Part shown: positions 1 through 64,000 of the stretch, one piece after another
How the letters are laid out: every line of letters begins with the position of its first letter
How positions within the stretch are numbered: position 1 is the stretch's first letter
Virus record (IMG/VR): IMGVR_UViG_3300031111_000236
From: an uncultured virus (IMG/VR IMGVR_UViG_3300031111_000236)
Lineage: Duplodnaviria; Heunggongvirae; Uroviricota; Caudoviricetes
Reading direction: 5' to 3' (one strand)
DNA: 64,000 bases
Notes under the pieces: generated by a model
Seen by the model: the letters and a program-made list of their open reading frames with translations, nothing else
Told to the model about the DNA's origin: nothing
The model's database searches: none
Made by a program: the position numbers and the translations under genes

Positions 1-10
1 CCTCCCTCTT

Positions 11-1150
11 GTGGGGTATGAGGTTGAGGCTGGAGAGTACCGTATTGTCTTGCCCTCGGTAGTCTACCCCTTCTGGTCGCTTGAGAGCGTCTCCGAGAGG
101 GTGCTCTACCCTCTTGAACCGATGGTGAGTGACCTTCAGGTCCTCGCTACCTACCGCCCGAGTCCGAAGGTGAGCTTCTCTGACCTCTCCCTGATGACTG
201 AGGTCCAAGCCTACCTCTCGACTCGACTGCCTCAAGAGGGGCTTCGCCCGTATTACGAGCGGTTCAGGGTCCATCGGGACCCTCTTGCCGCTGAAGCCTA
301 CCCTCTGTGGCTCCTGAGTCCTCGTCTGGCCTCCTTCGAGCCGCCTACTGACCGCCGCTACTCCCTACCTCCGCTTCCGAAGGTAGTCCCTGTGCCCTAC
401 CCTAACCCCCTCTTGAGGCCACAGCCGACTCCCTCGGGGTGTCTGGACCTTCAGGCCCTCGCTTCGGGTCTCTCTCGGTCCCTATCGGCCCTCTCTGTAC
501 CTCTGGCCTTCGGTGACCTCCCTCTTGAAGGCCCTGCCGAGTGGGGTTTCCCTACCCTGGCCCTTCTGGGGGCCGCCTCCGACCTTGAAGACGGCCTCTT
601 GCCGCCCGAGCCGCTTGTAGCCTCGTGCAGGGGTCTCCGAGCGGCCCTGTCGCCCGAAAAAAATTTATTCCGTCCGAAAAATTTTCTCTACGTGCGGGTC
701 GGAGAGGGCGAACGGTCTCTACTCCGAAAATTTTTTTCTGCGGCTGAAATTTTCTCCGCTCGTCGATATTCTAATCCGTCTCTCTACTTCGGGTTGGTCC
801 GAGGTAACCGAGTTCCCCCGAGTCTTGTTGCCCCTCCCGCCGAGTGGGACCGAGATGAGCCGCTATCGTGTGCCTCCGCTCTCCTTAACCCGAGCCAAAA
901 GTCTCCGACTCCTACCGACCCAGAGGATTTCTACGTCGTCCCTCTGTCGGCTGTAGACCAAGAGGTCCCCCCTCCTCCAGTCCACCGAGAGACTTACAGG
1001 CTCCAGGTATCGGCCTTCTCTCCGTTGTCGGGGTCCCCTCTCCGTCTCCCGACCTCCATCATGGAGTCTAAGGACCTCTTGAGGAACTATCGTACCCCTC
1101 TGCGGGATACCTACAGGATGAAAGTAGGGAAAATTTCAGCCATAGGCTGA
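11..1150 (+). CDS. Hypothetical Pro/Leu/Ser-rich protein, possibly 5'-truncated by the window edge
   Basis: 379-codon open frame, also open back to base 2; unusually C/T-rich and A-poor; contains the AAATTT repeats; no recognisable motif. Confidence 0.4.
   Translation: MGYEVEAGEYRIVLPSVVYPFWSLESVSERVLYPLEPMVSDLQVLATYRPSPKVSFSDLSLMTEVQAYLSTRLPQEGLRPYYERFRVHRDPLAAEAYPLWLLSPRLASFEPPTDRRYSLPPLPKVVPVPYPNPLLRPQPTPSGCLDLQALASGLSRSLSALSVPLAFGDLPLEGPAEWGFPTLALLGAASDLEDGLLPPEPLVASCRGLRAALSPEKNLFRPKNFLYVRVGEGERSLLRKFFSAAEIFSARRYSNPSLYFGLVRGNRVPPSLVAPPAEWDRDEPLSCASALLNPSQKSPTPTDPEDFYVVPLSAVDQEVPPPPVHRETYRLQVSAFSPLSGSPLRLPTSIMESKDLLRNYRTPLRDTYRMKVGKISAIG
654..753. repeat. Cluster of C(C/T)GAAA(A)TTT repeats
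   Basis: ccgaaaaaaattt 654, ccgaaaaatttt 674, ccgaaaatttt 724, gcggctgaaatttt 740. Confidence 0.7.
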
Positions 1151-1209
1151 AAAATTATCGGCGGAGTATCGGTGAGTAGAAGAAATTTTCAGCGACCTGC
1201 TGAAATTTT
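1129..1209. repeat. Two inverted pairs of the GCTGAAA(A)TT motif
   Basis: gaaaatttcagcc-ata-ggctgaaaaatt (1129-1156) and gaaattttcagc-gacct-gctgaaatttt (1182-1209). Confidence 0.75.
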
Positions 1210-1628
1210 ATTTCTTTCCAAGTGTAGCCCCCGAGATAATCACGGGGCATACCGAGGCAATTACCGTCGTCATCGTATTTTCTCGGGTCGTTAGCGTGTC
1301 TCACGCACTTCCACATATCCTCGGTCACGAGCTTGAGGAACTTGAAGATGTCCGACATGACGTGCTTCTCGAAGAACTCCGCCCCGTTTTCCCTCTCGCA
1401 TACGGCCTTGTAGAAGGTTCTCAAGGTCTGCACGGTCAGCCAATCCAGGTATATACCCTCGGGGAAGTCATCGGTTGGCAAGAGGTATATCTCGGTGCTT
1501 GTCATGAATTTCTCGGTGGTCAGCTCCTCGAAGGTTATCCCTATCCTCTTGAGGCTTTCCAGGAGTTCCTTTTTCTCTCTCTCACGCTCTCTCTGGTACT
1601 TATTTTTCTGTCTTGTCATTTTGCTCAC
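1155..1628 (-). CDS. Hypothetical protein
   Basis: 157-aa ORF, last gene of the leftward operon; shares HANDPR with the upstream gene. Confidence 0.7.
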   Translation of the reverse strand: MSKMTRQKNKYQREREREKKELLESLKRIGITFEELTTEKFMTSTEIYLLPTDDFPEGIYLDWLTVQTLRTFYKAVCERENGAEFFEKHVMSDIFKFLKLVTEDMWKCVRHANDPRKYDDDGNCLGMPRDYLGGYTWKEIKFQQVAENFFYSPILRR

Positions 1629-1643
1629 GTCCTTTTTCTTGGT

Positions 1644-2276
1644 CTATGTTCTCAGCCCCCAGATACACCTCGGGTCATTGGCGTGCTCTATACCGAAGTG
1701 TTCTCGGGCTGTCTCGGTTATTGTCGGAGATATGCAGATTCCAGATACCTCTGTTGTCGGGCACTCCCAATCAGGCTGAGGCTCGGCTGTCACGTGTATG
1801 GCGACCATCGGCTCGTAGATGTGACCCATGACCACAATACCTGTGACTCTACCGCCTCGTATAGTGTTCGTGTAGTCGATGAAGTCCTGAATATAACCAC
1901 GTAGGTCCGATATTTCGGCCTCACTTGGGTAGATGAAATAGCTTTCCCTCTCCTTTATCTGATGAATCCACTTTTCGAACCAGCGTGGGTCATAGTCTTC
2001 GTACACCCCTGGTGATTGTGACCGTGCGTAGTCCTCCAGCCACTGCTGTGCTTCTTTCAAGGTCTCCCTGCTACCGTGTATGAACCTCTCTTCGAAGGAC
2101 GGGATAACCCTGTATACGGGCCATCTACTGTCCCATGATATTAACAGGCCCCAATTATTGATGAACCTGCGCCAGGTCTTGATTTCGAAACCGTTCTCCG
2201 CTACGCTCTCGGGAGTCATACCGTACTGCTCCCAATGGTCGGTATCTTTCATCCCTCTCGGGTATGATATTATCAT
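1644..2276 (-). CDS. Hypothetical protein
   Basis: 210-aa ORF with GGTGA SD upstream. Confidence 0.75.
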   Translation of the reverse strand: MIISYPRGMKDTDHWEQYGMTPESVAENGFEIKTWRRFINNWGLLISWDSRWPVYRVIPSFEERFIHGSRETLKEAQQWLEDYARSQSPGVYEDYDPRWFEKWIHQIKERESYFIYPSEAEISDLRGYIQDFIDYTNTIRGGRVTGIVVMGHIYEPMVAIHVTAEPQPDWECPTTEVSGICISPTITETAREHFGIEHANDPRCIWGLRT

Positions 2277-2292
2277 CTATTCGTCACCCTCT

Positions 2293-2445
2293 TTATATTA
2301 GGTACTTGTCGAGCCTCTCGTCCAGGGTTCTCAGGTGCTCCCTGAGCCTCAGTATCTCGTCCCTGTCGAGGTCGGATATGTGTCCGCTCTCCATCTCGCT
2401 CACTACCTGGCCGTTATCGACTTCTATTTTCACTACTACGGTCAT
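2293..2445 (-). CDS. Small hypothetical protein, 50 aa (MTVVVKIEVDNGQVVSEMESGHISDLDRDEILRLREHLRTLDERLDKYLI), not in the ORF track
   Basis: Translated by hand; GGTGAT SD, TATA box and ATTGTCTTC box upstream on the minus strand. Confidence 0.75.
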   Translation of the reverse strand: MTVVVKIEVDNGQVVSEMESGHISDLDRDEILRLREHLRTLDERLDKYLI

Positions 2446-2480
2446 CTTTGAATCACCGTCCTTAATATCTCTTCACGAAG

Positions 2481-2584
2481 ATATAAGAGGGAGGCCGCCG
2501 CTCCGAGTTCTGAAGACAATATGATTACCCCCAGGAGCCTATATTGTCTTCGAAACGGACCCCTTTGCCAGCCCTCTTATATAC
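2481..2584. promoter_or_regulatory. Symmetric divergent promoter pair with inverted ATATTGTCTTC boxes
   Basis: gaagacaatat 2512-2522 and atattgtcttc 2541-2551; each is followed 25 nt later by TTATAT within CCTCTTATAT on its own strand. Confidence 0.8.
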
Positions 2585-2618
2585 TTACCCTGCCGATATC
2601 ATAGTTGGTGATAACAAA

Positions 2619-3314
2619 ATGTCCGAAGCAGAGTTCAACTGGACCGCAGACCGCATCGTGAAGGGTATGAACATCTCAAGATGGAACCCGCCCACAGCCG
2701 AGCAGACTGCGGAAATCGAAAAGAGGAAAGAGGAAGCCCAGAGGGTCTTCCAGAGCTACGTGAACGGAAACATACCCGTAATAGTCGAGGAGCTGAAGGA
2801 GAACAACGAGATACCCGTCGAGGTAACCGTGTCCTTCCCGACGAACACAAACAAGTTCAGCAATATGGACGTGAGAAACGCCAGCTTCCGCATGGAAGGT
2901 GAAGTGGGCAGTCACAAAATCAGCGGCACGTCGTCTCTGGAGTTCGACTACAGCGGCAATAACAGGCACTGGAAGGCCAGCGGAGGCTATGGTCGGACCA
3001 GCCGCTCCAAGAACGTCTGGGACGCACTCAGGAACGCTATCATGTACGCCGTGTGGAACTACAACAAGTACCACGATATGTACGAGAGCCAGGACATCTC
3101 CAAGGTGCGCCAGACTGAGCTGACTGAGTGGGCCAAGAAGCACGGGGAAAACCCCTCCGTGAGCACCACAGGGTCAGGCTACGAGTACATCGTGTCCTGG
3201 TATGGTGAAGGCGCATCGACCAAGAGGCTCACCGTCAGGTACGGTCAGGACGGCCCCAAGGTTGTCAAGGTCGAAGAGAACGTGAACATGACACTCGACG
3301 AGGCCATGCAGTAG
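2619..3314 (+). CDS. Hypothetical protein
   Basis: Start moved to ATG 2619, after GGTGAT SD and TATA; C-ending codon bias. Confidence 0.8.
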   Translation: MSEAEFNWTADRIVKGMNISRWNPPTAEQTAEIEKRKEEAQRVFQSYVNGNIPVIVEELKENNEIPVEVTVSFPTNTNKFSNMDVRNASFRMEGEVGSHKISGTSSLEFDYSGNNRHWKASGGYGRTSRSKNVWDALRNAIMYAVWNYNKYHDMYESQDISKVRQTELTEWAKKHGENPSVSTTGSGYEYIVSWYGEGASTKRLTVRYGQDGPKVVKVEENVNMTLDEAMQ

Positions 3315-3324
3315 GTGATTCAAG

Positions 3325-3981
3325 ATGAATAAAGCCAATACACAGGTTAGGCCAAACAACACAAGAAAACTTCGCCACGATTTAATACCGATAGTGGCCA
3401 TGCTGGTAATAGTTATGGCCTTAGTTGCCACGCTGGTATTGGGAGTTGTGGCTGTGTTCTTTGGCAATGTCTCGCCATCTGAGATTAATAGTACCGAGGA
3501 GAGGGCAGACTATCTCTATGATAAGTATAAGAACGCTGATAAAGTTCCATACGATGTAGAAATTATACTCATTGCCGTTTATAAGGGGTCAGAAACTGTT
3601 AACCTTACTCCAAGATGGAAGGGGCAAGTCGAGTACTATGTCTTCCAGGACGTAGAAAAGCCCGAAGAGGAACTGTATCTACTAATGGACGGGAACTATG
3701 GTAGTATCTGGCCATCTGATATTGAGGTTGGTGACATCGTAAGGTTCACAGCGCACCTTGATGATGGCATATACGATGTGAAAAAATATAGTGGACTTCC
3801 GTCCAATGAACTTGAGAAGTTCGTGGGCACTGTCGATATGTACACCATTGAAAAAGTCAATGAGACTACCGCTGGTTACCTGCTAAACTATAGGTGGGTA
3901 GGCTTCTTGATTTCGCTGGTAATATTGGTGGGAGCTATAATCGTCCGTTCTGCAACAAAGTATTACGGTCCCCCTAAATAG
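3325..3981 (+). CDS. Membrane protein with N- and C-terminal TM helices
   Basis: Two hydrophobic segments; GGTGAT SD. Confidence 0.75.
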   Translation: MNKANTQVRPNNTRKLRHDLIPIVAMLVIVMALVATLVLGVVAVFFGNVSPSEINSTEERADYLYDKYKNADKVPYDVEIILIAVYKGSETVNLTPRWKGQVEYYVFQDVEKPEEELYLLMDGNYGSIWPSDIEVGDIVRFTAHLDDGIYDVKKYSGLPSNELEKFVGTVDMYTIEKVNETTAGYLLNYRWVGFLISLVILVGAIIVRSATKYYGPPK

Positions 3982-3993
3982 AGGTGATGCCAG

Positions 3994-4686
3994 ATGCGCA
4001 ATAAGTTCTTCATATGGTTCACAGTGACCATCGTTCTGTTGGCCGCTTTCGCAACGCTTAAGGCCACGAGGCTTGAGTATACAAGTCCCCTGTCGAACTT
4101 TAAGGTGGACGTTGAAGACCATCACTGGAACTCTGACCATACCCGCTATGTGGTTGAGGTCACTGTGACCAGTAAGAACGAAAGGGAGAAGACCAAGGTT
4201 TACCCATCGGATTTCCGCTTGGTGCTCGAAGACAATACTATAATCGAGTTTCCTGACATGGCCAGCGGGAACAGCTACTCTACGTCCGCTATCATATTAC
4301 AACCCGAGAAGAGCGAGACCTTCGCCATGATTTTCGAGGTCTTGGACGGACCCGACCCGACCCTCCTGGAGTACAGGGGCAAGGTCCGTATCGTGCTCGA
4401 TGGTTTCGCCCTCTGGGATTTCGACTTGCCTTTCTTTACATGGACATCTATGCTTGTCACCGTGGTGATTGTGGTCAAGTTCAAGCATGACCAGAAACGC
4501 TACAGGGCATACCTCAAGTCCAAGGAGCGTGGGGACATCTATGACTGTCGTGAGTGCGGTACTGAGGTGGACCTGCGGGACTATGAGGAAGACGCTTTCA
4601 TCAAGACCATGAAGGTCAAGAAGCGGTGTGACAGGTGTCAGTTCGAGGCTGATGAGATGAAACGTCACCCACCGCCCTCTGAGTAG
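3994..4686 (+). CDS. Membrane protein with a DUF4352-like Ig domain and C-terminal Zn finger
   Basis: N-terminal TM; YVVEVTVT...PSDFRL...LQPEKSETFAMIFEV pattern; second TM; CREC/CDRC. Confidence 0.6.
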   Translation: MRNKFFIWFTVTIVLLAAFATLKATRLEYTSPLSNFKVDVEDHHWNSDHTRYVVEVTVTSKNEREKTKVYPSDFRLVLEDNTIIEFPDMASGNSYSTSAIILQPEKSETFAMIFEVLDGPDPTLLEYRGKVRIVLDGFALWDFDLPFFTWTSMLVTVVIVVKFKHDQKRYRAYLKSKERGDIYDCRECGTEVDLRDYEEDAFIKTMKVKKRCDRCQFEADEMKRHPPPSE

Positions 4687-4903
4687 CATGGTAAAGACCA
4701 ATAAACGCAGAGCGACCTCTCACGACTTATACCAATCTTCTTATCACCAACGAGAGGCCGCTCTTGTTCATTTGCTCTAACGACCAGTACCTTTTTCTTA
4801 GCGCAGACAAATTTTATCAGGAGACTAATTTTTATCTCGACGACTGCTATATGTACTTAACTGCAAATCTTTAAATAAGAAGAAAGACAATGTACATACC
4901 CGT

Positions 4904-5212
4904 ATGTGGGGCAAGAAATCGAAGTCAAAGTCCAAGACGAAGCCCATACAGGTAAAGGGCGATTCCGTTTTAATTAGCAAGAAGGACTATGATAAATTGG
5001 TGGCGGAGGCTCGTGGTGGCTCCTCAAGATTCAGTGCTTTTGGTCAGCCTACACGTCAGAGAGCAAGCACGGTCAGTACCTCCACTAAAGGTAGGACCAA
5101 GAACGGTAAGAAGGACAAGCGATGCTCAAGAAAGGCTAAAAGAAAAGCGAAGAAGAAGGCCAAGGGTCAGACTCGTGACAAGAAGGGCCGCTTCAAAAAA
5201 TCAAAGAAGTGA
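4904..5212 (+). CDS. Very basic small protein, candidate nucleic-acid condensing protein
   Basis: K/R-rich, RDKKGRF motif; TTTAAATA box upstream. Confidence 0.7.
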   Translation: MWGKKSKSKSKTKPIQVKGDSVLISKKDYDKLVAEARGGSSRFSAFGQPTRQRASTVSTSTKGRTKNGKKDKRCSRKAKRKAKKKAKGQTRDKKGRFKKSKK

Positions 5213-5458
5213 GGTAATCTACAAGATAACCCAGGTTTTCAGGTCTGTCAAAAATCGGCGGGTCTCCGACCATTTGTTCACCTAAAAAAAACGACTCTGG
5301 AGATATGCGTGCTGTGTGCCCGAGTACTCTCAGGTGGTGGGGAGTACAAGGGATTCCTTACGGGGACCCGCCCCCATCACCCTTCCAACCGTTTATATAA
5401 TCGTTTCGACCAACGTTTATATACTTTTTGCATTGTCTAATACTAAAGAGGTGCTCAT

Positions 5459-6355
5459 ATGAAGAGACTCATACTGACCATGACCGTACTTTTATTGATG
5501 ACACTATCTGCCACGATGGGATGTCTGAGTATACCTGGGGTGGACGATGGCGACACCAGGACATCTAACTTCCTTATCAACGTGAACTCGAACTACAACA
5601 TCCGTCCTGGGGTCAATGACATCCTCATCGAGGTCAGGACAGTGAGCAACATACAGAAGGTAGACATCAACTTGGTCCCTGTCGCTTTGGTTGGTAACAG
5701 CGTCCAGAACAGTCAATCTCATACCTTGTACAAGTACCTTCAGGACGTTGAGCTACCGCAAGATATCATTCTGAGAGTGGACGCAAGCGACTACGACTTC
5801 CTCTACGGTAAGTTCCTGGTTCAGGTCATCGGTGAGCGGAAGGTCATAAAGGAAGAGAAGGAGTTCACCGTGCAGTTGAACTCAATGTCTGAGGACCTCT
5901 TGAGGCTTACAGAGTTTGACCCGCAGGTAAGAGTGAGTGTGGACGCACCAGCCGCTATCTACCCAGATACGGTCACAAGCAGGGTGCAAGTAGGCAACAC
6001 CAATAGTAACTCGGTGTCGGTCACATACACTATGGAACCTCTGGCCTACTACGAGATAGATATCTCGGAGAATGATGGTATCTATCCGCTGAAGACTGCA
6101 TCTTCAGGCGTTCTTAAGTTTGGTTTCGAGAGCATAAATGTTCACTCTTACTCAGAGTCTCTCCCGTCTACCTCTGGCAAGCCAGTTCGCAAGCTACAAA
6201 TAGTGGTGGAAGACTTCACGGACAAACCAGTGTATGCTTACGTTAAGCTCACCGTGACAGTCAACGGCAATGACCTGGTTACCCACTATATGTTGATAGG
6301 TAACTGGAAGCTCCCTCAGACTGTCTCAAACGTTAAGATAGGTGGGGTTGCGTAA
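5459..6355 (+). CDS. Putative lipoprotein
   Basis: Signal peptide ending ...SATMGC (lipobox-like); GAGGTG SD. Confidence 0.7.
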   Translation: MKRLILTMTVLLLMTLSATMGCLSIPGVDDGDTRTSNFLINVNSNYNIRPGVNDILIEVRTVSNIQKVDINLVPVALVGNSVQNSQSHTLYKYLQDVELPQDIILRVDASDYDFLYGKFLVQVIGERKVIKEEKEFTVQLNSMSEDLLRLTEFDPQVRVSVDAPAAIYPDTVTSRVQVGNTNSNSVSVTYTMEPLAYYEIDISENDGIYPLKTASSGVLKFGFESINVHSYSESLPSTSGKPVRKLQIVVEDFTDKPVYAYVKLTVTVNGNDLVTHYMLIGNWKLPQTVSNVKIGGVA

Positions 6356-7869
6356 TGACCCGAAAAGGGTGGACCCAAGACTCCGTAAGGCACGGTCTCG
6401 CATCGAGGGGTATCCCATCGTTCGGGTACAAGGGTCCAGATTTCGTCGAGTTCAAAGATAGGTACGACGAACCAGAGAAGGACTACATCACTCTCCTGAA
6501 TCTCATGGAGAACCCCAAGCCCATTGAGGATAGCAACTACAAGCTCCAGCTCTCGCAACACCTCGCTTGGACCGATGCGGCAAGAGACAATCAAGAGCGC
6601 ATCAAAGACATGGACGTACAACCTGATTTTCTGTTGGATATGACACAAGCGATGTATCTCAATCCTAACCTCACAGCCAACCTCTTGTACGCTCTTATGA
6701 ACGGCAAGATGGGGAATCTGGCTAACAATGACAGTCTTCGAGAGGCCGTGATTATATCCATTATGAACAACGACAAGAACAGCGTGAAGCAGAACTACTT
6801 CGGGGTGCTCAATAGGCTCACACCAGATGAGCGATGGCTACTGAGAGACATCTATGCCAGGAAGCTCAGAGATGTTGACCATCTCGACATGGACGATACC
6901 TTCGCTAAGGAGGTATTGTGTTTGTTCCAGGGTCTGTCTGACGACCAGATAAAACGTCTCTGGGGGGCCATGAAACCCAAGATACTTGTTGGCAACCCGA
7001 GCTTTACCGCCAAGGAGATGGTAAGCAAGCTCGAACGTGCCTTGCGTGTCATGCCTCTGGTGGATGTTTACATAGGGTCGTCGAAACTCATAGGCGACCC
7101 ACATGGATACTTCTACCCGAAGAACGTAGTCATACCAGCGGAGGATACCAACCTCTTGGTGGACCTCTTTAGGTGGGCAAAGATAGAGGACTTCAAGGGT
7201 ACGTCACTTCCAGAGGAAACAGCCAAGGAGCACAGGAGGAATGTTCACGACAACTTCAGAAAGGCACTTTACGCTCTCAATATTGACTGGAATAAACTCC
7301 TGACTAACGATATCAGGTATCACACTATCACCAAGTCGCCTGGGAAGTGGGGTGTGAGAAATATTGACAGTAAGGAGCGAAAGATAAACGCAGACAACAA
7401 AGAACTCCTACAAACAATCAAACTTCTCTTCTCGACTGATGTGGACCGCCTTGAAAATGAGTGGGGTCCACCAGCTCACTATCTCCCACCAGAGCTGAAT
7501 ATGCACATCTCACTTTTGCAGGATACCAGGAAGAGTTACACCAACAGGAACCAGAGTAAGTCTATCTTCAATTCTATCAGCTCTGATTTTGCGAATGTTA
7601 AGAGGCTCAGCACCTGGCTCTACGATATGGGCATATCTTTCGCCGACCTTACCAAAGGGCAACAAAAGCAGTATGCTAAGCTGTACTCTAAGACGGTCAC
7701 GAGGTTGCTCAAGCCATACGTGAAGAGGTATGGCCCCTATGATGACAACGATAAAATTTACTTCAATGGCGTGGATGATAAGGATATAGCGGCCTATCTC
7801 AAGGACCCTATCAAGAACGAACCTTATCACTTTTTTACTGTCAACGAGCGCAGAAGAGAAGGTAAGTAG
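6355..7869 (+). CDS. Leader-tagged PDFLLD-family paralogue (long form)
   Basis: GWTQDSVRHGLASRGIPSFGY leader; QPDFLLD, NDSLREA, LTPDER motifs. Confidence 0.85.
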   Translation: MTRKGWTQDSVRHGLASRGIPSFGYKGPDFVEFKDRYDEPEKDYITLLNLMENPKPIEDSNYKLQLSQHLAWTDAARDNQERIKDMDVQPDFLLDMTQAMYLNPNLTANLLYALMNGKMGNLANNDSLREAVIISIMNNDKNSVKQNYFGVLNRLTPDERWLLRDIYARKLRDVDHLDMDDTFAKEVLCLFQGLSDDQIKRLWGAMKPKILVGNPSFTAKEMVSKLERALRVMPLVDVYIGSSKLIGDPHGYFYPKNVVIPAEDTNLLVDLFRWAKIEDFKGTSLPEETAKEHRRNVHDNFRKALYALNIDWNKLLTNDIRYHTITKSPGKWGVRNIDSKERKINADNKELLQTIKLLFSTDVDRLENEWGPPAHYLPPELNMHISLLQDTRKSYTNRNQSKSIFNSISSDFANVKRLSTWLYDMGISFADLTKGQQKQYAKLYSKTVTRLLKPYVKRYGPYDDNDKIYFNGVDDKDIAAYLKDPIKNEPYHFFTVNERRREGK

Positions 7870-7874
7870 GGACT

Positions 7875-8172
7875 CTCATGAATATGTTGGAGATAGAGAG
7901 CACTGACGGGCGAAGGCTCTGTCTCTGGCGTTGTGATGAGAATACAATGATACGCTTCCTTGGTCACATGAGCATTGAAGAAGGTGTTGCGCTCTAACCC
8001 AAGTCTTTTTATATCTCGTACTCAGTCGTGGTATCATCGGGAAAGTGCCCATTGCGATATCGGGAGGGCACAGCCATGACCCCTGGCGGGGAAGGGGCAT
8101 GGAAGTCGTCGATGATACGTGGAGAGGAAGGGAGTGCGCATTACCCAATCTCCACGTATCAGGGCGCAACCC
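7875..8172. ncRNA. Candidate structured RNA(s) in an intergenic gap
   Basis: Several helices, including a perfect 13-bp TGATACGTGGAGA/TCTCCACGTATCA; TATA-like box at 8006-8014. Confidence 0.45.
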
Positions 8173-8207
8173 ACATCTTTTTATAGCTCACCACCTCTCG
8201 TAGCGAT

Positions 8208-9998
8208 ATGAAAGTCCTGAATATAAGGACGGATGAGGTTCCAGCACAGGACCTCTACTCTCTCAATTACTTTCCTCACACTAAGCCGAGGCCACCTCAA
8301 GTAAAGCTCTTACACCTTTTGGAGAAATATGTGGACCACTTCGATAATATCTTTCTACAGGCTCCGCCTGGTATTGGTAAGACGGCCATAGCAGATGCCT
8401 TCTCAAAGTTCTTTATCAGCAGGAAGGAGGGTTCTAAGGCTATCGTACTCGTAGGTCGTAAACAGCTCCTGACACAGTATCGTGATGGTTACAAGTACCA
8501 GGTCTTGATGGGGCAGAATGAGTATCCCTGCATAGCTACTCCCACTCTCATCGACCCTGACGGTATGGGTCAAGGTGTCCGTGTAGATGCGGCCCCGTGC
8601 AAGTACCTCAAGAAGAGGCAGTTCAAGTGTCCTTATGACCCAAGAAATAAGGAGAGCAATGAGGATGTCAAGTGTCCCTATTGGGACCTCCGAGAACGTA
8701 TCGCCAAGATGCCTCTGGCCGCAGTGTCCACGTTGTCTGCTCTGAATATACCTGCTCTTCACGGGCGGGACCTGCTTGTCTGGGACGAGGCAGACAACGC
8801 TTTCCAGGACCTTGTTTCCTATTTCACAGTCAATCTGCATGAGGAGTACTATGCCAAGAGGTACAGGTTCAAGTTCACCAGGGGTATTGACAAGGACAGA
8901 AGGCCCTTGGTCGGTAAGAAGGATTATTGGGACACGGTTATACCTCACCTCATATCTGAGGTAGAGCACGAGATGGACGCAGTTCTCGAAGAACAGCGTA
9001 AGCACATAGCTGGTGGGAACATCAATGAGCGATACCTAATGAACGTCGAGTTCAGGGTTCACAATCTCACAAAAAGGTTATCGAAACTCGTGGAGATACG
9101 TGATATGCTCATGAATTTGCGTCGCAACTTTGTGATATCTCACAACTACGACCCTGACAAGCCAGTAGACTACATGAACTTAGAGTTCAAACCAGTCTCC
9201 GTGGCGAGTGCCGTGAGCGATATACTAACGTCCATAGGGGGTACAAGGGTCTTCATGGGGGCTACGCTCAATCCTCCCCTCTTGGCGAGACAGTTGGGTG
9301 TAGACCCTCAGAGGTCTCTGGTCATCAACTATGTTAAGCACCCTTATCCAGTCGATAACAGGCTCGTCAATCTGGTCCCCGTTGGCTCTATGTCCTACAG
9401 GAACAGGAATGATACTCTCCCCATTCTTGTTAGCGTGATTAATGGGATATTGTCTCATCACAAGGGCCAGGCAGGTCTCATACTTCCTAATTCTAAGTGG
9501 CTTGAGGTAGAGATAGCAAACGGTATAGTGGATGATAGTCGTATTCTTCGTCACAAGAGCACGTCATTCTCGCTCAATAACGCTATCAAGCGTTGGGAGG
9601 GTAGCAGGGATAAGGTCATCATCTCTACGTACATCTCGATGGGCTTTGACGGCTCTCACGGCGATTTCATCATGATACCGAAGGTAGGTTATGCCTCACT
9701 CGGTGACCCGTGGGTACAAGCACGCCTCGCTATCAGAGGGTTTGGGGAACGTGAGTACCAGTGGAACGCTATCAAGGATGCTATCCAGAAGTCGCTGAGA
9801 AGCACGAGGAGCGAGACCGATAAGTCGGTCATCTATCTACTCGATTCTGATTATCTCGCTCTACTCAAAAGGAATAGGGAAGACTGGCTGGAGTGGTACT
9901 TGGAAAGTATCAGGGTTATGTCACCAAGCGACTTCATGCCGAAAGAGGTGGAGCCGCATCGCCCTTCTGCCTTCTCTTCTCGACCTTCGCTCTCTTGA
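8208..9998 (+). CDS. XPD/Rad3/DinG-like SF2 helicase
   Basis: Q motif FPHTKPRPPQ, Walker A APPGIGKT, four Cys in the FeS region, DEAD, MGATL; motif VI is degenerate (QKSLRSTRSETD). Confidence 0.85.
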   Translation: MKVLNIRTDEVPAQDLYSLNYFPHTKPRPPQVKLLHLLEKYVDHFDNIFLQAPPGIGKTAIADAFSKFFISRKEGSKAIVLVGRKQLLTQYRDGYKYQVLMGQNEYPCIATPTLIDPDGMGQGVRVDAAPCKYLKKRQFKCPYDPRNKESNEDVKCPYWDLRERIAKMPLAAVSTLSALNIPALHGRDLLVWDEADNAFQDLVSYFTVNLHEEYYAKRYRFKFTRGIDKDRRPLVGKKDYWDTVIPHLISEVEHEMDAVLEEQRKHIAGGNINERYLMNVEFRVHNLTKRLSKLVEIRDMLMNLRRNFVISHNYDPDKPVDYMNLEFKPVSVASAVSDILTSIGGTRVFMGATLNPPLLARQLGVDPQRSLVINYVKHPYPVDNRLVNLVPVGSMSYRNRNDTLPILVSVINGILSHHKGQAGLILPNSKWLEVEIANGIVDDSRILRHKSTSFSLNNAIKRWEGSRDKVIISTYISMGFDGSHGDFIMIPKVGYASLGDPWVQARLAIRGFGEREYQWNAIKDAIQKSLRSTRSETDKSVIYLLDSDYLALLKRNREDWLEWYLESIRVMSPSDFMPKEVEPHRPSAFSSRPSLS

Positions 9999-10521
9999 TG
10001 CGATACTTGAGCCCTACGTGTTTATCGTCTATCTCCTTATCCCACTGTTCCCTGTTGTAGTGGTCTTCATCCTCGGGCTTGTACGCTATCTTGCAGTGGG
10101 CGATGTAAGCCGCCCTCTTGTACACGTCCTTGATGAGGGTCTTGTAGATGTCGAAAATGAAGGGCTTTAGCCTGTCCGTAAGTGTGCTCGTGATGCACTC
10201 GGTCTCGTCATAGTCGAACTTGCCGTAGATGTGTATAACTTCGTGTATGACCACCGTAAACGTGCTATCAAAGTCGAGGTCCCTCTTGACCATCACCCAC
10301 CCATCTCGCCAGTTGGCTCTACCCCAGGCATCTTTGTCCTTTGACTTGGACTTCGGGGCCTTCCCAAGCCTCCTCTTGTCATTGGTGAGGTAGACCGTCA
10401 CCACGGGGTGCTCAGAGGTCCACTTGTGGTACTCCAGGACTGTAGCGGCGGCATGAAGCATCGCCCTGACCTCTTCCTTGCTCACGAACTCGCACGTACC
10501 CTTGATATCGAAGTTGACCAT
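9934..10521 (-). CDS. Putative HEXXH zinc metallopeptidase-like protein
   Basis: VIHEVIH motif; GTGAT SD. Confidence 0.6.
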   Translation of the reverse strand: MVNFDIKGTCEFVSKEEVRAMLHAAATVLEYHKWTSEHPVVTVYLTNDKRRLGKAPKSKSKDKDAWGRANWRDGWVMVKRDLDFDSTFTVVIHEVIHIYGKFDYDETECITSTLTDRLKPFIFDIYKTLIKDVYKRAAYIAHCKIAYKPEDEDHYNREQWDKEIDDKHVGLKYRIKRAKVEKRRQKGDAAPPLSA

Positions 10522-10525
10522 CGTA

Positions 10526-10882
10526 TCACACCTCTTGTTCCTTTTCTTCCCTGATTATCTCATCTATGATATCGTTGGCTATCTTGGCCACCTCTGGTGT
10601 CCAGTTTCTCTGACTTCTGAGCCACTGGTCGGCCCTGCGTTTGGCGTACATACGGCTGTACATATCCTCCTCACCAGGTATGATTCTGAAGATGTCCCAC
10701 CTGAAGCCGTACTTATTGGCATCAGGGTACTCTCCCTTGAAGAGACCAACTATAAGGAAGCTCTCGCCGTCCCTATAACCGTAGACTCTCTCGTACTGTT
10801 CCAGTCCCAGAGACTTTGGGAAGTCAGCGGGAATCTCGCTATTGCTGAAACTGAACCTTTTCCACTCTGGCAAGTGAATCAT
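10526..10882 (-). CDS. Hypothetical protein
   Basis: Start moved to ATG 10882, which overlaps the upstream stop (ATGA). Confidence 0.65.
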   Translation of the reverse strand: MIHLPEWKRFSFSNSEIPADFPKSLGLEQYERVYGYRDGESFLIVGLFKGEYPDANKYGFRWDIFRIIPGEEDMYSRMYAKRRADQWLRSQRNWTPEVAKIANDIIDEIIREEKEQEV

Positions 10883-11355
10883 CTCCTTTTGTTCTTTGGC
10901 TTGAACCTGATGAAGGCCACGCCGTTGACGCAGACCCACACCCGTCCGTCTTCTGCTATCCTGATGCCGAAGTCTCCCTCGACGATATCGGACTCAAGAG
11001 GGTTCTCGATGGAGATAGTACCCTCCATATGGGTCTCGGGGTAAGGTTGGGCTTTGGGTGTCTTCTTGGGCTTGTAGACGTGGACAGACCACGAGTACCC
11101 CATCTCGGCGATGAGGCCGTGCTCGTGGAACATCTGGTCCCACTTGTCGTGGACCTCTGTCATCCACTGTGTCTCCCAGAAGCGATTCAGAACGCCGTTC
11201 AAGCCGCCCTCTTCGCACGTGAGGGAAAGTATGGCCCCATTACCGTAGGACTCACCTCGGCCCTCCCACTCTTCCTGAGTGTAGAAAACTACAGGCCCGA
11301 GGTCGTGCTCCTCGATGAACGCCTCTACCATCTTCCGTATCTCGTCGGCGTTCAC
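10879..11355 (-). CDS. Hypothetical protein
   Basis: 158 aa, translationally coupled in the operon. Confidence 0.75.
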   Translation of the reverse strand: MNADEIRKMVEAFIEEHDLGPVVFYTQEEWEGRGESYGNGAILSLTCEEGGLNGVLNRFWETQWMTEVHDKWDQMFHEHGLIAEMGYSWSVHVYKPKKTPKAQPYPETHMEGTISIENPLESDIVEGDFGIRIAEDGRVWVCVNGVAFIRFKPKNKRR

Positions 11356-11666
11356 TGGCTATCACCGTCGATGTTCACGTCCACGGTCAGGCTCTTGAGC
11401 TTGACAGTCCTCACGCCGTCCCCGCCCTCGGGTCCTGTGTGGATGAGCACCCTTCCTCTGGAGTTAGGGTCCTCTTTCAGTCTTGTTATAACCTGGGTAG
11501 GCTTGAAGTTGCCTATCTTGAACCTGGTCTCGAAGACGTACTCCTCGCCGTTCTCCTTCCCGTACATCTTCGATACGGTCACGTGCTCGCCCTTGTAGTA
11601 GAGCTGGCTGTCGTCCATGAGCATCTCTTCGGTTGCGTCGGTTATCGGTATCCTCTTCTGTGCCAT
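11352..11666 (-). CDS. Hypothetical protein
   Basis: Start at ATG 11666 after GGTGAT SD. Confidence 0.7.
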   Translation of the reverse strand: MAQKRIPITDATEEMLMDDSQLYYKGEHVTVSKMYGKENGEEYVFETRFKIGNFKPTQVITRLKEDPNSRGRVLIHTGPEGGDGVRTVKLKSLTVDVNIDGDSQ

Positions 11667-11700
11667 CTTGATATCACCACTACCAAGATTGAACCTGAGA

Positions 11701-11742
11701 GTATATATACCCCTCCAGGAAGGGGTCGGTCCTGAAGACAAT
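11701..11742 (-). promoter_or_regulatory. ATTGTCTTC box plus TATA promoter
   Basis: ATTGTCTTC (11742-11734), 24 nt, then TATATATA. Confidence 0.75.
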
Positions 11743-11820
11743 GTACAACTCTCGCCCTGATGAATATATATAAGTGTTTCTCTGAAACGTTATATAAAGG
11801 CATGATACTCATAGACGTAT

Positions 11821-12738
11821 ATGTCGTGGCCATGCAATCCCTCTCGCCACTCCCTCTCAGCCAGGGGTATCCCGAGTCAGTCATCGTTCGGTTACAAGCC
11901 AGACAGTGTTAAGAATAATATCTGGAACGGTAACAGCCTTACCAATGGTGAGATTCTGACTTTCTTGGAGCACCCAGAGAAGGTTGAGGCTGTTATCGGC
12001 CCTGCCCCTCTTGAGTTGCCTACCCTTTTGATGTCGAAGAAGAGTATGCCTACGAAAAAGGGTATCGAGAGTATGGAGAATTTTGCGGCCATGTATGGCA
12101 AGAGTCTCAAGACTTCCGAGGTGAAGCCAGACATATTTCTCGACCTGATAGCAAACAGTCGGCACGGTCTAAATCATGTATTGTATTATCTTTCTAACGG
12201 TGACCCCGAGGTCATACGCCAGAACCAGAGTCTGAGAGAGGCAATAATGGTGTACATACTGGCGAATCTTCAGAATCGGAGCTTCTGGGAGAGGAGGGAC
12301 TACCTTTATATCAATACTCTATCTGCGGAGGAGAAGTACATAATCGTGCCCAAGCTCTTTGATAACTTTGATGCGGCTGAGTACGTTGGCGACAAGTACA
12401 ACGACCTTTTCAAACTAACGCTGGTGGGAACCAATGACAAGGAGTACGCACTCTTGCGCCCTATGTTCGATAAGTACGGTAAGATTTATAATCTCAAGCC
12501 AGTGCTGAGCGATAAATTCGCAGAGCATCATAGCAAGACGAAATACATCTTCCACAGGGGGTTCTCGGGTCCTACAGACGTAGTTAAAGCTGACTTTGTA
12601 TCTACTGGTGATGGGGAGCCTTATTTCACTGCACCGAGAGACCTTTTATGGAATCATCATACGCACGTGAACATGAGACAGCTACCCCCTCAGATTAAGG
12701 CTGAGCTGGAGAAGGAGTGGCAGGAGTCAGATAAATGA
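11821..12738 (+). CDS. Leader-tagged PDFLLD-family paralogue
   Basis: MSWPCNPSRHSLSARGIPSQSSFGYKP; KPDIFLD; NQSLREA; leaderless transcript after TTATATAA. Confidence 0.85.
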   Translation: MSWPCNPSRHSLSARGIPSQSSFGYKPDSVKNNIWNGNSLTNGEILTFLEHPEKVEAVIGPAPLELPTLLMSKKSMPTKKGIESMENFAAMYGKSLKTSEVKPDIFLDLIANSRHGLNHVLYYLSNGDPEVIRQNQSLREAIMVYILANLQNRSFWERRDYLYINTLSAEEKYIIVPKLFDNFDAAEYVGDKYNDLFKLTLVGTNDKEYALLRPMFDKYGKIYNLKPVLSDKFAEHHSKTKYIFHRGFSGPTDVVKADFVSTGDGEPYFTAPRDLLWNHHTHVNMRQLPPQIKAELEKEWQESDK

Positions 12739-13736
12739 CATGGGACAGTGAGAGTATGAGGCACGGCCTCTGTCGTAGAGGCATCTCAAACGCACGGTCC
12801 TTCGGGTATCGTCCAAACTTTGTCCTTGTGAGAGTGCCTGGTGAGAGTCATGAGATGAGTAACAGCCAGCTATCTAAGTTCTTGACTGACCCAGAGGCTG
12901 TAGAAGGTATAGAGAACAAGTACCTGTCGATACCAGCCATAGGTCACACACAGGAATCAGCGGTCACGGACAAGAGCATAGAAAAGATGCAAGACTTTGA
13001 GAAGAACTATTGGGGTAAGCTCAAGGACTCAGATATAGAGCCAGATTTCTTTCTTGACCTTTACGGTATGGAGGAGTATCGTGGTCTGAGCTATGTGCTC
13101 TACTACATATCTAATGGTAACGCTGACAAGCTAAGGGAGCATGAGAGTATTCGTTCTGCTATTATTGTCTACATGATGACCAACGCAGACAGTAAACTCT
13201 TCTGGGAACGTGGTGACTACGAGTACATAGCGGTGCTCACGCCTCAAGAAAAAGCGATTCTCATACCCAAGCTCTTGAAGAGTGTTCGTAGTGTCGGTGA
13301 ACTGCATGGTATGTTCAGATGGGAGTCTATGGTGAACAACATATTCATGCTTTCTACCGCTGGTCTTGATGACTCTAACTATAAGCTCATCAAGCACTTC
13401 TTCGAGAAATTCGCAGAGGATAACCCAGATATGATGGAGTATAGTGACCAGTTATTTGGGAAGGCAGACTATCCGCAGAATATCGAGCTGATGGACAAGT
13501 ATCACGACAAGACCAAGGTCATCTACTGGAAGTATTATAACGATGAGTTCAAGAGAGAGCGTGTAGGTTACAAGGTGGTTGCTGACACTGACGACATCGA
13601 GTTGTACAAGGAGATGAACCTTTTCGGTGCACCGAGCAATCTCAGAGGTTGGACCGAGAACCACTTCAATGATGAACAGGCCCCCAGGCTCGTGTGGCGT
13701 GAGATATCCGAGCCTAACTTCAGGAGGAAGCTCTGA
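12735..13736 (+). CDS. Leader-tagged PDFLLD-family paralogue
   Basis: MTWDSESMRHGLCRRGISNARSFGYRP; EPDFFLD. Confidence 0.85.
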   Translation: MTWDSESMRHGLCRRGISNARSFGYRPNFVLVRVPGESHEMSNSQLSKFLTDPEAVEGIENKYLSIPAIGHTQESAVTDKSIEKMQDFEKNYWGKLKDSDIEPDFFLDLYGMEEYRGLSYVLYYISNGNADKLREHESIRSAIIVYMMTNADSKLFWERGDYEYIAVLTPQEKAILIPKLLKSVRSVGELHGMFRWESMVNNIFMLSTAGLDDSNYKLIKHFFEKFAEDNPDMMEYSDQLFGKADYPQNIELMDKYHDKTKVIYWKYYNDEFKRERVGYKVVADTDDIELYKEMNLFGAPSNLRGWTENHFNDEQAPRLVWREISEPNFRRKL

Positions 13737-14734
13737 TGTCCTGGGATAAGGAACCCGCTCGCCACTCTCTGTCATCAAGAGGTATAGGGCACGCCAAGTC
13801 GTTTGCGCTCAAGCCGAACATGGTGCGACTCGCTATGAAGAAGGAGGATGTCAAGGCTGGAAACCAGGCCGACCTTCTGAGGTTTGCTACTAACCCCGAG
13901 AGTTATGAGTCTCGCTACAGCCAGGACAAACCTCTCTGGTTCAAATGGAACCCTAAGAAGGCCAACAACTACAGGAAGCAACAGAACGACAGGTTCAGAA
14001 GTGCGAAGTTCGAACCAGACTTCCTATTGGATATGTTCGAGCCAAACGAGAAAGAAAGGTATGGCTCTGGCGGCGACCTCTTGTACCAGTTGACTGCTGG
14101 TGACTCTGTTGAGTTCTTGAGGAACCAGTCACTGAGAGATGCGGTTATTGTCCACCTACTCGCCAACAGTGATAAAAACCACTTCTGGTGGAATCAGGAT
14201 TGGGCCTACATAGGTATGCTGTACAAGCACGAGCGACTCGCTGTGATTGACAAGATGCTCAAGGGTCTCGTAAAACAAGAGCCGAGGTTGGCTTTTCTGT
14301 ATCTTGAGAAGTTCTATGCCGCCGCTCTCTGTGGTCTCTACAAGGAGGGCGACCTGATACGTAAGAAATTCCAAGCCGCTGGTAAGACCCTACCCGATAT
14401 GGAGGTCAAGAGTGGCGGTATGTGGGGCAACCCACAAGGTTACTGGATGTCAGTAGTGAACAATGATGATAGCGTTTACTACAAAGAGCGTGACAGACTC
14501 AAGGTTATGATAGGTCACCCTGACTCCATCTGGGGTGCGGACGTTAACATCATACCGACTATTCACTTCACTGGCAAGACATACTATGAACTCATGCTTG
14601 CGATACACGGGGGTCATGAAGGAGTTCATGACTACATCGAGGAGATGAAAGACAAGATACATCGGAGAGGGTGGTTCTTTCCAGTACAGGAGATGCCTAT
14701 GGACATGAGACGTGCCTTGGAGGTGAAAGAGTGA
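13736..14734 (+). CDS. Leader-tagged PDFLLD-family paralogue
   Basis: MSWDKEPARHSLSSRGIGHAKSFALKP; EPDFLLD. Confidence 0.85.
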   Translation: MSWDKEPARHSLSSRGIGHAKSFALKPNMVRLAMKKEDVKAGNQADLLRFATNPESYESRYSQDKPLWFKWNPKKANNYRKQQNDRFRSAKFEPDFLLDMFEPNEKERYGSGGDLLYQLTAGDSVEFLRNQSLRDAVIVHLLANSDKNHFWWNQDWAYIGMLYKHERLAVIDKMLKGLVKQEPRLAFLYLEKFYAAALCGLYKEGDLIRKKFQAAGKTLPDMEVKSGGMWGNPQGYWMSVVNNDDSVYYKERDRLKVMIGHPDSIWGADVNIIPTIHFTGKTYYELMLAIHGGHEGVHDYIEEMKDKIHRRGWFFPVQEMPMDMRRALEVKE

Positions 14735-15768
14735 CCTGGCATAGGGACCCTCTTGGGCATGGTCTTACGTCTCGTGGTGTTCAAATTAAAAGGTCGTTTG
14801 GGTACAAGCCCGATTTCATACACCAGAATCACGTTAAGCTCGATGGCAAGGATGTCAAACCTTTACCCCCTCGTGAGATGTACGAGTTGATGACCGACCC
14901 CGAGTCTGTCGAAAATCGGTATAGGGTCGTATTCCTTTCCACCAATTTCGAGCGTGGTCCTGGCCTCCCACGAACAGCGGAGGCGAAAGAAGAGATGGCG
15001 AAGTTTGCTCGCAAGTACGGCGAGGCCATGAAGACTGTAGATGTCGAACCAGATTTCCTGCTTGATACCATAAAGGTAAAAGGCTTGGGGAACGAAGGTG
15101 GGGCGGCCCCTGTACTGTACTTTGTCAGCAATGGCAATCCAGATATCATAGCGTCGAACGAAAGTCTTCGAACGGCTATCATAGTTTACTTCCTATCGGA
15201 GGCTGACGACCAGTACTTCTGGCGTGATAAGAACTTTGCGTATCTGAGTGCCTTGTCACCAGAGGAGCGCATGGTAGTAGTCCCAAGACTGATTAGGAAA
15301 CTCAGAGACATAGGTGCTAATGACCCTCGGGTATATAGTAGACATCTCAAGGACTTCTTCATGGTTTCAACATCTGGCATTGACGATGCGAGCTATAAGG
15401 TCATACGCAAGGATTTCGTCGGCTTGGTCGTGGAGCTTGAGAACGACGAAGACTTCATGAAGCGCAAAAGTTCAGATGCTCTTATCAAGAACATGACCAA
15501 CCTCTTGGAGACAATGGACTACTCGCACTCCAAGACCAAGACTATTTTCTACAGGAGATACGCTAACAGGATTCGCTTCAGTACTGTAGTCGATACTGAT
15601 GATGAGAAAGACCGCAAGTACATGAGAGATGCCTACCCAATCTTACTCACTAACGAGTCACAGGTTTATCAGGCTCTGCATGGTGATATTACCGAGTGGC
15701 AGAAAGTAGCTCATATCAACAGGGACCAGTTGCCGAAACTGGTAGAGAAAAATCTCTTCGAGGAGTAG
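14731..15768 (+). CDS. Leader-tagged PDFLLD-family paralogue
   Basis: GTG start at 14731 (GGAGGTGA SD, GTGA overlap): MTWHRDPLGHGLTSRGVQIKRSFGYKP; EPDFLLD. Confidence 0.85.
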   Translation: MTWHRDPLGHGLTSRGVQIKRSFGYKPDFIHQNHVKLDGKDVKPLPPREMYELMTDPESVENRYRVVFLSTNFERGPGLPRTAEAKEEMAKFARKYGEAMKTVDVEPDFLLDTIKVKGLGNEGGAAPVLYFVSNGNPDIIASNESLRTAIIVYFLSEADDQYFWRDKNFAYLSALSPEERMVVVPRLIRKLRDIGANDPRVYSRHLKDFFMVSTSGIDDASYKVIRKDFVGLVVELENDEDFMKRKSSDALIKNMTNLLETMDYSHSKTKTIFYRRYANRIRFSTVVDTDDEKDRKYMRDAYPILLTNESQVYQALHGDITEWQKVAHINRDQLPKLVEKNLFEE

Positions 15769-15790
15769 GGTAGACTTTGGAGGACTGGAG

Positions 15791-16756
15791 ATGACATGGG
15801 ATAGGGAGCCAGCACGACACTCGCTTTCGAGGCGTAGGATACCGAACCAGGCTTTCGGTTATAAGCCAAACTTTGTTCACTATGCCCCAAACATATTCAG
15901 TAGGGACGACAAAGAACGAAGGATGCTATCTACTCAAGATGTTTACACACTGATGACGGACCCGACTACTATCGAGAGCAAGTACACTGAGGTAGCTGTA
16001 CCCATGCGGATAGGTGCGGACCTTCGTGACAAGTTCATGACCATATTCAAGGAGTCGTATCGGAAGAAGATGGTAGACGCTGATATTCAACCCGACTTCC
16101 TCTTGGATACATATCAGCGTAATGCAGGGACTCCCACAGGTGGAGGTGCATCTCCGTTCCTCTATTTCATATCAGGCGGCAACGGTAACGTGCTTCGTAA
16201 GAACGAGAGTATAAGGGAGGCCATCCTGGTCTATATGCTCGCATACGGCGATAAAGGGTTCTTCTGGGACAACGGGGAATACATCTACATCGGTGTCCTG
16301 TCACCGCAAGAGAAGATGGTAGTTTTACCCAAGCTCCTGGACATGATGAAGAGGTACGTTGACACCACAGGGAAGTTAGACACGTACCAATATCACATAG
16401 CTAAGCTCTTATCTCATACGATGGCTGGTGTCAACGATAAGGATTATGCTGTTCTCAGGAAGATGTTTTCAGACTTCATGAGTCCTATGACGAACAGTAA
16501 AGTACCGCCTTTCATGAAGGCCGCCAGGTATTATGAGTGGGAAGTTCAAGGTATGGACGAACATCACAAGCGCACTAAGGTGGTCTACTGGATACCCCTA
16601 AAGAAGGACGGTATAGACAGCACAGTAGTACCCAATACCAACGACGAAGAGATATACGAGAGTATGTTGTCCTGGTATTCGGCCAGTGATATTGATTTTT
16701 ACTCTCATTTAAACAAGAACCAGATACCAAAACTTTCAAGGAGAGGGTTAGAGTGA
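15791..16756 (+). CDS. Leader-tagged PDFLLD-family paralogue
   Basis: MTWDREPARHSLSRRRIPNQAFGYKP; QPDFLLD. Confidence 0.85.
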   Translation: MTWDREPARHSLSRRRIPNQAFGYKPNFVHYAPNIFSRDDKERRMLSTQDVYTLMTDPTTIESKYTEVAVPMRIGADLRDKFMTIFKESYRKKMVDADIQPDFLLDTYQRNAGTPTGGGASPFLYFISGGNGNVLRKNESIREAILVYMLAYGDKGFFWDNGEYIYIGVLSPQEKMVVLPKLLDMMKRYVDTTGKLDTYQYHIAKLLSHTMAGVNDKDYAVLRKMFSDFMSPMTNSKVPPFMKAARYYEWEVQGMDEHHKRTKVVYWIPLKKDGIDSTVVPNTNDEEIYESMLSWYSASDIDFYSHLNKNQIPKLSRRGLE

Positions 16757-17625
16757 CGTGGACAAAAGACCAGGAACGTCACAGGATGGCAAGCAGGTCA
16801 ATAAGAAGCAAGATGGGTACAAGGTCTTTACCCCCTCTTGACCCGAGGGTATTCGCTGTGCAGGTAATCGAAAAGCAGACAAGTAGCCAAGAGATGCTGA
16901 AGAGTGACGAGTTACCTGTTCCTGCTCCTGTTAATGAGTATATCCACACAGTCATGACCAACTCGGGAATGGACGCTGAAATGAACGAGGACGGGACTAT
17001 CACCGCCTATCTCACGGAGGAACAGTACAGTGAGCTGAAGACGTTGCTCACAGCTCTCGGAGTGTCGGCTCTTTCCGTAGCGAGCGTAGTTTCGAGAGAG
17101 CGCAAAGCGAGAGGTCGTCAGAAGACTATCCAAACCAGGACAGAGAGAGCACGTCTTACATCGAAACAGATGCAGAACTTCGAGAAGAGGCTACAAATGA
17201 CAGCTAAGCAGGAGAGGTTGACCAAGGCGCAAATACAGAAGGTTATTCGCCAGACTCGTATCATGAATAAGAACGCACAGCTCACTACGGAGGCCGCCGC
17301 TAACGCCGCCAAGAGAGGACATCTGACAGTCAAGGAGGCCCGTATAGTCAGTGGTCAGATACAGAAGGCTGGTGTGACATCTACAAAGGTGTCTCAGGGT
17401 GCGAGAAACAAGGTCCATATCAACACAGCTCGGATGACAAATGCTGAGCGAGCAAGAGTACAGAAGAGGCTCACTAACGTGGCATGGATGAAACATCGTA
17501 GAGGTGTTAGGAGAAGGCGTGGTGTTGCTGTCGGGTTGATACCTGGTGACATGAATCTCGCTGACGTAGTATATCTACCTATTAACCAGGTAGTCACAGC
17601 AACTGGTACGAGGGCTATCGGTTAG
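16753..17625 (+). CDS. Leader-tagged protein with a very basic C-terminal half
   Basis: MTWTKDQERHRMASRSI leader; short hydrophobic segment followed by an R/K/Q/T-rich region. Confidence 0.8.
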   Translation: MTWTKDQERHRMASRSIRSKMGTRSLPPLDPRVFAVQVIEKQTSSQEMLKSDELPVPAPVNEYIHTVMTNSGMDAEMNEDGTITAYLTEEQYSELKTLLTALGVSALSVASVVSRERKARGRQKTIQTRTERARLTSKQMQNFEKRLQMTAKQERLTKAQIQKVIRQTRIMNKNAQLTTEAAANAAKRGHLTVKEARIVSGQIQKAGVTSTKVSQGARNKVHINTARMTNAERARVQKRLTNVAWMKHRRGVRRRRGVAVGLIPGDMNLADVVYLPINQVVTATGTRAIG

Positions 17626-17664
17626 CCCCGAAAGTTTATATAGTTCACTCTCGTAATCTCGACT

Positions 17665-18348
17665 ATGGACCAGAAGAAGAAAGTCAAAATCATGATGTTG
17701 CTCGAAGGGGCTACTAATCTCGCAGAGAGGTTTGGAGTAAGACCAGAGGACGTGATACTTGGTGTATCGACAGGGTTAAATGAAAGGCTCGACGAGCACT
17801 TCGACAACGAATATTCCAACTACCTGGTGGATGTCGGTAGTGTCATGATAGTTAGGAAAGAGGACACGCCGACTGTTGTAGTGACGGATGATGAGATGTT
17901 CAAAGTCGAAGACTTCGAAGAGCTACCGAATGGCCTATCTTTCTCTATACTTGCTACGGAAAAGTGCTTACCTTTCCGTGTGACCAACGAGCAAGATGAC
18001 GGAATCAGGCCCGACCTTCTTAAATACAATCGTGACTTCAGAGGAGATGACTTTTTTAATACACTGAAAAAGCACGTCAGTAGGGACATGGAACTCATGC
18101 CTAACTTCTCTGGTGTTAAGACACTGGTGTCTGTCAGCGACGTTGAGGGAGATAACATAGAGCTTGGGTCTTTCGCATTGAATATATCGCATGACACAGA
18201 GGTCCCTCTGGAGAGGATAGGCAGGTTCGGAGAGAAGGTCTACAACTCGGTTTACAAGGCTATAGAAAGCGTAAGCCCCGACAAGGAAGTTGTGGTTTTC
18301 AGAGAGCTGAAGTTCAAACACTATTTCGTGTACAAGGTCCCTGCGTGA
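17665..18348 (+). CDS. Hypothetical protein
   Basis: 227 aa; TTTATATA about 22 nt upstream. Confidence 0.75.
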   Translation: MDQKKKVKIMMLLEGATNLAERFGVRPEDVILGVSTGLNERLDEHFDNEYSNYLVDVGSVMIVRKEDTPTVVVTDDEMFKVEDFEELPNGLSFSILATEKCLPFRVTNEQDDGIRPDLLKYNRDFRGDDFFNTLKKHVSRDMELMPNFSGVKTLVSVSDVEGDNIELGSFALNISHDTEVPLERIGRFGEKVYNSVYKAIESVSPDKEVVVFRELKFKHYFVYKVPA

Positions 18349-18404
18349 TGATATATAATTGTTTCTCCTAACAGTTATATACAGACTCTTCTTTTTTATA
18401 GTCA

Positions 18405-19280
18405 ATGGCCTGGGAGTCCGATAGAGAGGGTCATCGACTGGCCCGTGCAGGTATAGGTAGAGCGATACCCCGCTCCAGGACTCCTGCTTTTTCTTCTTCG
18501 CATGGTTACACCAAGAAGTACTGGCACATAGTCGTGAATGACAAGGCCAAATGTGTACCAGATGCTATGGTGGATAAGCAAGGCAATCGCAGTACTTATC
18601 TTTCCAAAGACCCAGGCCAAAAGGGGGGTACTGTGATTGTCTTGTGCAAGCTCAAGGAGGACGGTCCTACCAAGAAACAGAAGGTCCTGGTCGAGGACAA
18701 AGATTGGGATATGAAAAACGGTAGGCTCGTGCCAACCACAGCCCGTGGTCGTAGACAGGCCGATGATTTCAAAAGTCAGGGTATGTGGCCTCTTACAACC
18801 GATAAGTACGTCATACACGGGCCAGGATTTTCTCTCCCTCTTGACACAGCCTCGAAGATAACGGAGCTTTCTGACAAGAACCAAGAGCTATCCTTCGAGC
18901 GGCAGGAAACGTTCATAGAGCTACAGAAGCTCAAGTCGAGGATATTCGGGCTACAGACTGCCATTGGCGAGCTAAACCGTAACAAGAGCGACATGAGAGC
19001 GAACAGGGCACTTGAGTGGGTCACCTACATAGATGAGACCTTTGTCTCCCTGCGTTTGCAGTCGGAGGAAGTAGAGAAGTATCTATCGGAGGACGTTAAC
19101 CCCGATATGAAACACTCAATGGACGAGCTACAGAACGAGATGGACGATGTTGACCTCAAGCTGACGAACAGCGGAGTTCTCTCCAAGTTGGATGTGAAGT
19201 TAAGGTCTCTCGGGAAATCGAAACTGGATAAGGAGGCCAAAGTCCTCTTGGACCAGTATCTCGATATAGTGGGGTCTTGA
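18405..19280 (+). CDS. Leader-tagged protein with a C-terminal coiled coil
   Basis: MAWESDREGHRLARAGI leader; heptad-rich C-terminus. Confidence 0.8.
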   Translation: MAWESDREGHRLARAGIGRAIPRSRTPAFSSSHGYTKKYWHIVVNDKAKCVPDAMVDKQGNRSTYLSKDPGQKGGTVIVLCKLKEDGPTKKQKVLVEDKDWDMKNGRLVPTTARGRRQADDFKSQGMWPLTTDKYVIHGPGFSLPLDTASKITELSDKNQELSFERQETFIELQKLKSRIFGLQTAIGELNRNKSDMRANRALEWVTYIDETFVSLRLQSEEVEKYLSEDVNPDMKHSMDELQNEMDDVDLKLTNSGVLSKLDVKLRSLGKSKLDKEAKVLLDQYLDIVGS

Positions 19281-19281
19281 C

Positions 19282-20436
19282 ATGGTTGGTAACTTTGGTT
19301 GGAGAGGTCAGTCAATGCGTCATGCTCTCGCTCGGGCAGGTATTCCTAATACCAAGTCGTTCGCTATCTACAACGGATATGACCCAACGAAAGAAGAGGA
19401 GTTCATCAAGATAGTTACGACATCGGAGCTTGCTAATGGTAAACTGAGTGAGAACAAAATAGCGGAGAAGATAAACCAAGACTTCCAGGACCCTGTGACT
19501 TTTGCCGACAACTTCGCAGTGGCTATATTCGCCATCGAAAATGAGCTGAAAAAAGGTACTAAGTTGGGTACTTCGAGTATCAGACAGCAGATGTTGAACC
19601 TCTACAAGATATTACACTCATGGGGTTCAATGTACGCATGGGCGCAGGTAGATGCAAGTATGAGTCCTGATGAGAAGCGAGCTGTTCGTGAGGCACATCG
19701 TGACAGGATAGACCAGTACGCATACCTCACTACTGGTATATCCCCTCTACTCATACAGAAGCTATTCAATATACATAACAAGGTGGAAGACTCGGCGACA
19801 CAGAACGCTGTGCTGGAGCTAATCGGTCTCATAATCAAGAAGACACCTGACTTCAACGACCCGAGCCACCTTAAGGCCGTGTCTAACATAGAGCCGTTTG
19901 GGACTATGTTCTACGATATGAAAAGAGATGCAATGTACAACGACCCAGAGGTGTGGGCGAAGTACTTCAAAAGCGACGACCCAAGGGTGAGAGCTTATCT
20001 GATTTATTGGGTAGGCAGAGATAGAGTCAGAAGGAACAGGGGAGATAAATCACATTGGTACACTATCAGGGGGGCCAACGATAGGGAGATTACTGGCCTT
20101 TTCAAGATGCTCAAGGAGTGGTACGAGAGTACGGGAGCGGATTACACAGGTGACCTTTTGGAGGACTTCGTACTCAGTGAGTACTTCCTCATCAAGAGGG
20201 ACTATCAGACAATGAAGAGTATCAGTAGCTCTAACTCGACATTGAACGCACGGCTCGCAGGGTTCGGTCTCGATGCTATCGGTAGGCGTGGTGAGTATGA
20301 TATCGTTAAGACCTATCTGAAGTCACACTATAATAATAACATAGACCAGTACAAGATAGACTACGATACTGGCCTGGTTTCTACGAACGAAAAAGTGAAG
20401 GAGATAATGAAGGACGTTTACGACAACGGGTGGTAA
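19282..20436 (+). CDS. Leader-tagged helical protein, not PDFLLD family
   Basis: GWRGQSMRHALARAGIPNTKSFA. Confidence 0.8.
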   Translation: MVGNFGWRGQSMRHALARAGIPNTKSFAIYNGYDPTKEEEFIKIVTTSELANGKLSENKIAEKINQDFQDPVTFADNFAVAIFAIENELKKGTKLGTSSIRQQMLNLYKILHSWGSMYAWAQVDASMSPDEKRAVREAHRDRIDQYAYLTTGISPLLIQKLFNIHNKVEDSATQNAVLELIGLIIKKTPDFNDPSHLKAVSNIEPFGTMFYDMKRDAMYNDPEVWAKYFKSDDPRVRAYLIYWVGRDRVRRNRGDKSHWYTIRGANDREITGLFKMLKEWYESTGADYTGDLLEDFVLSEYFLIKRDYQTMKSISSSNSTLNARLAGFGLDAIGRRGEYDIVKTYLKSHYNNNIDQYKIDYDTGLVSTNEKVKEIMKDVYDNGW

Positions 20437-20438
20437 TT

Positions 20439-20873
20439 ATGGGTACGTTTGATAGGTTTCTGAGGAGAGCACATACCAAGGACTTGAACGTTTGCCCTGG
20501 TGACCAGGGGTACACATTAGACGCTTTCGTTAGGACCTTAGCGGCGGCTTTCGTGTCTGAGATACTGATTTATACGTCAGTGACGATATCACCAGACGAG
20601 GCATGGAAAGGTGTGTTCCTGGTTAGCTCGTTTTTCGTTTTCTCTATACTGGCAAGCTACGGTATGTTGAGAAAATGTGAGGCGAGGTCTGGGTTCCTTG
20701 AGAGTGGTATCTCTTTCACGCTTGCCTTCGTGATAGCGATTGTCTTCGGGTGGGTACTGTCCAGTCATGACCCCGCTGACATCATTAGCGTGGAATACTT
20801 TCTGACATCTGATATGTTGGTGGCCTGGGCAGTTGGAGGTTTCTTCGGCTCGTTCCTGTCATCCGTGAAGTAA
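20439..20873 (+). CDS. Multi-pass membrane protein
   Basis: About 4 hydrophobic segments. Confidence 0.7.
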   Translation: MGTFDRFLRRAHTKDLNVCPGDQGYTLDAFVRTLAAAFVSEILIYTSVTISPDEAWKGVFLVSSFFVFSILASYGMLRKCEARSGFLESGISFTLAFVIAIVFGWVLSSHDPADIISVEYFLTSDMLVAWAVGGFFGSFLSSVK

Positions 20874-20908
20874 GGTGAGAAACAGCAATACGAGTATGAG
20901 GTGACTGT

Positions 20909-21106
20909 ATGAGTAAGAAGAACAAGTCGGATAAGAACGGGCCTGGCGCACTATTCATACCAGCGGGTATACTGACAGGCATGGGCGTAGGCATTATCAC
21001 AGGGAACATACCAGCGGGGATGTTCATTGGCCTCGGGATAGGGTTTGCTCTATTCGCAGTGTCGCTCATGCTCGGGAACAGGTGCGAGGTGAAAGGTAGC
21101 AAATGA
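20909..21106 (+). CDS. Small Gly-rich membrane protein
   Basis: Two GxxxG-rich TM segments; GAGGTGA SD. Confidence 0.7.
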   Translation: MSKKNKSDKNGPGALFIPAGILTGMGVGIITGNIPAGMFIGLGIGFALFAVSLMLGNRCEVKGSK

Positions 21107-21178
21107 CCTACATGAAGCGAGAGGGCCTCGTAATCGGGGTCAGACCCTCGCCAATGGTAGGTATAGTAGGTGATGTGC

Positions 21179-21667
21179 TTGACATGGGAAGGAGAGCCAG
21201 AGAGACACAAGATGGCCCGAGAGGGCATCAAGTCCGTAAATATCAACAAGTACCAAGGCGATTGGTACGAAATAGCTTCATTTCCAAACTGGTTCCAGAG
21301 GAACTGTTCCAACTCCAAAGCGAACTACGAGCTGTCCGATGGGAAAGTACTCGTGACAAACACTTGCGTCAAGAGCAGTGGAAAGACAAGCTCTATCCGT
21401 GGCGACGCTTATCCAGCAAACAAGAGGAACAGCGTCCTCAAGGTCGGGTTCCCACCGCTCAAGTTTATCAGGTCGGACTACGTGGTGGAGTACTTGGACC
21501 CCGACTATCAATACGTGATAGTTGGGTCGCAGGACAGGAAGTACCTATGGTTCCTGGGTAGGAAGCCATACGCCAACAAGAAGCAATACAATCTCATGCT
21601 CAAGATAGCCAAGCGTAAGGGGTACGATGTATCCAATCTACGCAAGACCAGGAGGAAAATCAAGTGA
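21179..21667 (+). CDS. Lipocalin (Blc/ApoD-like) carrying the N-terminal leader
   Basis: YQGDWYEIA (GxW), LDPDYQYVIVG, YLWFLGR; TTG start after AGGTGA gives MTWEGEPERHKMAREGI. Confidence 0.85.
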   Translation: MTWEGEPERHKMAREGIKSVNINKYQGDWYEIASFPNWFQRNCSNSKANYELSDGKVLVTNTCVKSSGKTSSIRGDAYPANKRNSVLKVGFPPLKFIRSDYVVEYLDPDYQYVIVGSQDRKYLWFLGRKPYANKKQYNLMLKIAKRKGYDVSNLRKTRRKIK

Positions 21668-22308
21668 ACGGTAACAAGAGTGGATTCCAGAACGAACCTC
21701 TAAGACATGGGCTCTCAAGACTTGGGATAGCTCACAAGAAGAGCTTCGCAATGCACACCCCAGAAAGCGTATACGGTAAGGGTCCGTGGGAGGTATGGTA
21801 TGTGAGACGTGAGCACTCAGTGTCACACAGCCACGGTGAGGATTTCTTCAAGAAACTACATGATGAGCTTGAGCGTGACCAGGACAAGATAAGGAAGGAG
21901 AACAAGCTCAGGCTTTACGATAATGTGGTACGTGACGAGAGCGGGAATATGTATGCCTCTATCAACCCCAATGACCTTGCCAGAACTCACATTAAGATAG
22001 CAAGCATCAAGGTCCCTGATGATGTCTTAGCGGACGGTGAGAAGCGCACTCTTGAGTGGATATGGGCAAAGATGCAAGGCGAGAGCTGGTCGCCGAAGGG
22101 TGACGCTCGTGACTTCATCAGGTGCAAGGGTGCGTCCCATACTTCCATGTCTATGGGCGACCTGATAGTCACTCCCAACGGTGATGTTATGATGCCTAAG
22201 AGTACCTATGGGTTCAAGAGTATCGGCAAGCGAGAGGATGACCCTTGCCCGTCCGACCCAAAAGACTCGTTCGGGGCGAAGAAAAAGAAGAGGAAGGGGT
22301 GCAAGTGA
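21664..22308 (+). CDS. Leader-tagged protein, possible YodL-like domain
   Basis: GFQNEPLRHGLSRLGIAHKKSFA; HTSMSMGDLIV resembles the YodL signature; basic tail after a second SFG. Confidence 0.7.
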   Translation: MNGNKSGFQNEPLRHGLSRLGIAHKKSFAMHTPESVYGKGPWEVWYVRREHSVSHSHGEDFFKKLHDELERDQDKIRKENKLRLYDNVVRDESGNMYASINPNDLARTHIKIASIKVPDDVLADGEKRTLEWIWAKMQGESWSPKGDARDFIRCKGASHTSMSMGDLIVTPNGDVMMPKSTYGFKSIGKREDDPCPSDPKDSFGAKKKKRKGCK

Positions 22309-22640
22309 GACACTTCGTCCTCACGATACTTGCTCTCATCGTGCTCACGGTCTCTTGGATGGGCTGTCTTGCACAAGAGGACGATAAAAAGGTATACACC
22401 CCTCAAGAGGTCATCGAGAAGGACGAGCTGTTCGCAGAGGGCCGCATTATCATAGTCGAAGGTAACGCATCTAAAAGTATAGTTGGTGGAGCGGGTCAGC
22501 TATGGCTCGACGGTATCCTTATGATAAGATACTCAATGTCCTCTGATTTTGACGAGCAGATAGTTGAAGGTGAGATAATCAAGGTGAGGATAGAGAAGGG
22601 CGAACGAGAGAACGTCTGGATGCTTGTAGATATACTGTAA
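22305..22640 (+). CDS. Putative small lipoprotein
   Basis: GTG start overlapping the previous stop; hydrophobic stretch ending WMGC. Confidence 0.65.
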   Translation: MRHFVLTILALIVLTVSWMGCLAQEDDKKVYTPQEVIEKDELFAEGRIIIVEGNASKSIVGGAGQLWLDGILMIRYSMSSDFDEQIVEGEIIKVRIEKGERENVWMLVDIL

Positions 22641-22685
22641 CCCCGTCCCGAATCTTTAAATACCTCGTGCCTCTCAATATTGTCT

Positions 22686-23159
22686 ATGAATAAGGGGCAA
22701 CATATCTATGGTGCGTTCATCACTATTTTGACGTTCGTAGTTCTGATACTGTACTACGTGGGTACGGCCCCTTTTGATGTCGTCACAGTGCTTGTGTGGG
22801 TACTTGTTACCCCTCTTGTTGCGATATATCCCGACATTGACACAGAGTTTGGGAAGCACAGAGCGGCCTTTCACAACATCTACATACCAGTCGTAGTGAC
22901 GATAGTGTTCTCGCTCGCTGGACTCGTTGTAGTGGTCTTCCCACTCTGGGTAGGATATCTATCGCATATTGCTCTTGATATGTCGTCCAAGGTAGGTGTG
23001 AAAATATTCTGGCCGTTTAGCAAGAGAGCTATAGGCGGGACAGGTAAAGTCGCTCCCAAGAGCTTTCTCGGTCACTTTGTCACGATGGTAGTGTCAATAG
23101 TCCTCGGACTGCTTATCTCCTTTGTAGGGGCGAGCTACTATTACTTATTGGGGTATTAG
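22686..23159 (+). CDS. Membrane-bound metal-dependent hydrolase (YdjM-like)
   Basis: H...PDID...KHRAAFHN...YLSHIALD...GVKIFWPF. Confidence 0.8.
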   Translation: MNKGQHIYGAFITILTFVVLILYYVGTAPFDVVTVLVWVLVTPLVAIYPDIDTEFGKHRAAFHNIYIPVVVTIVFSLAGLVVVVFPLWVGYLSHIALDMSSKVGVKIFWPFSKRAIGGTGKVAPKSFLGHFVTMVVSIVLGLLISFVGASYYYLLGY

Positions 23160-23297
23160 GGGGATGTTCGACTTGGTATCTTATATAAGTCTTAGCATGA
23201 AACTTTATATATTGTCTACAGTCTCATATCCGTATATGCGTGCTGAAATAGGACTCAGCCTGTGAAAATCGAGTAATCTTGTAATGGAGATGGTGAA

Positions 23298-23804
23298 ATG
23301 AGAACAACAGCGGCTGTGACTGCTTTGATGCTCCTGACGGTAATCCTACTCTCTGTCATGCCTGTCATGGCTGAGAGCCAGGACCAGTACCTCGTCTATG
23401 GCTACGTGTTTGACGAGGACGGGGCCGCCGTTCTTGGGGCAGTTGTGACAGTGGAGAACAAGAGGACAGGCGATACTATCAACACCGTCTCTGACGGTAG
23501 CGGGAAGTACCTGGTATCCCTCTTGGACTTCGAGAGCGGATACCAAGATGGTGACATCCTCATCATCGAGGCGGAGAAAGCAGACGACTCAGGCTCAGTG
23601 TCAGCCGATGTCGTCGAAGGCGAAGTCGGTGAGAAGGTTGATGTAACCTTTGGTATCGCCGCCGCCGAGGACGAGGATGAAGATGAGGACAGGATTCTGG
23701 GCTTGGACCCTGCCGTCTTCTGGCTCATCCTGATACTGGTTGTCGCTGTTATAATCGGTGTGGTCCTCTTCGTGATATACTCACGTCAACAAGGTAACCT
23801 CTAA
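23298..23804 (+). CDS. Surface protein: signal peptide, carboxypeptidase-regulatory-like beta domain, C-terminal TM
   Basis: VYGYVFDEDG..VLGAVVTVENKRTG...GKYLV; paralogue of 59666-60172. Confidence 0.8.
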   Translation: MRTTAAVTALMLLTVILLSVMPVMAESQDQYLVYGYVFDEDGAAVLGAVVTVENKRTGDTINTVSDGSGKYLVSLLDFESGYQDGDILIIEAEKADDSGSVSADVVEGEVGEKVDVTFGIAAAEDEDEDEDRILGLDPAVFWLILILVVAVIIGVVLFVIYSRQQGNL

Positions 23805-23834
23805 CCCATGAGGCAGAGAAAGGGGTGAAAAACC

Positions 23835-25394
23835 ATGAACAAAACAAACGGAATATACGCTTTCGGCGTTCTGGTCGTCCTCTTGTTGTCCATATTTGCC
23901 GTGGGCAACTATGTCGGCGCAGATGTGGGCATGGACATGACGGAGACGGAGGTCGAGGGTATGGAACTCTCTGCCTTTGTTCTGGGTACAGGCAATAACA
24001 CCTCCGTGGTGAAGAACCACGTACCCACCGTCATCGGTGGTGTGTGCTCTGAAGAGGGCATCCACGCACTGGATGTGAACATAACCGATGTGGAGGGTGA
24101 AATCCTCTACGAGTGGAACGTGACCACTGATTGGTCATGCCACTGGTATCAGAAGATAGTCTTCGACCTCCCTATCGGTAAGTACTGGCTAAACGTGACT
24201 TACGCACTGAACATCAGTGTCTATGACACGTATCAGTTTTGGGTAGCCAACAATGAGTCGGGGATACACACTTATCTTGAGATGTCATACGAGACCAACA
24301 GTCTCAATATCTCTTACGAGTATCTCATCTCTGACGAGCATTGGGGTTTCTTCGAGTCTGGTGGTGCAGTCGTTAACTTCACTATCTGGACTTACGAGAA
24401 CTATACACTCGCCCAGAAGATTGTTGCCTGGACTGAGGAGTACACTCTTGACGACTATGGTGTTGTCAGAGGCTGGATACTTCTTGATGACCTTGAACCT
24501 TGCCACCAGTATATCACTACTATCACCATGTCGGGCTACTCGCCTGATATTCTGATAGACGCAGATAATGGTTTTGCGGATGCTTTTGGTGATTACCCAC
24601 GATACCAAGACTCGTCAGACTTTAATGAGGGGGAGTTTATCAACTTTTTCGAGTCTGAGAACGGGAATCTATCGTCTGCCGAGTTCCCACTGAAGTACAT
24701 CTTGGAATATGTGGACATGAACGGTGACGGTGCTTATACTGTTGTCAATAAGACCAATGAACCTCTGCGTGTTCAGATGGAAATTTGGGATACAGACCAT
24801 TGGGATACTAATGTCATGCCGTTTGTGTATGATGATTCGTTTGGGGACCCAGACCAGTACTTTTGGGATAGTCTTTACAACGCTTCGAACTCTGGCTCTG
24901 TCTACTTCAATGACTCGTATGAGCTTATTAAGGATGACCATTGGACTTCCTTTTTGGCATCTGAAGACTTGTGGCTTGACAACGGCAACGGTGTGTGGGA
25001 CATCGAGGGTGAGGCGAGTGTGTTCTGGACAGAGCACCACACTATCCACTACGTGCCTCCTGCTCAGCAACAGTACACCTACGAGCTTCAGCACAGGTGG
25101 AACCTTCGTACCAACCCATACGATGAGGCTGTCAATGTCTCGGTCTGGTTTGACGCTTCCGAGAACGTGACATCCATCTCGTTCAAGGACGCTGACGGGG
25201 ACTGGCAGAGCATCGTAAGGGAGAAGGACGACGAGGGTAACTGGACCTACTTTGGTGACTACTTCGAAGTACCCGCTGGATACGGTGTTTTCGTGTACTG
25301 CGAGGCTGAGGACGGGATTGACCTTCAGTTCCAGTACCAGTACGAACATGAGGTAACCAACGGCGAAGTGAAGATGGTCAAGAAAGTACCGTGA
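23835..25394 (+). CDS. Secreted acidic (glyco)protein
   Basis: Signal peptide, many NxS/T sequons, C-terminal WNL-type module. Confidence 0.75.
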   Translation: MNKTNGIYAFGVLVVLLLSIFAVGNYVGADVGMDMTETEVEGMELSAFVLGTGNNTSVVKNHVPTVIGGVCSEEGIHALDVNITDVEGEILYEWNVTTDWSCHWYQKIVFDLPIGKYWLNVTYALNISVYDTYQFWVANNESGIHTYLEMSYETNSLNISYEYLISDEHWGFFESGGAVVNFTIWTYENYTLAQKIVAWTEEYTLDDYGVVRGWILLDDLEPCHQYITTITMSGYSPDILIDADNGFADAFGDYPRYQDSSDFNEGEFINFFESENGNLSSAEFPLKYILEYVDMNGDGAYTVVNKTNEPLRVQMEIWDTDHWDTNVMPFVYDDSFGDPDQYFWDSLYNASNSGSVYFNDSYELIKDDHWTSFLASEDLWLDNGNGVWDIEGEASVFWTEHHTIHYVPPAQQQYTYELQHRWNLRTNPYDEAVNVSVWFDASENVTSISFKDADGDWQSIVREKDDEGNWTYFGDYFEVPAGYGVFVYCEAEDGIDLQFQYQYEHEVTNGEVKMVKKVP

Positions 25395-25401
25395 ACGCAA
25401 C

Positions 25402-25440
25402 AGGCGGGGGAGCAATCCTCCGCCATCTCTTTCTTTTTCC
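25402..25440 (+). terminator. Hairpin plus pyrimidine tract
   Basis: GGCGGGGG-AGCAAT-CCTCCGCC then tctctttcttttt. Confidence 0.6.
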
Positions 25441-25476
25441 TATCACTACGTTATAACCCTCTGGGGGTATCACAAA

Positions 25477-26469
25477 ATGCAGAAGCCCGTGTTCATGCTG
25501 TTTAGTATGCTCATCGTCGGGACCCTCTTGGCGGCGGGGTGTATCGAGATAGATACTGACAACGATAGCTCGTCTGTCGAGTTCAAGACGTGGGACGTAG
25601 CTCTCACACTTGCGAACGGTACGAAAGCTACTCCTGATAGTGATATATACCCTCCTGTCTCGAACGTACCTTACTACTCTAAACCTCAGCCCTTCGCATC
25701 TATCATAAGCACTCCTGGTGGTGAGGACAGCGGGTTCATGACTCTTGATGGACAGGACTTCTACTTCTTCTTCACACCCGATGTTAGCATACCTGTAGAG
25801 AAACAGCTTATCGATGGCGTGACTGGTATATGGTGGATACACAGAGAGGGGACAGAACCGTGGTCCGTGCCCAAGAGGATAGCTCTTAATGATGACGTAT
25901 CGCTCGATGGGTGTCAGCAAGTTGATGGTAATACAATGTGGTTCTGCTCAGTTCGTGCTGGTAATCACAACGAAATCGACTTCTACAAGGCTACCAACTC
26001 TGGTGGTGATTGGAGTGTCGGTAGTATGAAGGACCTCAATCTCAACCCGAACCAGCTTGGTGAGTTCCATTTTACTAATAATGGTAACCGCTTTTGGTAT
26101 GGGTCTGGTGGGGCCTATGATGAGCAAAGCGACATCTACTACATGGATAAGATGAACGGCGAGTGGCAGGACCCTGTTATGGTCGAGAACGTCAATACGC
26201 CTGACCTATGCGAGAGCCAACCGTGGGTATCACCCGACGAGGACGTTATGGTCTTCACAGGTATGTCACGACACAGTGTGATAGGACCCGCTGTCTTTCG
26301 TAGTGAGAAAAGAGACGGTGTATGGCAACCTGCTGTCGAGGTGATATCGAGCTTTGCTGGAGAGCCGTCGATGGACCGATACGGCAACATCTACTTCACG
26401 CATCATTACTACGATGCTGACGGTGATATGCTCGAAGCTGATATCTACGTGAGCTATTTTCAGGGATAG
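25477..26469 (+). CDS. Lipoprotein with TolB/PD40-like beta-propeller repeats
   Basis: LAAGC lipobox; DIYY...WQDPV..ENVNTP..ESQPWVSPD repeats. Confidence 0.7.
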   Translation: MQKPVFMLFSMLIVGTLLAAGCIEIDTDNDSSSVEFKTWDVALTLANGTKATPDSDIYPPVSNVPYYSKPQPFASIISTPGGEDSGFMTLDGQDFYFFFTPDVSIPVEKQLIDGVTGIWWIHREGTEPWSVPKRIALNDDVSLDGCQQVDGNTMWFCSVRAGNHNEIDFYKATNSGGDWSVGSMKDLNLNPNQLGEFHFTNNGNRFWYGSGGAYDEQSDIYYMDKMNGEWQDPVMVENVNTPDLCESQPWVSPDEDVMVFTGMSRHSVIGPAVFRSEKRDGVWQPAVEVISSFAGEPSMDRYGNIYFTHHYYDADGDMLEADIYVSYFQG

Positions 26470-26540
26470 TTTGTGAATTTCACGAACAGTCTCCCCGAAG
26501 CCTTTTATACCTCGTACTCTAATCGCTCTACGGTGAGAAA

Positions 26541-26957
26541 TTGGAAGTAGAAGAGTACAAGAGACTGGCTCTCGAATACCTTGAGGCCAAGGAACTCATG
26601 AAGAGTCTGGAGACACGCCTGGGCGAGTTGTCCAAGACACTCATATCCAACGAACCCCTCTTGGCCGAGGTGTTCGATATCATAGACGGTGACCAGATAC
26701 CGCTGGTAGTGAGGCAGAAGAACACGCAGGTTGACCCACGCATCTGGGACGCACTCCCAGAGGCCGAACTCGCTCTGTTTGGTAAGAAGGAGTGGAAACA
26801 CGACCTCAAGAAGCTCAGGAACTATATCAAGAGCCACCCAGATGCCGCCAAGTTCTTGATAGAGACCCCGAAGGTCTTCGTTAAGGTATCGAGGAAGAAG
26901 GACGCACGTCCGACAGTGTTCCAGAAGGAGTTCGACGCTAAGGTTGCCCAACTTTAG
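26541..26957 (+). CDS. Hypothetical protein
   Basis: TTG start after GGTGA; TATA upstream. Confidence 0.7.
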   Translation: MEVEEYKRLALEYLEAKELMKSLETRLGELSKTLISNEPLLAEVFDIIDGDQIPLVVRQKNTQVDPRIWDALPEAELALFGKKEWKHDLKKLRNYIKSHPDAAKFLIETPKVFVKVSRKKDARPTVFQKEFDAKVAQL

Positions 26958-27033
26958 CTGGACTCCTCTTTTTCTTTTTGTATATAAGTCTTGCTAACAA
27001 ACGATATATAACCAGGCTAACATTGTATTCTCA

Positions 27034-27990
27034 ATGCCGTGGCCACAGGAATCTAATCGCCATAGTCTGGCATCACTCTCAGTACCTAACACGAGGTCGT
27101 TCTCCTACAGGCCAGACTTTGTTACCTACAATTCGAACACCTACCCTGTGGGAGTTCTCAACTCTGATGATATATTCAGATTCATGAAGGACCCAGAGTC
27201 TGTGGAATCGGCTTACGACACAGACGTATTCATACCAGCGGCTGGTATCGGACCTAAAGAGAGCGAATACATGGAAAGTCTGGAGGCCATGTGGGATTTC
27301 TGGAATAAGTACGGTGACCAGATGGATTCAGTCGAGGTAGAGCCAGACTTTCTGCTTGATGCGCCTATCGGTGGTGCTTCACACCTTCTATACTTCATTA
27401 GCAATGGCAACCCAGATGTTCTTGCTCATAGCCAGAGCATCAGAGCGGCTATCATTGTCTACCTCTTGAGGCACGCTGGTGAGCCAGAGTTCTGGGAGGA
27501 ACACGAGTACCAGTATGTAGCTGTCCTGTCACCAAGTGAGAAGCTACTCATTGCACCGAAGCTCCTGGAGGGTTACGAGACAGCTACAGCCCAGGAGAAG
27601 TGGGCAAGAGCACTCGACAACGCTATCGGTGTTTGCTTCTCTTACATGGTCGCTGGCCTTGACAATAATTACTATGAAATGCTCAGAACTAAGTTCGATA
27701 GGGTCTTTCTAACTGTTTTCAATGACCGTAATATAGTACCACTGTACGACTTCCATAGACGCAAGATGAACAAATGGCATACCAAGACCAAAGTGGCCTT
27801 CTGGCGTTACTACGATGAAAGTGATATGTCCGACAAGGTAGACTCGCAAGTCGTACCCTACGTTTGGACTGACCACGATTACAATCTCTTGAGGCAGGAT
27901 TACTGTAATGTCAGTGAGATACATAGTAGCAAAATCATACACGTCAACAAGGACCAGTTCAGTGATGTCACGAGGGGGTATTTGAGATGA
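27034..27990 (+). CDS. Leader-tagged PDFLLD-family paralogue
   Basis: MPWPQESNRHSLASLSVPNTRSFSYRP; EPDFLLD. Confidence 0.85.
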   Translation: MPWPQESNRHSLASLSVPNTRSFSYRPDFVTYNSNTYPVGVLNSDDIFRFMKDPESVESAYDTDVFIPAAGIGPKESEYMESLEAMWDFWNKYGDQMDSVEVEPDFLLDAPIGGASHLLYFISNGNPDVLAHSQSIRAAIIVYLLRHAGEPEFWEEHEYQYVAVLSPSEKLLIAPKLLEGYETATAQEKWARALDNAIGVCFSYMVAGLDNNYYEMLRTKFDRVFLTVFNDRNIVPLYDFHRRKMNKWHTKTKVAFWRYYDESDMSDKVDSQVVPYVWTDHDYNLLRQDYCNVSEIHSSKIIHVNKDQFSDVTRGYLR

Positions 27991-29429
27991 CGTGGCCAAA
28001 AAATCCGAACAGGCACAGTCTGAGTTCGAGAGGCATACCGAATCGAGCTTTCGGTATAGCCAATAAGGACCTTATCAAGATGGTAGGGTACAACAAGACT
28101 GTTGATGAGGAAAAAGAGGCGAGAGCCCTGTTTCAGCTCATGGTAGACCCGAGTACGGCTGAAAGACAGTTCGATAGGGTTTATGTCGATACTGATGACG
28201 GATACATCAGACAGTTTAGTCGTGCTGTCGAGGAGATTGGTAGAGACAGAGATATACAGCCAGACTTCTTGTTCGATGCGAGAGACTTTATCTGGGATAA
28301 CTATCGGTATGAGAGGTTGAACGAACTCCTCTATATCATACATCAAGGTCACTCTCCAGCGGCTCTGCATAGTGATTCTTTCAGGGCGAGCTTAGCGGCT
28401 TTCATGTTGTCTATGCTCCAGGATGATGAGGTAGGCCATATTGACTGGTCTGTTGCTATCCAACTGATGTCACCAGAGGAGAAGAAAATCGTCTTCCCTA
28501 AGTATATCGAGAGGTTCGGCCCCTGGTATACAAAAGAAATGGTAGCGTTCATAAGCGATGTTCCTGAATCCCAGACTGACTTCTACATGAGACAGCTTGA
28601 CCGCCTCTTGGTGAATGATACACGATACGACAAGAAGCGTAGAGATGAAATACTTGCTATCAAAAAGCTCACAAAGAAGCTGGTTATGAACTATACCACT
28701 GCATATTACAAGCAAAAACTTGAGTCTTACATCAGACCAAAGAAGGTCTTGAAGAACAAGAAGGAGGCAGAGCTGTACTTTGAGCTAACTGAGTCGATGC
28801 ACCCCAGAGTGCTTAATAGGTTCGAAGAGCATCAGGATACTCACGTCTACTATATGAGGAATCACATGAAGAAGTCTCTGAGGGCGGTTCAGAAGCTCAT
28901 AGACCGTTTTATCGACTTCCAGATAAAAGGGAGCAACCTTTACTGTGCTGTCGATAGTGGCAACAGTGGTCGAGGACCTCTTGCCGACTACTTACAGCAT
29001 GGCTTTGCTATAGAGGAAAAATCGAAGACGGATAAAAGACCAGTACCGTGGCACATAGCTCACAATATCGGTAAGACCAGTGTTCATATAGAAAAGGATG
29101 AGAACTCATTGTACAGTACGAAGTCGAGTACTAAGGTGGAGATTGAGCCGTACTGCTATAATGGTGAGCTGACCAATTTCACACTACCTAATATCGACAA
29201 GTTCAGTGATATCTTCTTCGGTAGGAAATGGAGTGGCATACGAGACCCTGTTGACAAGAGCGAGGTTGAGGCGGCTTATGAGTACTATATCCTATCCTGG
29301 GTAAAAAAGGCCAGGAAGATGGAAATATCAGCAAGCTCAAGCCTGGTCGAGACACAACCAGAGGGTTACGTCTTGAAGTACCAGGGTGATGACGGGTATC
29401 TATGGCTCCCAGGCGAGGAGGGGGAATAA
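27987..29429 (+). CDS. Leader-tagged PDFLLD-family paralogue (long form)
   Basis: MTWPKNPNRHSLSSRGIPNRAFGI; QPDFLFD. Confidence 0.85.
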   Translation: MTWPKNPNRHSLSSRGIPNRAFGIANKDLIKMVGYNKTVDEEKEARALFQLMVDPSTAERQFDRVYVDTDDGYIRQFSRAVEEIGRDRDIQPDFLFDARDFIWDNYRYERLNELLYIIHQGHSPAALHSDSFRASLAAFMLSMLQDDEVGHIDWSVAIQLMSPEEKKIVFPKYIERFGPWYTKEMVAFISDVPESQTDFYMRQLDRLLVNDTRYDKKRRDEILAIKKLTKKLVMNYTTAYYKQKLESYIRPKKVLKNKKEAELYFELTESMHPRVLNRFEEHQDTHVYYMRNHMKKSLRAVQKLIDRFIDFQIKGSNLYCAVDSGNSGRGPLADYLQHGFAIEEKSKTDKRPVPWHIAHNIGKTSVHIEKDENSLYSTKSSTKVEIEPYCYNGELTNFTLPNIDKFSDIFFGRKWSGIRDPVDKSEVEAAYEYYILSWVKKARKMEISASSSLVETQPEGYVLKYQGDDGYLWLPGEEGE

Positions 29430-30827
29430 TTGGGATGGGATAACGAGCCAGCGAGACATTCCTTGTCCCGACTTGGTATAGACAATAGGGCCTTCGGTAT
29501 CAAAGGTCCCGACTTCGTGAAACCAGTAGATGGAGATAGGTTCTCAAGTGATGTAGACAGAGAACTAAACGCACAAGACCTTTGGAATCTGCTACAACAA
29601 CCGTCCACCGTTGAGAGGCAGAAAGATGTTATATACATCGGCACTGGTTGGGACGAAGCCTACACACGTAAAATGACTGAGATAAGAGGTGATACTCTAC
29701 CATCTATCGAGTTCGAACCCGACTTCCTGTTCGACGCTGAGGACTACATCCTTTATAATGAGACCAATCTCAACACCTACCTTGGTCAGATATGTGGTGG
29801 CGACTTCCAACAGCTTACCAATAACGACAGCTTCAGAGCCAGTTTGATGGCTTTCATGCTCACCATGTTTGAAAGTCCCGATAAGGGTAAGCAGGTTGAT
29901 TGGGCAATGTCCATTAGTCTTCTAAGACCATACGAGAAACGTATCCTCTTCCAGAAGTACTTGAAGATGATAGAAGATGACCTCTATCACTTGGAGCGCA
30001 ACAAATACAGAGAGGTTTTGGCCTTCTTCGCAGATGTGCCTAAAGAGTACCAAGCCCTTTACACCAGTCAATTAGACTTTCAGTTCCGTGACACTGATGA
30101 ATATCAGGAGGGGGAGCGTGAAAAAATCAAGGAAATCATGAAACTGGCCCCCAGACTTGATATAGGTGCAGTACAGCATGGTAGATGGTCTCTATTTCAG
30201 GTAAAGCCCAAGGAACCCCTCTTGAGGAAGAAGGACGCTGATATTTATTACCAGATACAGAACATAAGGGACCCAGAGTACTCTCTGCCTTACATGAGGA
30301 CCACTGAGAACTATATGAGGAGGTTCTCGAAGAAGAGTAAGGACGAGCTAAAGATATTCCTGCGTGAGCTTGTTACAGCACAGATACAAGCGGCGGAAAC
30401 CAAATGCAAATCCGAACACGGCGGTGATACCAAGGGTATTCAGGAATATGACAGGAAGTGTGGGAAGTTCTGGGGTGATATCGTAGAGAAGCCTCTGTTA
30501 TGCAATGCTACTGACAATCTGATGGAGCCAGCTTGGAGAAACAAGAGCGGTAAGAGCATGGATTTCTATGGTGGTTGTTCTTATTATGGTGGTGAGTTGG
30601 AGAGGGTTAGCATCCCGAGCATAGATGATTTCACAGACACTCTATTCTTACAGAAGTGGTCAGATACTAACAACGAGGACGACAAAAAGGACATGGAATA
30701 CTTCTACGAGTACTATGTGAGGACTTTCAGGAACAGGGCGAAAAATAGGAAGAAGTCGAAGTGGAGGTTCTATGTCAACAGCCAGCCAGATGGGTACGAA
30801 CTCCCGAGTGACCTGGAATCAGATTAG
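29430..30827 (+). CDS. Leader-tagged PDFLLD-family paralogue (long form)
   Basis: MGWDNEPARHSLSRLGIDNRAFGI; EPDFLFD; C-terminus aligns with the previous gene (Y.GEL...P.ID.F.D..F..KWS, QP.GY). Confidence 0.85.
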   Translation: MGWDNEPARHSLSRLGIDNRAFGIKGPDFVKPVDGDRFSSDVDRELNAQDLWNLLQQPSTVERQKDVIYIGTGWDEAYTRKMTEIRGDTLPSIEFEPDFLFDAEDYILYNETNLNTYLGQICGGDFQQLTNNDSFRASLMAFMLTMFESPDKGKQVDWAMSISLLRPYEKRILFQKYLKMIEDDLYHLERNKYREVLAFFADVPKEYQALYTSQLDFQFRDTDEYQEGEREKIKEIMKLAPRLDIGAVQHGRWSLFQVKPKEPLLRKKDADIYYQIQNIRDPEYSLPYMRTTENYMRRFSKKSKDELKIFLRELVTAQIQAAETKCKSEHGGDTKGIQEYDRKCGKFWGDIVEKPLLCNATDNLMEPAWRNKSGKSMDFYGGCSYYGGELERVSIPSIDDFTDTLFLQKWSDTNNEDDKKDMEYFYEYYVRTFRNRAKNRKKSKWRFYVNSQPDGYELPSDLESD

Positions 30828-30871
30828 ATGTACTACACCCTTATAACATTGATACGACAAGTTTAAATAGA

Positions 30872-31723
30872 TTGAAACCCATCAAGACAATAATGAAATG
30901 GGTACGAGTCTCTGATAATTGGGCACTCGACTGCTTGTACAGTTTGAAAAGCAACCAGCTACCAGTCCCCAAATTTTTTTATGTCAATTTCCCTCTCACT
31001 CGTGACGAGAGGTTGAGTTACAAGTACTTGTGGGACAAGACCATATCTTCTATGACGGCAGGAACTGTCAAGGGTGTTTCCTTGCCAAAGCAGAAGATAC
31101 TCCCTGTCACATACGTTACAGAGGTCAGAGGGTCTGGCGATATTCTCAAATTAGACGACAACTTCAGACAGTACAAGGCCAAGGCGACGGTCCTCTTTAT
31201 CGACGACTTCTCGGACTATGGGTCGTGGGTACAGGTCAGAAGAGTTTCGGACTCCAAGTTCCTTGTCAAGATAAAACACAAGGAGGCAGTTTTACCGTTT
31301 CAGAACCCACCAAAAGATGCGATACGTGTCATCCTCGATTTTGAAACTGGTAAAGTCAAAGTCCCTTCGAGTGACGGCAAGCCCAAGGAACTCACCTCTA
31401 AGGAGGAGCTTGTGGTTAACCAGCTCGTTAGGAACTCAGGTCTGCTAAATCTTCTGGATGCTGGTTATCACTACAACTGTATTGTATCTCCAAGCCACCA
31501 GATGGACACTGCGTCTATCAAGTACAAGAGGTCGTACATCATATTCTACGATGCTATACCAGACGATGTTATAGAGAAGACCTTTAGACCCAAACCTGCT
31601 ATGCGTGGGACTCCGACGTTCCCCGTTGTTACCGAGATGAATCCGAAAGTCCCGAACTACGGTGATATAGGTCTACCCGTGATATCTGGCAACCTCTTGG
31701 GGCACACGCAACGACACCCGTAA
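30872..31723 (+). CDS. Hypothetical protein
   Basis: About 280-aa ORF; true start probably ATG 30893. Confidence 0.7.
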   Translation: MKPIKTIMKWVRVSDNWALDCLYSLKSNQLPVPKFFYVNFPLTRDERLSYKYLWDKTISSMTAGTVKGVSLPKQKILPVTYVTEVRGSGDILKLDDNFRQYKAKATVLFIDDFSDYGSWVQVRRVSDSKFLVKIKHKEAVLPFQNPPKDAIRVILDFETGKVKVPSSDGKPKELTSKEELVVNQLVRNSGLLNLLDAGYHYNCIVSPSHQMDTASIKYKRSYIIFYDAIPDDVIEKTFRPKPAMRGTPTFPVVTEMNPKVPNYGDIGLPVISGNLLGHTQRHP

Positions 31724-31755
31724 CCTTTTATATTTCATGCTCATCGTTGTGACCA

Positions 31756-33417
31756 ATGCCCTTGACTGAGGACGATATTACCAATCAACCCAGAGCTGTA
31801 CGTCACGAGCCAGCTTACATTAAACGGTATATGGGTAACCGTATTATGCAGGAGTACAAGTTCTATTTTGAGCACTACTCTTGGCATAATAAGCACTATG
31901 CAGAGGCTACCTTCCACACGGTCTTCGGAGCTTTGATGGGTCCTCTTGTGAGGTTCTACATGGGCGGTATCTATGAGGATACGAGATTCCACACTCATCT
32001 TTTCGCACCCACATCTACGGGTAAGAGTCGTGCCTTCTCAGCCGCATACAGGTTCGCTGAGAGCGTCGGCTTGAGGTTTAAGGACATAGGTCAGGCGACG
32101 ACAGCGGGTCTCGTGGGTACTATAGAAAGGGATGGCCAAGGTAAAAAGGAAGTTGTGCTCGGTCCTATAATGGAGGAGCGGGGTTATGACATCATCGGTC
32201 TCGAAGAGGCTGGTGTACTCTATGCCAAGAACCCACCTGCACACTCAGAGGACACGCTCAAGATTTTGCAGAAAAGTATGAACGCTGTATGGACACCAGA
32301 AAATCACATATCCAAGGACCTGGCCTCTGGTAGTATACAGGGCTATTCTCCAGTATCTTATCTCCTGGCCACGTACCCTCCTGCTACGCTATCCGACATC
32401 ATTACGAGAGCTGGTTTCTTGCAGAGGATGTTCATACTCTACAGGGTGTATGGTGACGAGGTTCGCCGTATGATAGAACAGACCATGATAGAGAACATGG
32501 GTAATCAGAACTCCTTGCCGAACCCTAACAAGTATCTCCGCTTTCCAGTAGCTAAGCTGAAGCACATCAAGAACTACTACCTCAAGAAGTCAGTGAAGAC
32601 TCCAGATGGACGGTTCTACTACCCTATGGACATCGATGAAAAAGCTAAGAGATATATGTTCATGGTCAGGGATAATATAGAACGTAAGTACCAGTACTCT
32701 ATAGGGTCAGTGCGAGAGGAGATAGCCAACTTCAGGACGAGGTACATTATCCAGACCATGAAATTGTCGTGCCATTATGCTATGTTGAGGATGTCCGATA
32801 AGGTCGAGGCTAAAGACGTGACTATGGCTCAGAGATTGATATTGCCTGAGTTCAACAATCTGATATTCTTCCTGGAGTCTACTCTTGAGAGAACCGAGAT
32901 GGATGAGAAGATGGAGGACGTGTGGCGTAAGGTCTTGAAGATATATCTCGATTACAGAAAGTCTAAGCTGGAAGCTATCAGGAAAAGGCTGAAGAAAGAG
33001 AAGAAGAAAACTGCGGCCAAACTGGAGCTGGAAGAAATATACATAGAGGAGGGGTGGATGCCGAGGACCCTTTTAGTCTCCATGTATGCTCGCAATCACT
33101 CGTGTACTGAGAAGTTCGTAAACGGTTCTCTTGCACGATTCGAGTTGCCACTAAAAGCGAACACAAAGGTAGAGGACCTACCCAAGGTGCTGGAAAAGTC
33201 ACCATCTGCGAGATTCATAGTCGCACGTATCAAGGACGCTAAGTACGTCAAGTTAGTTAAGGGCGTGTCCAAGATGCCTACTCTAATCCCGCACCCAGAG
33301 CACCTTAACAAGTACGTAGTATGGGAAGGTCACAAGGAAGAAGAAGGGCAGGACATACTGCCGAAGGGGATAGAACCGATACCCCCCGAGGAGCAAGAGA
33401 GCGAGGGAGTGATATGA
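31756..33417 (+). CDS. Divergent MCM-like AAA+ helicase
   Basis: Walker A APTSTGKS, ATTAGLVG, Walker B IIGLEEA, FLQRM arginine finger, MCM-like lid (AMLRMSDKVEAKDV); N-terminal domain short. Confidence 0.75.
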   Translation: MPLTEDDITNQPRAVRHEPAYIKRYMGNRIMQEYKFYFEHYSWHNKHYAEATFHTVFGALMGPLVRFYMGGIYEDTRFHTHLFAPTSTGKSRAFSAAYRFAESVGLRFKDIGQATTAGLVGTIERDGQGKKEVVLGPIMEERGYDIIGLEEAGVLYAKNPPAHSEDTLKILQKSMNAVWTPENHISKDLASGSIQGYSPVSYLLATYPPATLSDIITRAGFLQRMFILYRVYGDEVRRMIEQTMIENMGNQNSLPNPNKYLRFPVAKLKHIKNYYLKKSVKTPDGRFYYPMDIDEKAKRYMFMVRDNIERKYQYSIGSVREEIANFRTRYIIQTMKLSCHYAMLRMSDKVEAKDVTMAQRLILPEFNNLIFFLESTLERTEMDEKMEDVWRKVLKIYLDYRKSKLEAIRKRLKKEKKKTAAKLELEEIYIEEGWMPRTLLVSMYARNHSCTEKFVNGSLARFELPLKANTKVEDLPKVLEKSPSARFIVARIKDAKYVKLVKGVSKMPTLIPHPEHLNKYVVWEGHKEEEGQDILPKGIEPIPPEEQESEGVI

Positions 33418-33548
33418 TTTCCTTTCTTTCTATAAAAAGTTGTTTAACGGAGGGTCGATTCGGGCGTATTGTCTTCCCGAATCTTTAAATACTTCGTCCC
33501 CAAATCGGTGACTGCAAAACACAAAAACACAGCACAGAGGTATCGAGA

Positions 33549-34820
33549 ATGAGCGAAGAGAAAAAGGACTTAGTGACGGAATCTTTGAACATGGCGGGGG
33601 AGACCGTGAAGGAGAAGCTGAAGGGCCTGATGAAGCAGGAGGCGGCACTCTTGAAGGTAACCCCCAAGGAGGTCGGTGTAGAGATACGCCAGGCCGTGAC
33701 AGAGGTCTTCGAAGGGAGGAGTGAGAACCAGCAGTACCTGAATCTCAAGAAGACTTTCTACGACAGGGACAACCACGAGAAGTTCTGGACGTACTTCTTG
33801 AAGATATGGCATGGCTCCAAGGTCAGGAAGGCGCAGGAAAAGTCGGCCCCGTGGGAAGGTGTTCTTATATCCTTCAGCGAAGCCAGGGATATGAAGAGCA
33901 AGAGCGGTGCGATGCAGTACGTCTACGAGGGTCTCGCCTTCGGGCACGAGATATACGATGAGACAGTCGAGGCGGACAAGAGACACAACGAGAAGGACGG
34001 CCTCATCACCTACAGGCACTTCTCGGACGAGAAGTACTCCATGAAGGACTTCAAGGTCGGTATGAAGGTCAAGCTACCTGGTCGTATCGACAACAACGGC
34101 AAGGTGGAAAATGAGAGTGGTCTCTTCTACAAGATTGGCCTGATGGACAAGCCTGTCCCTGCTGGCGGCGAGCCTATCAGTATGCTTGACCTTGTGGACA
34201 ACCTGAACGCACGCTACAGCCTCATGGGGATAGAGGAGGTCGCAAGACTCGCATCACTCGGAGCCAAGGCCAAGAACCCCTACCTCTTCGAGGGCTCAAT
34301 CGTGCAGGACCCCATCAGAGCTGTCTCGGTCAAGAACGTCAAGAACGGGAAACCCCCGTACCCGTGGGGCAGGTGTGTCATCGTGGACGACACTGTGAAC
34401 GACGCTGAAGGTGACGTGGGCCTCGGGATGATGATATCCCCGTGGCATCTCAAGTACGCCAAGGACTCTCTGGTCTATGCCGTTGTCAGCATCGGACCTG
34501 GCAGAGATGGCCATGCCTACGACGCACAGGGTCACGGTATCATACCAGTGTTCTCCAGCAACGAGCTTGAGGACTTCGACTTTGCCAAGCAGACCAGCGA
34601 GGCGTTGGCGAAGACGGGAGACACTGAGACCAAGACCAAGGACGCTCTCGACGAGAGCATCTTCGACAAACCGCAAGGTGACACCGAGGAGGAGGTCAAG
34701 GTCCAGCCCGAGGTATCGGAGCCAGAGCAGAAGCCCCAGGAAGCGGCCCCACAGCCAGTCGGGGACAAGCCCCCCGCTGTAGCCAGCACCACAGACAACG
34801 ACGAGGACGGCGTGATTTAA
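33549..34820 (+). CDS. Putative single-stranded DNA-binding protein
   Basis: Beta-rich core, long acidic tail, position between the helicase and the Sak4-like ATPase (inference). Confidence 0.45.
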   Translation: MSEEKKDLVTESLNMAGETVKEKLKGLMKQEAALLKVTPKEVGVEIRQAVTEVFEGRSENQQYLNLKKTFYDRDNHEKFWTYFLKIWHGSKVRKAQEKSAPWEGVLISFSEARDMKSKSGAMQYVYEGLAFGHEIYDETVEADKRHNEKDGLITYRHFSDEKYSMKDFKVGMKVKLPGRIDNNGKVENESGLFYKIGLMDKPVPAGGEPISMLDLVDNLNARYSLMGIEEVARLASLGAKAKNPYLFEGSIVQDPIRAVSVKNVKNGKPPYPWGRCVIVDDTVNDAEGDVGLGMMISPWHLKYAKDSLVYAVVSIGPGRDGHAYDAQGHGIIPVFSSNELEDFDFAKQTSEALAKTGDTETKTKDALDESIFDKPQGDTEEEVKVQPEVSEPEQKPQEAAPQPVGDKPPAVASTTDNDEDGVI

Positions 34821-34844
34821 TCACCCGTCCTTTTCTCTTTTTTT
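34805..34844 (+). terminator. Hairpin plus T tract
   Basis: GGACGGCGTGAT-TTA-ATCACCCGTCC then ttttctctttttt. Confidence 0.55.
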
Positions 34845-34850
34845 GTGGTG

Positions 34851-35864
34851 ATGAGCTTGGCACTAACTATACTAAGGGACAAGAGCCTTGAAGACGTGGG
34901 AGAGGCGTTCAGATACCTCTTCTACGGGCCAGCGGGTGTTGGTAAGAGCAGGATGCTTGCTACTATACCGATGTATGAGCTGATGAAAGGTACTGACCCC
35001 GAGGATATCCACGTTTTTGTCCTCGACCTTGATGATGGGTTCATAACAGTTCTGAAGAGTCAGTTCCCGAAGGACTGGTGGCGTTTCTTTACTGTCATAC
35101 CGATAGCGGGTGGCATAGACGATATAAGGGATGCTGTGAATTTCATACACAAGGAAGTGCAGGACTTCATCAAGGAGCACAATCATAGACCGTACATCGC
35201 TATCGACAACATGGAGCACTGGTACGTCCTCTCGCAGGACGGTTTCATACAGGAGGCTTACGGTGTTGACCGTGCTCAGAAAACTGTGGACATCATCCAG
35301 AGCAGGATTGCCGCTCGGAAGGACCCCAATGCTAAGGCTGACGGGTTCAGTATTACCGAGGATTGGCAGGGTATAAAGGCCCTCCATAGGCAGTACAGGG
35401 ACAAGCTCTTCGGGTGCGGTGCTCACATAGTGTGCACAAGCATATCCAAGAATATGCTGGACCCCAAGAACAAGTTTGCTCTGGTCGGGTATCAGCCTGG
35501 TGGCGAAGCCGAGGAGAGAGAGGGGTACAAGTTCCACTTCGTATCCTACATGGGTGTAACTACCAAGACCGAGCAATCGGACACCTTCAAACTGGTTTCC
35601 AAGACCAAAGCACAACACTACTTCATGATACTCTTGAAGGATAGGACCACATCTCACGACAGAGTGTGGGCCGATGAGAGGATAACCTTCGAGCAGTTCA
35701 TGAAGGCTATAGACGAAGGTGTCTTGAGGAATCAGCAGAAGTTCGAGAATGACAGTACCAACTTGCTGGATAAGGTCAGAAAGGCTACCCAGGACAGTGG
35801 CGTGAACATTGTCGATACTGAGCCCGAAGAGGAAAACGAAGACGACGGAGACAGTCTTATTTAA
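34851..35864 (+). CDS. AAA_24/Sak4-like RecA-fold ATPase
   Basis: YGPAGVGKS, VLDLDDG, IAIDN. Confidence 0.7.
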   Translation: MSLALTILRDKSLEDVGEAFRYLFYGPAGVGKSRMLATIPMYELMKGTDPEDIHVFVLDLDDGFITVLKSQFPKDWWRFFTVIPIAGGIDDIRDAVNFIHKEVQDFIKEHNHRPYIAIDNMEHWYVLSQDGFIQEAYGVDRAQKTVDIIQSRIAARKDPNAKADGFSITEDWQGIKALHRQYRDKLFGCGAHIVCTSISKNMLDPKNKFALVGYQPGGEAEEREGYKFHFVSYMGVTTKTEQSDTFKLVSKTKAQHYFMILLKDRTTSHDRVWADERITFEQFMKAIDEGVLRNQQKFENDSTNLLDKVRKATQDSGVNIVDTEPEEENEDDGDSLI

Positions 35865-35914
35865 ACTTTTTTTATCAACATATAAATACAATGCTAACAT
35901 AAGGAGGAAAACCG

Positions 35915-36991
35915 ATGGAAATCATATCTTTGAAAACGGATGTGGGCGTTCTCAGGGACGTTTACGACGAGGCCACAGTCAGCAACAACGTGTGCTTTGT
36001 CGCTATACTCCAGAAGACCGCCCGAGGCTTGAGAATCATCTCAGGAGCTTCTGTCATTGGGAATATGCTCAACAACTACCTGATTGAGTATCTACCCGAT
36101 GTAGCTTCTGAGGGGCTCGGCGAGGATAAGCTCCTCTTGACCCTCGAAGATGAGGGGTATCAGGAGACCCTCGGGAAGATACTCAAGGAACTGAGCGGAG
36201 AAATCTCTGTCACTATCAAGGCGGAGAGGGTACAGGAAGAGAGCAAAGGTAAGAAGAACTCTGTGCTACAGGGTATCTCACTTCTCGTGAGAGCTTCTGA
36301 TGACGAGGAATATAACATACCCTTGACTCCACCTGACGAGAGGGACAGAGGTAAGCAATTCGCTATCGCTCTCGACAAGAAGGCCAACAGAACTACCAAA
36401 GGGAAAGATGGGAAGCCTGTCATCCTGAAGCCTATCGTGGTCATGGAGACTACAGTGGACGCTATCAGGGGCACGCTGAAGAAGTACGAGACCATGACGA
36501 AGTACAGGAGTGACTACGTGCTGTACGTGGAGAAGGACAAGGTGAAGCTCATCACGGGTGACCCTGACCTTCCCAACGAGGTTTTCGCCAGGTTACCGTT
36601 GAACGCTACGGTGAACAACCCGTCGAAAAGACCAGTGCAGATACCGCTCGTACCTATGCTCGGCAAGGTGGTCCCGTCCCTCCTGGAAAACTCTGTTCTG
36701 CTTGAGGTATATAAAGAAGGCGAGAGAGACTACGTGTCACTCAAGTCCGTCGTTAGGGGAGACGACGATTCCTCAATCAATAAGGTGCGCATCGTGGACA
36801 TAGCCGCCAAGGATGTCCTGAGCGACACTATCGGTGACGAGGGGGAAGTTGCCGACGATGAGGAACTTGAGCCTGAGCCAGAGCCCGAAGAGGGGTCTGA
36901 GCCCGAGGCAGACGAGGAACCCGAGCCCGATGAGGACGACGGAGCCGACGAGAAAGCGGGTGAAAGCACTGATGACGAAGCAGTCATATGA
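35915..36991 (+). CDS. Probable divergent PCNA-like sliding clamp with an acidic tail
   Basis: Two-fold beta-alpha-beta pattern of clamp size; clamp loader encoded nearby; no diagnostic motif. Confidence 0.45.
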   Translation: MEIISLKTDVGVLRDVYDEATVSNNVCFVAILQKTARGLRIISGASVIGNMLNNYLIEYLPDVASEGLGEDKLLLTLEDEGYQETLGKILKELSGEISVTIKAERVQEESKGKKNSVLQGISLLVRASDDEEYNIPLTPPDERDRGKQFAIALDKKANRTTKGKDGKPVILKPIVVMETTVDAIRGTLKKYETMTKYRSDYVLYVEKDKVKLITGDPDLPNEVFARLPLNATVNNPSKRPVQIPLVPMLGKVVPSLLENSVLLEVYKEGERDYVSLKSVVRGDDDSSINKVRIVDIAAKDVLSDTIGDEGEVADDEELEPEPEPEEGSEPEADEEPEPDEDDGADEKAGESTDDEAVI

Positions 36992-38648
36992 ACAGGCCCT
37001 CAACCTGGGGGAGACACCGAGATACTTGGGCATAAGCCAAGAGCTTGCTGTCTCCCCCGAACGGGGTAAGGCCGTGCTTCGTGCTATGTTTGAACGGGAC
37101 CAAATCCCGTTCATTTCTCTTTTTGATTTCCCTAAACTTCTACCCACAGCGATGGGTGATTTCCAGCCAGCAAGCGTGACTGTAGACAAGATTTTTGGTG
37201 ACATCGATATCGACGATGGAGAGGGGTCTGGTAGTGGCTCAAGTGGTGACAAGAGCAAACCAGCGAGCGAAAAGGAGTTAGATGTCGTCAGGAACAGAAC
37301 AATCGATTACTGTGACAACGCAATTTCACACGGGTTCAACCCGCTTATATTATTCTCGGGGAGGAGAGGGTGGCACGTCTATAATCGCCTCCTGCCCAAG
37401 GAGTACGAGATGTTCCCTGCGGCGGAATATCAAAGAGCAACCGACCTCTTGTACTCGGCTCAAATTTACCTTGATAAGGATAGTATCACCGACCCCATAA
37501 CACATGGTATGCTCAGGGGTCTAACGAGAATACCTAATACCAAGTACGTTGGCAAGGACGGTAAAGGCGGTCTTGTGTCACTGAGAAGACACACCATACC
37601 TGTCACGTTCGAGGAGCTACAGACACTGGAGATTTCCGACATAATAAAGATGTCAGAAGACGGTGTTAGGAACCTACCTGCGCCTGACCAGGTGAAGTGG
37701 AGAACTCTTGACGAGTTCATCAATGAGTTCGATGTGGAGATAAAGACCAGCAGAGTAAGGGCTTACAGTGAGACGGGGACTCCCCCAATATTCCCGAATG
37801 ATACCGATGGGAAGATGCTTGTATCCCTACTATTACCTGACTACCCCTGCGTAGCCAATGCTGTAAAGTGCGCTAACCCCTCACATATCGCAAGAGCGAA
37901 CATGGTCATGCACCTCTTGAGTGGCGACATATTGTCTAAAGAGGACGTGCAGGAAATAATTCACGGTCTCAACTGGTCGGACTATAGACCCAAGACTACG
38001 AGAGACCAGGTGATTTCTATAGAGAAACGCATGGACCTTTATTACCCGCCTGGGTGTAGGAAGTTGAAGTCCCAAGGTTTCTGTCTCAAGTGGCACTGTG
38101 ACCATTATATACCACCGAGCGGCGTAGACATACAGTCGGAGAAGGAAGGGTTTGACGCAGAGGTGTTATTTCAGTTGACTGCACGTGCTAATGGGTTCAA
38201 GGTTAAATCGGCGGATGTAACTGAGAACATAACGGAGCATTGGGACTATGGTATCACTAATCCTGACACTGGTGTGTTCTCTAAGGTCGATGTTAAGGCC
38301 CCCAAACGCATCAAGAGGGACGGTGAGGTCCAAACAGATTACGTGTGGGTAGAGCTGAAGAACGTTGTAGGTGATGAAGGGTGGCTCTACGGTGTCTCTG
38401 ATGTTATTGCTTTTGTGCTGGAACAAGGCTTTGTAATGGTCCGCCGCAACAGGTTGGCAAGGTTTGTCGAGAGTGTTATTGACAGAACCAAGGAACCCAC
38501 TCTTCTTGACACAGTACCTGAGAGTCAGCGAGTACCGTATCATCTCTATCGTAGGGCCAGGCGTGAGGACATAATAACACTGGTCAAGGCAGAGGACATA
38601 CTATCTTTACCGCACACGACTTGGCCTATTTTGAACGCTCCCGTATAA
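36972..38648 (+). CDS. Fused PriS-PriL primase with a C-terminal PD-(D/E)XK-like domain
   Basis: DIDID, FSGRRGWHVY, RIPNT; PriL FeS YPCV..H..R..YPPGC..GFC..C; HWDY..DVKA..WVELKNV.G..GWLYG. Confidence 0.8.
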   Translation: MTKQSYEQALNLGETPRYLGISQELAVSPERGKAVLRAMFERDQIPFISLFDFPKLLPTAMGDFQPASVTVDKIFGDIDIDDGEGSGSGSSGDKSKPASEKELDVVRNRTIDYCDNAISHGFNPLILFSGRRGWHVYNRLLPKEYEMFPAAEYQRATDLLYSAQIYLDKDSITDPITHGMLRGLTRIPNTKYVGKDGKGGLVSLRRHTIPVTFEELQTLEISDIIKMSEDGVRNLPAPDQVKWRTLDEFINEFDVEIKTSRVRAYSETGTPPIFPNDTDGKMLVSLLLPDYPCVANAVKCANPSHIARANMVMHLLSGDILSKEDVQEIIHGLNWSDYRPKTTRDQVISIEKRMDLYYPPGCRKLKSQGFCLKWHCDHYIPPSGVDIQSEKEGFDAEVLFQLTARANGFKVKSADVTENITEHWDYGITNPDTGVFSKVDVKAPKRIKRDGEVQTDYVWVELKNVVGDEGWLYGVSDVIAFVLEQGFVMVRRNRLARFVESVIDRTKEPTLLDTVPESQRVPYHLYRRARREDIITLVKAEDILSLPHTTWPILNAPV

Positions 38649-38650
38649 GT

Positions 38651-38691
38651 ATTGTCTTCGAAACTGAGGGGTGTCTGGACTACTATATATA
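38651..38691 (+). promoter_or_regulatory. ATTGTCTTC box plus TATA promoter
   Basis: ATTGTCTTCGAAAC, with TATATATA 24 nt after the box; leader ends ttggtgataacaaaATGTCC exactly as at 2605-2624. Confidence 0.8.
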
Positions 38692-38725
38692 CTAACCTCA
38701 CCAATGTATCATTGGTGATAACAAA

Positions 38726-39541
38726 ATGTCCAGAAAATCTCTCACAACACGGGCCAAGTTCGCAAAGAAAGTCGAGGACGCTAAGACGGCCTCTGAGGAA
38801 ATCGCTGACACCGAGGCTATAGAGGCCAGAATCAAGGTCCTTGACCAGCAGATAAATGATGGCGGTACAGAGTATGACGAGATTCTGAAGGTTCTCAAGG
38901 ACCAGTTAAACAACCTCCAGAAGACCATCAACGATATCAATGCAAAGAAGGTCAGCAAGACCAAGGAACTCCGTGACATGAGGTCAGAACTCTACGATAA
39001 GAAGAGGAAGGCCAGCAATGTTGATACTCATAAGGAGTTCGCCGATAAGTGGGGTTCTTTCCTTGAGATGCTCGACACTGTTGAGAAGGCAGTCGAGAAT
39101 GGTGGTCGCATCGAGCTGGTCCACTTCATCAGGGGCGAGGATAACAACATGAGCAGGAGCATCATGTACAGCAGGGGTAAGTACGGTGGCAGGAGTCAGT
39201 GGGGCGACGAGTGGTACATAGGTGATATCACACTCAACCCAACCTTCTTCTCTATCCAGCTCTCTAAGGACTGGTACGACAGACATCTTAACGAGGAGAG
39301 CAAGAACAAGAGCGAGTCCTATATGAGCTACTCCAAACACGACAAGACGATGCTCCCCTACCTCTTGACCTTCATCGTCAAGAACGCTGACGAGACCTAT
39401 ACCAGGTTCACATGGACCGCTGGTTGGGACACGAAGAAGAAGACCTGGCAGGAGGACAACTACACCTACACCTGGGAGAAGGTCGAGGCCAAGGACTTTG
39501 AAGAGAAGGTTTACAGGGCCGATTTCAGCCCCGACTGGTGA
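38726..39541 (+). CDS. Coiled-coil hypothetical protein
   Basis: Heptad N-terminus; similar to the next gene. Confidence 0.8.
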   Translation: MSRKSLTTRAKFAKKVEDAKTASEEIADTEAIEARIKVLDQQINDGGTEYDEILKVLKDQLNNLQKTINDINAKKVSKTKELRDMRSELYDKKRKASNVDTHKEFADKWGSFLEMLDTVEKAVENGGRIELVHFIRGEDNNMSRSIMYSRGKYGGRSQWGDEWYIGDITLNPTFFSIQLSKDWYDRHLNEESKNKSESYMSYSKHDKTMLPYLLTFIVKNADETYTRFTWTAGWDTKKKTWQEDNYTYTWEKVEAKDFEEKVYRADFSPDW

Positions 39542-39571
39542 GCAGGGAAAGGGAATTGGGTAATCAGGAGC

Positions 39572-40591
39572 GTGTACAAAATGTCAGCCAAGATAAGGGA
39601 CCAGAAACGCAAGGAAGCCGAGAGTGATATAGAGGAGGCCGAAGAGTTCTATGTCGATGAACAATCTCTGAACTCCAAGGTGACCCTCATAGACCAGGAA
39701 ATAGGCTCAGTCCAGGACAAGCACAAACAGCGTCTTGAAGAGCTACAGGCACTCTTGGATGCTGAGAACGCCGCCATAGAGAAGGAAGTGTCGCACCTCC
39801 GCCAGATGCGAGTTGGTATCAAGAGACAGCTCTCTGAACAGTCCAAGAGAGACAAAAAAGGGTCAGAGGCCAGGTCGCAGATAGCGTATATCAACTTTCT
39901 CGATGCTGTACAAGCCCTTGTTGACGACGGGATGTTCATCTACTCCGTGAGAGCGACCAGGTATGTTGAGCGGATACGGGGCAAGACCAGAGCTAACAAG
40001 GAGGGGATAAAAGAGCACATCCGTGATACCTACAACGCTCAGGTCGGTGGAGACATATCAAGGACCTACACAGAGAACCTCGCAATGACCATCAGGCTTG
40101 CGAGAGGGTTCACCGTAGTGGTATCATCCAATATGAACAAGAACGACGTGAGCGTCCGCTTAAACGACTACAGCGGCAAAGTCCCGAGGGGGACGAAGAT
40201 AGTGCTCAGGTCGGGTATCAACATGGTGAAGAACGAAGGTGCAAGCTACGCTGAGATGCACTGCTCCAAGTGTGGTCACCATGTCGAGGCGGCCTACTAC
40301 TGCCCCAAGTGCCACGAGAGAGACATCGACAAGGAGTACTCGTGGGACGAGGTAGAGTTCAAGGAAACAGTTGACGGTAAGGAGATGGAGATATCTCACT
40401 GGACCGAATCTGGGTGGCACTACGAGTGCTCTTCCTGTGGGCACGTCAACGGTATCTACCAGGAGCCTCACTGCCCCCACAAGGACGTGCTCGTGCCCGA
40501 GGACGAGGATATTAAGCAGGTCACTCTAACCTGGGATGGTGACCTCCTGACATGGACTAAAACTGAAGAAACTATCAAGGCGGGGAAGTAA
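39572..40591 (+). CDS. Coiled-coil protein with inserted Zn ribbons
   Basis: CSKC, CPKC, CSSC, CPH; resembles the upstream gene. Confidence 0.75.
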   Translation: MYKMSAKIRDQKRKEAESDIEEAEEFYVDEQSLNSKVTLIDQEIGSVQDKHKQRLEELQALLDAENAAIEKEVSHLRQMRVGIKRQLSEQSKRDKKGSEARSQIAYINFLDAVQALVDDGMFIYSVRATRYVERIRGKTRANKEGIKEHIRDTYNAQVGGDISRTYTENLAMTIRLARGFTVVVSSNMNKNDVSVRLNDYSGKVPRGTKIVLRSGINMVKNEGASYAEMHCSKCGHHVEAAYYCPKCHERDIDKEYSWDEVEFKETVDGKEMEISHWTESGWHYECSSCGHVNGIYQEPHCPHKDVLVPEDEDIKQVTLTWDGDLLTWTKTEETIKAGK

Positions 40592-40665
40592 TGCCCCGCT
40601 ACCTTTTTCTTATATAAACCTTTTTGGTCACATTTATATGCCCCTTGCATGATGGTATACCACCT

Positions 40666-41352
40666 ATGAGTGATAAACCGCAAGGGTGGAAAGGTCAGTC
40701 CGAACGCCATGCCCTGGCCAGTCATGCAATACCAAACAAGCCTTCTTCTCGTACTAAGAGGTATGCGAGGAACGTCAAGTACAACGTCAAGAGGGGCCTT
40801 ATCAAGACCCTTCGTGACCCCGCTGGTTTTTTGTTCAGACCAGTGATGGAACTTGCTGACCTGCGTAATGCCAACAGTGAGGTCTTCAAGAGACTCGACA
40901 GAGAGCATGAGATTAAGACCAAGCTCAAGGGTATGAAGAGGCCGAAGATTGTTGCCAACGTGAACGAAAGTACCAAGCATCTGAAGAGGGCTGAAGGTGC
41001 GGCTCGTGGTGTAGACAATATGCTATCGAGGGCGCAGAAGTCCTATGATGCTGTCAAGTTGACTGACGGCCTGAACACCCTCTTGTACGAGCTTGAAATG
41101 GCCAAGAACAACATCGCTAAGGCGGCCAAGGCCACACCAGCCAACATGACGAAGCTCAAGACATCTCTTACTATGTTCAAGGACGACCTCGACCTCTTGA
41201 GGGACAAGACTGAGGACATCATAGGGGAGATGGACGTGGAATACGTTGGTGACAGGGTTGTAATCAGCCCAGAGGCAAGACAGAACATCAAGCGAGAGGT
41301 CAATAAGATAGCACGCTCAATAGGTGTCTTGGACGACATATACATGGATTAG
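40666..41352 (+). CDS. Leader-tagged helical/coiled-coil protein
   Basis: ATG 40666 downstream of TTTATAT: MSDKPQGWKGQSERHALASHAIPNK. Confidence 0.8.
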   Translation: MSDKPQGWKGQSERHALASHAIPNKPSSRTKRYARNVKYNVKRGLIKTLRDPAGFLFRPVMELADLRNANSEVFKRLDREHEIKTKLKGMKRPKIVANVNESTKHLKRAEGAARGVDNMLSRAQKSYDAVKLTDGLNTLLYELEMAKNNIAKAAKATPANMTKLKTSLTMFKDDLDLLRDKTEDIIGEMDVEYVGDRVVISPEARQNIKREVNKIARSIGVLDDIYMD

Positions 41353-41362
41353 GTGAACAGCA

Positions 41363-41734
41363 ATGGCAAGGGCTCCCATAGACTCCCTGTGTGGTATAGG
41401 AAAGGGTCGAGTATGCCTCGGTAAGGAAATCATACCCTGGTACGTCAAGCTATTGACGGCTATCATCTTGGACCTTGGTGATGCGGGGTACGCAATAGCG
41501 GGGTGGTTCTTGACACCAGGCGTATCCCCAGAGGGTGTCGTGATAGACTCCGTGCTGACAGCCATTGGCTTCTTGCTATTCGGTCCTCTCGGTCTCGTCC
41601 AGGGATGGGAGATATTCTCACCTACAGACGTTGGCGATAGCATAGATGGTGCTGTACCGACGCTCACTATCATGGGTATCATCTACACAATAAATCTCTT
41701 TGTGCAGAGGAAAAAGAACGGTGGTCTGGAGTGA
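41363..41734 (+). CDS. Membrane protein
   Basis: Hydrophobic segments; AGGTGA SD. Confidence 0.7.
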   Translation: MARAPIDSLCGIGKGRVCLGKEIIPWYVKLLTAIILDLGDAGYAIAGWFLTPGVSPEGVVIDSVLTAIGFLLFGPLGLVQGWEIFSPTDVGDSIDGAVPTLTIMGIIYTINLFVQRKKNGGLE

Positions 41735-42267
41735 TGTTTCATAGGCTCGTTGGAATACTGGCTTGCCTCCTGCTCATATTGTCTATCGTGCCCATTGCGA
41801 GCGGAGAGGTCACGGGCGAGATAGAGCTTGCCTGGGAAACAGAGCTTGACGGTAAGAGGTTTGACGATAGAGTCCCAATCAATATCTCTTTCACGTCACC
41901 TCGTGACGTGTCTCCTGATTGCTGTAACTGGCGATTCACAATAGCTTATTCTGACAACGGTGAGGATTGGGAAACTATAGAAGTTCTGGAGTACAAGAAT
42001 TGTGACAGTGGTGACGTATCGCCTTTTCCTTACTATTGGAATCTGTCTGACGTTGAACCTGGCCAATACTATCTCAAGATTGACGCTCGCTACGGTGACT
42101 ATTATGGTAGTATCGAGTCTGGCGAGTTTGCTGTGAAAAAGAAGTTCACGTCCCTCTCATCGTGGTGTTTTCTTCTGATGGTTATGGCATCACTTGTTGC
42201 TGTTTTGGCAACTTACGGGTACATCAGGCGTAAAGGTGGCTTCAGCGACCTATTGGAGAAGTTCTGA
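41731..42267 (+). CDS. Surface protein (signal peptide, Ig-like domain, C-terminal TM)
   Basis: Signal peptide; WNLSDVEPGQYYLKI; TM followed by RRK. Confidence 0.75.
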   Translation: MMFHRLVGILACLLLILSIVPIASGEVTGEIELAWETELDGKRFDDRVPINISFTSPRDVSPDCCNWRFTIAYSDNGEDWETIEVLEYKNCDSGDVSPFPYYWNLSDVEPGQYYLKIDARYGDYYGSIESGEFAVKKKFTSLSSWCFLLMVMASLVAVLATYGYIRRKGGFSDLLEKF

Positions 42268-42304
42268 CTCAATCTTTATATACTTCGCCATGCTACTTCG
42301 TGGT

Positions 42305-42997
42305 ATGCCTCTTACACTTGAACAAGTCAAGAGCAGGGTTGTTATTGAGGTTGACAACCGTGAGCGTCGCTCTGGTGTTCCAGCCGCTCTCGAAGACCGT
42401 GGCTGGTCGGTGATGTACGGTAACCTACCAGCCGCCGACTATGTTCTCGATATCATAGGTATTGAGCGCAAGACTGTACCAGATTTTGTACAGTCTGTAA
42501 CCAATGGTAGGTTCTTCTCTGAGGCCGCTAAGATGGTTGAGGCTGGCTTCTCTGTGCGTGTCATACTTGTCGAAGGGGACTACGAGGAGATAGTTGAAGC
42601 CTTCGGATACAATCAAGCCAATGGTACTGTGGCCTCGCTCCTGGAGCGCACTATGTGGGGCAACGTCATACCTGTCGGCAACCAGCACAACCTGATAGGT
42701 CTGATGGAGATGATATTCTGGAAGACCCATGACGGCAAGGACCGTACTGCTGAGGCTTTCCTTGCTCGCAAGGTATCCAAGTATGCGAGCGAGTACGAAG
42801 TCTGCAAGAACATACTTATGGGTATACCAAAGGTAGGCCCAGATGCCGCCATCGCCCTCTTGAAGCACTTCGGGACCATTGAGGCTATGACAAGAGCAAC
42901 AGAGAAGGAACTGAAGGCAGTCAAGGGTATTGGTCCAGTGCTGGCGGATACCATATACCTGCATCTACATTTTGATTACAACGAGTCCCCGATATAA
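42305..42997 (+). CDS. XPF/ERCC4 structure-specific nuclease
   Basis: VDNRE, ADY, ERKTVPDF, two HhH motifs (IPKVG, VKGIG). Confidence 0.9.
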   Translation: MPLTLEQVKSRVVIEVDNRERRSGVPAALEDRGWSVMYGNLPAADYVLDIIGIERKTVPDFVQSVTNGRFFSEAAKMVEAGFSVRVILVEGDYEEIVEAFGYNQANGTVASLLERTMWGNVIPVGNQHNLIGLMEMIFWKTHDGKDRTAEAFLARKVSKYASEYEVCKNILMGIPKVGPDAAIALLKHFGTIEAMTRATEKELKAVKGIGPVLADTIYLHLHFDYNESPI

Positions 42998-43055
42998 CGG
43001 AAAGTTTTTATATCTCGGGGTTATATTAACATTTGACCAAAGATACAGCGGTCAT

Positions 43056-43142
43056 ACCCTGGAGGGTCCCGCAACAAAATCGTGTTCCCATTCAAACCCC
43101 TCCATCTGTTAAGCACAAAATTGTGCGATACCCCTCCAGGGT
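43056..43142 (+). ncRNA. Candidate structured small RNA 1
   Basis: ACCCTGGAGGGT..CGCAACAA pairs with TTGTGCG..ACCCCTCCAGGGT; strand uncertain. Confidence 0.5.
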
Positions 43143-43206
43143 TCTCTTGTACTGTTATATAAGCCTTGCCAGGAAGGTATATATATTGTCCTCACATCAA
43201 ATAAGA

Positions 43207-43304
43207 GTGAGACCTCAATGGGTCGGCAACAATAGCCCCTCTTGAAGGTAAACGCCATCGTCGTACCCATTTCATACGACGAGCTGGTCCTTGGGGTCTC
43301 ACCA
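43207..43304 (+). ncRNA. Candidate structured small RNA 2
   Basis: TATATATA 43178-43185; ~20-bp terminal stem with G-U pairs on + strand; inner 8-bp hairpin TCGTCGTA/TACGACGA. Confidence 0.65.
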
Positions 43305-43363
43305 CTTCCTACCCCCTCAAACTTTTTATACTTCGTGGCCTCATCAATCCTTGGTGCTGATAA

Positions 43364-44356
43364 GTGGAAACTGTATGGACAGAGAAGTACCGACCTCGTA
43401 AGGTCGATGATGTGGTTGGGTGCGAGGCCCACAAGGTGAGAATAAAGAACTATATGAAGTCACCGAGGACCATGCAACAGTGTATGATATTCTCGGGTCC
43501 AGCAGGTACAGGCAAGACTACGATGGCCTATGCTATGGCACACGAGCTGTTCGGTGATAATCTGTCAGCGAACTTCTTAGAACTGAACGCTTCCGATGAG
43601 AGAGGTATTGACGTAGTGCGTGGTAAGATAAGGTCATTCGCTAAGACTGCGGCTATAAACTCACCCATCAAGATAGTTTTCCTCGACGAGGCCGACGCAC
43701 TGACTTCGGAGGCCCAGGCCGCACTTCGCAGGACTATGGAAAAGTACGCTCATAGGTGCAAGTTCATACTCTCATGCAACTATTCGAACAAATTGATGAA
43801 GCCCTTATGGTCGAGGTCTGCGAAGTTCCGCTTTATACCGCCATCACCAGGAGAGGTCATGGTCCTCGTCGAGCGTGTAGTGCTTGGTGAAAATCTTGAC
43901 ATTACTGACGATGCCAAGGTCTTGATAGCCAAGAGATGCGAGTTCGTACCCCGTGACACAGTGATATATCTGCAAGAGTGCTATGCACAGGCTGGTGACT
44001 CACAGATTACAGTGGAGATAGTCAGGACGGTACAGCCTAACTCACTGACGTGGAACACTGTCGTGGATGCTGTCAAGCTCGCTATCAAGGGGGACGTTGG
44101 TGTGGCCGCTAAGAATCTCGATAATATGGTGATGGCGGGGACCACGTACCCGCTCGTACTGGAGACTATGCTCAAGGCTGTTCAAAAGTCGGGCGACAAG
44201 TTCCTTAACATTAACAAGATAATCCAACACATGGCACTGGTAGATGCGAATATTCAGAACGGTGGAAGCCCACTGATTCAGATGGCCTCCCTCTTGGCCA
44301 CTATTCAGGCCGAGTACAACCCTGACCTGATGAACAAGTTGGGTAAGAAGGAGTGA
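43364..44356 (+). CDS. rfcS: Replication factor C small subunit
   Basis: [47 protein letters not shown]. Confidence 0.95.
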
Positions 44357-44360
44357 TATC

Positions 44361-45488
44361 ATGCTGGATGAGCTTGAAAGACAGATACTCCAAGAGGCGG
44401 GTGTAGTGACTCTTCAGACGCTGATAGATGAGTGGGACCCCAACATAAATAGGCTTTCTTTCTCAGCAATCATGAAGTTTAGAGACTGTCCTATTGATTA
44501 TTTCTGCGAGTACCATACGAGTCTCGCCAATGTTGCTAACCCATACCTCTTCATGGGGAACGCTCTGCACAAGGCTCTCGAAGAGTTCTATCCCAACATA
44601 GTTAATCCCCTCCCAAGAAGGTGGGGCGTGCTTGACGGGGACGGAAACGTCATTATGGAGGAAATCATAGACATATCGAACCTTACGTCAGAGGAGAGCA
44701 TCAGGAGCATAGGACGATACTATCATGCTGTTCTCACCCTCTTGGAGTCGAAGATTCACTTTGACAAGGTAATGAAGTTCAAGGGTACTCACGGGTTCCA
44801 GTACGATAATCAGATGAAGCGTATTGACGACCTCTATGACGAGGCTTTAATGAGCCTACGGAAGTTCGCCTACGAGGAGGCCATTAGGTACACTCAAACA
44901 CCCACGGGTCACTTTCTCCCATATGGAACAGAGATGAAAGTCGAGTTCCAATTCCCAGGAGTACCTGTTAAGACCAAGGGGTTTTTGGATGTGATGTTTA
45001 CCGATGCTTACTCTGGTGGTCATATTCCGAAGGACTACAAGAACAGGAGGGACCCCAAGGGTAAGCAAAGTGACAAGGTACAGGGTTACATCTACGCCTA
45101 TGGTCTGGACGTGTGCTTCGGTATTCTTGTGGATAGGTTCATATTTAAGAACATCAAGGCCAGCAATGCCTTCGGTGTGAATCAGGCTATCAAGGCCAGG
45201 TCATATCCCGTGTTCCCAGAACACACTGTCCCGATTGACCGTGACAAGTTCCATCTTATAGAGAGTATCGTCAAGGAGACGTACTTCGCTATGACTGACA
45301 AGAAGAGCTACGTGGTCCACAAGGATAAGGACAGGTGTCCGAACTCTTGGTTTTGCCCGTACAAGGCTTACTGCCTCGGGGTGGGTATGTTTGACAGGAG
45401 AGGTGTGCACCTCACAAGTGAGCGTAGTCATAGAGAAGAGGAGCCTGTCAACATAGACGGGCTTATCTTCACGGAGGGGACTGCGTGA
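44361..45488 (+). CDS. PD-(D/E)XK nuclease, Cas4/AddB-like
   Basis: LSFS..CP, GNALHKALE, GFLD, DYK, QGYIY, C..WFCPY..YC. Confidence 0.8.
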   Translation: MLDELERQILQEAGVVTLQTLIDEWDPNINRLSFSAIMKFRDCPIDYFCEYHTSLANVANPYLFMGNALHKALEEFYPNIVNPLPRRWGVLDGDGNVIMEEIIDISNLTSEESIRSIGRYYHAVLTLLESKIHFDKVMKFKGTHGFQYDNQMKRIDDLYDEALMSLRKFAYEEAIRYTQTPTGHFLPYGTEMKVEFQFPGVPVKTKGFLDVMFTDAYSGGHIPKDYKNRRDPKGKQSDKVQGYIYAYGLDVCFGILVDRFIFKNIKASNAFGVNQAIKARSYPVFPEHTVPIDRDKFHLIESIVKETYFAMTDKKSYVVHKDKDRCPNSWFCPYKAYCLGVGMFDRRGVHLTSERSHREEEPVNIDGLIFTEGTA

Positions 45489-46903
45489 GTGGTGAGACTG
45501 AGGTCATGCGGGTAACTCACATGGATTATCTGCCAGCCCTCACTTTCGTTCACGAAGCGTGTGACACCAGAGAAGAGGTTATTTGCGACTCCAAGTACGT
45601 CAGGCGGAAGTTCAGTGTTGACCCTACTGTCTACGAGCCAGAGGATATGTATCTACCTATCGGCATCCAGTACCCACGATGTCCGCTTTGTGGTAGGAAG
45701 ATGAAATACCTGCTCGAAGGAGATTACCCTATTGTCTATATTTTTGGCCGTAATGAGAAGAACGACAGGAAGATTGTCGAAGTGGATGACGTGGAGGTTG
45801 CTTTCTGGATTAAGGAGAGCGAGCTTCCTGTTGTCACCGATATGAAGGCCCCGAGAAGATGTCGTATCAAGAGTATAACTGAGGAGGGTCAGGGGTACGA
45901 TATAACACGAGAAAACGCAGTCAAGATAACGTGCTATCACCCGATGGATGTCCACAGCTTTGGTCAGACACCGCCCTCACTTAGGGATGCTTTCGGAGGC
46001 ACTTCACAAGCTGATGTCAGGTTTGAGGACAAGGCTTTTGCTGACCTCCAGATAAAGCACTTTATCAGGGTTCCTAAAGGGAAGACCAGGGTGAAATCCA
46101 GTGAGATAGAACCTGTCAACGAGTTACCGAAAGGAATCAGTGTAATACCTCACTGGCTCGTTTATGACTTGGAGACCGAGTACAGGGCTGGTATTGAGAG
46201 GGCTAAGAAGGGTGAGGCCATTATCTACAGTGCGGCCTGTTATAGCTCGTATGCGAACAGCTTCATGGTCTTTTATCATCACCCTACATATAGAGAGGCC
46301 GCCGAGACTGTCAAGGAGCGTATGCGTGAAAAGCTCTACGGCTACGTGTACACTAAGTACTGTCCCAAGTGTCACACACCTTACCCCGATGGGAGTGGTG
46401 GGAAGTGTCACGAGTGCAACGTGGTCTTAACATCGCTCGAACAGAGGAACCCGCAGTTCTCGAACCTCTTGATGCACGCTCCCATCTACGTAGTACCTTC
46501 CACAACAGAGACACGTATGCTACAGGCGTTTCTTGGGACTATGAAGAACGCCAAGGTAGACATTATGGGTGGTCACAATTCCAAGTACTTCGATGACGAG
46601 GTACTTTCCAGACGTGTCAAAAGGCTCCTGAAACGGAACGCACCTGTCCGTATGACAAGTAAGGAAGGCATTTTTGGTGTCCATCCTTTTGACTTTATGG
46701 AGGCTTGGAAATACACCAAGAGGTCTAAGAGCCTCCCGACTCATCTTGACTACGTTGGGGAAACCGAGTTAGGGGCTTACAAGTACGATTATGACGACAA
46801 CATCGACTACCTTTGGAAGCACGATATCGTCACTCTCATCACTTACTGTTTGATTGACACTGCTCTGGTTGTCGGTTACAATCTAAAATACAGACCAACG
46901 TGA
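45485..46903 (+). CDS. Family B DNA polymerase, N-terminal and 3'-5' exonuclease part
   Basis: ExoI YDLETE, ExoII GHNSKYFD, ExoIII YCLID; Zn-ribbon insertions (CPLC; CPKC/CHEC). Confidence 0.85.
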   Translation: MSGETEVMRVTHMDYLPALTFVHEACDTREEVICDSKYVRRKFSVDPTVYEPEDMYLPIGIQYPRCPLCGRKMKYLLEGDYPIVYIFGRNEKNDRKIVEVDDVEVAFWIKESELPVVTDMKAPRRCRIKSITEEGQGYDITRENAVKITCYHPMDVHSFGQTPPSLRDAFGGTSQADVRFEDKAFADLQIKHFIRVPKGKTRVKSSEIEPVNELPKGISVIPHWLVYDLETEYRAGIERAKKGEAIIYSAACYSSYANSFMVFYHHPTYREAAETVKERMREKLYGYVYTKYCPKCHTPYPDGSGGKCHECNVVLTSLEQRNPQFSNLLMHAPIYVVPSTTETRMLQAFLGTMKNAKVDIMGGHNSKYFDDEVLSRRVKRLLKRNAPVRMTSKEGIFGVHPFDFMEAWKYTKRSKSLPTHLDYVGETELGAYKYDYDDNIDYLWKHDIVTLITYCLIDTALVVGYNLKYRPT

Positions 46904-47090
46904 GCGACCATCCTTGTCCCCATAGGGGGAGAGAAGAGAGGGTGATAACAAAGATGGTCACAGATTTCTGTTGGTGCACTTTGTACTCTCTCCTCTCGAA
47001 TATATATTCTCGTAGCAGGTAGATAAAGAGTTCGGGTGTACGTCCTATTAAAAAAGACAATAATATACTATATATGACTTCGAGCACCAC

Positions 47091-47227
47091 GCTGAAATTT
47101 CGGCGTGCGGCTGAAAATTTCTCATTGTCTACTTGGCCAGGCGGTTTTTCGAGGTCCGCTTTTCGTGCAGTCCCGAGCGGAGTCTCGAAAACAGGAAAAA
47201 ATTTTCGCCGCCCGCTGAAAAATTATC
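47091..47227. repeat. Cluster of GCTGAAA(A)TT repeats between the two PolB genes
   Basis: gctgaaattt 47091, gcggctgaaaattt 47107, gaaaaaattttcgcc 47195, gctgaaaaattatc 47214 (identical to 1146-1159). Confidence 0.75.
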
Positions 47228-47289
47228 ACGTTCGTGGTTTTGACCTTCGGACCTCAAAGTTTTTATATCTTCTTAAGGTTCGAACTAAT

Positions 47290-48810
47290 ATGCCTGAGAT
47301 ATCACTACTGGACTATTGGATGAATAGGGGTGCTTTGCTTGGTGTCCCTATCAATGCTATAAAGCCAGTCAAGACTTTTCATACCATGATATCCAGGGTC
47401 AGTGTCAATCGTCCTCTGAAAATACCATCTTCGTACAGTGTTGAGAGCAGTGGTGAGATGGAATACGGAGCTATTGTGCTCGAACCGAGGAAAGTCGGTC
47501 TCATACCTTGGATTGCTGTCATGGACTTTGCGCAGTTCTATCCACGAATTATGGTAGACTGGAACGTCGGTCTTGACGCTGTGCGTAAGGACGGTCCCAT
47601 CAGGGCTATCAACAGGCTCAATGGTGGTAAAGGTGCGGAGATAAGATATGCCGACCCAGAGGAGTACACAGCTCTTCTGCCTTCATTTATCAACGAACTG
47701 ATGGAGCAGAGATGGTGGGTTGAAGGTAAACTCAAGGAGTATCCGAAGGGTACACCTGAACACAATCACTACAGTGAGCTGAAAGCATCCATCAAAAACG
47801 ATATCAACTCCGTTTATGGGGTGAACTCTAATAAAGGATTTAGGCTCAGGGACGGTGATGTAGCAACTACGGTAACTGCCACCGCTCGTCACTGTTTCAA
47901 GATGGCCTCTGACGTTGCGGAAGAAGAGGGGCTCACCACTATCTACGGTCACACCGATAGCATATTCTTCCAGTTACCTGTACCGCCAGAGGACCCATCC
48001 GCCGAGGGTTGGCACGAGCCTTACGTTGACTTCCTCAACAAGCTCGCTGTTAAGATAGACGAGCGTATTCATAAGTGGCAAAAATCCAGAGGTGTCAGGA
48101 ATCCTACCACTCATATTGAGCCAGAGGCCATATACAAGAATCTTTTCATAGCTGGTTCGCAGGACAAGAGAGGGAATATAGAGGGGAAGAAAAATCGATA
48201 CGTGGCCGATAACATATACGACTGGAAGCAAGGTGACCTTCAATATCTGCCTGTTGAGAAGCGTTTGAAAATACGTGGATTTGAGACCCGTAGGTCGAAC
48301 GCATCTCTCTACACTAAGGCACTCTTGAAACAACTGTTTGTCAGGATGATGTCAAACCCGAGTCAGCGTGAGGTCCTAAGATGGCTACACAAAGAGTACA
48401 CCAGCTTCTTGGCTGGCGAGGTGTTCTACAAGCTCCTGCTCATACCAAGTGGTATTAGTAAGATGGACCCCAACTCAACATATCAGCCAGTGCGTGCGGC
48501 CTTCTATGGTATCAATAATTTTGATTGGACTTACAAGAGCAAGGCTTATCTCATATACGTCAGGATGACAGCGGAGGCGAGGAAGCACTATACGTACACG
48601 AATGTGCTGGCTTTGCCATCACCGCAGACCCCTCTACCAGCAGGGTACGAGGTCGATTGGAGAGCGAACGCTGACACGAGACTGCTCACCAAGGTAGAGA
48701 GCATAGTAGGTACTCTCGGTATAAGGAGGAACGATATAGTGTCTGGCTCTATCGTTGTCCCATTAGAGAAGGACCCAGATGTTTCTATACTTGATGATGT
48801 TCCTATATAG
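47290..48810 (+). CDS. Family B DNA polymerase, polymerase part
   Basis: GAIVLEP, DFAQFYP, KNDINSVYG, YGHTDS, KKNRY, RGFETRRS; ATG 47290 with TTTTATAT upstream. Confidence 0.9.
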   Translation: MPEISLLDYWMNRGALLGVPINAIKPVKTFHTMISRVSVNRPLKIPSSYSVESSGEMEYGAIVLEPRKVGLIPWIAVMDFAQFYPRIMVDWNVGLDAVRKDGPIRAINRLNGGKGAEIRYADPEEYTALLPSFINELMEQRWWVEGKLKEYPKGTPEHNHYSELKASIKNDINSVYGVNSNKGFRLRDGDVATTVTATARHCFKMASDVAEEEGLTTIYGHTDSIFFQLPVPPEDPSAEGWHEPYVDFLNKLAVKIDERIHKWQKSRGVRNPTTHIEPEAIYKNLFIAGSQDKRGNIEGKKNRYVADNIYDWKQGDLQYLPVEKRLKIRGFETRRSNASLYTKALLKQLFVRMMSNPSQREVLRWLHKEYTSFLAGEVFYKLLLIPSGISKMDPNSTYQPVRAAFYGINNFDWTYKSKAYLIYVRMTAEARKHYTYTNVLALPSPQTPLPAGYEVDWRANADTRLLTKVESIVGTLGIRRNDIVSGSIVVPLEKDPDVSILDDVPI

Positions 48811-49847
48811 TGAAACTCATGAACTCAAGAGAAAAAATATACGGTGCTATTGCCGATTTCATATCAGGCGTTCCGAGTCCTCCGTGGGTGTTCAATCTCT
48901 ACGGGTACTATGGGATAGGAAAGTATACCATGTTCAATAGTTGCCTGTCGAACAATGTTCGTGGTGATGAGATAGAGGTTATCGACGTTACGGAGCAATT
49001 TTCTGATGACCCTAAAGCCTTCTATGCGAGGCTGAACAAGAACTCGTACACGCCTTGTTTGTCGGGGAAGATACCCATATACCTCTTGAGATACCCGAAG
49101 GTTACGAAAGCTGGTATATCAATTCTTAAGAAGATTATGACACCAGTTATGCTCATCACAGAGGAGAAGATATACAAGCTCGGTCAGGGTGTATCCTACA
49201 TGAATTTTCCGAGTCCGTCTCCACGTATGTATATGTCTTTTCTGAATCGCTACATCAAGGAGAATGACCTGCCAAAGCCACCGTCTCCGAGGAAGCTCAT
49301 GGAGCTGATAGCCAAGAGTATAAGTTATGACGACCTGGTTTCCAATCTCCACACAGTTCTTCCAGATTACAATGTTTCTCTGATACCAGATTACAATCCA
49401 GTGTACGGTGAGAGTGATTACAAGAGACTGAATGACTTCTTCAAAGGAGCCGAGATGCCCTACACTATGTTCTCCAACCGTATCAACAAGGAATATGTGC
49501 TCTACACCATCTTGTCATCCTACAAGAACATTAACACGAGGAACGAGATGCTCGAAAGACTCGCTTTCATCGATGCTCATACACGTGAGTTTTCTGCCAC
49601 GTACCAACAGGCACTGGTTAACTCTATGGTCCAGAAGCGACCTGGTAAGATATGGGTAGAGAAGTCGAAATGGGAACCGCAACAGGTCCCACGCAAGTTG
49701 ATGTTAGCCGCCAACAAGATGTGTAGAGGGGACCCCCTTCGTGCTCTTTCTCTTTTCGGGGTAATAAGGTATATACCGACATCCGTCGCTCTTGATGACA
49801 AGGATAAGCTGGAGATAATGAAATACTATAAAGGTGTGCTGAGATGA
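48810..49847 (+). CDS. Degenerate RFC large subunit-like protein
   Basis: NLYGYYGIGKYT P-loop remnant; overall clamp-loader-like layout; genomic context. Confidence 0.5.
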   Translation: MKLMNSREKIYGAIADFISGVPSPPWVFNLYGYYGIGKYTMFNSCLSNNVRGDEIEVIDVTEQFSDDPKAFYARLNKNSYTPCLSGKIPIYLLRYPKVTKAGISILKKIMTPVMLITEEKIYKLGQGVSYMNFPSPSPRMYMSFLNRYIKENDLPKPPSPRKLMELIAKSISYDDLVSNLHTVLPDYNVSLIPDYNPVYGESDYKRLNDFFKGAEMPYTMFSNRINKEYVLYTILSSYKNINTRNEMLERLAFIDAHTREFSATYQQALVNSMVQKRPGKIWVEKSKWEPQQVPRKLMLAANKMCRGDPLRALSLFGVIRYIPTSVALDDKDKLEIMKYYKGVLR

Positions 49848-50518
49848 AAAGTGGTTCATTGGCAGAGCAATTCATACTGAACGAGATGAGGCAAAGTCCT
49901 CTGTTCACTTGGGCTATAAAAATGCCGAACGACATGAGACGACCATCCCCTTGTGATATAGATGCAAGGGGCCATGAGCTTTCGTTCTACATTGAGTGCA
50001 AGTCCACTTTCGAGGATAGTAAGCGGACTTGTGTGAACATTGACAAGACCTTCAAGAGACAAGCCAGTACTATACACAGGTTCTGGAAGGCCAACCCCAT
50101 AAGACATCGTGGTGGCTTCATTTTCGCTTTTCATCAGAATCATCATGAGGTAATGGACGGCGACCTTTTATTCTACGTCCAGATAGCCCACATATCCTAC
50201 ATCATAGAGAAGGTCTGCGAGAACCCAGATGTAACTACCAGGCAGGTAAGTGGTTGTGGTCTGACCAAGACAATGATTAGGAAGGACTTCTTCTTTAAGA
50301 CCAACCTACCGAAGGTAATGGAGAGCATCGAGTTTCAGATATACAGGATACCCCTCTTGAGAACCGAGAAAGGTAGACTCTATCCCGACTTGTCGGTCTT
50401 GGTTGATTGTCAGCCATATAGACCTTATCTGAATGATGGGAGTATAGAAACTATGGATATGAACGTGCTCACGAAGAAGTATGGGGGCGGGAAGCAGGAG
50501 AGTATCCTTGACCTATAA
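49844..50518 (+). CDS. Holliday junction resolvase-like PD-(D/E)XK nuclease
   Basis: AEQ..., PCDID..., IECKST; C-terminal PIP-like QESILDL. Confidence 0.65.
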   Translation: MKSGSLAEQFILNEMRQSPLFTWAIKMPNDMRRPSPCDIDARGHELSFYIECKSTFEDSKRTCVNIDKTFKRQASTIHRFWKANPIRHRGGFIFAFHQNHHEVMDGDLLFYVQIAHISYIIEKVCENPDVTTRQVSGCGLTKTMIRKDFFFKTNLPKVMESIEFQIYRIPLLRTEKGRLYPDLSVLVDCQPYRPYLNDGSIETMDMNVLTKKYGGGKQESILDL

Positions 50519-50531
50519 AAATTTCAGCCGC
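50517..50531 (-). repeat. Single GCGGCTGAAATTTT copy
   Basis: Reverse complement matches 740-753; directly upstream of a TATA box. Confidence 0.65.
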
Positions 50532-50570
50532 TCCCCAAAATTTTTATACTTCGTACCCCTCGAAGTCGTA

Positions 50571-51035
50571 ATGACAAGTGACGTGTATATACCATATCGT
50601 GATACTCTTGTACCCTTTGTGTACGACACCATTGATGACGTGCTGTCGCTCGACCTTGAATGGTTGCAGAGGGATATCAAGTGTATGCTCAGTAGGGTAA
50701 GCACGGTGTATCCTTTCATTGTTGGGTTCGTTGAGAACGAGCGGGTTGTGATTGTTGACGCTATCAGGAGTCTGTATGTTCAACCGAACACTTACGAGGA
50801 GAGGATGGATAAGTTCTACGAGGAGGTTGGCGAGCTACCGAAAGGTATCACTCGTCCGAGCGCAATATACCTGCTGACTGACGTGTGCAGAGGCGACTAC
50901 ATGATTATAGACCAGTTCTCCCCGTCTGTAGCAGAAGCTCAGTACAGTGTGTACACGCTTGGTCACATGGGTTCTGATTCAGAATTGGTCAGAACAAACC
51001 TATTCTCAGATACACTTGTCGATATGATGGAGTGA
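50571..51035 (+). CDS. Hypothetical protein
   Basis: Leaderless ATG 50571 after TTTTTATA. Confidence 0.65.
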   Translation: MTSDVYIPYRDTLVPFVYDTIDDVLSLDLEWLQRDIKCMLSRVSTVYPFIVGFVENERVVIVDAIRSLYVQPNTYEERMDKFYEEVGELPKGITRPSAIYLLTDVCRGDYMIIDQFSPSVAEAQYSVYTLGHMGSDSELVRTNLFSDTLVDMME

Positions 51036-51040
51036 TAACC

Positions 51041-51427
51041 ATGCCATTGAACGTAGACGAAATAGCAAGTGGACTTCAAGACGGACCTAAAAAAGAGAAG
51101 CTGGACATGAAGATGACCTTCGCTGTGAGACCGCCAGCAGTTTCTAAGAGTGAGAAGAAAGTAGACTTCCCGAAGGGTTTCCTGTGGGACCAGACACCGA
51201 GTAATCCTAACTTGTACGTTACGAGGCTCACTAATCTCACCAGAGCGCAGGTAAAGACATATTCTGAATGGTGGGCGAAGAAGCTCGGTGGTGAGTCCCG
51301 AGTGGACGACAAGAACGACGAGAAGTTTTTCATCACGTCTGAGCGAGTGGATGTGGTGATAGAGAGGGACGATAAGTTCTGGTACATCAAGATTGGCTAT
51401 GTTATCAACGATATAAAGGAGGACTGA
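51041..51427 (+). CDS. Hypothetical protein
   Basis: GGAGTGA SD, ATG 51041. Confidence 0.7.
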   Translation: MPLNVDEIASGLQDGPKKEKLDMKMTFAVRPPAVSKSEKKVDFPKGFLWDQTPSNPNLYVTRLTNLTRAQVKTYSEWWAKKLGGESRVDDKNDEKFFITSERVDVVIERDDKFWYIKIGYVINDIKED

Positions 51428-51429
51428 AC

Positions 51430-52317
51430 ATGGGCGGAAAAGAAGAGATGCAGATTTTCCAAGCGGACGACATAAAGCAGGATGCTATACGTGTCCTCAA
51501 CTACCTGAGTGAAGAACACAAAAAGGGCCGAAGGAGGGTCAAGGCTGTACCACACTTCGTGATGATAAAAAGCCATGACCCCATGCTGAATAACCTGGTT
51601 TTCTACAGAGAGGTGGGCACGGGTGGAGCACACAGAGACAAGTACGGGGTCTTCTTGAAGTCAAGGACGGACCTCTTCAAGGAGATGTACAATCAGGGTG
51701 TGAGCGAGGCACTAAAAGTTGCACTTGATTACACTGGTATGGATGAGGCACAGCAGACCGAGGTTTTCGAGCTTGCGAAGGACAGCTTACCTATGCTGAT
51801 AGCTTTCGTGAACGCAGAGGTCTATGACGTAGCCAATGACCATGCGCAGATGTTCATGCTTTTTCACCTCTTGCTCCACTACAAGCCTGACGAGGAGAGC
51901 AAGAAGACCAGAGACCATGACTTCGCTATCTTCAAGGAAGACCTTGAGTACTTCCCTGACCTCGTTCTAAAAGTAGATAACAAGAAGGTGAACGTTGGTG
52001 GCGGACAGGAGGAACTACCAGAGGGAGAAGAAGAGTTCTCTGACCCAGAGCCGATACCCGAGCCCAAACCTGCACCGAAGGCGAAAGCGAAGCCAAAGAC
52101 CCAGAAAGACGACCAGGATACCTACATGAGGAAGAAGAGAGGTGAGAGGATGGTCGTTAGTGACGGGGTTCGTCCAGACGAGATGGTAACCCCTGTAGGG
52201 GAAGAGGGCGAGGATTCAGGCTCTGAGCAAGAGGGCGAGGGCGAGTCAGACGAGTCACCTGCTGTGCCAGACGATAACGACAGTCTCGACCTTCTGGACG
52301 AGGATAACGTTATTTGA
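51430..52317 (+). CDS. Hypothetical protein with an acidic tail
   Basis: Ends LLDEDNVI. Confidence 0.8.
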   Translation: MGGKEEMQIFQADDIKQDAIRVLNYLSEEHKKGRRRVKAVPHFVMIKSHDPMLNNLVFYREVGTGGAHRDKYGVFLKSRTDLFKEMYNQGVSEALKVALDYTGMDEAQQTEVFELAKDSLPMLIAFVNAEVYDVANDHAQMFMLFHLLLHYKPDEESKKTRDHDFAIFKEDLEYFPDLVLKVDNKKVNVGGGQEELPEGEEEFSDPEPIPEPKPAPKAKAKPKTQKDDQDTYMRKKRGERMVVSDGVRPDEMVTPVGEEGEDSGSEQEGEGESDESPAVPDDNDSLDLLDEDNVI

Positions 52318-52360
52318 GCCTGACCTCAAGGCTTTTATAGCTCTGGTTGGTGGACGTTTC

Positions 52361-52642
52361 ATGAACGTGCACTCTCGCATCAAGAGAGAGGTGGCGGAAT
52401 CCACAGGTTGCGATTCCGTCCCGTATAACGACGACGAGGAGGGACTCGAAGGTTCCCTCCTCCTTTTTGTCGCAAGGCTCTACAGGGCTGTGCGTGGTAG
52501 CGAGAGGGTCGTTTCTGTTTGGGTGCTCAAAGCCTTCTTACGTGAGTTAGGCTTCGTGAAGTACACAGGAGTACTCCAAGAGGAGTATGACGAGTTCGCT
52601 CTGGACCTACCGATAGATGATATGATGGAGAGCATGGCATGA
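52361..52642 (+). CDS. Hypothetical protein
   Basis: 93 aa, ATGA-coupled to the SNF2 gene. Confidence 0.55.
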   Translation: MNVHSRIKREVAESTGCDSVPYNDDEEGLEGSLLLFVARLYRAVRGSERVVSVWVLKAFLRELGFVKYTGVLQEEYDEFALDLPIDDMMESMA

Positions 52643-54315
52643 TACAGTTCAACTTCAAGTTTGGTAGGGGCAACCTGATACACGTCAAAGTTGACGGTTA
52701 CGATATGTCTCAAGAGCTGAAGTCGAAAGGTATTGTGGACGGGTATCACTTTTTGCTCGATAACAGCGAAGAGTCTGTAAAGCGTATAATAGATATGTAC
52801 CCAGACAGTAGGTATTTCGTGCATCCTGACGTGGAGTTCTTTCTGAAGGCGGTACGTGTTATATCCGATATGGATATTCAGTCACATCAGCCAGATATGC
52901 TCGACCTTTTGCCTCACCAGTTGGACGGGGTGAAGCGTGTATTGGCTTTGAAGGAAGTAATTCTTGCCGATGAGATGGGCCTCGGGAAAACGATAACTAC
53001 CATAGGTGCTCTGAACGTGATACATAGGAAGGGTAAGTTGAATACTTTGCTGGTAGTGGTCCCAAAGTCTCTGCGTGATAAGTGGATTTCGGACTGCGAG
53101 AAATACGCTCACTTCGACATAGTACCCATAGACAAGGTATCGAGTGCTATAGACCTTCGTGACAAGATGTACGAGAATCCCCTGGCTACTATATCCATAG
53201 ACCTCTTGAAAAGGTACGCTGGCTCTCTACCTCTGACTTATGATGTGGTAGTGGTAGACGAGGTACATGGGGCCAAGAACTACAAGACTCAGAGATACAG
53301 GGCCTTGCGTGATATCCAGAGTAGATACAAAATTTTTCTCTCGGGGACACCGCTTGTTAACACGCCAGATGAGCTTTACACAGTTAGCAGTATTCTATCA
53401 ATGCGATTGCTCGGGCGCAAAAGTGATTTTGAAGACCAGTTCTACATATACAAGACCATCACACTACCTAATGGTGAACGTGTGAGGAAGATGGAGACTC
53501 TTCGTAATGAGACTTTTCTTCAGCGGATTATCAGTACGTATGTGATTAGGCATACTTGGGCTGATGCTGACTTCAACATACCACAGGAGACTTTCTATCT
53601 GCCTATGGACCTCTCACACAGTCAGCGCAAGGTGTACGACTGCTACGTAGACCTCGCACAGCACAGGGATGTCGATATCATATCGCTGATGGCCTTCATG
53701 CTTGAGACGTGCGACTCTCCGTCTATCCTACCGCCGAAGGAGCACAAGTATCTTAAAGTCAAGTATGGGGTGCGTATTGACCCTGATGACATGGGTGTCA
53801 AGGTCGAGTTCCTCAAGAGGGAGTTACCGAGGCTCTTGAGAGAGCATCCTAAGATGGTTATGTTTACGAAGTTCGCTAAGTTCGTAAAGCTACTCTATCG
53901 AGAGCTGAAGAGCGATTTCGAGTGTATAACTATAACGGGTGAAAATGTTAATAAGACTCCTCTAATCAAGAAGTTCTGGGAAGACCCTAACCTTGAGCTT
54001 GTCATAACAGATGACGCTCTTAGCTATGGTCAGGACCTTCAGATTGCTACAGGTCTTGTCAACGTGGAGCTACCGTATTCGCCAGCCGTATATGAACAAA
54101 GAGTTGGTCGTATTCGCCGTGTCGGTCAGAGTCACGCTATATCGGTCTACAATCTCGTTACGAACGGTACGATAGAGGAGAACATAAGGAAGCTCATGGA
54201 TGACAAGAGAGAGTATCACAGGCTCCTTGTGGAGGACCCCAAGGTGGCTTCCGAAAAGCTCTTTAGAACTCTTGTTACGGTGGGAGAGCCAGTAAGTAAC
54301 CCAGACCTCTTGTGA
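52639..54315 (+). CDS. SNF2-family helicase/ATPase
   Basis: LLPHQ, LADEMGLGKT, VVPKS, DEVH, LSGTP..N, GQDLQ, QRVGRIRRVGQ. Confidence 0.92.
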   Translation: MIQFNFKFGRGNLIHVKVDGYDMSQELKSKGIVDGYHFLLDNSEESVKRIIDMYPDSRYFVHPDVEFFLKAVRVISDMDIQSHQPDMLDLLPHQLDGVKRVLALKEVILADEMGLGKTITTIGALNVIHRKGKLNTLLVVVPKSLRDKWISDCEKYAHFDIVPIDKVSSAIDLRDKMYENPLATISIDLLKRYAGSLPLTYDVVVVDEVHGAKNYKTQRYRALRDIQSRYKIFLSGTPLVNTPDELYTVSSILSMRLLGRKSDFEDQFYIYKTITLPNGERVRKMETLRNETFLQRIISTYVIRHTWADADFNIPQETFYLPMDLSHSQRKVYDCYVDLAQHRDVDIISLMAFMLETCDSPSILPPKEHKYLKVKYGVRIDPDDMGVKVEFLKRELPRLLREHPKMVMFTKFAKFVKLLYRELKSDFECITITGENVNKTPLIKKFWEDPNLELVITDDALSYGQDLQIATGLVNVELPYSPAVYEQRVGRIRRVGQSHAISVYNLVTNGTIEENIRKLMDDKREYHRLLVEDPKVASEKLFRTLVTVGEPVSNPDLL

Positions 54316-54378
54316 AAACCCTTAAATATCTTGCTCTCATATGTAGTCTTACCTTCAACCACGAGGAGGCTATCTCAC

Positions 54379-54717
54379 ATGAAATCAGGGCACTTTGTAG
54401 AAGCTGTAATTCACCGCTTCGAGATTTATATGAGCTTGACTGGCGAAACACGTTCAGATAATCCAGTCATGGGTAGTAAGCTACAGATAGATGATGGCAG
54501 AAAGAAGAAGACGCTCAGAGAAGGGCTGAGCTTTGAGAACAATTCGAAGACTTTCTCTAACTATACGAAAAGAGAATATCAGGCTCAATTACGCCTCTTC
54601 TTGAAGAAGTGTGATATGCCTGTGGTGTTTGACTCTTCCAACGGTAAGTTTTTCTTTATGCCGCATAAGGTCAGAGCACAGATGGAGATACCCTTCGAGC
54701 AGTGGGCCAAACTTTAG
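54379..54717 (+). CDS. Hypothetical basic protein
   Basis: GAGGAGG SD before ATG 54379. Confidence 0.65.
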   Translation: MKSGHFVEAVIHRFEIYMSLTGETRSDNPVMGSKLQIDDGRKKKTLREGLSFENNSKTFSNYTKREYQAQLRLFLKKCDMPVVFDSSNGKFFFMPHKVRAQMEIPFEQWAKL

Positions 54718-54808
54718 CCCTCTCGATTTCTCATTTATACTTTTCGACAAACCTTTATATATTCTCCGTCTTTCTTTTACACCATCAATAATCCGTAGGT
54801 GGTCAAAG

Positions 54809-56416
54809 ATGCGATGGTATTTCGCCGTGATATTGTCTATAATGCTGATAGCAATGGTTCCTCTGTCTGTAGCGGCAGAGGAGACCTCTCCAGAGATAGT
54901 TTTCGAGGACGAGATAAATGCTACACCTAACGGTAGCGATACAGTCTACAGGTATAAGGTGTTCAACCATAACTCGTTCGATAGGGAGTATTATATCAAT
55001 GTTCTCGAACTTCCTGCTGGTTTCGAGTACACCATACTGGCAGATAGCTACGTGGTTCCTGGTAACTCCTTTATTGAGGGGGCTGTTATGATTACAGTAC
55101 CCGTAGAAGAGAATGTTGAGCAGGAGTACACGTTCTCTGTTGAGGCTGGTTGGAATGATAGGTTGGGTGAAGTGATTGACACATTGACAGATGTGGTCAG
55201 TCTCTCCGTCATTGTGAAGGCTACATACGAGCTGGACATATATGCGACGGAAAGCACTGTTACTGTAAACACAGTGGTCCCCCCAGAGGATGTTCAGACA
55301 GACGCTGATTTCTATGACACACTCCGTCTTGACAACATACTAAAGGTCAAAAACAACGGCAACGTAAAGACATTTGTAGAGGTCTCGGACGTAATTGCGT
55401 CACCCTATAATGACGAGGTTAAGTATCTTGACATTGACCCACAGGACGTTGGCGAGTCTTCTGACATACTCCAAGAGGTCGGACTCGATGGTTGGAGTAT
55501 ACTTGGTGAGATTCCTGAGAAGGTCCTACCTGCGAGTGGGTCACCGTTTGGTGATACCAAAGCTATACCCTTCGGTGTTGTTATCGACGACCCATCGGCT
55601 ACCTACGATATCAAGGTGACTTTCACCGCTGAGGGTTATAGCTATAGGGACTCAATACAGGGAGAAAAGGTAAGTGAGGATAGTGTGACGATAACTATCA
55701 AGGTCATACCGATACCTATTGATGAGATAGACGATGTTGTCTCATTCTACATCGAGTACACTGGTGACACCAGCAAGCCTGTTGAGGTTCAACCTGGTCA
55801 GGAAACGCTCTTAGAGTTTAGGGCTGTGAACGACGGTACAGTTGGCTTGACAGTGCATCTGGCCTGGTTCGTTTGGAAGAGTGGTGAGATTATCGATAAT
55901 GCTGAGGATTACAGAGTCGGAGAGGGGGATATCGATGAACTTGTCTCTTCGGTTTTCGACCCTGCCAAATATGACCCGAGCACGAGTGAGGAACAGTTTT
56001 TCAATGTCAAGGACAACTGGTTCTCCAGTGGCTTGTTTGTATTTGAGGGTGGTGAGCGTGTCCCTGTAGATACTCTCGACCTCCCCTACAATAGTGCACC
56101 TATCACATTTTACCTTTCGTTGATTCCGCCACAGTACGCCACACCAGATGAGGTATACCACGTACAGGTAGCTGGAGCGACTTTCTTCCCAATACAACGT
56201 GTCTACGTGGCTGACGTTGGCTTTAGAAACGCTGAAACGTTTGTAGAGCCTCCAGTTGATGTGGAGTCATCTGTGGAAGAAGAAATCAACAGCACGCTCA
56301 TGTGGTTCATCATTGGCTTTGTGGCTTTTGCCGCAGTTGTCGCTGGTGTGTTCTACTACGTGGAGTACAAACAAGGTGGGAAGGGAGCGGACAAAACCCT
56401 GAAGAAGGGTAAGTGA
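54809..56416 (+). CDS. Acidic surface protein with Ig-like domains and a C-terminal TM anchor
   Basis: Signal peptide from ATG 54809; repeated V.N.G beta motifs; TM followed by a basic tail. Confidence 0.8.
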   Translation: MRWYFAVILSIMLIAMVPLSVAAEETSPEIVFEDEINATPNGSDTVYRYKVFNHNSFDREYYINVLELPAGFEYTILADSYVVPGNSFIEGAVMITVPVEENVEQEYTFSVEAGWNDRLGEVIDTLTDVVSLSVIVKATYELDIYATESTVTVNTVVPPEDVQTDADFYDTLRLDNILKVKNNGNVKTFVEVSDVIASPYNDEVKYLDIDPQDVGESSDILQEVGLDGWSILGEIPEKVLPASGSPFGDTKAIPFGVVIDDPSATYDIKVTFTAEGYSYRDSIQGEKVSEDSVTITIKVIPIPIDEIDDVVSFYIEYTGDTSKPVEVQPGQETLLEFRAVNDGTVGLTVHLAWFVWKSGEIIDNAEDYRVGEGDIDELVSSVFDPAKYDPSTSEEQFFNVKDNWFSSGLFVFEGGERVPVDTLDLPYNSAPITFYLSLIPPQYATPDEVYHVQVAGATFFPIQRVYVADVGFRNAETFVEPPVDVESSVEEEINSTLMWFIIGFVAFAAVVAGVFYYVEYKQGGKGADKTLKKGK

Positions 56417-56417
56417 G

Positions 56418-58682
56418 GTGATTCAAGTGAACCAGAAATATATAAGCATCGCTTTGACGCTGGCTTTGATAGTGAACATACTGGCCGTTGTGAGCTACAT
56501 GGGCAGTTCGGAAGTTACTGAGACACCAGAGGGTATAATTGTGGAGCTTGTCTCTGCACCCCAGGATATAGGTCCCGACTCCACGGGTATCTATGTGTAC
56601 AACGTGACAAACATGGGTCCTGAGCGCACTCTTGAAGTGTCGCTTTCTAATCTTACCGATGACCTCGATGCTGACATTATCCCTGACGAGTTTACTCTGA
56701 AGAGCAATGCTACTCGCTCCGTCTATATTTACATATACACGAGCGAGGACTCTGTTATAGGCTCACTTGAGCTTGATGTGAAAGTCGAGGACGTGAACAA
56801 TAGGGCCTCCTCCGCTACTGCCACTCTCGGTGTAGCCATAAAGGAGCGTCTTGACTATGCTCTCATCATGGACAGTGACTATTTCGAACCTGGGTACACT
56901 GACGATATACCCATAAGTGACCAGGAATACCTTACGGGGTATCTCGACAGGGCTGGTGGGTACATTGGTGATGACGAGGGCTATACTATTGGTTCCATAG
57001 ACAGCTTCCAGAGGGTCTACACACAGAACACGCATATAACTGTCACGGACCCAAGTGTGGAGGGTGGACAAGATGCCTCTACCTTCTCTTTCTCAATGAA
57101 GGTAGTCAACTATGGTAACGTGCCTATATCCTTCTATGCCTCATATTTTGATATGCCTGGCCTTAACTCACAGACAGATAGTGTCGTTAACTGGCCAGCC
57201 TACAAAGTTGTCATGGACAATAACCAGGGTATTATAGTTGCCGACCAGGTTGACGATGTTCATAACGAGGTTGGGGACGAACCCGACACATACGAGCCAG
57301 ATGTGACTGGTGACGACGGCTCTGACCTTGGTGATGGTCTCGGTTGGGACGATACAATCAATCCCTACATTGACACTGTTGGCGACGCATACAAGGAGGC
57401 TCTTGGAGGCGAGCTTAGTCTGGGTGAGTCTACTAACCTCTTGAACATGGGGTCATCGAATCTGTTCAACGTTATGCCGATGAGTTCGTCCTATGTCACA
57501 TCCTCTGTACTCAACAGGGGCGTAGTTGAGACTTCGACCTATGATATGGACTTTTTCCAGACCAAAGACGATAGGCCCGTTCGTGACTTCTTGGACAACT
57601 ATGATGATGAGGACCAGTACCTCGACAGTGTGGCTCCTGGTCAGACGGTTTTCGTTACCATTGTCATTGACCTGTACACGGAACAGTACGGGTCTCTTTA
57701 TGACTACATGGGAGATAGAACTGTCCTGCCAGTTGGGTTTGGTGTTGCACGTACAGACATAGGCTTGGATAGAGACGCACGTGGTACGCTTGTGAACTTC
57801 GTCCTGGAAAAGAGCATAATCGATGAAATCGATTCGGATGGCGATGGGGACCCTGATGTCGATGGCGACATACTTGTTGACCTTATGTACGACCTGGAAA
57901 TGACACCTGTGACGGGTGGCGAAATCACTCTTGAGAACCCAGGTGACACGGCCACGTTCAACGTGGCTCTACGCTTCAAAGGTAGGGACATGGATGGCGA
58001 TGGTAAGGTTGGTTTCCATTTGAACGCTAAGGGTCGCTATCTTTCTGATATTGATGGTAACATCGAGAACATCGAGATAGACAGGACTGGTGCTAACAGG
58101 GCTGTAATCACTAACGAGTACATGACTGACTCGGACAAGCCGATAACAGGAACCTATGACACAGATGGCGAGTTTGTCCCATACGCAGGATGGAACGTGC
58201 GTCTTGAAACCACAGACGTGTACTTCACACCGTCTGGCGTTGGTGGGGTTGCAGGGGGTATAGACAGTACTATCACCTTCAAGGTGTTTGTCGATGCTCC
58301 TCAATCGGCAGAGGGCGGAGAGAAGTTTGTTTTTGACCTTCTCGCCGTACCGAAGGGTAGGGTGCAGACAGCTTTAGAGTCTGTGGGAGAGGGAGGCTTG
58401 ATAGCTGATGGTCTCTTCTACGACATCTTTGAGCCACTGGACTTTACAAGAGGACCTCTCGGTCTGACAGACGCTATCTTCGGTAGTGAGTCTTACTCCT
58501 CTGTTGCCGCCGCTACGGATGATGGGTTCGGTTTAGATAGGTCGGTTGAGGATGTGAAGGACACGCTTACTACCACAGTCTTCACTATCATAATCATAGC
58601 CGTGATAGCGATAATCGTGGTCATCGTGGTTGGTATCGTGATGTTCGCCAGGGCAAGCAAGAGGACCGCCAATCTGAAGTGA
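56418..58682 (+). CDS. Large acidic surface protein with Ig-like domains
   Basis: N- and C-terminal TM; DxDGDG Ca-binding-like motifs. Confidence 0.8.
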   Translation: MIQVNQKYISIALTLALIVNILAVVSYMGSSEVTETPEGIIVELVSAPQDIGPDSTGIYVYNVTNMGPERTLEVSLSNLTDDLDADIIPDEFTLKSNATRSVYIYIYTSEDSVIGSLELDVKVEDVNNRASSATATLGVAIKERLDYALIMDSDYFEPGYTDDIPISDQEYLTGYLDRAGGYIGDDEGYTIGSIDSFQRVYTQNTHITVTDPSVEGGQDASTFSFSMKVVNYGNVPISFYASYFDMPGLNSQTDSVVNWPAYKVVMDNNQGIIVADQVDDVHNEVGDEPDTYEPDVTGDDGSDLGDGLGWDDTINPYIDTVGDAYKEALGGELSLGESTNLLNMGSSNLFNVMPMSSSYVTSSVLNRGVVETSTYDMDFFQTKDDRPVRDFLDNYDDEDQYLDSVAPGQTVFVTIVIDLYTEQYGSLYDYMGDRTVLPVGFGVARTDIGLDRDARGTLVNFVLEKSIIDEIDSDGDGDPDVDGDILVDLMYDLEMTPVTGGEITLENPGDTATFNVALRFKGRDMDGDGKVGFHLNAKGRYLSDIDGNIENIEIDRTGANRAVITNEYMTDSDKPITGTYDTDGEFVPYAGWNVRLETTDVYFTPSGVGGVAGGIDSTITFKVFVDAPQSAEGGEKFVFDLLAVPKGRVQTALESVGEGGLIADGLFYDIFEPLDFTRGPLGLTDAIFGSESYSSVAAATDDGFGLDRSVEDVKDTLTTTVFTIIIIAVIAIIVVIVVGIVMFARASKRTANLK

Positions 58683-58725
58683 GTTCACAAACTTTAAATA
58701 GCTTGGTAGAACTCTGTATAATGAA

Positions 58726-59064
58726 ATGGGTACTGACAAAGGCAATGACAAGCAATCTGTAGCCCTCGGCAAGGAGCAGTTCGAGCAGATAATAGAAGAT
58801 AAGCGAGAAGGCGATAAGGTACGGTACGTGTACCTGTTGACAGCGGCCTACGTGGTCTTCGCTGTCATCGTGTTCGTGCTCACCATAGGGAACTTTAAGA
58901 CTATGGTGATGCAGACCTGCCTTCTTACTACTCTCGTGTCACCTGCCGTCTTGCTGATGGTGTTTGCTCTTAGTATAAGGGGCAAGCAGAAAGCCTCCGA
59001 GCGATACGTACCGCCTGATAAACCAACGGACCAAGGAGAAGAAGAGCATGGGGATGCTGAATAA
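58726..59064 (+). CDS. Small membrane protein
   Basis: Two TM segments. Confidence 0.7.
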   Translation: MGTDKGNDKQSVALGKEQFEQIIEDKREGDKVRYVYLLTAAYVVFAVIVFVLTIGNFKTMVMQTCLLTTLVSPAVLLMVFALSIRGKQKASERYVPPDKPTDQGEEEHGDAE

Positions 59065-59611
59065 GGAAGACTTCGATGGCGACATTAAGTACACCTTCGA
59101 ACCGCCTAAGTGGGTCATGATAGTAGCGGTTCTGCTCGGCCTTGTCGCTGGTTGGTTTTTCGGTGTCTATATCCTCGGTTGGGCACTTATAGGTCTTGCG
59201 TATTATATAACGACAGCGGTACTGGTAGCACAGGCTACTGTCACATCACTACTTCTTATCATCGTGGGTATAGTAGTCCTCTTGATTCTGAGGTCTAAGT
59301 TCGAGATGGGATTTAAGGTCTTCCTGGCCTTTTTGATAGCTCTTCTGATAGGTATCGCCGCCAGTCGTGTGGCAATCATGATGGGGTATTCTGAGGCTAC
59401 CGAGGCCCCTTTCCAGATACCAACCCCAGACGATAAAGTTCTTGGGTCAGATGATGATGAAGGTAATGTTACTGCGGACGGCAATGAAACAGCGGATGAC
59501 ACCAGGTGTCTAATGAATCTGAACACCCCACTGGAAGATAGGGGGAGTTGTCGGCCTAATACAATATTTAAGCGTTCGCACGAACCTTTATATATGTCCG
59601 CAGGATATTAA
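59048..59611 (+). CDS. Multi-pass membrane protein
   Basis: 3-4 TM segments. Confidence 0.7.
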   Translation: MGMLNKEDFDGDIKYTFEPPKWVMIVAVLLGLVAGWFFGVYILGWALIGLAYYITTAVLVAQATVTSLLLIIVGIVVLLILRSKFEMGFKVFLAFLIALLIGIAASRVAIMMGYSEATEAPFQIPTPDDKVLGSDDDEGNVTADGNETADDTRCLMNLNTPLEDRGSCRPNTIFKRSHEPLYMSAGY

Positions 59612-59665
59612 TCTCAACGCCAACCGTAATGGTTAGAAATCGAAAATCAAACGAGGTGGACTGTA

Positions 59666-60172
59666 ATGAACAGGAACATATTGATGTCTGGATTGCTGAT
59701 GGCCGTTCTGTTGCTCTTCATAGGGGCATTTGCACCGATGCTATCGGTATCGGCGCAGGATACGACCTTTCAGGACCCGTATGCTGTCAACGGAGTGGTC
59801 ACGGACAAGAGCGGCAATCCCGTCGCTGGTGCAGTTGTGGAGGTCAAGAACCTTCGCACTGAGCAAGTGCTGACTACGACAACCAACGAACACGGCGAGT
59901 ACATTGTCTCTCTGAACTCGATGTCCTCTGGATATCAGAGTGGAGACGACGTGAAAGTGACTGCCACCAAGGGCAACACTGTGGGTAGCCAGGTAGGAGA
60001 GGTCGATTCAGGCGACTTCCATACAGTCCTGGATGTTACTCTCGGAGAGGAAGCGGAAGAGGATGACCGCACTTTCCTTGAGGACTACCTCTGGTGGATT
60101 GTCGGCGGCGTGGCTGTCCTTGTCATCGCTATCGTAGGCATCTACCTGTACACACAGCGAGACGAGCTGTAG
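59666..60172 (+). CDS. Surface protein, paralogue of 23298-23804
   Basis: Same length (168 aa) and motifs GAVV.V.N.RT, G.Y.VSL, SGYQ.GD. Confidence 0.8.
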   Translation: MNRNILMSGLLMAVLLLFIGAFAPMLSVSAQDTTFQDPYAVNGVVTDKSGNPVAGAVVEVKNLRTEQVLTTTTNEHGEYIVSLNSMSSGYQSGDDVKVTATKGNTVGSQVGEVDSGDFHTVLDVTLGEEAEEDDRTFLEDYLWWIVGGVAVLVIAIVGIYLYTQRDEL

Positions 60173-60190
60173 ACCAGGTAGGCACGGAGT

Positions 60191-62251
60191 GTGGGGAATG
60201 TGAACCGCACCCATATACCCACCTCATTTTTTTTCTTTTTTATTTTTCTCTTTCTCATTAATCCGACCTCTATCACGCTTTCATCTACCTCTCACGACAT
60301 AGGGTCTTCCTTGCCCGTAGAACGCACGAGGCAAGATGACGCATCATGGACTATCCTTTGCTACGAAGACGGCGACAACTCCCTTTCTGACTACATCATG
60401 GACGATGTGCTTGAGATGGCCGATGTCGGCTCGACTACCGAGCTTAACATAGTGGTCCTCTTGGACCTTGGCTTTGATAGGAGGGCTTATTTCGACAACA
60501 CTACACGAGAGAAGACTGGCGTAAATGTGGCCGATTATGAACGTGCTGTTCTTGCCGATAATCAACCAGCTCAACTTTACTATGTGGAAGCTGAGTTTCT
60601 TGATGAGCTTGGTACAGAGGCCGCTGGTATAGAACCTGAGCCAAACATGGGTAAGTCGTCCACACTCCAGAAGTTCATATCTTATGGTGTTAGTAACTTT
60701 CCCGCACAGCACACTGCACTCTTCATGGGTAATCATGGTTTGTCTTTCAAGGGTTTCATGTTTGATGACTATTCTAACGACCACCTCACACCTTCAGAGA
60801 TGCGAACAGCTCTTGCTACTGTAGGTCATAAGTTCGATATAATCGGGTTTGATGCGTGTCTCATGTCCTCGATGTCAATGGTGTACGAGGCATCTCAGTT
60901 CTGCGACTATGTGATAGCCTCTGAACTGACTGAACCTGGGAATGGGTGGGATTACACGTGTTTCGAAGTGGCAAAGCAAAATCCTAACATAACTCCAGAG
61001 AACTTCGCTATAGAAATCGTGGACGCTTATAGTGCTCAATACACGTATCAGACTCACACTCTGGCGGCTATCGATAGTAGTGCTTTTCAGGAGTTCATGT
61101 TCGAGTTCGATATCCTCTTGAACAACATTTTACAGGACGCTGACTCTTATAAAGTCCTCTTTGATAGCTTCTTTCTCCCTGCTACAGACTACTATCTCAA
61201 CAGTGTCTACTCTGGGACCAATTTCTATGACTTCTACGAGTTTGTTGATGCGATAGCTCTTTATGGTGGTCATGACGTTGACGATATCAAGGCGAAATGG
61301 GAGACAGCCAGGGTAGATTACAAGGAGCGTGACGTTTCTAATATGTTCTGCGGTATTTCTATATACGTGCCTACTACGGTAGAGGTTGGCAGTGACTTTG
61401 CCAATAGCAGGTTTTGTAGGGCTACGCAATACAACGAAGTCGTATTCGCTGGTAACTCCCCGATACCTTTCAATGAAGGTATTGATGATATTCCTGATGT
61501 ACCAACAGTGGCTAAGGACGACGATAATATAGTCAAAGTCACCACGAGTACCCCAATAACGAAGTATTCGCCAGATTCTCTTCTCTTAGGTAATGACGTG
61601 TACTCTCTTGATGCAAGTGTCAATGGTCTACCTTCTGGCTTCGGTTTCTACGAGGTACAGAGTGCGACGGTTGTAGCCAGGAGCTACAATGGTAAGTACT
61701 TCTCTGATGTGGTCGAGCAGACTTTTGACAACATAGATGGTGTTCTTATTGAAGGTCCTCCTGCCGTTGTCGGTGTAGAGCTTACAGAGGGATGGAACCT
61801 TGTATCCTTCCCAATCACTACTGTCGGTGAGATGAAGGCATCTACAATAGTAGACACCTACTACGGTATCGAGGCTGTAGCGATGAAGGATAACAGTACA
61901 TACCTTATCTATCGTGATGAGGGTGCTTTCAAGGATAATGACTTCGTGTTAGATTCACAAACCGCTTATTTTGTCTACGCAAGCTCGGATACCACAGTTT
62001 CTGTGACGGGTACAGAGATAACAGCGGCATCATACAATTTGGAGCAAGGTTGGAATCTTGTCCCTGTTTACTATGATATTGCTGTCTCGGGTCTCGCTGG
62101 TAAGTCCGTGTCGATAGAGGCGGTGGCCTATAAGACCAACGGGGCAAGTAACGTCTACATAAAGGGGCTACAATCACAGTCTGACTATAATCTCAAGAAA
62201 GGTGATGGCATTTGGGTGTATGCGAGTCAGGACGTAATTGTGGCCCTGTAA
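60191..62251 (+). CDS. Secreted clostripain-family (C11) cysteine peptidase with C-terminal GWNL modules
   Basis: WTILCYEDGDNSL, NMG..STL..FI, NHG, IIGFDACLM, IASELTEPG.GWDY; start uncertain. Confidence 0.88.
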   Translation: MGNVNRTHIPTSFFFFFIFLFLINPTSITLSSTSHDIGSSLPVERTRQDDASWTILCYEDGDNSLSDYIMDDVLEMADVGSTTELNIVVLLDLGFDRRAYFDNTTREKTGVNVADYERAVLADNQPAQLYYVEAEFLDELGTEAAGIEPEPNMGKSSTLQKFISYGVSNFPAQHTALFMGNHGLSFKGFMFDDYSNDHLTPSEMRTALATVGHKFDIIGFDACLMSSMSMVYEASQFCDYVIASELTEPGNGWDYTCFEVAKQNPNITPENFAIEIVDAYSAQYTYQTHTLAAIDSSAFQEFMFEFDILLNNILQDADSYKVLFDSFFLPATDYYLNSVYSGTNFYDFYEFVDAIALYGGHDVDDIKAKWETARVDYKERDVSNMFCGISIYVPTTVEVGSDFANSRFCRATQYNEVVFAGNSPIPFNEGIDDIPDVPTVAKDDDNIVKVTTSTPITKYSPDSLLLGNDVYSLDASVNGLPSGFGFYEVQSATVVARSYNGKYFSDVVEQTFDNIDGVLIEGPPAVVGVELTEGWNLVSFPITTVGEMKASTIVDTYYGIEAVAMKDNSTYLIYRDEGAFKDNDFVLDSQTAYFVYASSDTTVSVTGTEITAASYNLEQGWNLVPVYYDIAVSGLAGKSVSIEAVAYKTNGASNVYIKGLQSQSDYNLKKGDGIWVYASQDVIVAL

Positions 62252-62304
62252 TATATCCAAAAGTTTAATTACTTTGACAGAGAATAGGACTGTGGGATGA
62301 TAAA

Positions 62305-64000
62305 ATGACGAGGATGTCAAAATACTGGCTTTACGGTCTATTTCTGGTACTGGCATTAGTAGCAGTGCTCTTTATCGTAGAATACACTTCTGATGGTGGT
62401 GGTGATGCCGCCGCATCTATCACTGGAGACGCACCAACTGGTAATACCTGGCATATTACTACCGACACGGTAGCTAATAATGAAGCTCTTGAGATAGACA
62501 ATATCACGATGGACCTTGGTGTGACCCTCAAGCTCAAGAATTGTACTCTTGAGCCAGATGTAAAACCCTACTGCCTGGTACAAGGTGAGCCGTACTCTAA
62601 TTTGTACCTCTATGACACTAACATCACTGTCGTTTGGTTCGTCTTTATGGACGCTATACCTAACGAGGACGGGTTTTACGAATACACAAGAAACAGGCCC
62701 TTACCTCTGACAGTTAATGATATCAGGTGGAACACTGTGAATCTCTACACTAACAATGCGTACATCGAAAACTGTACTTTTGGATACAACAAGCCTATAA
62801 CTGAGGAATCGACCACTCACGACTTTAAAACAAGTTTCTTGAGACATGAGTATATCAACTGCACTTTTGTCAACTCTTATCTTATCGATGTGTACATGGA
62901 CGTTGGTACAATGAAGTCCGACACAATCGGTGGTACTATTATATTTCGTAACTCCACTTGGGAGAACCCAAGATATTATTGTGCCAGAGCTGTAGAGTTT
63001 AACGCCTATGATAGTTTCTTTTTTGGTAGTGATGAGTATAAGGTAGAAGAGGGTAGTACAACTACTGCGTTCAGACCTACGGCTCTCGGTATGATGTCAA
63101 CCGTTACTGGTGAGGTCGAGAGATGCGTTTTTGACAAGCTCACGAGTGTCGGACTTTTGAGATGGATATCGCCGAGAGCTTACATAAATGACACAATCTT
63201 CAGAGACGTGTCTTACGTGGCTCTCGATACCTGTGATAATGTGAGCATTGAGCTTGCTTTTGAGGTGCGTGTGGATAGCTTTTCGAACGGCGAGATATAC
63301 GGCGGTATCGATTGTATAATTGAGGATGCCTGTGTAAATTCCTATGTAGAGGGAGCTATCGATATAGTGAAGGGTGAGGACCACTATGATTCACCTGGTG
63401 ATTTCTTACTTGCGAACTCTACTCTGAAACAGATAAGGTATGCAGTGCCAGACAAGTCATACGATAATTACGTCAAAAATATCACCATCACGGGGAGTGA
63501 TGTGACTTTCGTTTATTTAGAGAACATCACTCTCACTATGGAAGACTGTGACTGTAACCAGATATACTTGTCAAACGTGACTGCTGATATCTATTCTGTA
63601 GACTTCAAGATTCTTGAGACTTTCGAGAGCAATGTGACGGTCTACTATGAGATAGAGGCCGTTATACACAGTATCGAGAGCACGGTCACAAAAATCTACA
63701 ATGGGACTGGTGGACTTGTACACACAAGTGGTGACAAAACTGTTACCAAGATGCTCCAGGTCTTGTACATCAACGTGACAGACGTTGTGGTAGACACTTA
63801 CGAGTACAGTGTCGAGGTATCTACTCTCTCCGAGGAGCAGACCAAGGATATCGAGCTTGTGAAGGATACCACACTCCACTTCTACATCGGCCCTCTTGTG
63901 CTCGAAGTGAATACCAGGGCCAATCAGAGCGAGGGTTGGGTCATGGTAGGCTTGCCCATTGACGAGTCTATCAGTGCCAGTACTCTTCTGTTCAAGAGTG
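62305..64000 (+). CDS. Large secreted beta-helix-like surface protein, truncated by the window end
   Basis: Hand translation: MTRMSKYWLYGLFLVLALVAVLFIV signal, then I/N/C/T/F beta-helix-like repeats; frame appears open to the end, with EGWVMVGLP near the end. Confidence 0.75.
   Translation, partial: MTRMSKYWLYGLFLVLALVAVLFIVEYTSDGGGDAAASITGDAPTGNTWHITTDTVANNEALEIDNITMDLGVTLKLKNCTLEPDVKPYCLVQGEPYSNLYLYDTNITVVWFVFMDAIPNEDGFYEYTRNRPLPLTVNDIRWNTVNLYTNNAYIENCTFGYNKPITEESTTHDFKTSFLRHEYINCTFVNSYLIDVYMDVGTMKSDTIGGTIIFRNSTWENPRYYCARAVEFNAYDSFFFGSDEYKVEEGSTTTAFRPTALGMMSTVTGEVERCVFDKLTSVGLLRWISPRAYINDTIFRDVSYVALDTCDNVSIELAFEVRVDSFSNGEIYGGIDCIIEDACVNSYVEGAIDIVKGEDHYDSPGDFLLANSTLKQIRYAVPDKSYDNYVKNITITGSDVTFVYLENITLTMEDCDCNQIYLSNVTADIYSVDFKILETFESNVTVYYEIEAVIHSIESTVTKIYNGTGGLVHTSGDKTVTKMLQVLYINVTDVVVDTYEYSVEVSTLSEEQTKDIELVKDTTLHFYIGPLVLEVNTRANQSEGWVMVGLPIDESISASTLLFKS

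What the first reader, a model, noticed from the sequence alone, without database searches (positions are those of the whole stretch)
6355..41352. A shared ~20-aa N-terminal leader on 15 proteins: candidate virion-packaging or sorting tag system
Seen: 15 ORFs begin with W-x5-[RG]H-x-[LM]-[ASTC]-x2-[GSAR]-[IV] at invariant spacing. They are 6355 WTQDSVRHGLASRGI, 11821 WPCNPSRHSLSARGI, 12735 WDSESMRHGLCRRGI, 13736 WDKEPARHSLSSRGI, 14731 WHRDPLGHGLTSRGV, 15791 WDREPARHSLSRRRI, 16753 WTKDQERHRMASRSI, 18405 WESDREGHRLARAGI, 19282 WRGQSMRHALARAGI, 21179 WEGEPERHKMAREGI, 21664 FQNEPLRHGLSRLGI, 27034 WPQESNRHSLASLSV, 27987 WPKNPNRHSLSSRGI, 29430 WDNEPARHSLSRLGI and 40666 WKGQSERHALASHAI. Codons differ between copies, so selection is at the protein level. 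Six carriers have bodies unrelated to each other or to the nine paralogues, and no replication or secreted protein has the motif. Established: T4 internal proteins use a short N-terminal capsid-targeting sequence, and phiKZ-like head proteins have cleaved propeptides. Inference: this is a portable address label that loads diverse cargo into a particle or compartment.
Basis: partly seen in the sequence, partly recalled or inferred. Interest (0 to 1): 0.93.

Follow-up and report, generated by a model that had tools for sequence, protein, structure and literature searches.

The report
Shared N-terminal tag on virus proteins
A large virus-like DNA element, probably of archaea, puts the same short basic 17-20-residue peptide at the start of at least 15 otherwise unrelated soluble proteins, and the same tag recurs by the dozen in other uncultured virus genomes, so it looks like a common address or docking label whose reader is still unknown.

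Summary
Exactly 15 plus-strand ORFs start with W-x5-[RG]H-x-[LM]; shuffles give about 0.02. Nine share a helical body with no known fold. Six are unrelated, and one of these is a lipocalin.

The tag is not private to this window. Its wider consensus is [GATS]-W-[KRH]-[GN]-E-[SP]-x-R-H-S-L-A-x-[KR]-G-[IV]-[KR]-[TS]. It heads 25 genes of a complete 74-kb IMG/VR virus genome and 13 genes of a second viral contig. It also forms arrays in five genome bins and occurs in at least 161 metagenome stretches. It lies 2-12 residues after the start codon in 200 of 221 ORFs.

Bodies fall into 167 BLAST clusters among 232 carriers. Synonymous codon turnover shows selection on the peptide itself. Carriers are soluble, and the tag is predicted to be one short helix that does not dock on its own body. 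No Pfam, NCBIfam, PDB or literature match exists.

A portable docking tag is well supported. Loading into virus particles is the best guess but is untested, and no capsid gene was found. This scan had not noted the motif before.

The parts
6355..7869 (+). Carrier 1 (504 aa). Leader core W at 6370. Body belongs to the nine-member helical paralogue family.
11821..12738 (+). Carrier 2 (305 aa), paralogue family. Leader M-S-W at the start.
12735..13736 (+). Carrier 3 (333 aa), paralogue family. This is the protein that was modelled: leader residues 1-24 have pLDDT below 50, and the body is an alpha-helical repeat plus a beta hairpin.
13736..14734 (+). Carrier 4 (332 aa), paralogue family.
14731..15768 (+). 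Carrier 5 (345 aa from a GTG start preceded by GGAGG), paralogue family.
15791..16756 (+). Carrier 6 (321 aa), paralogue family.
16753..17625 (+). Carrier 7 (290 aa, GTG start). Unrelated basic body (net charge +27) with one borderline hydrophobic segment at 95-113.
18405..19280 (+). Carrier 8 (291 aa). Unrelated body with no family match.
19282..20436 (+). Carrier 9 (384 aa). Unrelated body; W at residue 7.
21179..21667 (+). Carrier 10 (162 aa, TTG start). Leader followed directly by a Lipocalin_2 domain covering residues 20-157.
   Evidence: E 8.7e-42; phrog_2809
21664..22308 (+). Carrier 11 (214 aa, GTG start). F replaces W. Unrelated body.
27034..27990 (+). Carrier 12 (318 aa), paralogue family.
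27987..29429 (+). Carrier 13 (480 aa), paralogue family, long form.
29430..30827 (+). Carrier 14 (465 aa, TTG start), paralogue family, long form.
40666..41352 (+). Carrier 15 (228 aa). Unrelated basic body. It lies apart from the arrays, inside the replication module.

Best explanation
The leader is a portable peptide module of 17-20 residues. It consists of a Trp, then one short basic alpha-helix (E-[SP]-x-R-H-S-L-A-x-[KR]) closed by Gly-[Ile/Val], then a non-conserved linker. A group of uncultured, probably archaeal, virus-like elements fuses it to the start of a very large number of unrelated soluble proteins.

It works as a common docking label. The helix does not pack on its own protein but binds one shared partner, so every tagged protein is brought to the same place. 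The most likely place is the assembling virus particle. In that case the tagged proteins (nucleotidyltransferases, an ADP-ribosyltransferase, small DNA binders, lipocalins and many unknowns) travel with the genome into the next cell, as phage T4 internal proteins do through their capsid targeting sequence.

Shown: the existence, position, portability, protein-level selection, solubility and wide recurrence of the tag.

Inferred: that it docks to one partner, and that the destination is the particle.
For: Observation and chance:
- 15 of 15 leaders confirmed against about 0.02 expected by chance.

Selection on the peptide:
- In the 25 leaders of G001, invariant Ser positions use both TCN and AGY codons, Leu uses TTR and CTT, and Arg uses AGA and CGA.
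- Codon pairs in G001: identical 2317, synonymous 1706, non-synonymous 477. In the window: 292, 430 and 853.

Recurrence:
- 87 representatives at E <= 1e-3 among 1.84 billion. Of these, 76 are not from the window, and in 70 of the 76 the match starts within the first 17 residues.
- 25 matches in the complete 74,350-bp IMG/VR genome G001 and 13 in G002.
- 11, 22, 13, 26 and 3 matches in five genome bins, clustered on a few contigs.
- At least 161 metagenome stretches.
- W lies 2-12 residues after the nearest in-frame ATG in 200 of 221 ORFs.

Portability:
- 232 carriers fall into 167 BLAST clusters, 141 of them singletons.
- Bodies with a family include Lipocalin_2 (window and L116), NTP_transf_2, DUF5661, DUF3140/DUF6321, DUF7447, LAGLIDADG plus HTH, HTH_24, Cupin_2, ART-PolyVal and rubrerythrin.
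- The leader is the only similarity between the window and G001 or G002, apart from three weak pairs (phmmer E 7e-4 to 5e-3). G001 and G002 share one carrier body at E 1e-13.

Free peptide:
- Leader residues 1-24 have pLDDT below 50 in a model with pTM 0.81.
- The leader alone, with 99 sequences, gives a helix at residues 8-17 with mean pLDDT 82.

Soluble cargo:
- A hydrophobic segment occurs in 1 of 15 window carriers and 1 of 92 others. No signal-bearing protein has the tag.

Gene position and precedent:
- Tagged genes sit in arrays between genes for large secreted proteins and away from replication genes, both in the window and in G001.
- T4 internal proteins are described as diverse defence proteins that share only a capsid targeting sequence (PMC3012670, passages read).
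Against: - No capsid, portal, terminase, scaffold or head protease was recognised in the window or in the complete G001. The particle itself is therefore hypothetical, and these elements could be plasmids.
- No conserved non-tagged protein is shared by the window, G001 and G002 that could be the receptor. YdjM and metallopeptidase genes do not co-occur consistently.
- A tag this conserved across elements with no other similarity may point to a host partner or to nucleic acid rather than to a fast-evolving capsid.
- The motif is sometimes internal, C-terminal or duplicated.
- No cleavage site is evident after it.
- About a quarter of all genes would be an unusually large cargo set.
Confidence: 0.4

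Rival explanations
1. The leader is a small nucleic-acid-binding arm. The basic helix, with its invariant Arg-His and flanking Lys/Arg, tethers many different proteins to the element's DNA or to RNA. Tethering to DNA could itself carry them into a particle, but it need not.
For: - The tag and the linker after it are rich in Lys and Arg, and Arg, His and Gly are invariant in 99 of 99 aligned leaders.
- The first 30 residues carry a net positive charge in 13 of 15 window carriers.
- The tag works at either end or in tandem, as simple binding units do.
- Its extreme conservation across unrelated elements fits an unchanging ligand.
- Some bodies are DNA binders or nucleic-acid enzymes.
Against: - No match to any known DNA- or RNA-binding motif in Pfam, NCBIfam or PDB.
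- The invariant Trp, Glu and Leu are not what a pure charge-driven arm needs.
- The window's leaders are much less basic than those of G001.
- Binding was not testable here.
Confidence: 0.2
2. The leader docks tagged proteins onto a conserved host machine, such as a chaperone, protease, ribosome or replication hub. Many viral effectors then use one entry point, as poxvirus ankyrin proteins share a PRANC/F-box that binds host Skp1 (that comparison is recalled, not tested).
For: - The motif is far more conserved than any other protein of these elements, whose GC ranges from 35% to 48%.
- Bodies look like effectors: ART-PolyVal, nucleotidyltransferases, small DNA binders.
- The peptide is exposed.
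Against: - No host is known and no host partner is identified.
- Nothing similar exists in solved complexes.
- The genes cluster with secreted-protein genes rather than with early or replication genes.
Confidence: 0.15
3. The leader is a non-classical export or translocation signal. It sends soluble proteins out of the cell, or into a partner cell if the hosts are DPANN-type symbionts, through a dedicated translocon. This would resemble the PEXEL or RxLR host-targeting motifs of eukaryotic parasites (recalled).
For: - It is an N-terminal motif on hundreds of unrelated bodies.
- In the lipocalin it occupies the place where bacterial lipocalins carry a lipoprotein signal peptide (the signal peptide is recalled).
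- Arrays sit next to genes for large secreted and membrane proteins.
- Some contigs are binned with Woesearchaeota.
Against: - There is no hydrophobic core, and the first Arg of the apparent twin-Arg is not conserved.
- No translocon candidate is shared between the elements.
- Internal and C-terminal copies exist.
Confidence: 0.1
4. There is no tag. The carriers are one old paralogous family whose N-terminus is simply its best-conserved part.
For: Nine of the 15 window carriers are indeed paralogues, and tandem arrays suggest duplication.
Against: - The body profile scores the other six at E >= 0.19.
- Bodies belong to unrelated Pfam folds: lipocalin beta-barrel, Pol-beta nucleotidyltransferase, cupin, LAGLIDADG, ART.
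- There are 141 singleton clusters among 232 carriers.
Confidence: 0.03
5. The conservation lies in the DNA or RNA, for example a shared translation-initiation region, a recombination site or a repeat, and the peptide is a by-product.
For: The motif sits at gene starts in tightly packed, probably co-translated arrays.
Against: - Synonymous sites are scrambled while the residues stay fixed. Changes include TCN/AGY Ser switches, which need two or more base changes.
- The motif also occurs inside and at the end of ORFs.
Confidence: 0.02

Closest known systems
Capsid targeting sequence (CTS) of phage T4 internal proteins (IPI-III, Alt and others)
   Same: A short N-terminal peptide is the only thing shared by a diverse set of soluble proteins, many of them anti-defence proteins, and it brings them to one destination (PMC3012670, passages read).
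   Different: - The T4 CTS works with a known scaffolding core and is removed by the head protease (recalled). Here no capsid, scaffold or protease is recognised.
- The motif is unrelated in sequence to anything in Pfam or PDB.
- It tags 15-25 genes per genome or more.
- It is conserved across elements with no other similarity.
- It sometimes lies internally or at the C-terminus.
Encapsulation peptides of bacterial microcompartments and cargo-loading peptides of encapsulins
   Same: A short terminal peptide (for microcompartments an amphipathic helix of about 18 residues), joined by a loose linker to unrelated enzymes, docks them to a shell and can sit at either end of the protein (recalled). 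Here a single helix plus linker is predicted, and it is occasionally C-terminal.
   Different: No BMC or encapsulin shell family appeared in the Pfam scans of the window, G001 or G002. Those peptides are not conserved in sequence to this degree, and these carriers lie in virus-like elements.
PEXEL (Plasmodium) and RxLR (oomycete) host-targeting motifs
   Same: A short conserved N-terminal motif on hundreds of effectors with unrelated bodies (recalled).
   Different: Those motifs follow a classical signal peptide and act in eukaryotic secretion. These carriers have no hydrophobic segment.
MuF-anchored polyvalent proteins of phages
   Same: Effector domains, including ART-PolyVal, are thought to be carried in the particle and delivered to the host (recalled). 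One leader carrier has an ART-PolyVal body.
   Different: There the delivery module is a large MuF domain and the effectors are fused into one giant protein. Here a peptide of about 20 residues tags many separate small proteins, and no MuF hit was seen.

Membership tests
T4-type capsid targeting sequence system | A short N-terminal peptide shared by otherwise unrelated soluble proteins | tested here: met
T4-type capsid targeting sequence system | A head module (HK97-type capsid, scaffold core, prohead protease) in the same genome | tested here: not met
   No such Pfam or PHROGs family in the window (64 of about 185 kb) or in the complete G001. Divergent structural proteins could escape these profiles.
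T4-type capsid targeting sequence system | Tag removed by proteolysis; tagged proteins present in particles | not testable with these tools
   Needs particle proteomics and N-terminal mapping.
Encapsulin or microcompartment cargo peptide | A shell protein gene (encapsulin or BMC domain) near the cargo genes | tested here: not met
   No such family among the Pfam hits of the window, G001 or G002 proteins.
Encapsulin or microcompartment cargo peptide | A short terminal helix or peptide joined to the body by a non-conserved linker | tested here: met
   Helix at residues 8-17 of the 30-residue leader. Conservation collapses after position 21. The leader is not docked on its body.
Sec, Tat or class III (pilin-type) signal peptides | A hydrophobic core after a charged N-region; for Tat, an invariant twin arginine | tested here: not met
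   No hydrophobic segment at the N-terminus of any of the 15 carriers. The residue before the invariant Arg is Arg in only 47 of 99.
Any curated protein family covering the leader (Pfam-A, NCBIfam, PHROGs) or any solved structure | A significant profile or sequence match over the leader | tested here: not met
   best E 0.16, unrelated human proteins; 0 hits
Lipocalin_2 (PF08212), for carrier 21179-21667 only | A full-length match above the curated cut-off | tested here: met
   E 8.7e-42, 143 bits against a cut-off of 24, profile positions 1-144 of 146, protein residues 20-157.

The most novel reading that the evidence does not exclude
A widespread, unrecognised group of archaeal viruses, possibly of DPANN-type hosts, uses one universal peptide of about 17 residues to mark a fifth to a quarter of its genes as cargo. 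The cargo is packed with the genome and delivered into the next cell. This would be a protein-delivery system on a scale not described for any virus of archaea. The tag is conserved more strictly than any structural or replication gene, so the tag itself could serve as the hallmark for finding these viruses.
Probability: 0.3. Interest if true: 0.9.

Novelty: new variant of a known kind. Interest (0 to 1): 0.8.

Why it matters
- Shared targeting peptides are known from T4, encapsulins and microcompartments. None is known for viruses of archaea, and none tags so large a share of a genome or stays fixed across genomes that share nothing else.
- The motif gives a simple sequence handle for finding a whole group of uncultured virus-like elements that lack recognisable capsid genes.
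- It defines a ready-made list of hundreds of probable effector or cargo proteins.
- It offers a testable 20-residue peptide for finding its reader, whether a capsid component, nucleic acid or host machine.
- If it is a loading tag, it could be used to pack foreign proteins into archaeal virus particles.

Tried and rejected
- Whole genome of the window: not held.
P0014 found nothing in metagenome contigs. The other roughly 120 kb, where structural genes might lie, was therefore not seen.
- The leader alignment A1 was too variable for the search for related loci, so I used degenerate DNA patterns instead. A pattern for the window's own subtype (…G-I-P-[NH]-x-[KR]-S-F-[GA]) found 0 stretches in viral contigs.
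- Homologues of paralogue 12735: only the protein itself among 5.8 billion clusters.
- Fold of the paralogue body: no Foldseek match at E <= 1e-3 in PDB or BFVD. The VIA wide search gave a best Z of 6.7 to armadillo/HEAT-type repeats, which is at the tool's stated noise level for helical proteins. The idea that the acidic helical bodies are receptors for the basic leader was dropped, because the monomer model did not dock its own leader and relatives such as G001 lack this family.
- ESM Atlas on P0026: no usable feature hit.
- Candidate reader or processing genes: YdjM is present in the window and G001 but is common in cellular genomes and absent from G002 and G005. The window's PhageMetallopep and G001's SprT-like protein are not detectably related, and PF18894 is absent from G001, G002, G005 and G006.
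- Complex prediction was not used. No candidate partner had enough prior support, and self-association of a strongly basic peptide seemed unlikely.
- tRNA scan of the window: 0 genes.
- Literature: motif strings occur only in unrelated human or clinical papers (639 papers with the 20 listed irrelevant, 7 papers, none relevant). DUF5661 appears in 0 papers. The searches on archaeal and DPANN viruses listed nothing on such a tag. The Borg preprint 10.1101/2024.11.05.622173 (outline, section 35 and term search read) does not mention it.

Full report
**Observation.** The window carries 15 plus-strand ORFs that begin with W-x5-[RG]H-x-[LM]-[ASTC]-x2-[GSAR]-[IV], with F for W in one.
- A six-frame regex finds exactly these 15 and nothing on the minus strand.
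- 200 shuffles of the DNA give a mean of 0.02 matches (max 1), and 500 shuffles of the plus-strand protein residues give none.
- A profile built from the 15 finds no further weak copy: the 15 score E <= 4e-12 and the next hit is at E 0.3.
- The W is residue 3 in 11 carriers and residue 6-8 in four.
- Most proposed starts, including the GTG and TTG ones, follow a GGAGG-like box or overlap the previous stop codon by 1-4 bases, so the genes form tightly coupled arrays.
- In 11 of 15, a second small box [KRQS]-[SA]-F-[GAS] follows a few residues later.

**Selection is on the peptide.**
- In the window, the invariant His uses CAC 8 times and CAT 7 times, Arg uses five codons and Leu four.
- In the relative G001, 25 leaders are almost identical as protein. 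Yet the two invariant Ser positions use both TCN and AGY codons, Leu uses TTA/TTG and CTT, and Arg uses AGA and CGA.
- Over all leader pairs in G001, 2317 codon pairs are identical, 1706 differ synonymously and 477 differ non-synonymously.
- A DNA- or RNA-level explanation is therefore excluded.

**Bodies in the window.**
- Nine carriers (6355, 11821, 12735, 13736, 14731, 15791, 27034, 27987, 29430) share a body (BLAST; alignment A2; body profile E <= 2e-67).
- The AlphaFold model of the 12735 protein is confident for the body (pTM 0.81, mean pLDDT 77). The body is an alpha-helical repeat with a beta hairpin. Residues 1-24, the leader, have pLDDT below 50 and do not dock on the body.
- No fold match reaches significance: none at E <= 1e-3 with Foldseek in PDB or BFVD, and the best VIA Z is 6.7 to armadillo/HEAT-like repeats, which is noise level for helical proteins.
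- The other six carriers match neither the body profile (E >= 0.19) nor each other (E >= 0.14).
- One of the six is a full Lipocalin_2 domain (E 8.7e-42) that starts at residue 20, right after the leader.
- 14 of 15 carriers have no hydrophobic segment.
- None of the window's proteins with an N-terminal hydrophobic segment carries the leader, and none of its replication proteins does.

**What the window is.**
- All long genes run on one strand.
- The window encodes a B-family DNA polymerase split into an exonuclease gene and a polymerase gene. It also encodes an RFC small-subunit-like clamp loader, an ERCC4 plus helix-hairpin-helix nuclease, a PD-(D/E)XK nuclease, SNF2 and other helicases, a putative phage metallopeptidase, a YdjM membrane protein, several secreted proteins and a clostripain-like peptidase.
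- The polymerase's only matches among 50,697 phage records are eight haloarchaeal tailed-virus records at about 22% identity and one Ochrobactrum phage.
- No capsid, portal, terminase or scaffold family was found.
- The window is part of a 184,795-bp contig. Eight further leader proteins sit on a contig of that same length but outside the window: P0014, P0021, P0024, P0030, P0036, P0077, P0088 and P0090. That makes at least 23 carriers. A related 158,244-bp contig exists.
- I could not fetch either contig.

**The tag elsewhere.**
- The leader profile, scored against 1.84 billion representatives, gives 87 proteins at E <= 1e-3, and 76 are not from the window. In 70 of those 76 the match starts within the first 17 residues.
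- Aligning 99 of them gives the consensus [GATS]-W-[KRH]-[GN]-E-[SP]-x-R-H-S-L-A-x-[KR]-G-[IV]-[KR]-[TS]. W, R, H and G are invariant, and conservation collapses after position 21.
- A degenerate DNA pattern found 17 stretches in IMG/VR, nearly all on two contigs.
- The profile then counted 25 matches in G001 (74,350 bp, direct terminal repeats, 100% complete by CheckV, GC 36%) and 13 in G002 (61 kb, 36% complete). It counted 0 and 1 in two other records that each had a single pattern hit.
- A stricter pattern found only 21 loci in one genome each of 185,579 species.
- In each of the five bins concerned, the profile then found arrays on a few contigs: Woesearchaeota 11, an uncultured euryarchaeote 22, an uncultured archaeon 13, a WOR-3 bin 26 on two contigs, and a Burkholderiales bin 3 on one 1.9-kb contig.
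- The four contigs I read from two of the archaeal bins (G005 and G007) hold small ORFs, giant secreted proteins, HNH nucleases, a Cas4-like nuclease and methylases, and no housekeeping genes.
- Over all these loci, 221 distinct motif-bearing ORFs place the W 2-12 residues after the nearest in-frame ATG in 200 cases, 22-73 residues after it in 7, and with no in-frame ATG in 14.

**Portability.**
- After removing 30 residues from the W, 232 carriers fall into 167 BLAST clusters, 141 of them singletons.
- Only 12 of 88 metagenome and bin carriers have any Pfam family at E <= 1e-3: NTP_transf_2 four times, a second Lipocalin_2, DUF5661, DUF3140/DUF6321, DUF5679, DUF4241, HTH_24, Cupin_2 and one weak CUX1_N.
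- Other carriers bear DUF7447, or LAGLIDADG plus HTH, ART-PolyVal or a rubrerythrin-like domain, and further nucleotidyltransferases and DUF5661.
- Only 1 of 92 has a hydrophobic segment.
- Between the window, G001 and G002, BLAST and phmmer find almost nothing but the leader. With leaders masked, four pairs remain at E <= 0.01. Only one is strong (a G001-G002 pair of carrier bodies, E 1e-13), and the best pair involving the window is at E 7e-4.

**Exceptions.**
- A minority of proteins carry the motif twice in tandem or at both ends: P0011, P0015, P0017, P0022, P0028, P0010 and P0035.
- One carries it at the C-terminus (G002 12731-13135) and one after a small N-terminal domain (G002 26853-27380).
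- Related elements also show sister motifs at gene starts: W-D-K-E-S-L-R-H-S-x-A-K-K-x-G-K-A-P-P-Y-R, and K-K-G-S-x-Q-x-R-H-x-R-H-S-K-K-G-K.

**Structure of the tag.** Folded alone with the 99-sequence alignment, the 30-residue leader gives one helix at residues 8-17 (E-S-x-R-H-S-L-A-x-x) ending at the invariant Gly. Mean pLDDT is 82 and reaches 92 over residues 11-20.

**What it is not.**
- No Pfam, NCBIfam or PHROGs family covers it.
- PDB sequence searches give nothing meaningful.
- It has no hydrophobic core, and the residue before the invariant Arg is Arg in only 47 of 99, so it is not a Sec, Tat or pilin-type signal.
- It is not one diverged family.

**Mechanism.**
- The data show a free, basic, single-helix peptide under strong purifying selection. 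It is joined by a variable linker to hundreds of unrelated soluble proteins in virus-like elements.
- The simplest reading is a docking label read by one common partner.
- I favour loading into the particle (confidence 0.4) for three reasons. The gene arrays lie among the secreted and large surface-type protein genes and away from replication genes, both in the window and in G001. The bodies look like effectors. And the T4 internal proteins are a close precedent, described as diverse defence proteins sharing only a capsid targeting sequence (PMC3012670, passages read).
- Against this, no particle genes are recognised and no reader is identified. A tag fixed across elements that share nothing else could equally point to nucleic acid (0.2) or a host machine (0.15). 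An export role (0.1) is weaker because there is no hydrophobic core or translocon.

**Novelty and limits.**
- Literature searches for the motif strings, for DUF5661 and for tags in archaeal or DPANN viruses found nothing relevant.
- The library lacks most subscription journals, and bioRxiv supplements were closed.
- Earlier notes of this scan hold analogous leaders in other phages but not this motif.
- Host, particle, cleavage and partner are all untested.
- About two thirds of the window's own contig was not seen.

Noticed in passing
window 45485-46903 and 47074-48810: The B-family DNA polymerase is split into two genes. The first holds a DNA_pol_B_exo1 hit and the second a DNA_pol_B hit, with a 170-bp gap between them. 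The second gene matches only haloarchaeal tailed viruses (about 22% identity) and one Ochrobactrum phage among phage records.
   Followed up: partly
window 42194-45488 and 52639-54315: An archaeal-style replication and repair module: an ERCC4 plus two helix-hairpin-helix nuclease, an RFC small-subunit-like AAA protein with a Rep_fac_C domain, a PD-(D/E)XK nuclease and an SNF2 helicase.
   Followed up: no
window 6355-30827 (nine genes): The nine-member paralogue family has a confident predicted helical-repeat fold (pTM 0.81) with no significant structural or sequence relative, and its only sequence relatives lie on two large contigs. Several of the bodies are strongly acidic, with net charge -12 to -17.
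   Followed up: partly
window 60191-62251: A clostripain-family (Peptidase_C11, E 2.6e-48) protein with an N-terminal hydrophobic segment, among a run of secreted or membrane proteins at 54.6-64 kb.
   Followed up: no
window 22680-23159; L018 6503-7069: A YdjM-family membrane hydrolase gene is present both in the window, just after a leader array, and in G001. It is not in G002 or G005, and it is common in cellular genomes.
   Followed up: partly
L023 5134-5535 and 6021-6338; L212 9218-9703 and 11666-11884; L209 9714-10154 and 10594-10941; L212 10256-10708: Two further shared N-terminal motifs occur in related elements: K-K-G-S-x-Q-x-R-H-x-R-H-S-K-K-G-K and W-D-K-E-S-L-R-H-S-x-A-K-K-x-G-K-A-P-P-Y-R. 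These elements may therefore use a small family of related tags.
   Followed up: no
L022-L025 (G002): G002 is rich in selfish elements. It has inteins in an XPB-like helicase and in a second protein, several NUMOD3/HNH and LAGLIDADG proteins and a TnpB-like gene. It also carries RlaP, an R2K ATP-grasp protein, an HpcH aldolase and an SIS-domain protein.
   Followed up: no
L018-L021 (G001), leaders: The G001-type leader reads S-R-R-H-S-L, which fits the recalled R-R-x-S-hydrophobic consensus of basophilic protein kinases. The Ser is not conserved in the window's leaders (G 4, S 6, R 2, A 2, K 1), so I did not pursue it.
   Followed up: no
window 1-2300 and 9900-11750: Two short stretches have reversed GC and AT skew and higher GC (0.52-0.55), and their longest ORFs lie on the minus strand. 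This contrasts with the otherwise one-stranded layout.
   Followed up: no

Follow-up and report, generated by a model that had tools for sequence, protein, structure and literature searches.

In the 64,000-nucleotide stretch of virus-like DNA analysed here (the window), the + strand encodes nine members of one paralogue family, namely, a single gene at 6355, an array of five genes starting at 11821, and an array of three starting at 27034 (Table 1). According to our analysis, all nine open reading frames (ORFs) lie where a preliminary description had placed them, and the kinship that it proposed is borne out by blastp, in which 36 of 36 pairs match at E ≤ 7.9e-8. The strongest pairs are 27987/29430 (E 3.7e-63, with the match spanning the full length) and 12735/15791 (E 1.6e-55). 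The gene at 6355, which is gene 2 of the operon behind the promoter element at 5394, matches the other eight at E 1.7e-9 to 8.5e-19, confined to the N-terminal ~180 aa, and the family HMM at E 2e-60.

The motifs listed in that description were recovered as invariant columns in a multiple alignment of the nine sequences: P53 and E57 (L..P..[VI]E), P103, D104, and D108 (PDFLLD), S138 and R140 (S.R.A), and E172 (SP.EK). As had also been reported, H..TK and H.N..Q are common to five members (11821, 12735, 14731, 15791, and 27034), and the C-termini of 6355, 13736, and the 27987/29430 pair are unlike those of these five and unlike one another. The further suggestion that the genes encode polymorphic effectors is not supported, given that six of the nine products are alike over their whole length, that no toxin or enzyme family was detected in any C-terminus (Pfam, PADLOC), and that no pattern of immunity-like partners was seen, the family genes abutting or overlapping with no small ORFs between them.

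For the fifth of the nine genes, the longest ORF opens at 14671 and homology begins at its residue 21; we took the GTG at 14731 as the start on the grounds of this homology and of a suitably spaced GGAGG Shine-Dalgarno (SD) sequence upstream, and the public gene call P0003 likewise has 345 aa. In the tree, adjacent genes pair up (11821/12735, 98/93; 27987/29430, 95/89; one further pair, 97/94), and these neighbouring pairs count in favor of a presumptive tandem duplication. Divergence among the paralogues is deep, the terminal branches measuring ~1 change per site.

Table 1 Leader-bearing genes and palindromic TATA elements in the window
Feature	Position	Strand	Length (aa)	Remarks
Family member	6355..7869	+	504	Leader, predicted alpha-solenoid core, and own ~300-aa C-terminus
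Family member	11821..12738	+	305	Gene 1 of five-gene array
Family member	12735..13736	+	333	Reference for structure model
Family member	13736..14734	+	332	C-terminal third divergent
Family member	14731..15768	+	345	GTG start, corrected from 14671
Family member	15791..16756	+	321	Final gene of five-gene array
Family member	27034..27990	+	318	Gene 1 of three-gene array
Family member, long form	27987..29429	+	480	C-terminal ~200 aa common to 29430 only
Family member, long form	29430..30827	+	465	TTG start after SD; sister of 27987
Leader-only protein	16753..17625	+	290	pI 11.1, K/R/Q-rich, coiled-coil-like; tag HMM E 5.9e-3
Leader-only protein	18405..19280	+	291	N-terminus MAWESDREGHRLARAGI
Leader-only protein	19282..20436	+	384	Otherwise orphan; tag HMM E 1.2e-7; family HMM positions 3-35 only
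Leader and complete lipocalin domain	21170..21667	+	165	PF08212; tag HMM E 0.01
Leader-only protein	21664..22308	+	214	pI 9.3; tag HMM E 6.1e-10
Leader-only coiled-coil protein	40666..41352	+	228	Likely start 40666; ORF opens at 40624
Palindromic double-TATA element, 30 bp	11767..11796	+		Heads five-gene array
Same palindromic element	5394-5423, 18352-18381, 26981-27010	+		Heads other leader-bearing operons

Rarity and predicted fold of the family

A family profile search over 1.84 billion representatives returned 16 proteins at E ≤ 1e-3: the nine of the window, five encoded outside it on a 184,795-bp contig, and two foreign ones. The original observation of a paralogue family is confirmed and was understated, as the matches point to about 14 paralogues in one ~185-kb genome and almost none elsewhere. 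The family had been described as unrecognized, and it stays so: searches of Pfam, PHROGs, NCBIfam, PADLOC, and PDB sequences gave no match, and no known fold was matched specifically. A well-characterized family to which the core might belong was looked for by both sequence and fold searches and did not emerge, since no database gave a family match. The library scans yielded sub-threshold noise only (HPIH, 0.04; Sde182, 0.005; Hrs_helical, 0.03; and coiled-coil matches to JetC and TmtA), while a profile of A3 had 0 matches in PDB at E ≤ 1. One member queried against GenBank phages by tblastn had no match, and one compared by words with 5.8e9 proteins retrieved only itself. Related loci were sought in two scans of viral contigs, and none were found; in metagenome contigs, the PDFLLD pattern was matched 57 times with 0 matches confirmed, and genome contigs scanned with RFC likewise gave none confirmed. 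The top feature score in the ESM Atlas was 0.75, under its noise level.

The AF2 model of the 12735 product (pLDDT 79.3, pTM 0.82) displays disordered residues 1-24 (pLDDT < 50), a helical solenoid at 43-259, and a beta-hairpin at 260-283, and we predict the family body to be an alpha-solenoid, ~220 residues long, that a beta-hairpin closes. Its nearest folds are generic ARM, HEAT, and designed repeat proteins at Z 5.3-7.1 (VIA wide), the top match (Z 7.1, rmsd 7.4, 187 aligned) having a Z in the range that the tool deems uninformative for helical repeats; Foldseek against PDB and BFVD returned nothing at E ≤ 1e-3. As in ARM/HEAT proteins, the helical hairpins of the predicted body form a right-handed stack, but the family has no Pfam ARM/HEAT match, and its terminal beta-hairpin is not typical of such repeats. 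The model of the long member 27987 reached a pLDDT of 66.3, with residues 270-386 below 50 and the C-terminal part poorly modelled. The four internal motifs sit at predicted helix starts and would most simply be helix-capping boxes of a repeat scaffold, not a catalytic site.

The N-terminal leader and the proteins that carry it

The most conserved segment of the nine proteins is their extreme N-terminus, which the preliminary description overlooked and in which M1, W3, H10, L12, and F23 are invariant. This leader of ~20-30 residues follows the consensus M-x-W-x2-[DE]-[PS]-x-R-H-x-L-[SA]-x-R-G-I, frequently continued by SFGYKPDFV. An HMM built from the nine leaders alone (tag HMM) matched, besides these, only five additional N-termini in the six frames (E 6e-10 to 0.01). 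Among the five, the 40666 protein matches at E 6.7e-4 at residues 23-41 of its stop-to-stop frame, and TATA-like boxes lie upstream of its gene. The 18405 protein is weak with this HMM (E 1.4) and reaches 27.5 bits with an HMM of 22 tags, a circular value, since that HMM includes 18405 itself. In total, 15 ORFs of the window bear the leader: the nine of the family and six without the family core, and the family HMM aligns the leader-only proteins just over positions 2-35 (in the 16753 protein, over positions 2-20).

The 21170 protein carries a complete lipocalin domain (PF08212, E 9.2e-42, 142.9 bits against a cut-off of 24), in which residues 23-160 cover profile positions 1-144 of 146, so that the domain begins immediately after the leader. 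In its two closest full-length lipocalin relatives, which are 44-45% identical, a hydrophobic signal peptide stands in the slot of the leader, and the 21170 leader thus takes the signal-peptide position of the lipocalin. As this domain is of independent origin and its relatives lack the leader, the leader has been transplanted at least once and is portable. The PDB matches of the lipocalin include Blc and TIL-1, the top one being a plant lipocalin, which is not known to have a signal peptide.

Leader and signal peptide exclude each other: a signal peptide is absent from all 15 leader proteins, and 14 of the 15 also lack a TM-like segment. With a median pI of 8.6, they are more basic than 48 other ORFs of the + strand (median 5.5; Mann-Whitney p 0.009), a comparison set picked mechanically in which some ORFs may not be genes. 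The same codon is used in only 204 of the 651 pairs of identical residues in the leader (31%); selection on the leader acts on the peptide, not on DNA. On this codon identity we rejected conservation of the region at the RNA or DNA level, and Rfam gave no match in the window. When the leader profile was run against longer proteins, only those of the window itself were found at E ≤ 3.5e-3 among 8000 candidates scored, which is weak evidence of absence. We also considered the clostripain-like protease encoded at 60191 as a processor of the leader and rejected it; its N-terminus is signal-peptide-like, and its pI is 4.1.

The public gene calls P0006, P0020, and P0022 begin at internal methionines, by which two lose part of the leader and one loses the leader and the first 48 residues. 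A signal of this type is easily lost in automatic annotation, as these late starts illustrate.

Promoter element and genomic context

A regex scan of the window found seven copies of the palindromic TATA element on the + strand. At 11767, 18352, and 26981, 23-24 nt separate the element from the ATG. The mRNA of 11821, whose TATA box ends 24 nt before the ATG, is apparently leaderless at the transcript level, and the same applies to those of 18405 and 27034 behind the 18352 and 26981 elements. The element also heads an operon encoding RFC, an Mre11-like protein, and PolB, and the arrays sit within this replication module. The shared element suggests that the arrays are co-expressed with the replication genes and not with late structural ones.

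The replication module is of archaeal type, with an RFC small subunit (E 9e-82), Hef/XPF (1.6e-32), and a split PolB, and RFC and PolB are closest to those of haloarchaeal tailed viruses. The HVTV-1/HCTV-1 group (Druskaviridae, ~102 kb) provides the best GenBank phage matches of RFC (33-34% identity) and is alone in matching PolB across the greater part of the protein (21-22%); in both genomes, RFC adjoins PolB. In contrast to this group, the contig of the window is ~80 kb larger and the window proteome, with its median pI of 5.9, does not resemble that of a halophile, and HVTV-1 has no leader (top hit, 10.7 bits) and no family member in the 100 of its 102.3 kb that were covered. The same median pI led us to reject a halophilic host, and a Borg-like element was rejected for want of tandem-repeat arrays. 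As for the earlier comparison with jumbo phages, the RFC, Hef/XPF, and PolB matches make large archaeal-type virus-like element the better name.

Possible roles of the leader and the solenoid family

Judging from the comparisons above, the family appears to be lineage-specific, tandemly expanded, and soluble, with some members carrying an unrelated C-terminal extension. For the leader, we tentatively propose, at clearly less than even confidence, that it is a portable N-terminal address tag on soluble cargo proteins, similar to the capsid-targeting sequence (CTS) of phage T4. This addressed-cargo reading is the most economical, because the leader is portable and stands on soluble and often basic proteins. 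The preliminary idea that the nine are internal or ejected virion proteins may hold, but no structural gene is present in the window, and the arrays lie among replication genes. The leader would bring this set of proteins to one common destination during infection, most likely, by analogy with the CTS, the assembling virus particle; cleavage of the leader, if any, and delivery into the host are steps that we infer. The solenoid family would be the largest class of cargo, diversified by duplication because its members would meet host factors after delivery.

The T4 CTS is described as a loosely conserved N-terminal peptide of 10-20 residues on IPI-III and Alt which is removed by the prohead protease and is portable to foreign proteins, the cargo being basic (PMC5694885). 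The likeness lies in a short, portable N-terminal peptide on otherwise unrelated soluble proteins with basic cargo, carried here by 15 ORFs of which six share nothing else. In contrast to the CTS, the present leader is longer and better conserved, with ~20-30 residues and invariant W and H, no cleavage motif, protease, or scaffold having been found for it in the window. The same source describes paralogous head or inner-body families in giant phages, such as phiKZ gp93-95 (Pfam PF12699) and SPN3US paralog families A and B, family B having 20 members, whose conserved N-terminal regions are propeptides (PMC5694885). Both there and here, many diverged paralogues lie in gene arrays of one large viral genome, copy number differs between relatives, and N-terminal regions are conserved. 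The present family, with an apparently archaeal rather than bacterial host domain, differs in lacking any sequence or fold relation to such proteins: PF12699 was absent for the nine in a Pfam scan at E ≤ 0.1 and for P0010-P0016 at E ≤ 0.05, and no PHROG or Pfam match linked any of the nine to T4 internal proteins or Alt.

This missing relation to known internal head proteins counts against the address-tag reading, as does the greater length and conservation of the leader. Furthermore, the 15 proteins seem to have no conserved cleavage motif after it, no gene for a capsid, portal, scaffold, or prohead protease was found within the 64-kb window, and the position of the arrays in the replication module under a replication-type TATA element suggests another context. 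In T4, the cargo genes are located apart from the head genes.

The replication context counts in favor of a rival reading, in which the leader would be a short linear motif docking on one host or viral machine (such as a protease, an unfoldase, or a replication factor) and the solenoid, lipocalin, and coiled-coil bodies would be variable target binders serving host takeover or counter-defence, an arrangement comparable to the repeat-protein families with a common adaptor motif of large eukaryotic viruses. The predicted fold, a generic protein-binding alpha-solenoid, the deep divergence of the paralogues, and the modelled disorder of the leader, as in linear motifs, would all suit such a role. 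We nevertheless regard it as unlikely: it does not predict that leader proteins should tend to be basic, and addressing is favored over docking because the leader of the lipocalin occupies the normal place of a targeting signal.

Each family member has both leader and solenoid, and solenoid proteins commonly bind extended peptides, so that the leader might instead bind the groove of a paralogue in trans, the family building the matrix or scaffold of an inner body or of a replication compartment and recruiting the other leader proteins to it. The invariant acidic E57, D104, D108, and E172 of the body could face the conserved R and H of the leader, but all four are located where helices begin and may have no more than a structural role, and the leader is undocked from the body in the monomer model; we consider self-assembly of this kind improbable. 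A complex prediction with the A6 leader and the A3 body (residues 36-333) scored 0.00 and gives no verdict.

Even less probable is a non-classical export or surface targeting by neither Sec nor Tat, although the lipocalin, on which the leader replaces a signal peptide, is a usually extracytoplasmic domain and many secreted or membrane proteins are encoded nearby: the leader is hydrophilic without a hydrophobic core, and the clearly secreted proteins of the element have ordinary signal peptides and an acidic pI of ~4, unlike the neutral to basic leader proteins. The plant origin of the top PDB match of the lipocalin likewise counts against export. That the common N-terminus has no separate function and is the last recognizable remnant of descent among 15 diverged paralogues is scarcely credible, since, clear as the common descent of the nine is and much as very fast divergence could erase, the lipocalin is of independent origin and, in proteins that align nowhere else, no segment is better conserved than the leader.

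Returning to the address tag, a broader claim, which we hold slightly more doubtful than the tag itself, is that a large archaeal-type virus possesses its own protein-sorting code. Here, a hydrophilic leader of ~20 residues on at least 20 proteins (15 in the window and 5 on the contig), able to replace a signal peptide, would specify a single destination for a fast-evolving set of soluble proteins, be it the inside of the capsid, for injection, or a compartment made by the virus. The solenoid proteins, in 14 copies, would represent a hitherto undescribed class of host-interaction proteins that are delivered. At the fold level, they would constitute a new family without relatives outside the lineage. 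An address tag of this kind, if confirmed, would allow the proteins packaged or co-localized by an uncultured archaeal virus to be listed from sequence and would provide a testable entry into host takeover by such viruses, an almost blank field.

The nine paralogous proteins and their predicted fold

According to the ORF listing and an all-against-all blastp comparison of all window ORFs of at least 80 aa, the nine genes grouped in the preliminary description, here named by their start positions, are indeed paralogous. Matches were obtained for all 36 of the 36 pairs, from the weakest, 11821/29430 (E 7.9e-8), to the strongest, 12735/15791 (E 1.6e-55) and 27987/29430 (E 3.7e-63, full length). 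The six members of 305 to 345 aa align over their full length, with 13736 diverging in the last third, while the similarity of the long members 6355, 27987, and 29430 to the others is confined to the first ~180 residues. The shared motifs described earlier correspond to the invariant alignment columns P53/E57, P103/D104/D108, S138/R140, and E172 (12735 numbering), and H..TK and H.N..Q occur in exactly the five members for which they had been named; the observation is real, and larger in extent than stated there. In the fifth gene, the start codon is not at 14671 but is the GTG at 14731, which follows a GGAGG by seven bases, and a public gene call of 345 aa is consistent with this start. Public calls for three genes begin at internal methionines: P0006 (257 aa; gene 11821-12738) lacks the first 48 residues and with them the common N-terminal peptide, hereafter the leader, and P0020 (373 aa; gene 19282-20436) and P0022 (151 aa; gene 21170-21667) are missing part of the leader.

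The preliminary description did not recognize the family, and this holds for library models, PDB profiles, and specific folds. The Pfam, PHROG, NCBIfam, and PADLOC models gave no match above noise to the nine members, and the family profile found no relative in the PDB at E <= 1; the family is an orphan. When 1.84 billion cluster representatives were searched with a HMMER profile, just 16 proteins were returned at E <= 1e-3, nine of which are the window's own. Five of the other seven (P0010 to P0014, 304 to 355 aa) are absent from the window, with a best tblastn identity to it of 27%. Since members of their clusters are found on a JGI contig whose length, 184,795 bp, is likewise recorded for the contig of the window's own proteins, and since they also co-occur in another assembly, of 158,244 bp, we infer that they lie on the window's genome, outside the window, so that this single ~185-kb genome would carry about 14 copies of the family. 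Should the 184,795-bp contig be viral, it would be unusually large among archaeal tailed viruses. The only foreign members, P0015 (on a 2,220-bp contig) and P0016 (on seven contigs, the longest of 74,863 bp), are both long forms, with C-termini related to those of no other member. In a maximum-likelihood tree built on the first 215 residues, neighboring genes pair (11821 with 12735, 98/93; 27987 with 29430, 95/89; P0013 with P0014, 97/94) and terminal branches reach about one change per site, a pattern that indicates that the tandem duplications are old and that the copies have since diverged strongly. The long branches are those of P0015, P0016, 6355, 13736, and P0012, and the deeper forks lack resolution.

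The AlphaFold2 model of 12735-13736, computed from a 16-sequence alignment, is confident (mean pLDDT 79.3, pTM 0.82) and places 13 stacked helices at residues 43 to 259, followed by a beta-hairpin bearing the H..TK motif (residues 260 to 283) and by small helices. The four internal motifs fall where helices 53-58, 104-107, 137-150, and 170-191 are predicted to begin, and their S/T/D-P-x-E look resembles that of N-capping boxes, a likeness that would make them structural elements rather than an active site. For the long member 27987, the model (pLDDT 66.3) has the same solenoid and hairpin up to about residue 251 and a poorly modeled extension beyond. Foldseek found nothing for the 12735 model in the PDB or BFVD at E <= 1e-3, and an exhaustive VIA search returned solely ARM/HEAT, importin-like, and designed helical repeats (best Z 7.1, rmsd 7.4, 187 aligned), Z values in this range being, as the tool itself states, uninformative for helical repeats.

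A leader peptide on family and nonfamily proteins

Of all the findings, the portable leader is of greatest interest. The best-conserved segment of the family is its very N-terminus, where M1, W3, H10, L12, and F23 are invariant in nine of nine members and the consensus reads M-x-W-x2-[DE]-[PS]-x-R-H-x-L-[SA]-x-R-G-I. A search with an HMM trained solely on the nine family leaders, run over the six-frame window ORFs of at least 30 aa, also matched the N-termini of 21664-22308 (E 6e-10), 19282-20436 (1e-7), 40624-41352 (likely start 40666; 7e-4), 16753-17625 (6e-3), and 21170-21667 (0.01), and beyond these five and the family there was none below E 1. The N-terminus of 18405-19280 (MAWESDREGHRLARAGI) scored just E 1.4 but fits on visual inspection. 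The family HMM aligned with these six leader-only proteins within positions 2 to 35 only. A 22-leader HMM, circular in that it includes the six leader-only proteins, separated 15 window ORFs (27.5 to 47 bits) from the next frame (9.7 bits). Unlike the window, the nearest named virus, HVTV-1, had neither leader nor family match in 100 of its 102.3 kb (best 10.7 bits with the same models). The leader is conserved as a peptide, since just 204 of 651 identical-residue pairs across leaders (31%) use the same codon; Rfam gave no family match in the window.

In ORF 21170-21667, the leader is followed by a lipocalin domain that is complete (PF08212, E 9.2e-42, residues 23 to 160 covering profile positions 1 to 144 of 146). 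Its closest lipocalins among 5.8 billion proteins are three, at 44 to 48% identity: P0027, truncated at its N-terminus, and P0028 and P0029, full length, with hydrophobic N-terminal signal peptides that stop where the leader of the window lipocalin stops. The nearest full-length lipocalins have signal peptides at the leader's place; it follows that the leader was joined to a protein that arose independently, and that it there occupies the position of a targeting signal. A signal peptide is present in none of the 15 leader proteins and a TM-like segment is absent from 14 (16753 is borderline). Many neighboring proteins have classical signal peptides or lipoboxes. The median pI of the leader proteins is 8.6 versus 5.5 for 48 other + strand ORFs, picked mechanically (Mann-Whitney p 0.009), and that of the six outside the family is 9.6. 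The 16753, 18405, and 40666 proteins match SMC-like JetC and TmtA weakly in PADLOC, probably on account of their composition.

Replication genes, probable promoters, and neighboring genes

The window is almost wholly + strand and carries a replication module (see the table). The replication genes at 42194-44356 (+) are archaeal-type, and the nearest named viruses are haloarchaeal siphoviruses of ~102 kb. Among GenBank phages, haloarchaeal tailed viruses are the best matches of the RFC (33 to 34% identity) and essentially the only ones of the PolB (21 to 22%); with a median pI of 5.9, the window proteome does not resemble that of a halophile. A full replication block is also carried by magroviruses, and the split polymerase is reported for their group B, unique to them among archaeal viruses; both parallel the window, whereas the magrovirus RFC, unlike that of the window, is barely similar to cellular RFC (PMC5434244, available portion). 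No tRNA or Borg-like tandem repeat was found in the window, nor any capsid, portal, terminase, or prohead-protease gene within its 64 kb.

Features of the window, by function
Feature	Position	Strand	Match or remark
Family genes (starts)	6355, 11821, 12735, 13736, 14731, 15791, 27034, 27987, 29430	+	
Leader-only proteins, long, basic, coiled-coil-like	16753-17625, 18405-19280, 40666-41352	+	
Two helicases	8208, 52639		
Primase/helicase-like protein	31756		
AAA_24/Sak4-like ATPase	34845		
Hef/XPF nuclease with HhH2	42194		NF010337, E 1.6e-32
RFC small subunit	43364		NF001679, E 9.4e-82
Exonuclease	44361		
Split family-B DNA polymerase	45485-46903 (exonuclease part), 47074-48810 (polymerase part)	+	PHROG 262 positions 21-325, 349-798; 170 nt between
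Double-TATA elements	5394-5423, 11767-11796, 18352-18381, 23182-23211, 26981-27010, 43156-43185, 59565-59594	+	
Paralogous small secreted proteins	23298-23804, 59666-60172	+	E 4.7e-21; CarboxypepD_reg Ig-like domain, C-terminal membrane anchor
Clostripain-like C11 peptidase, signal peptide	60191-62251		PF03415, E 2.6e-48
Putative lipoproteins	5459-6355, 22245-22640, 25477-26469	+	N-termini ending lipobox-like ...G-C (ATMGC, WMGC, LAAGC)
Basic protein	4904-5212	+	102 aa, pI 11.4, 37% Lys+Arg, no family match
Long minus-strand ORFs	1155-2276, 9934-11741	-	Higher G+C (0.52-0.55), reversed GC and AT skew, no family match

Seven intergenic copies of a 30-bp palindromic double-TATA element, TATATAA-N16-TTATATA (TATATAAgtgTTtc...gAAacgTTATATA), were identified. 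Four of the seven head leader-bearing operons and one more heads the RFC/PolB operon. At 11767, 18352, and 26981, the right TATA ends 23 to 24 nt upstream of the ATG of a leader-bearing first gene; this spacing, as expected for archaeal leaderless mRNAs, suggests that the elements are promoters of that type and possibly the site of a common regulator. Internal operon genes have GGAGG sites.

The two paralogous secreted proteins are each encoded downstream of a double-TATA element, and the second gene precedes that of the C11 peptidase. Lipobox-like N-termini suggest that three further products are lipoproteins, and the window codes for many other acidic products (pI ~4) that are secreted or located in the membrane (23835, 54611, 56418), an envelope-directed set that is unusually large for a virus-like element. 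The basic 4904-5212 product may bind nucleic acids. Long minus-strand ORFs are restricted to two blocks.

Possible roles of the leader and of the solenoid body

The leader and the expanded solenoid body each need an explanation of their own. Because the leader is short, hydrophilic, strictly N-terminal, disordered in the model (pLDDT below 50 at residues 1 to 24 of 12735), found on soluble proteins that are otherwise unrelated, and able to stand in for a signal peptide, we infer that an address tag is its most economical reading. Its closest documented analogue is the capsid-targeting sequence (CTS) of phage T4, an N-terminal propeptide of 10 to 20 residues which serves to load the prohead with Alt and the basic internal proteins, is clipped after delivery, and functions on foreign proteins; giant phages have whole paralogous head-protein families with conserved N-terminal propeptides, 20 members in family B of SPN3US (PMC5694885, available portion). 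No description of such leaders was found in the literature on archaeal viruses, including the available portions of PMC5434244 and PMC11706807.

Counting against cargo are the position of the arrays, which lie amid replication genes and share their promoter type, and the lack of a cleavage consensus after the leader. Alternatively, the leader might serve as a docking motif through which variable binding modules attach to a single machine of the host or virus, a reading we consider rather unlikely. Self-assembly, with the leader inserting into the solenoid, appears improbable, and we give slightly less credence still to a non-classical export signal. That the shared N-terminus is a mere remnant of common descent is contradicted by the lipocalin and is very improbable. 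The earlier suggestion of polymorphic effectors is not supported, as the proteins lack the defining features of polymorphic toxins.

As an address tag on soluble proteins, the explanation we prefer, the leader would have the virus particle as its likeliest destination, a tentative reading in which loading, cleavage, and virion formation would be presumed steps and the family plausibly virion cargo.
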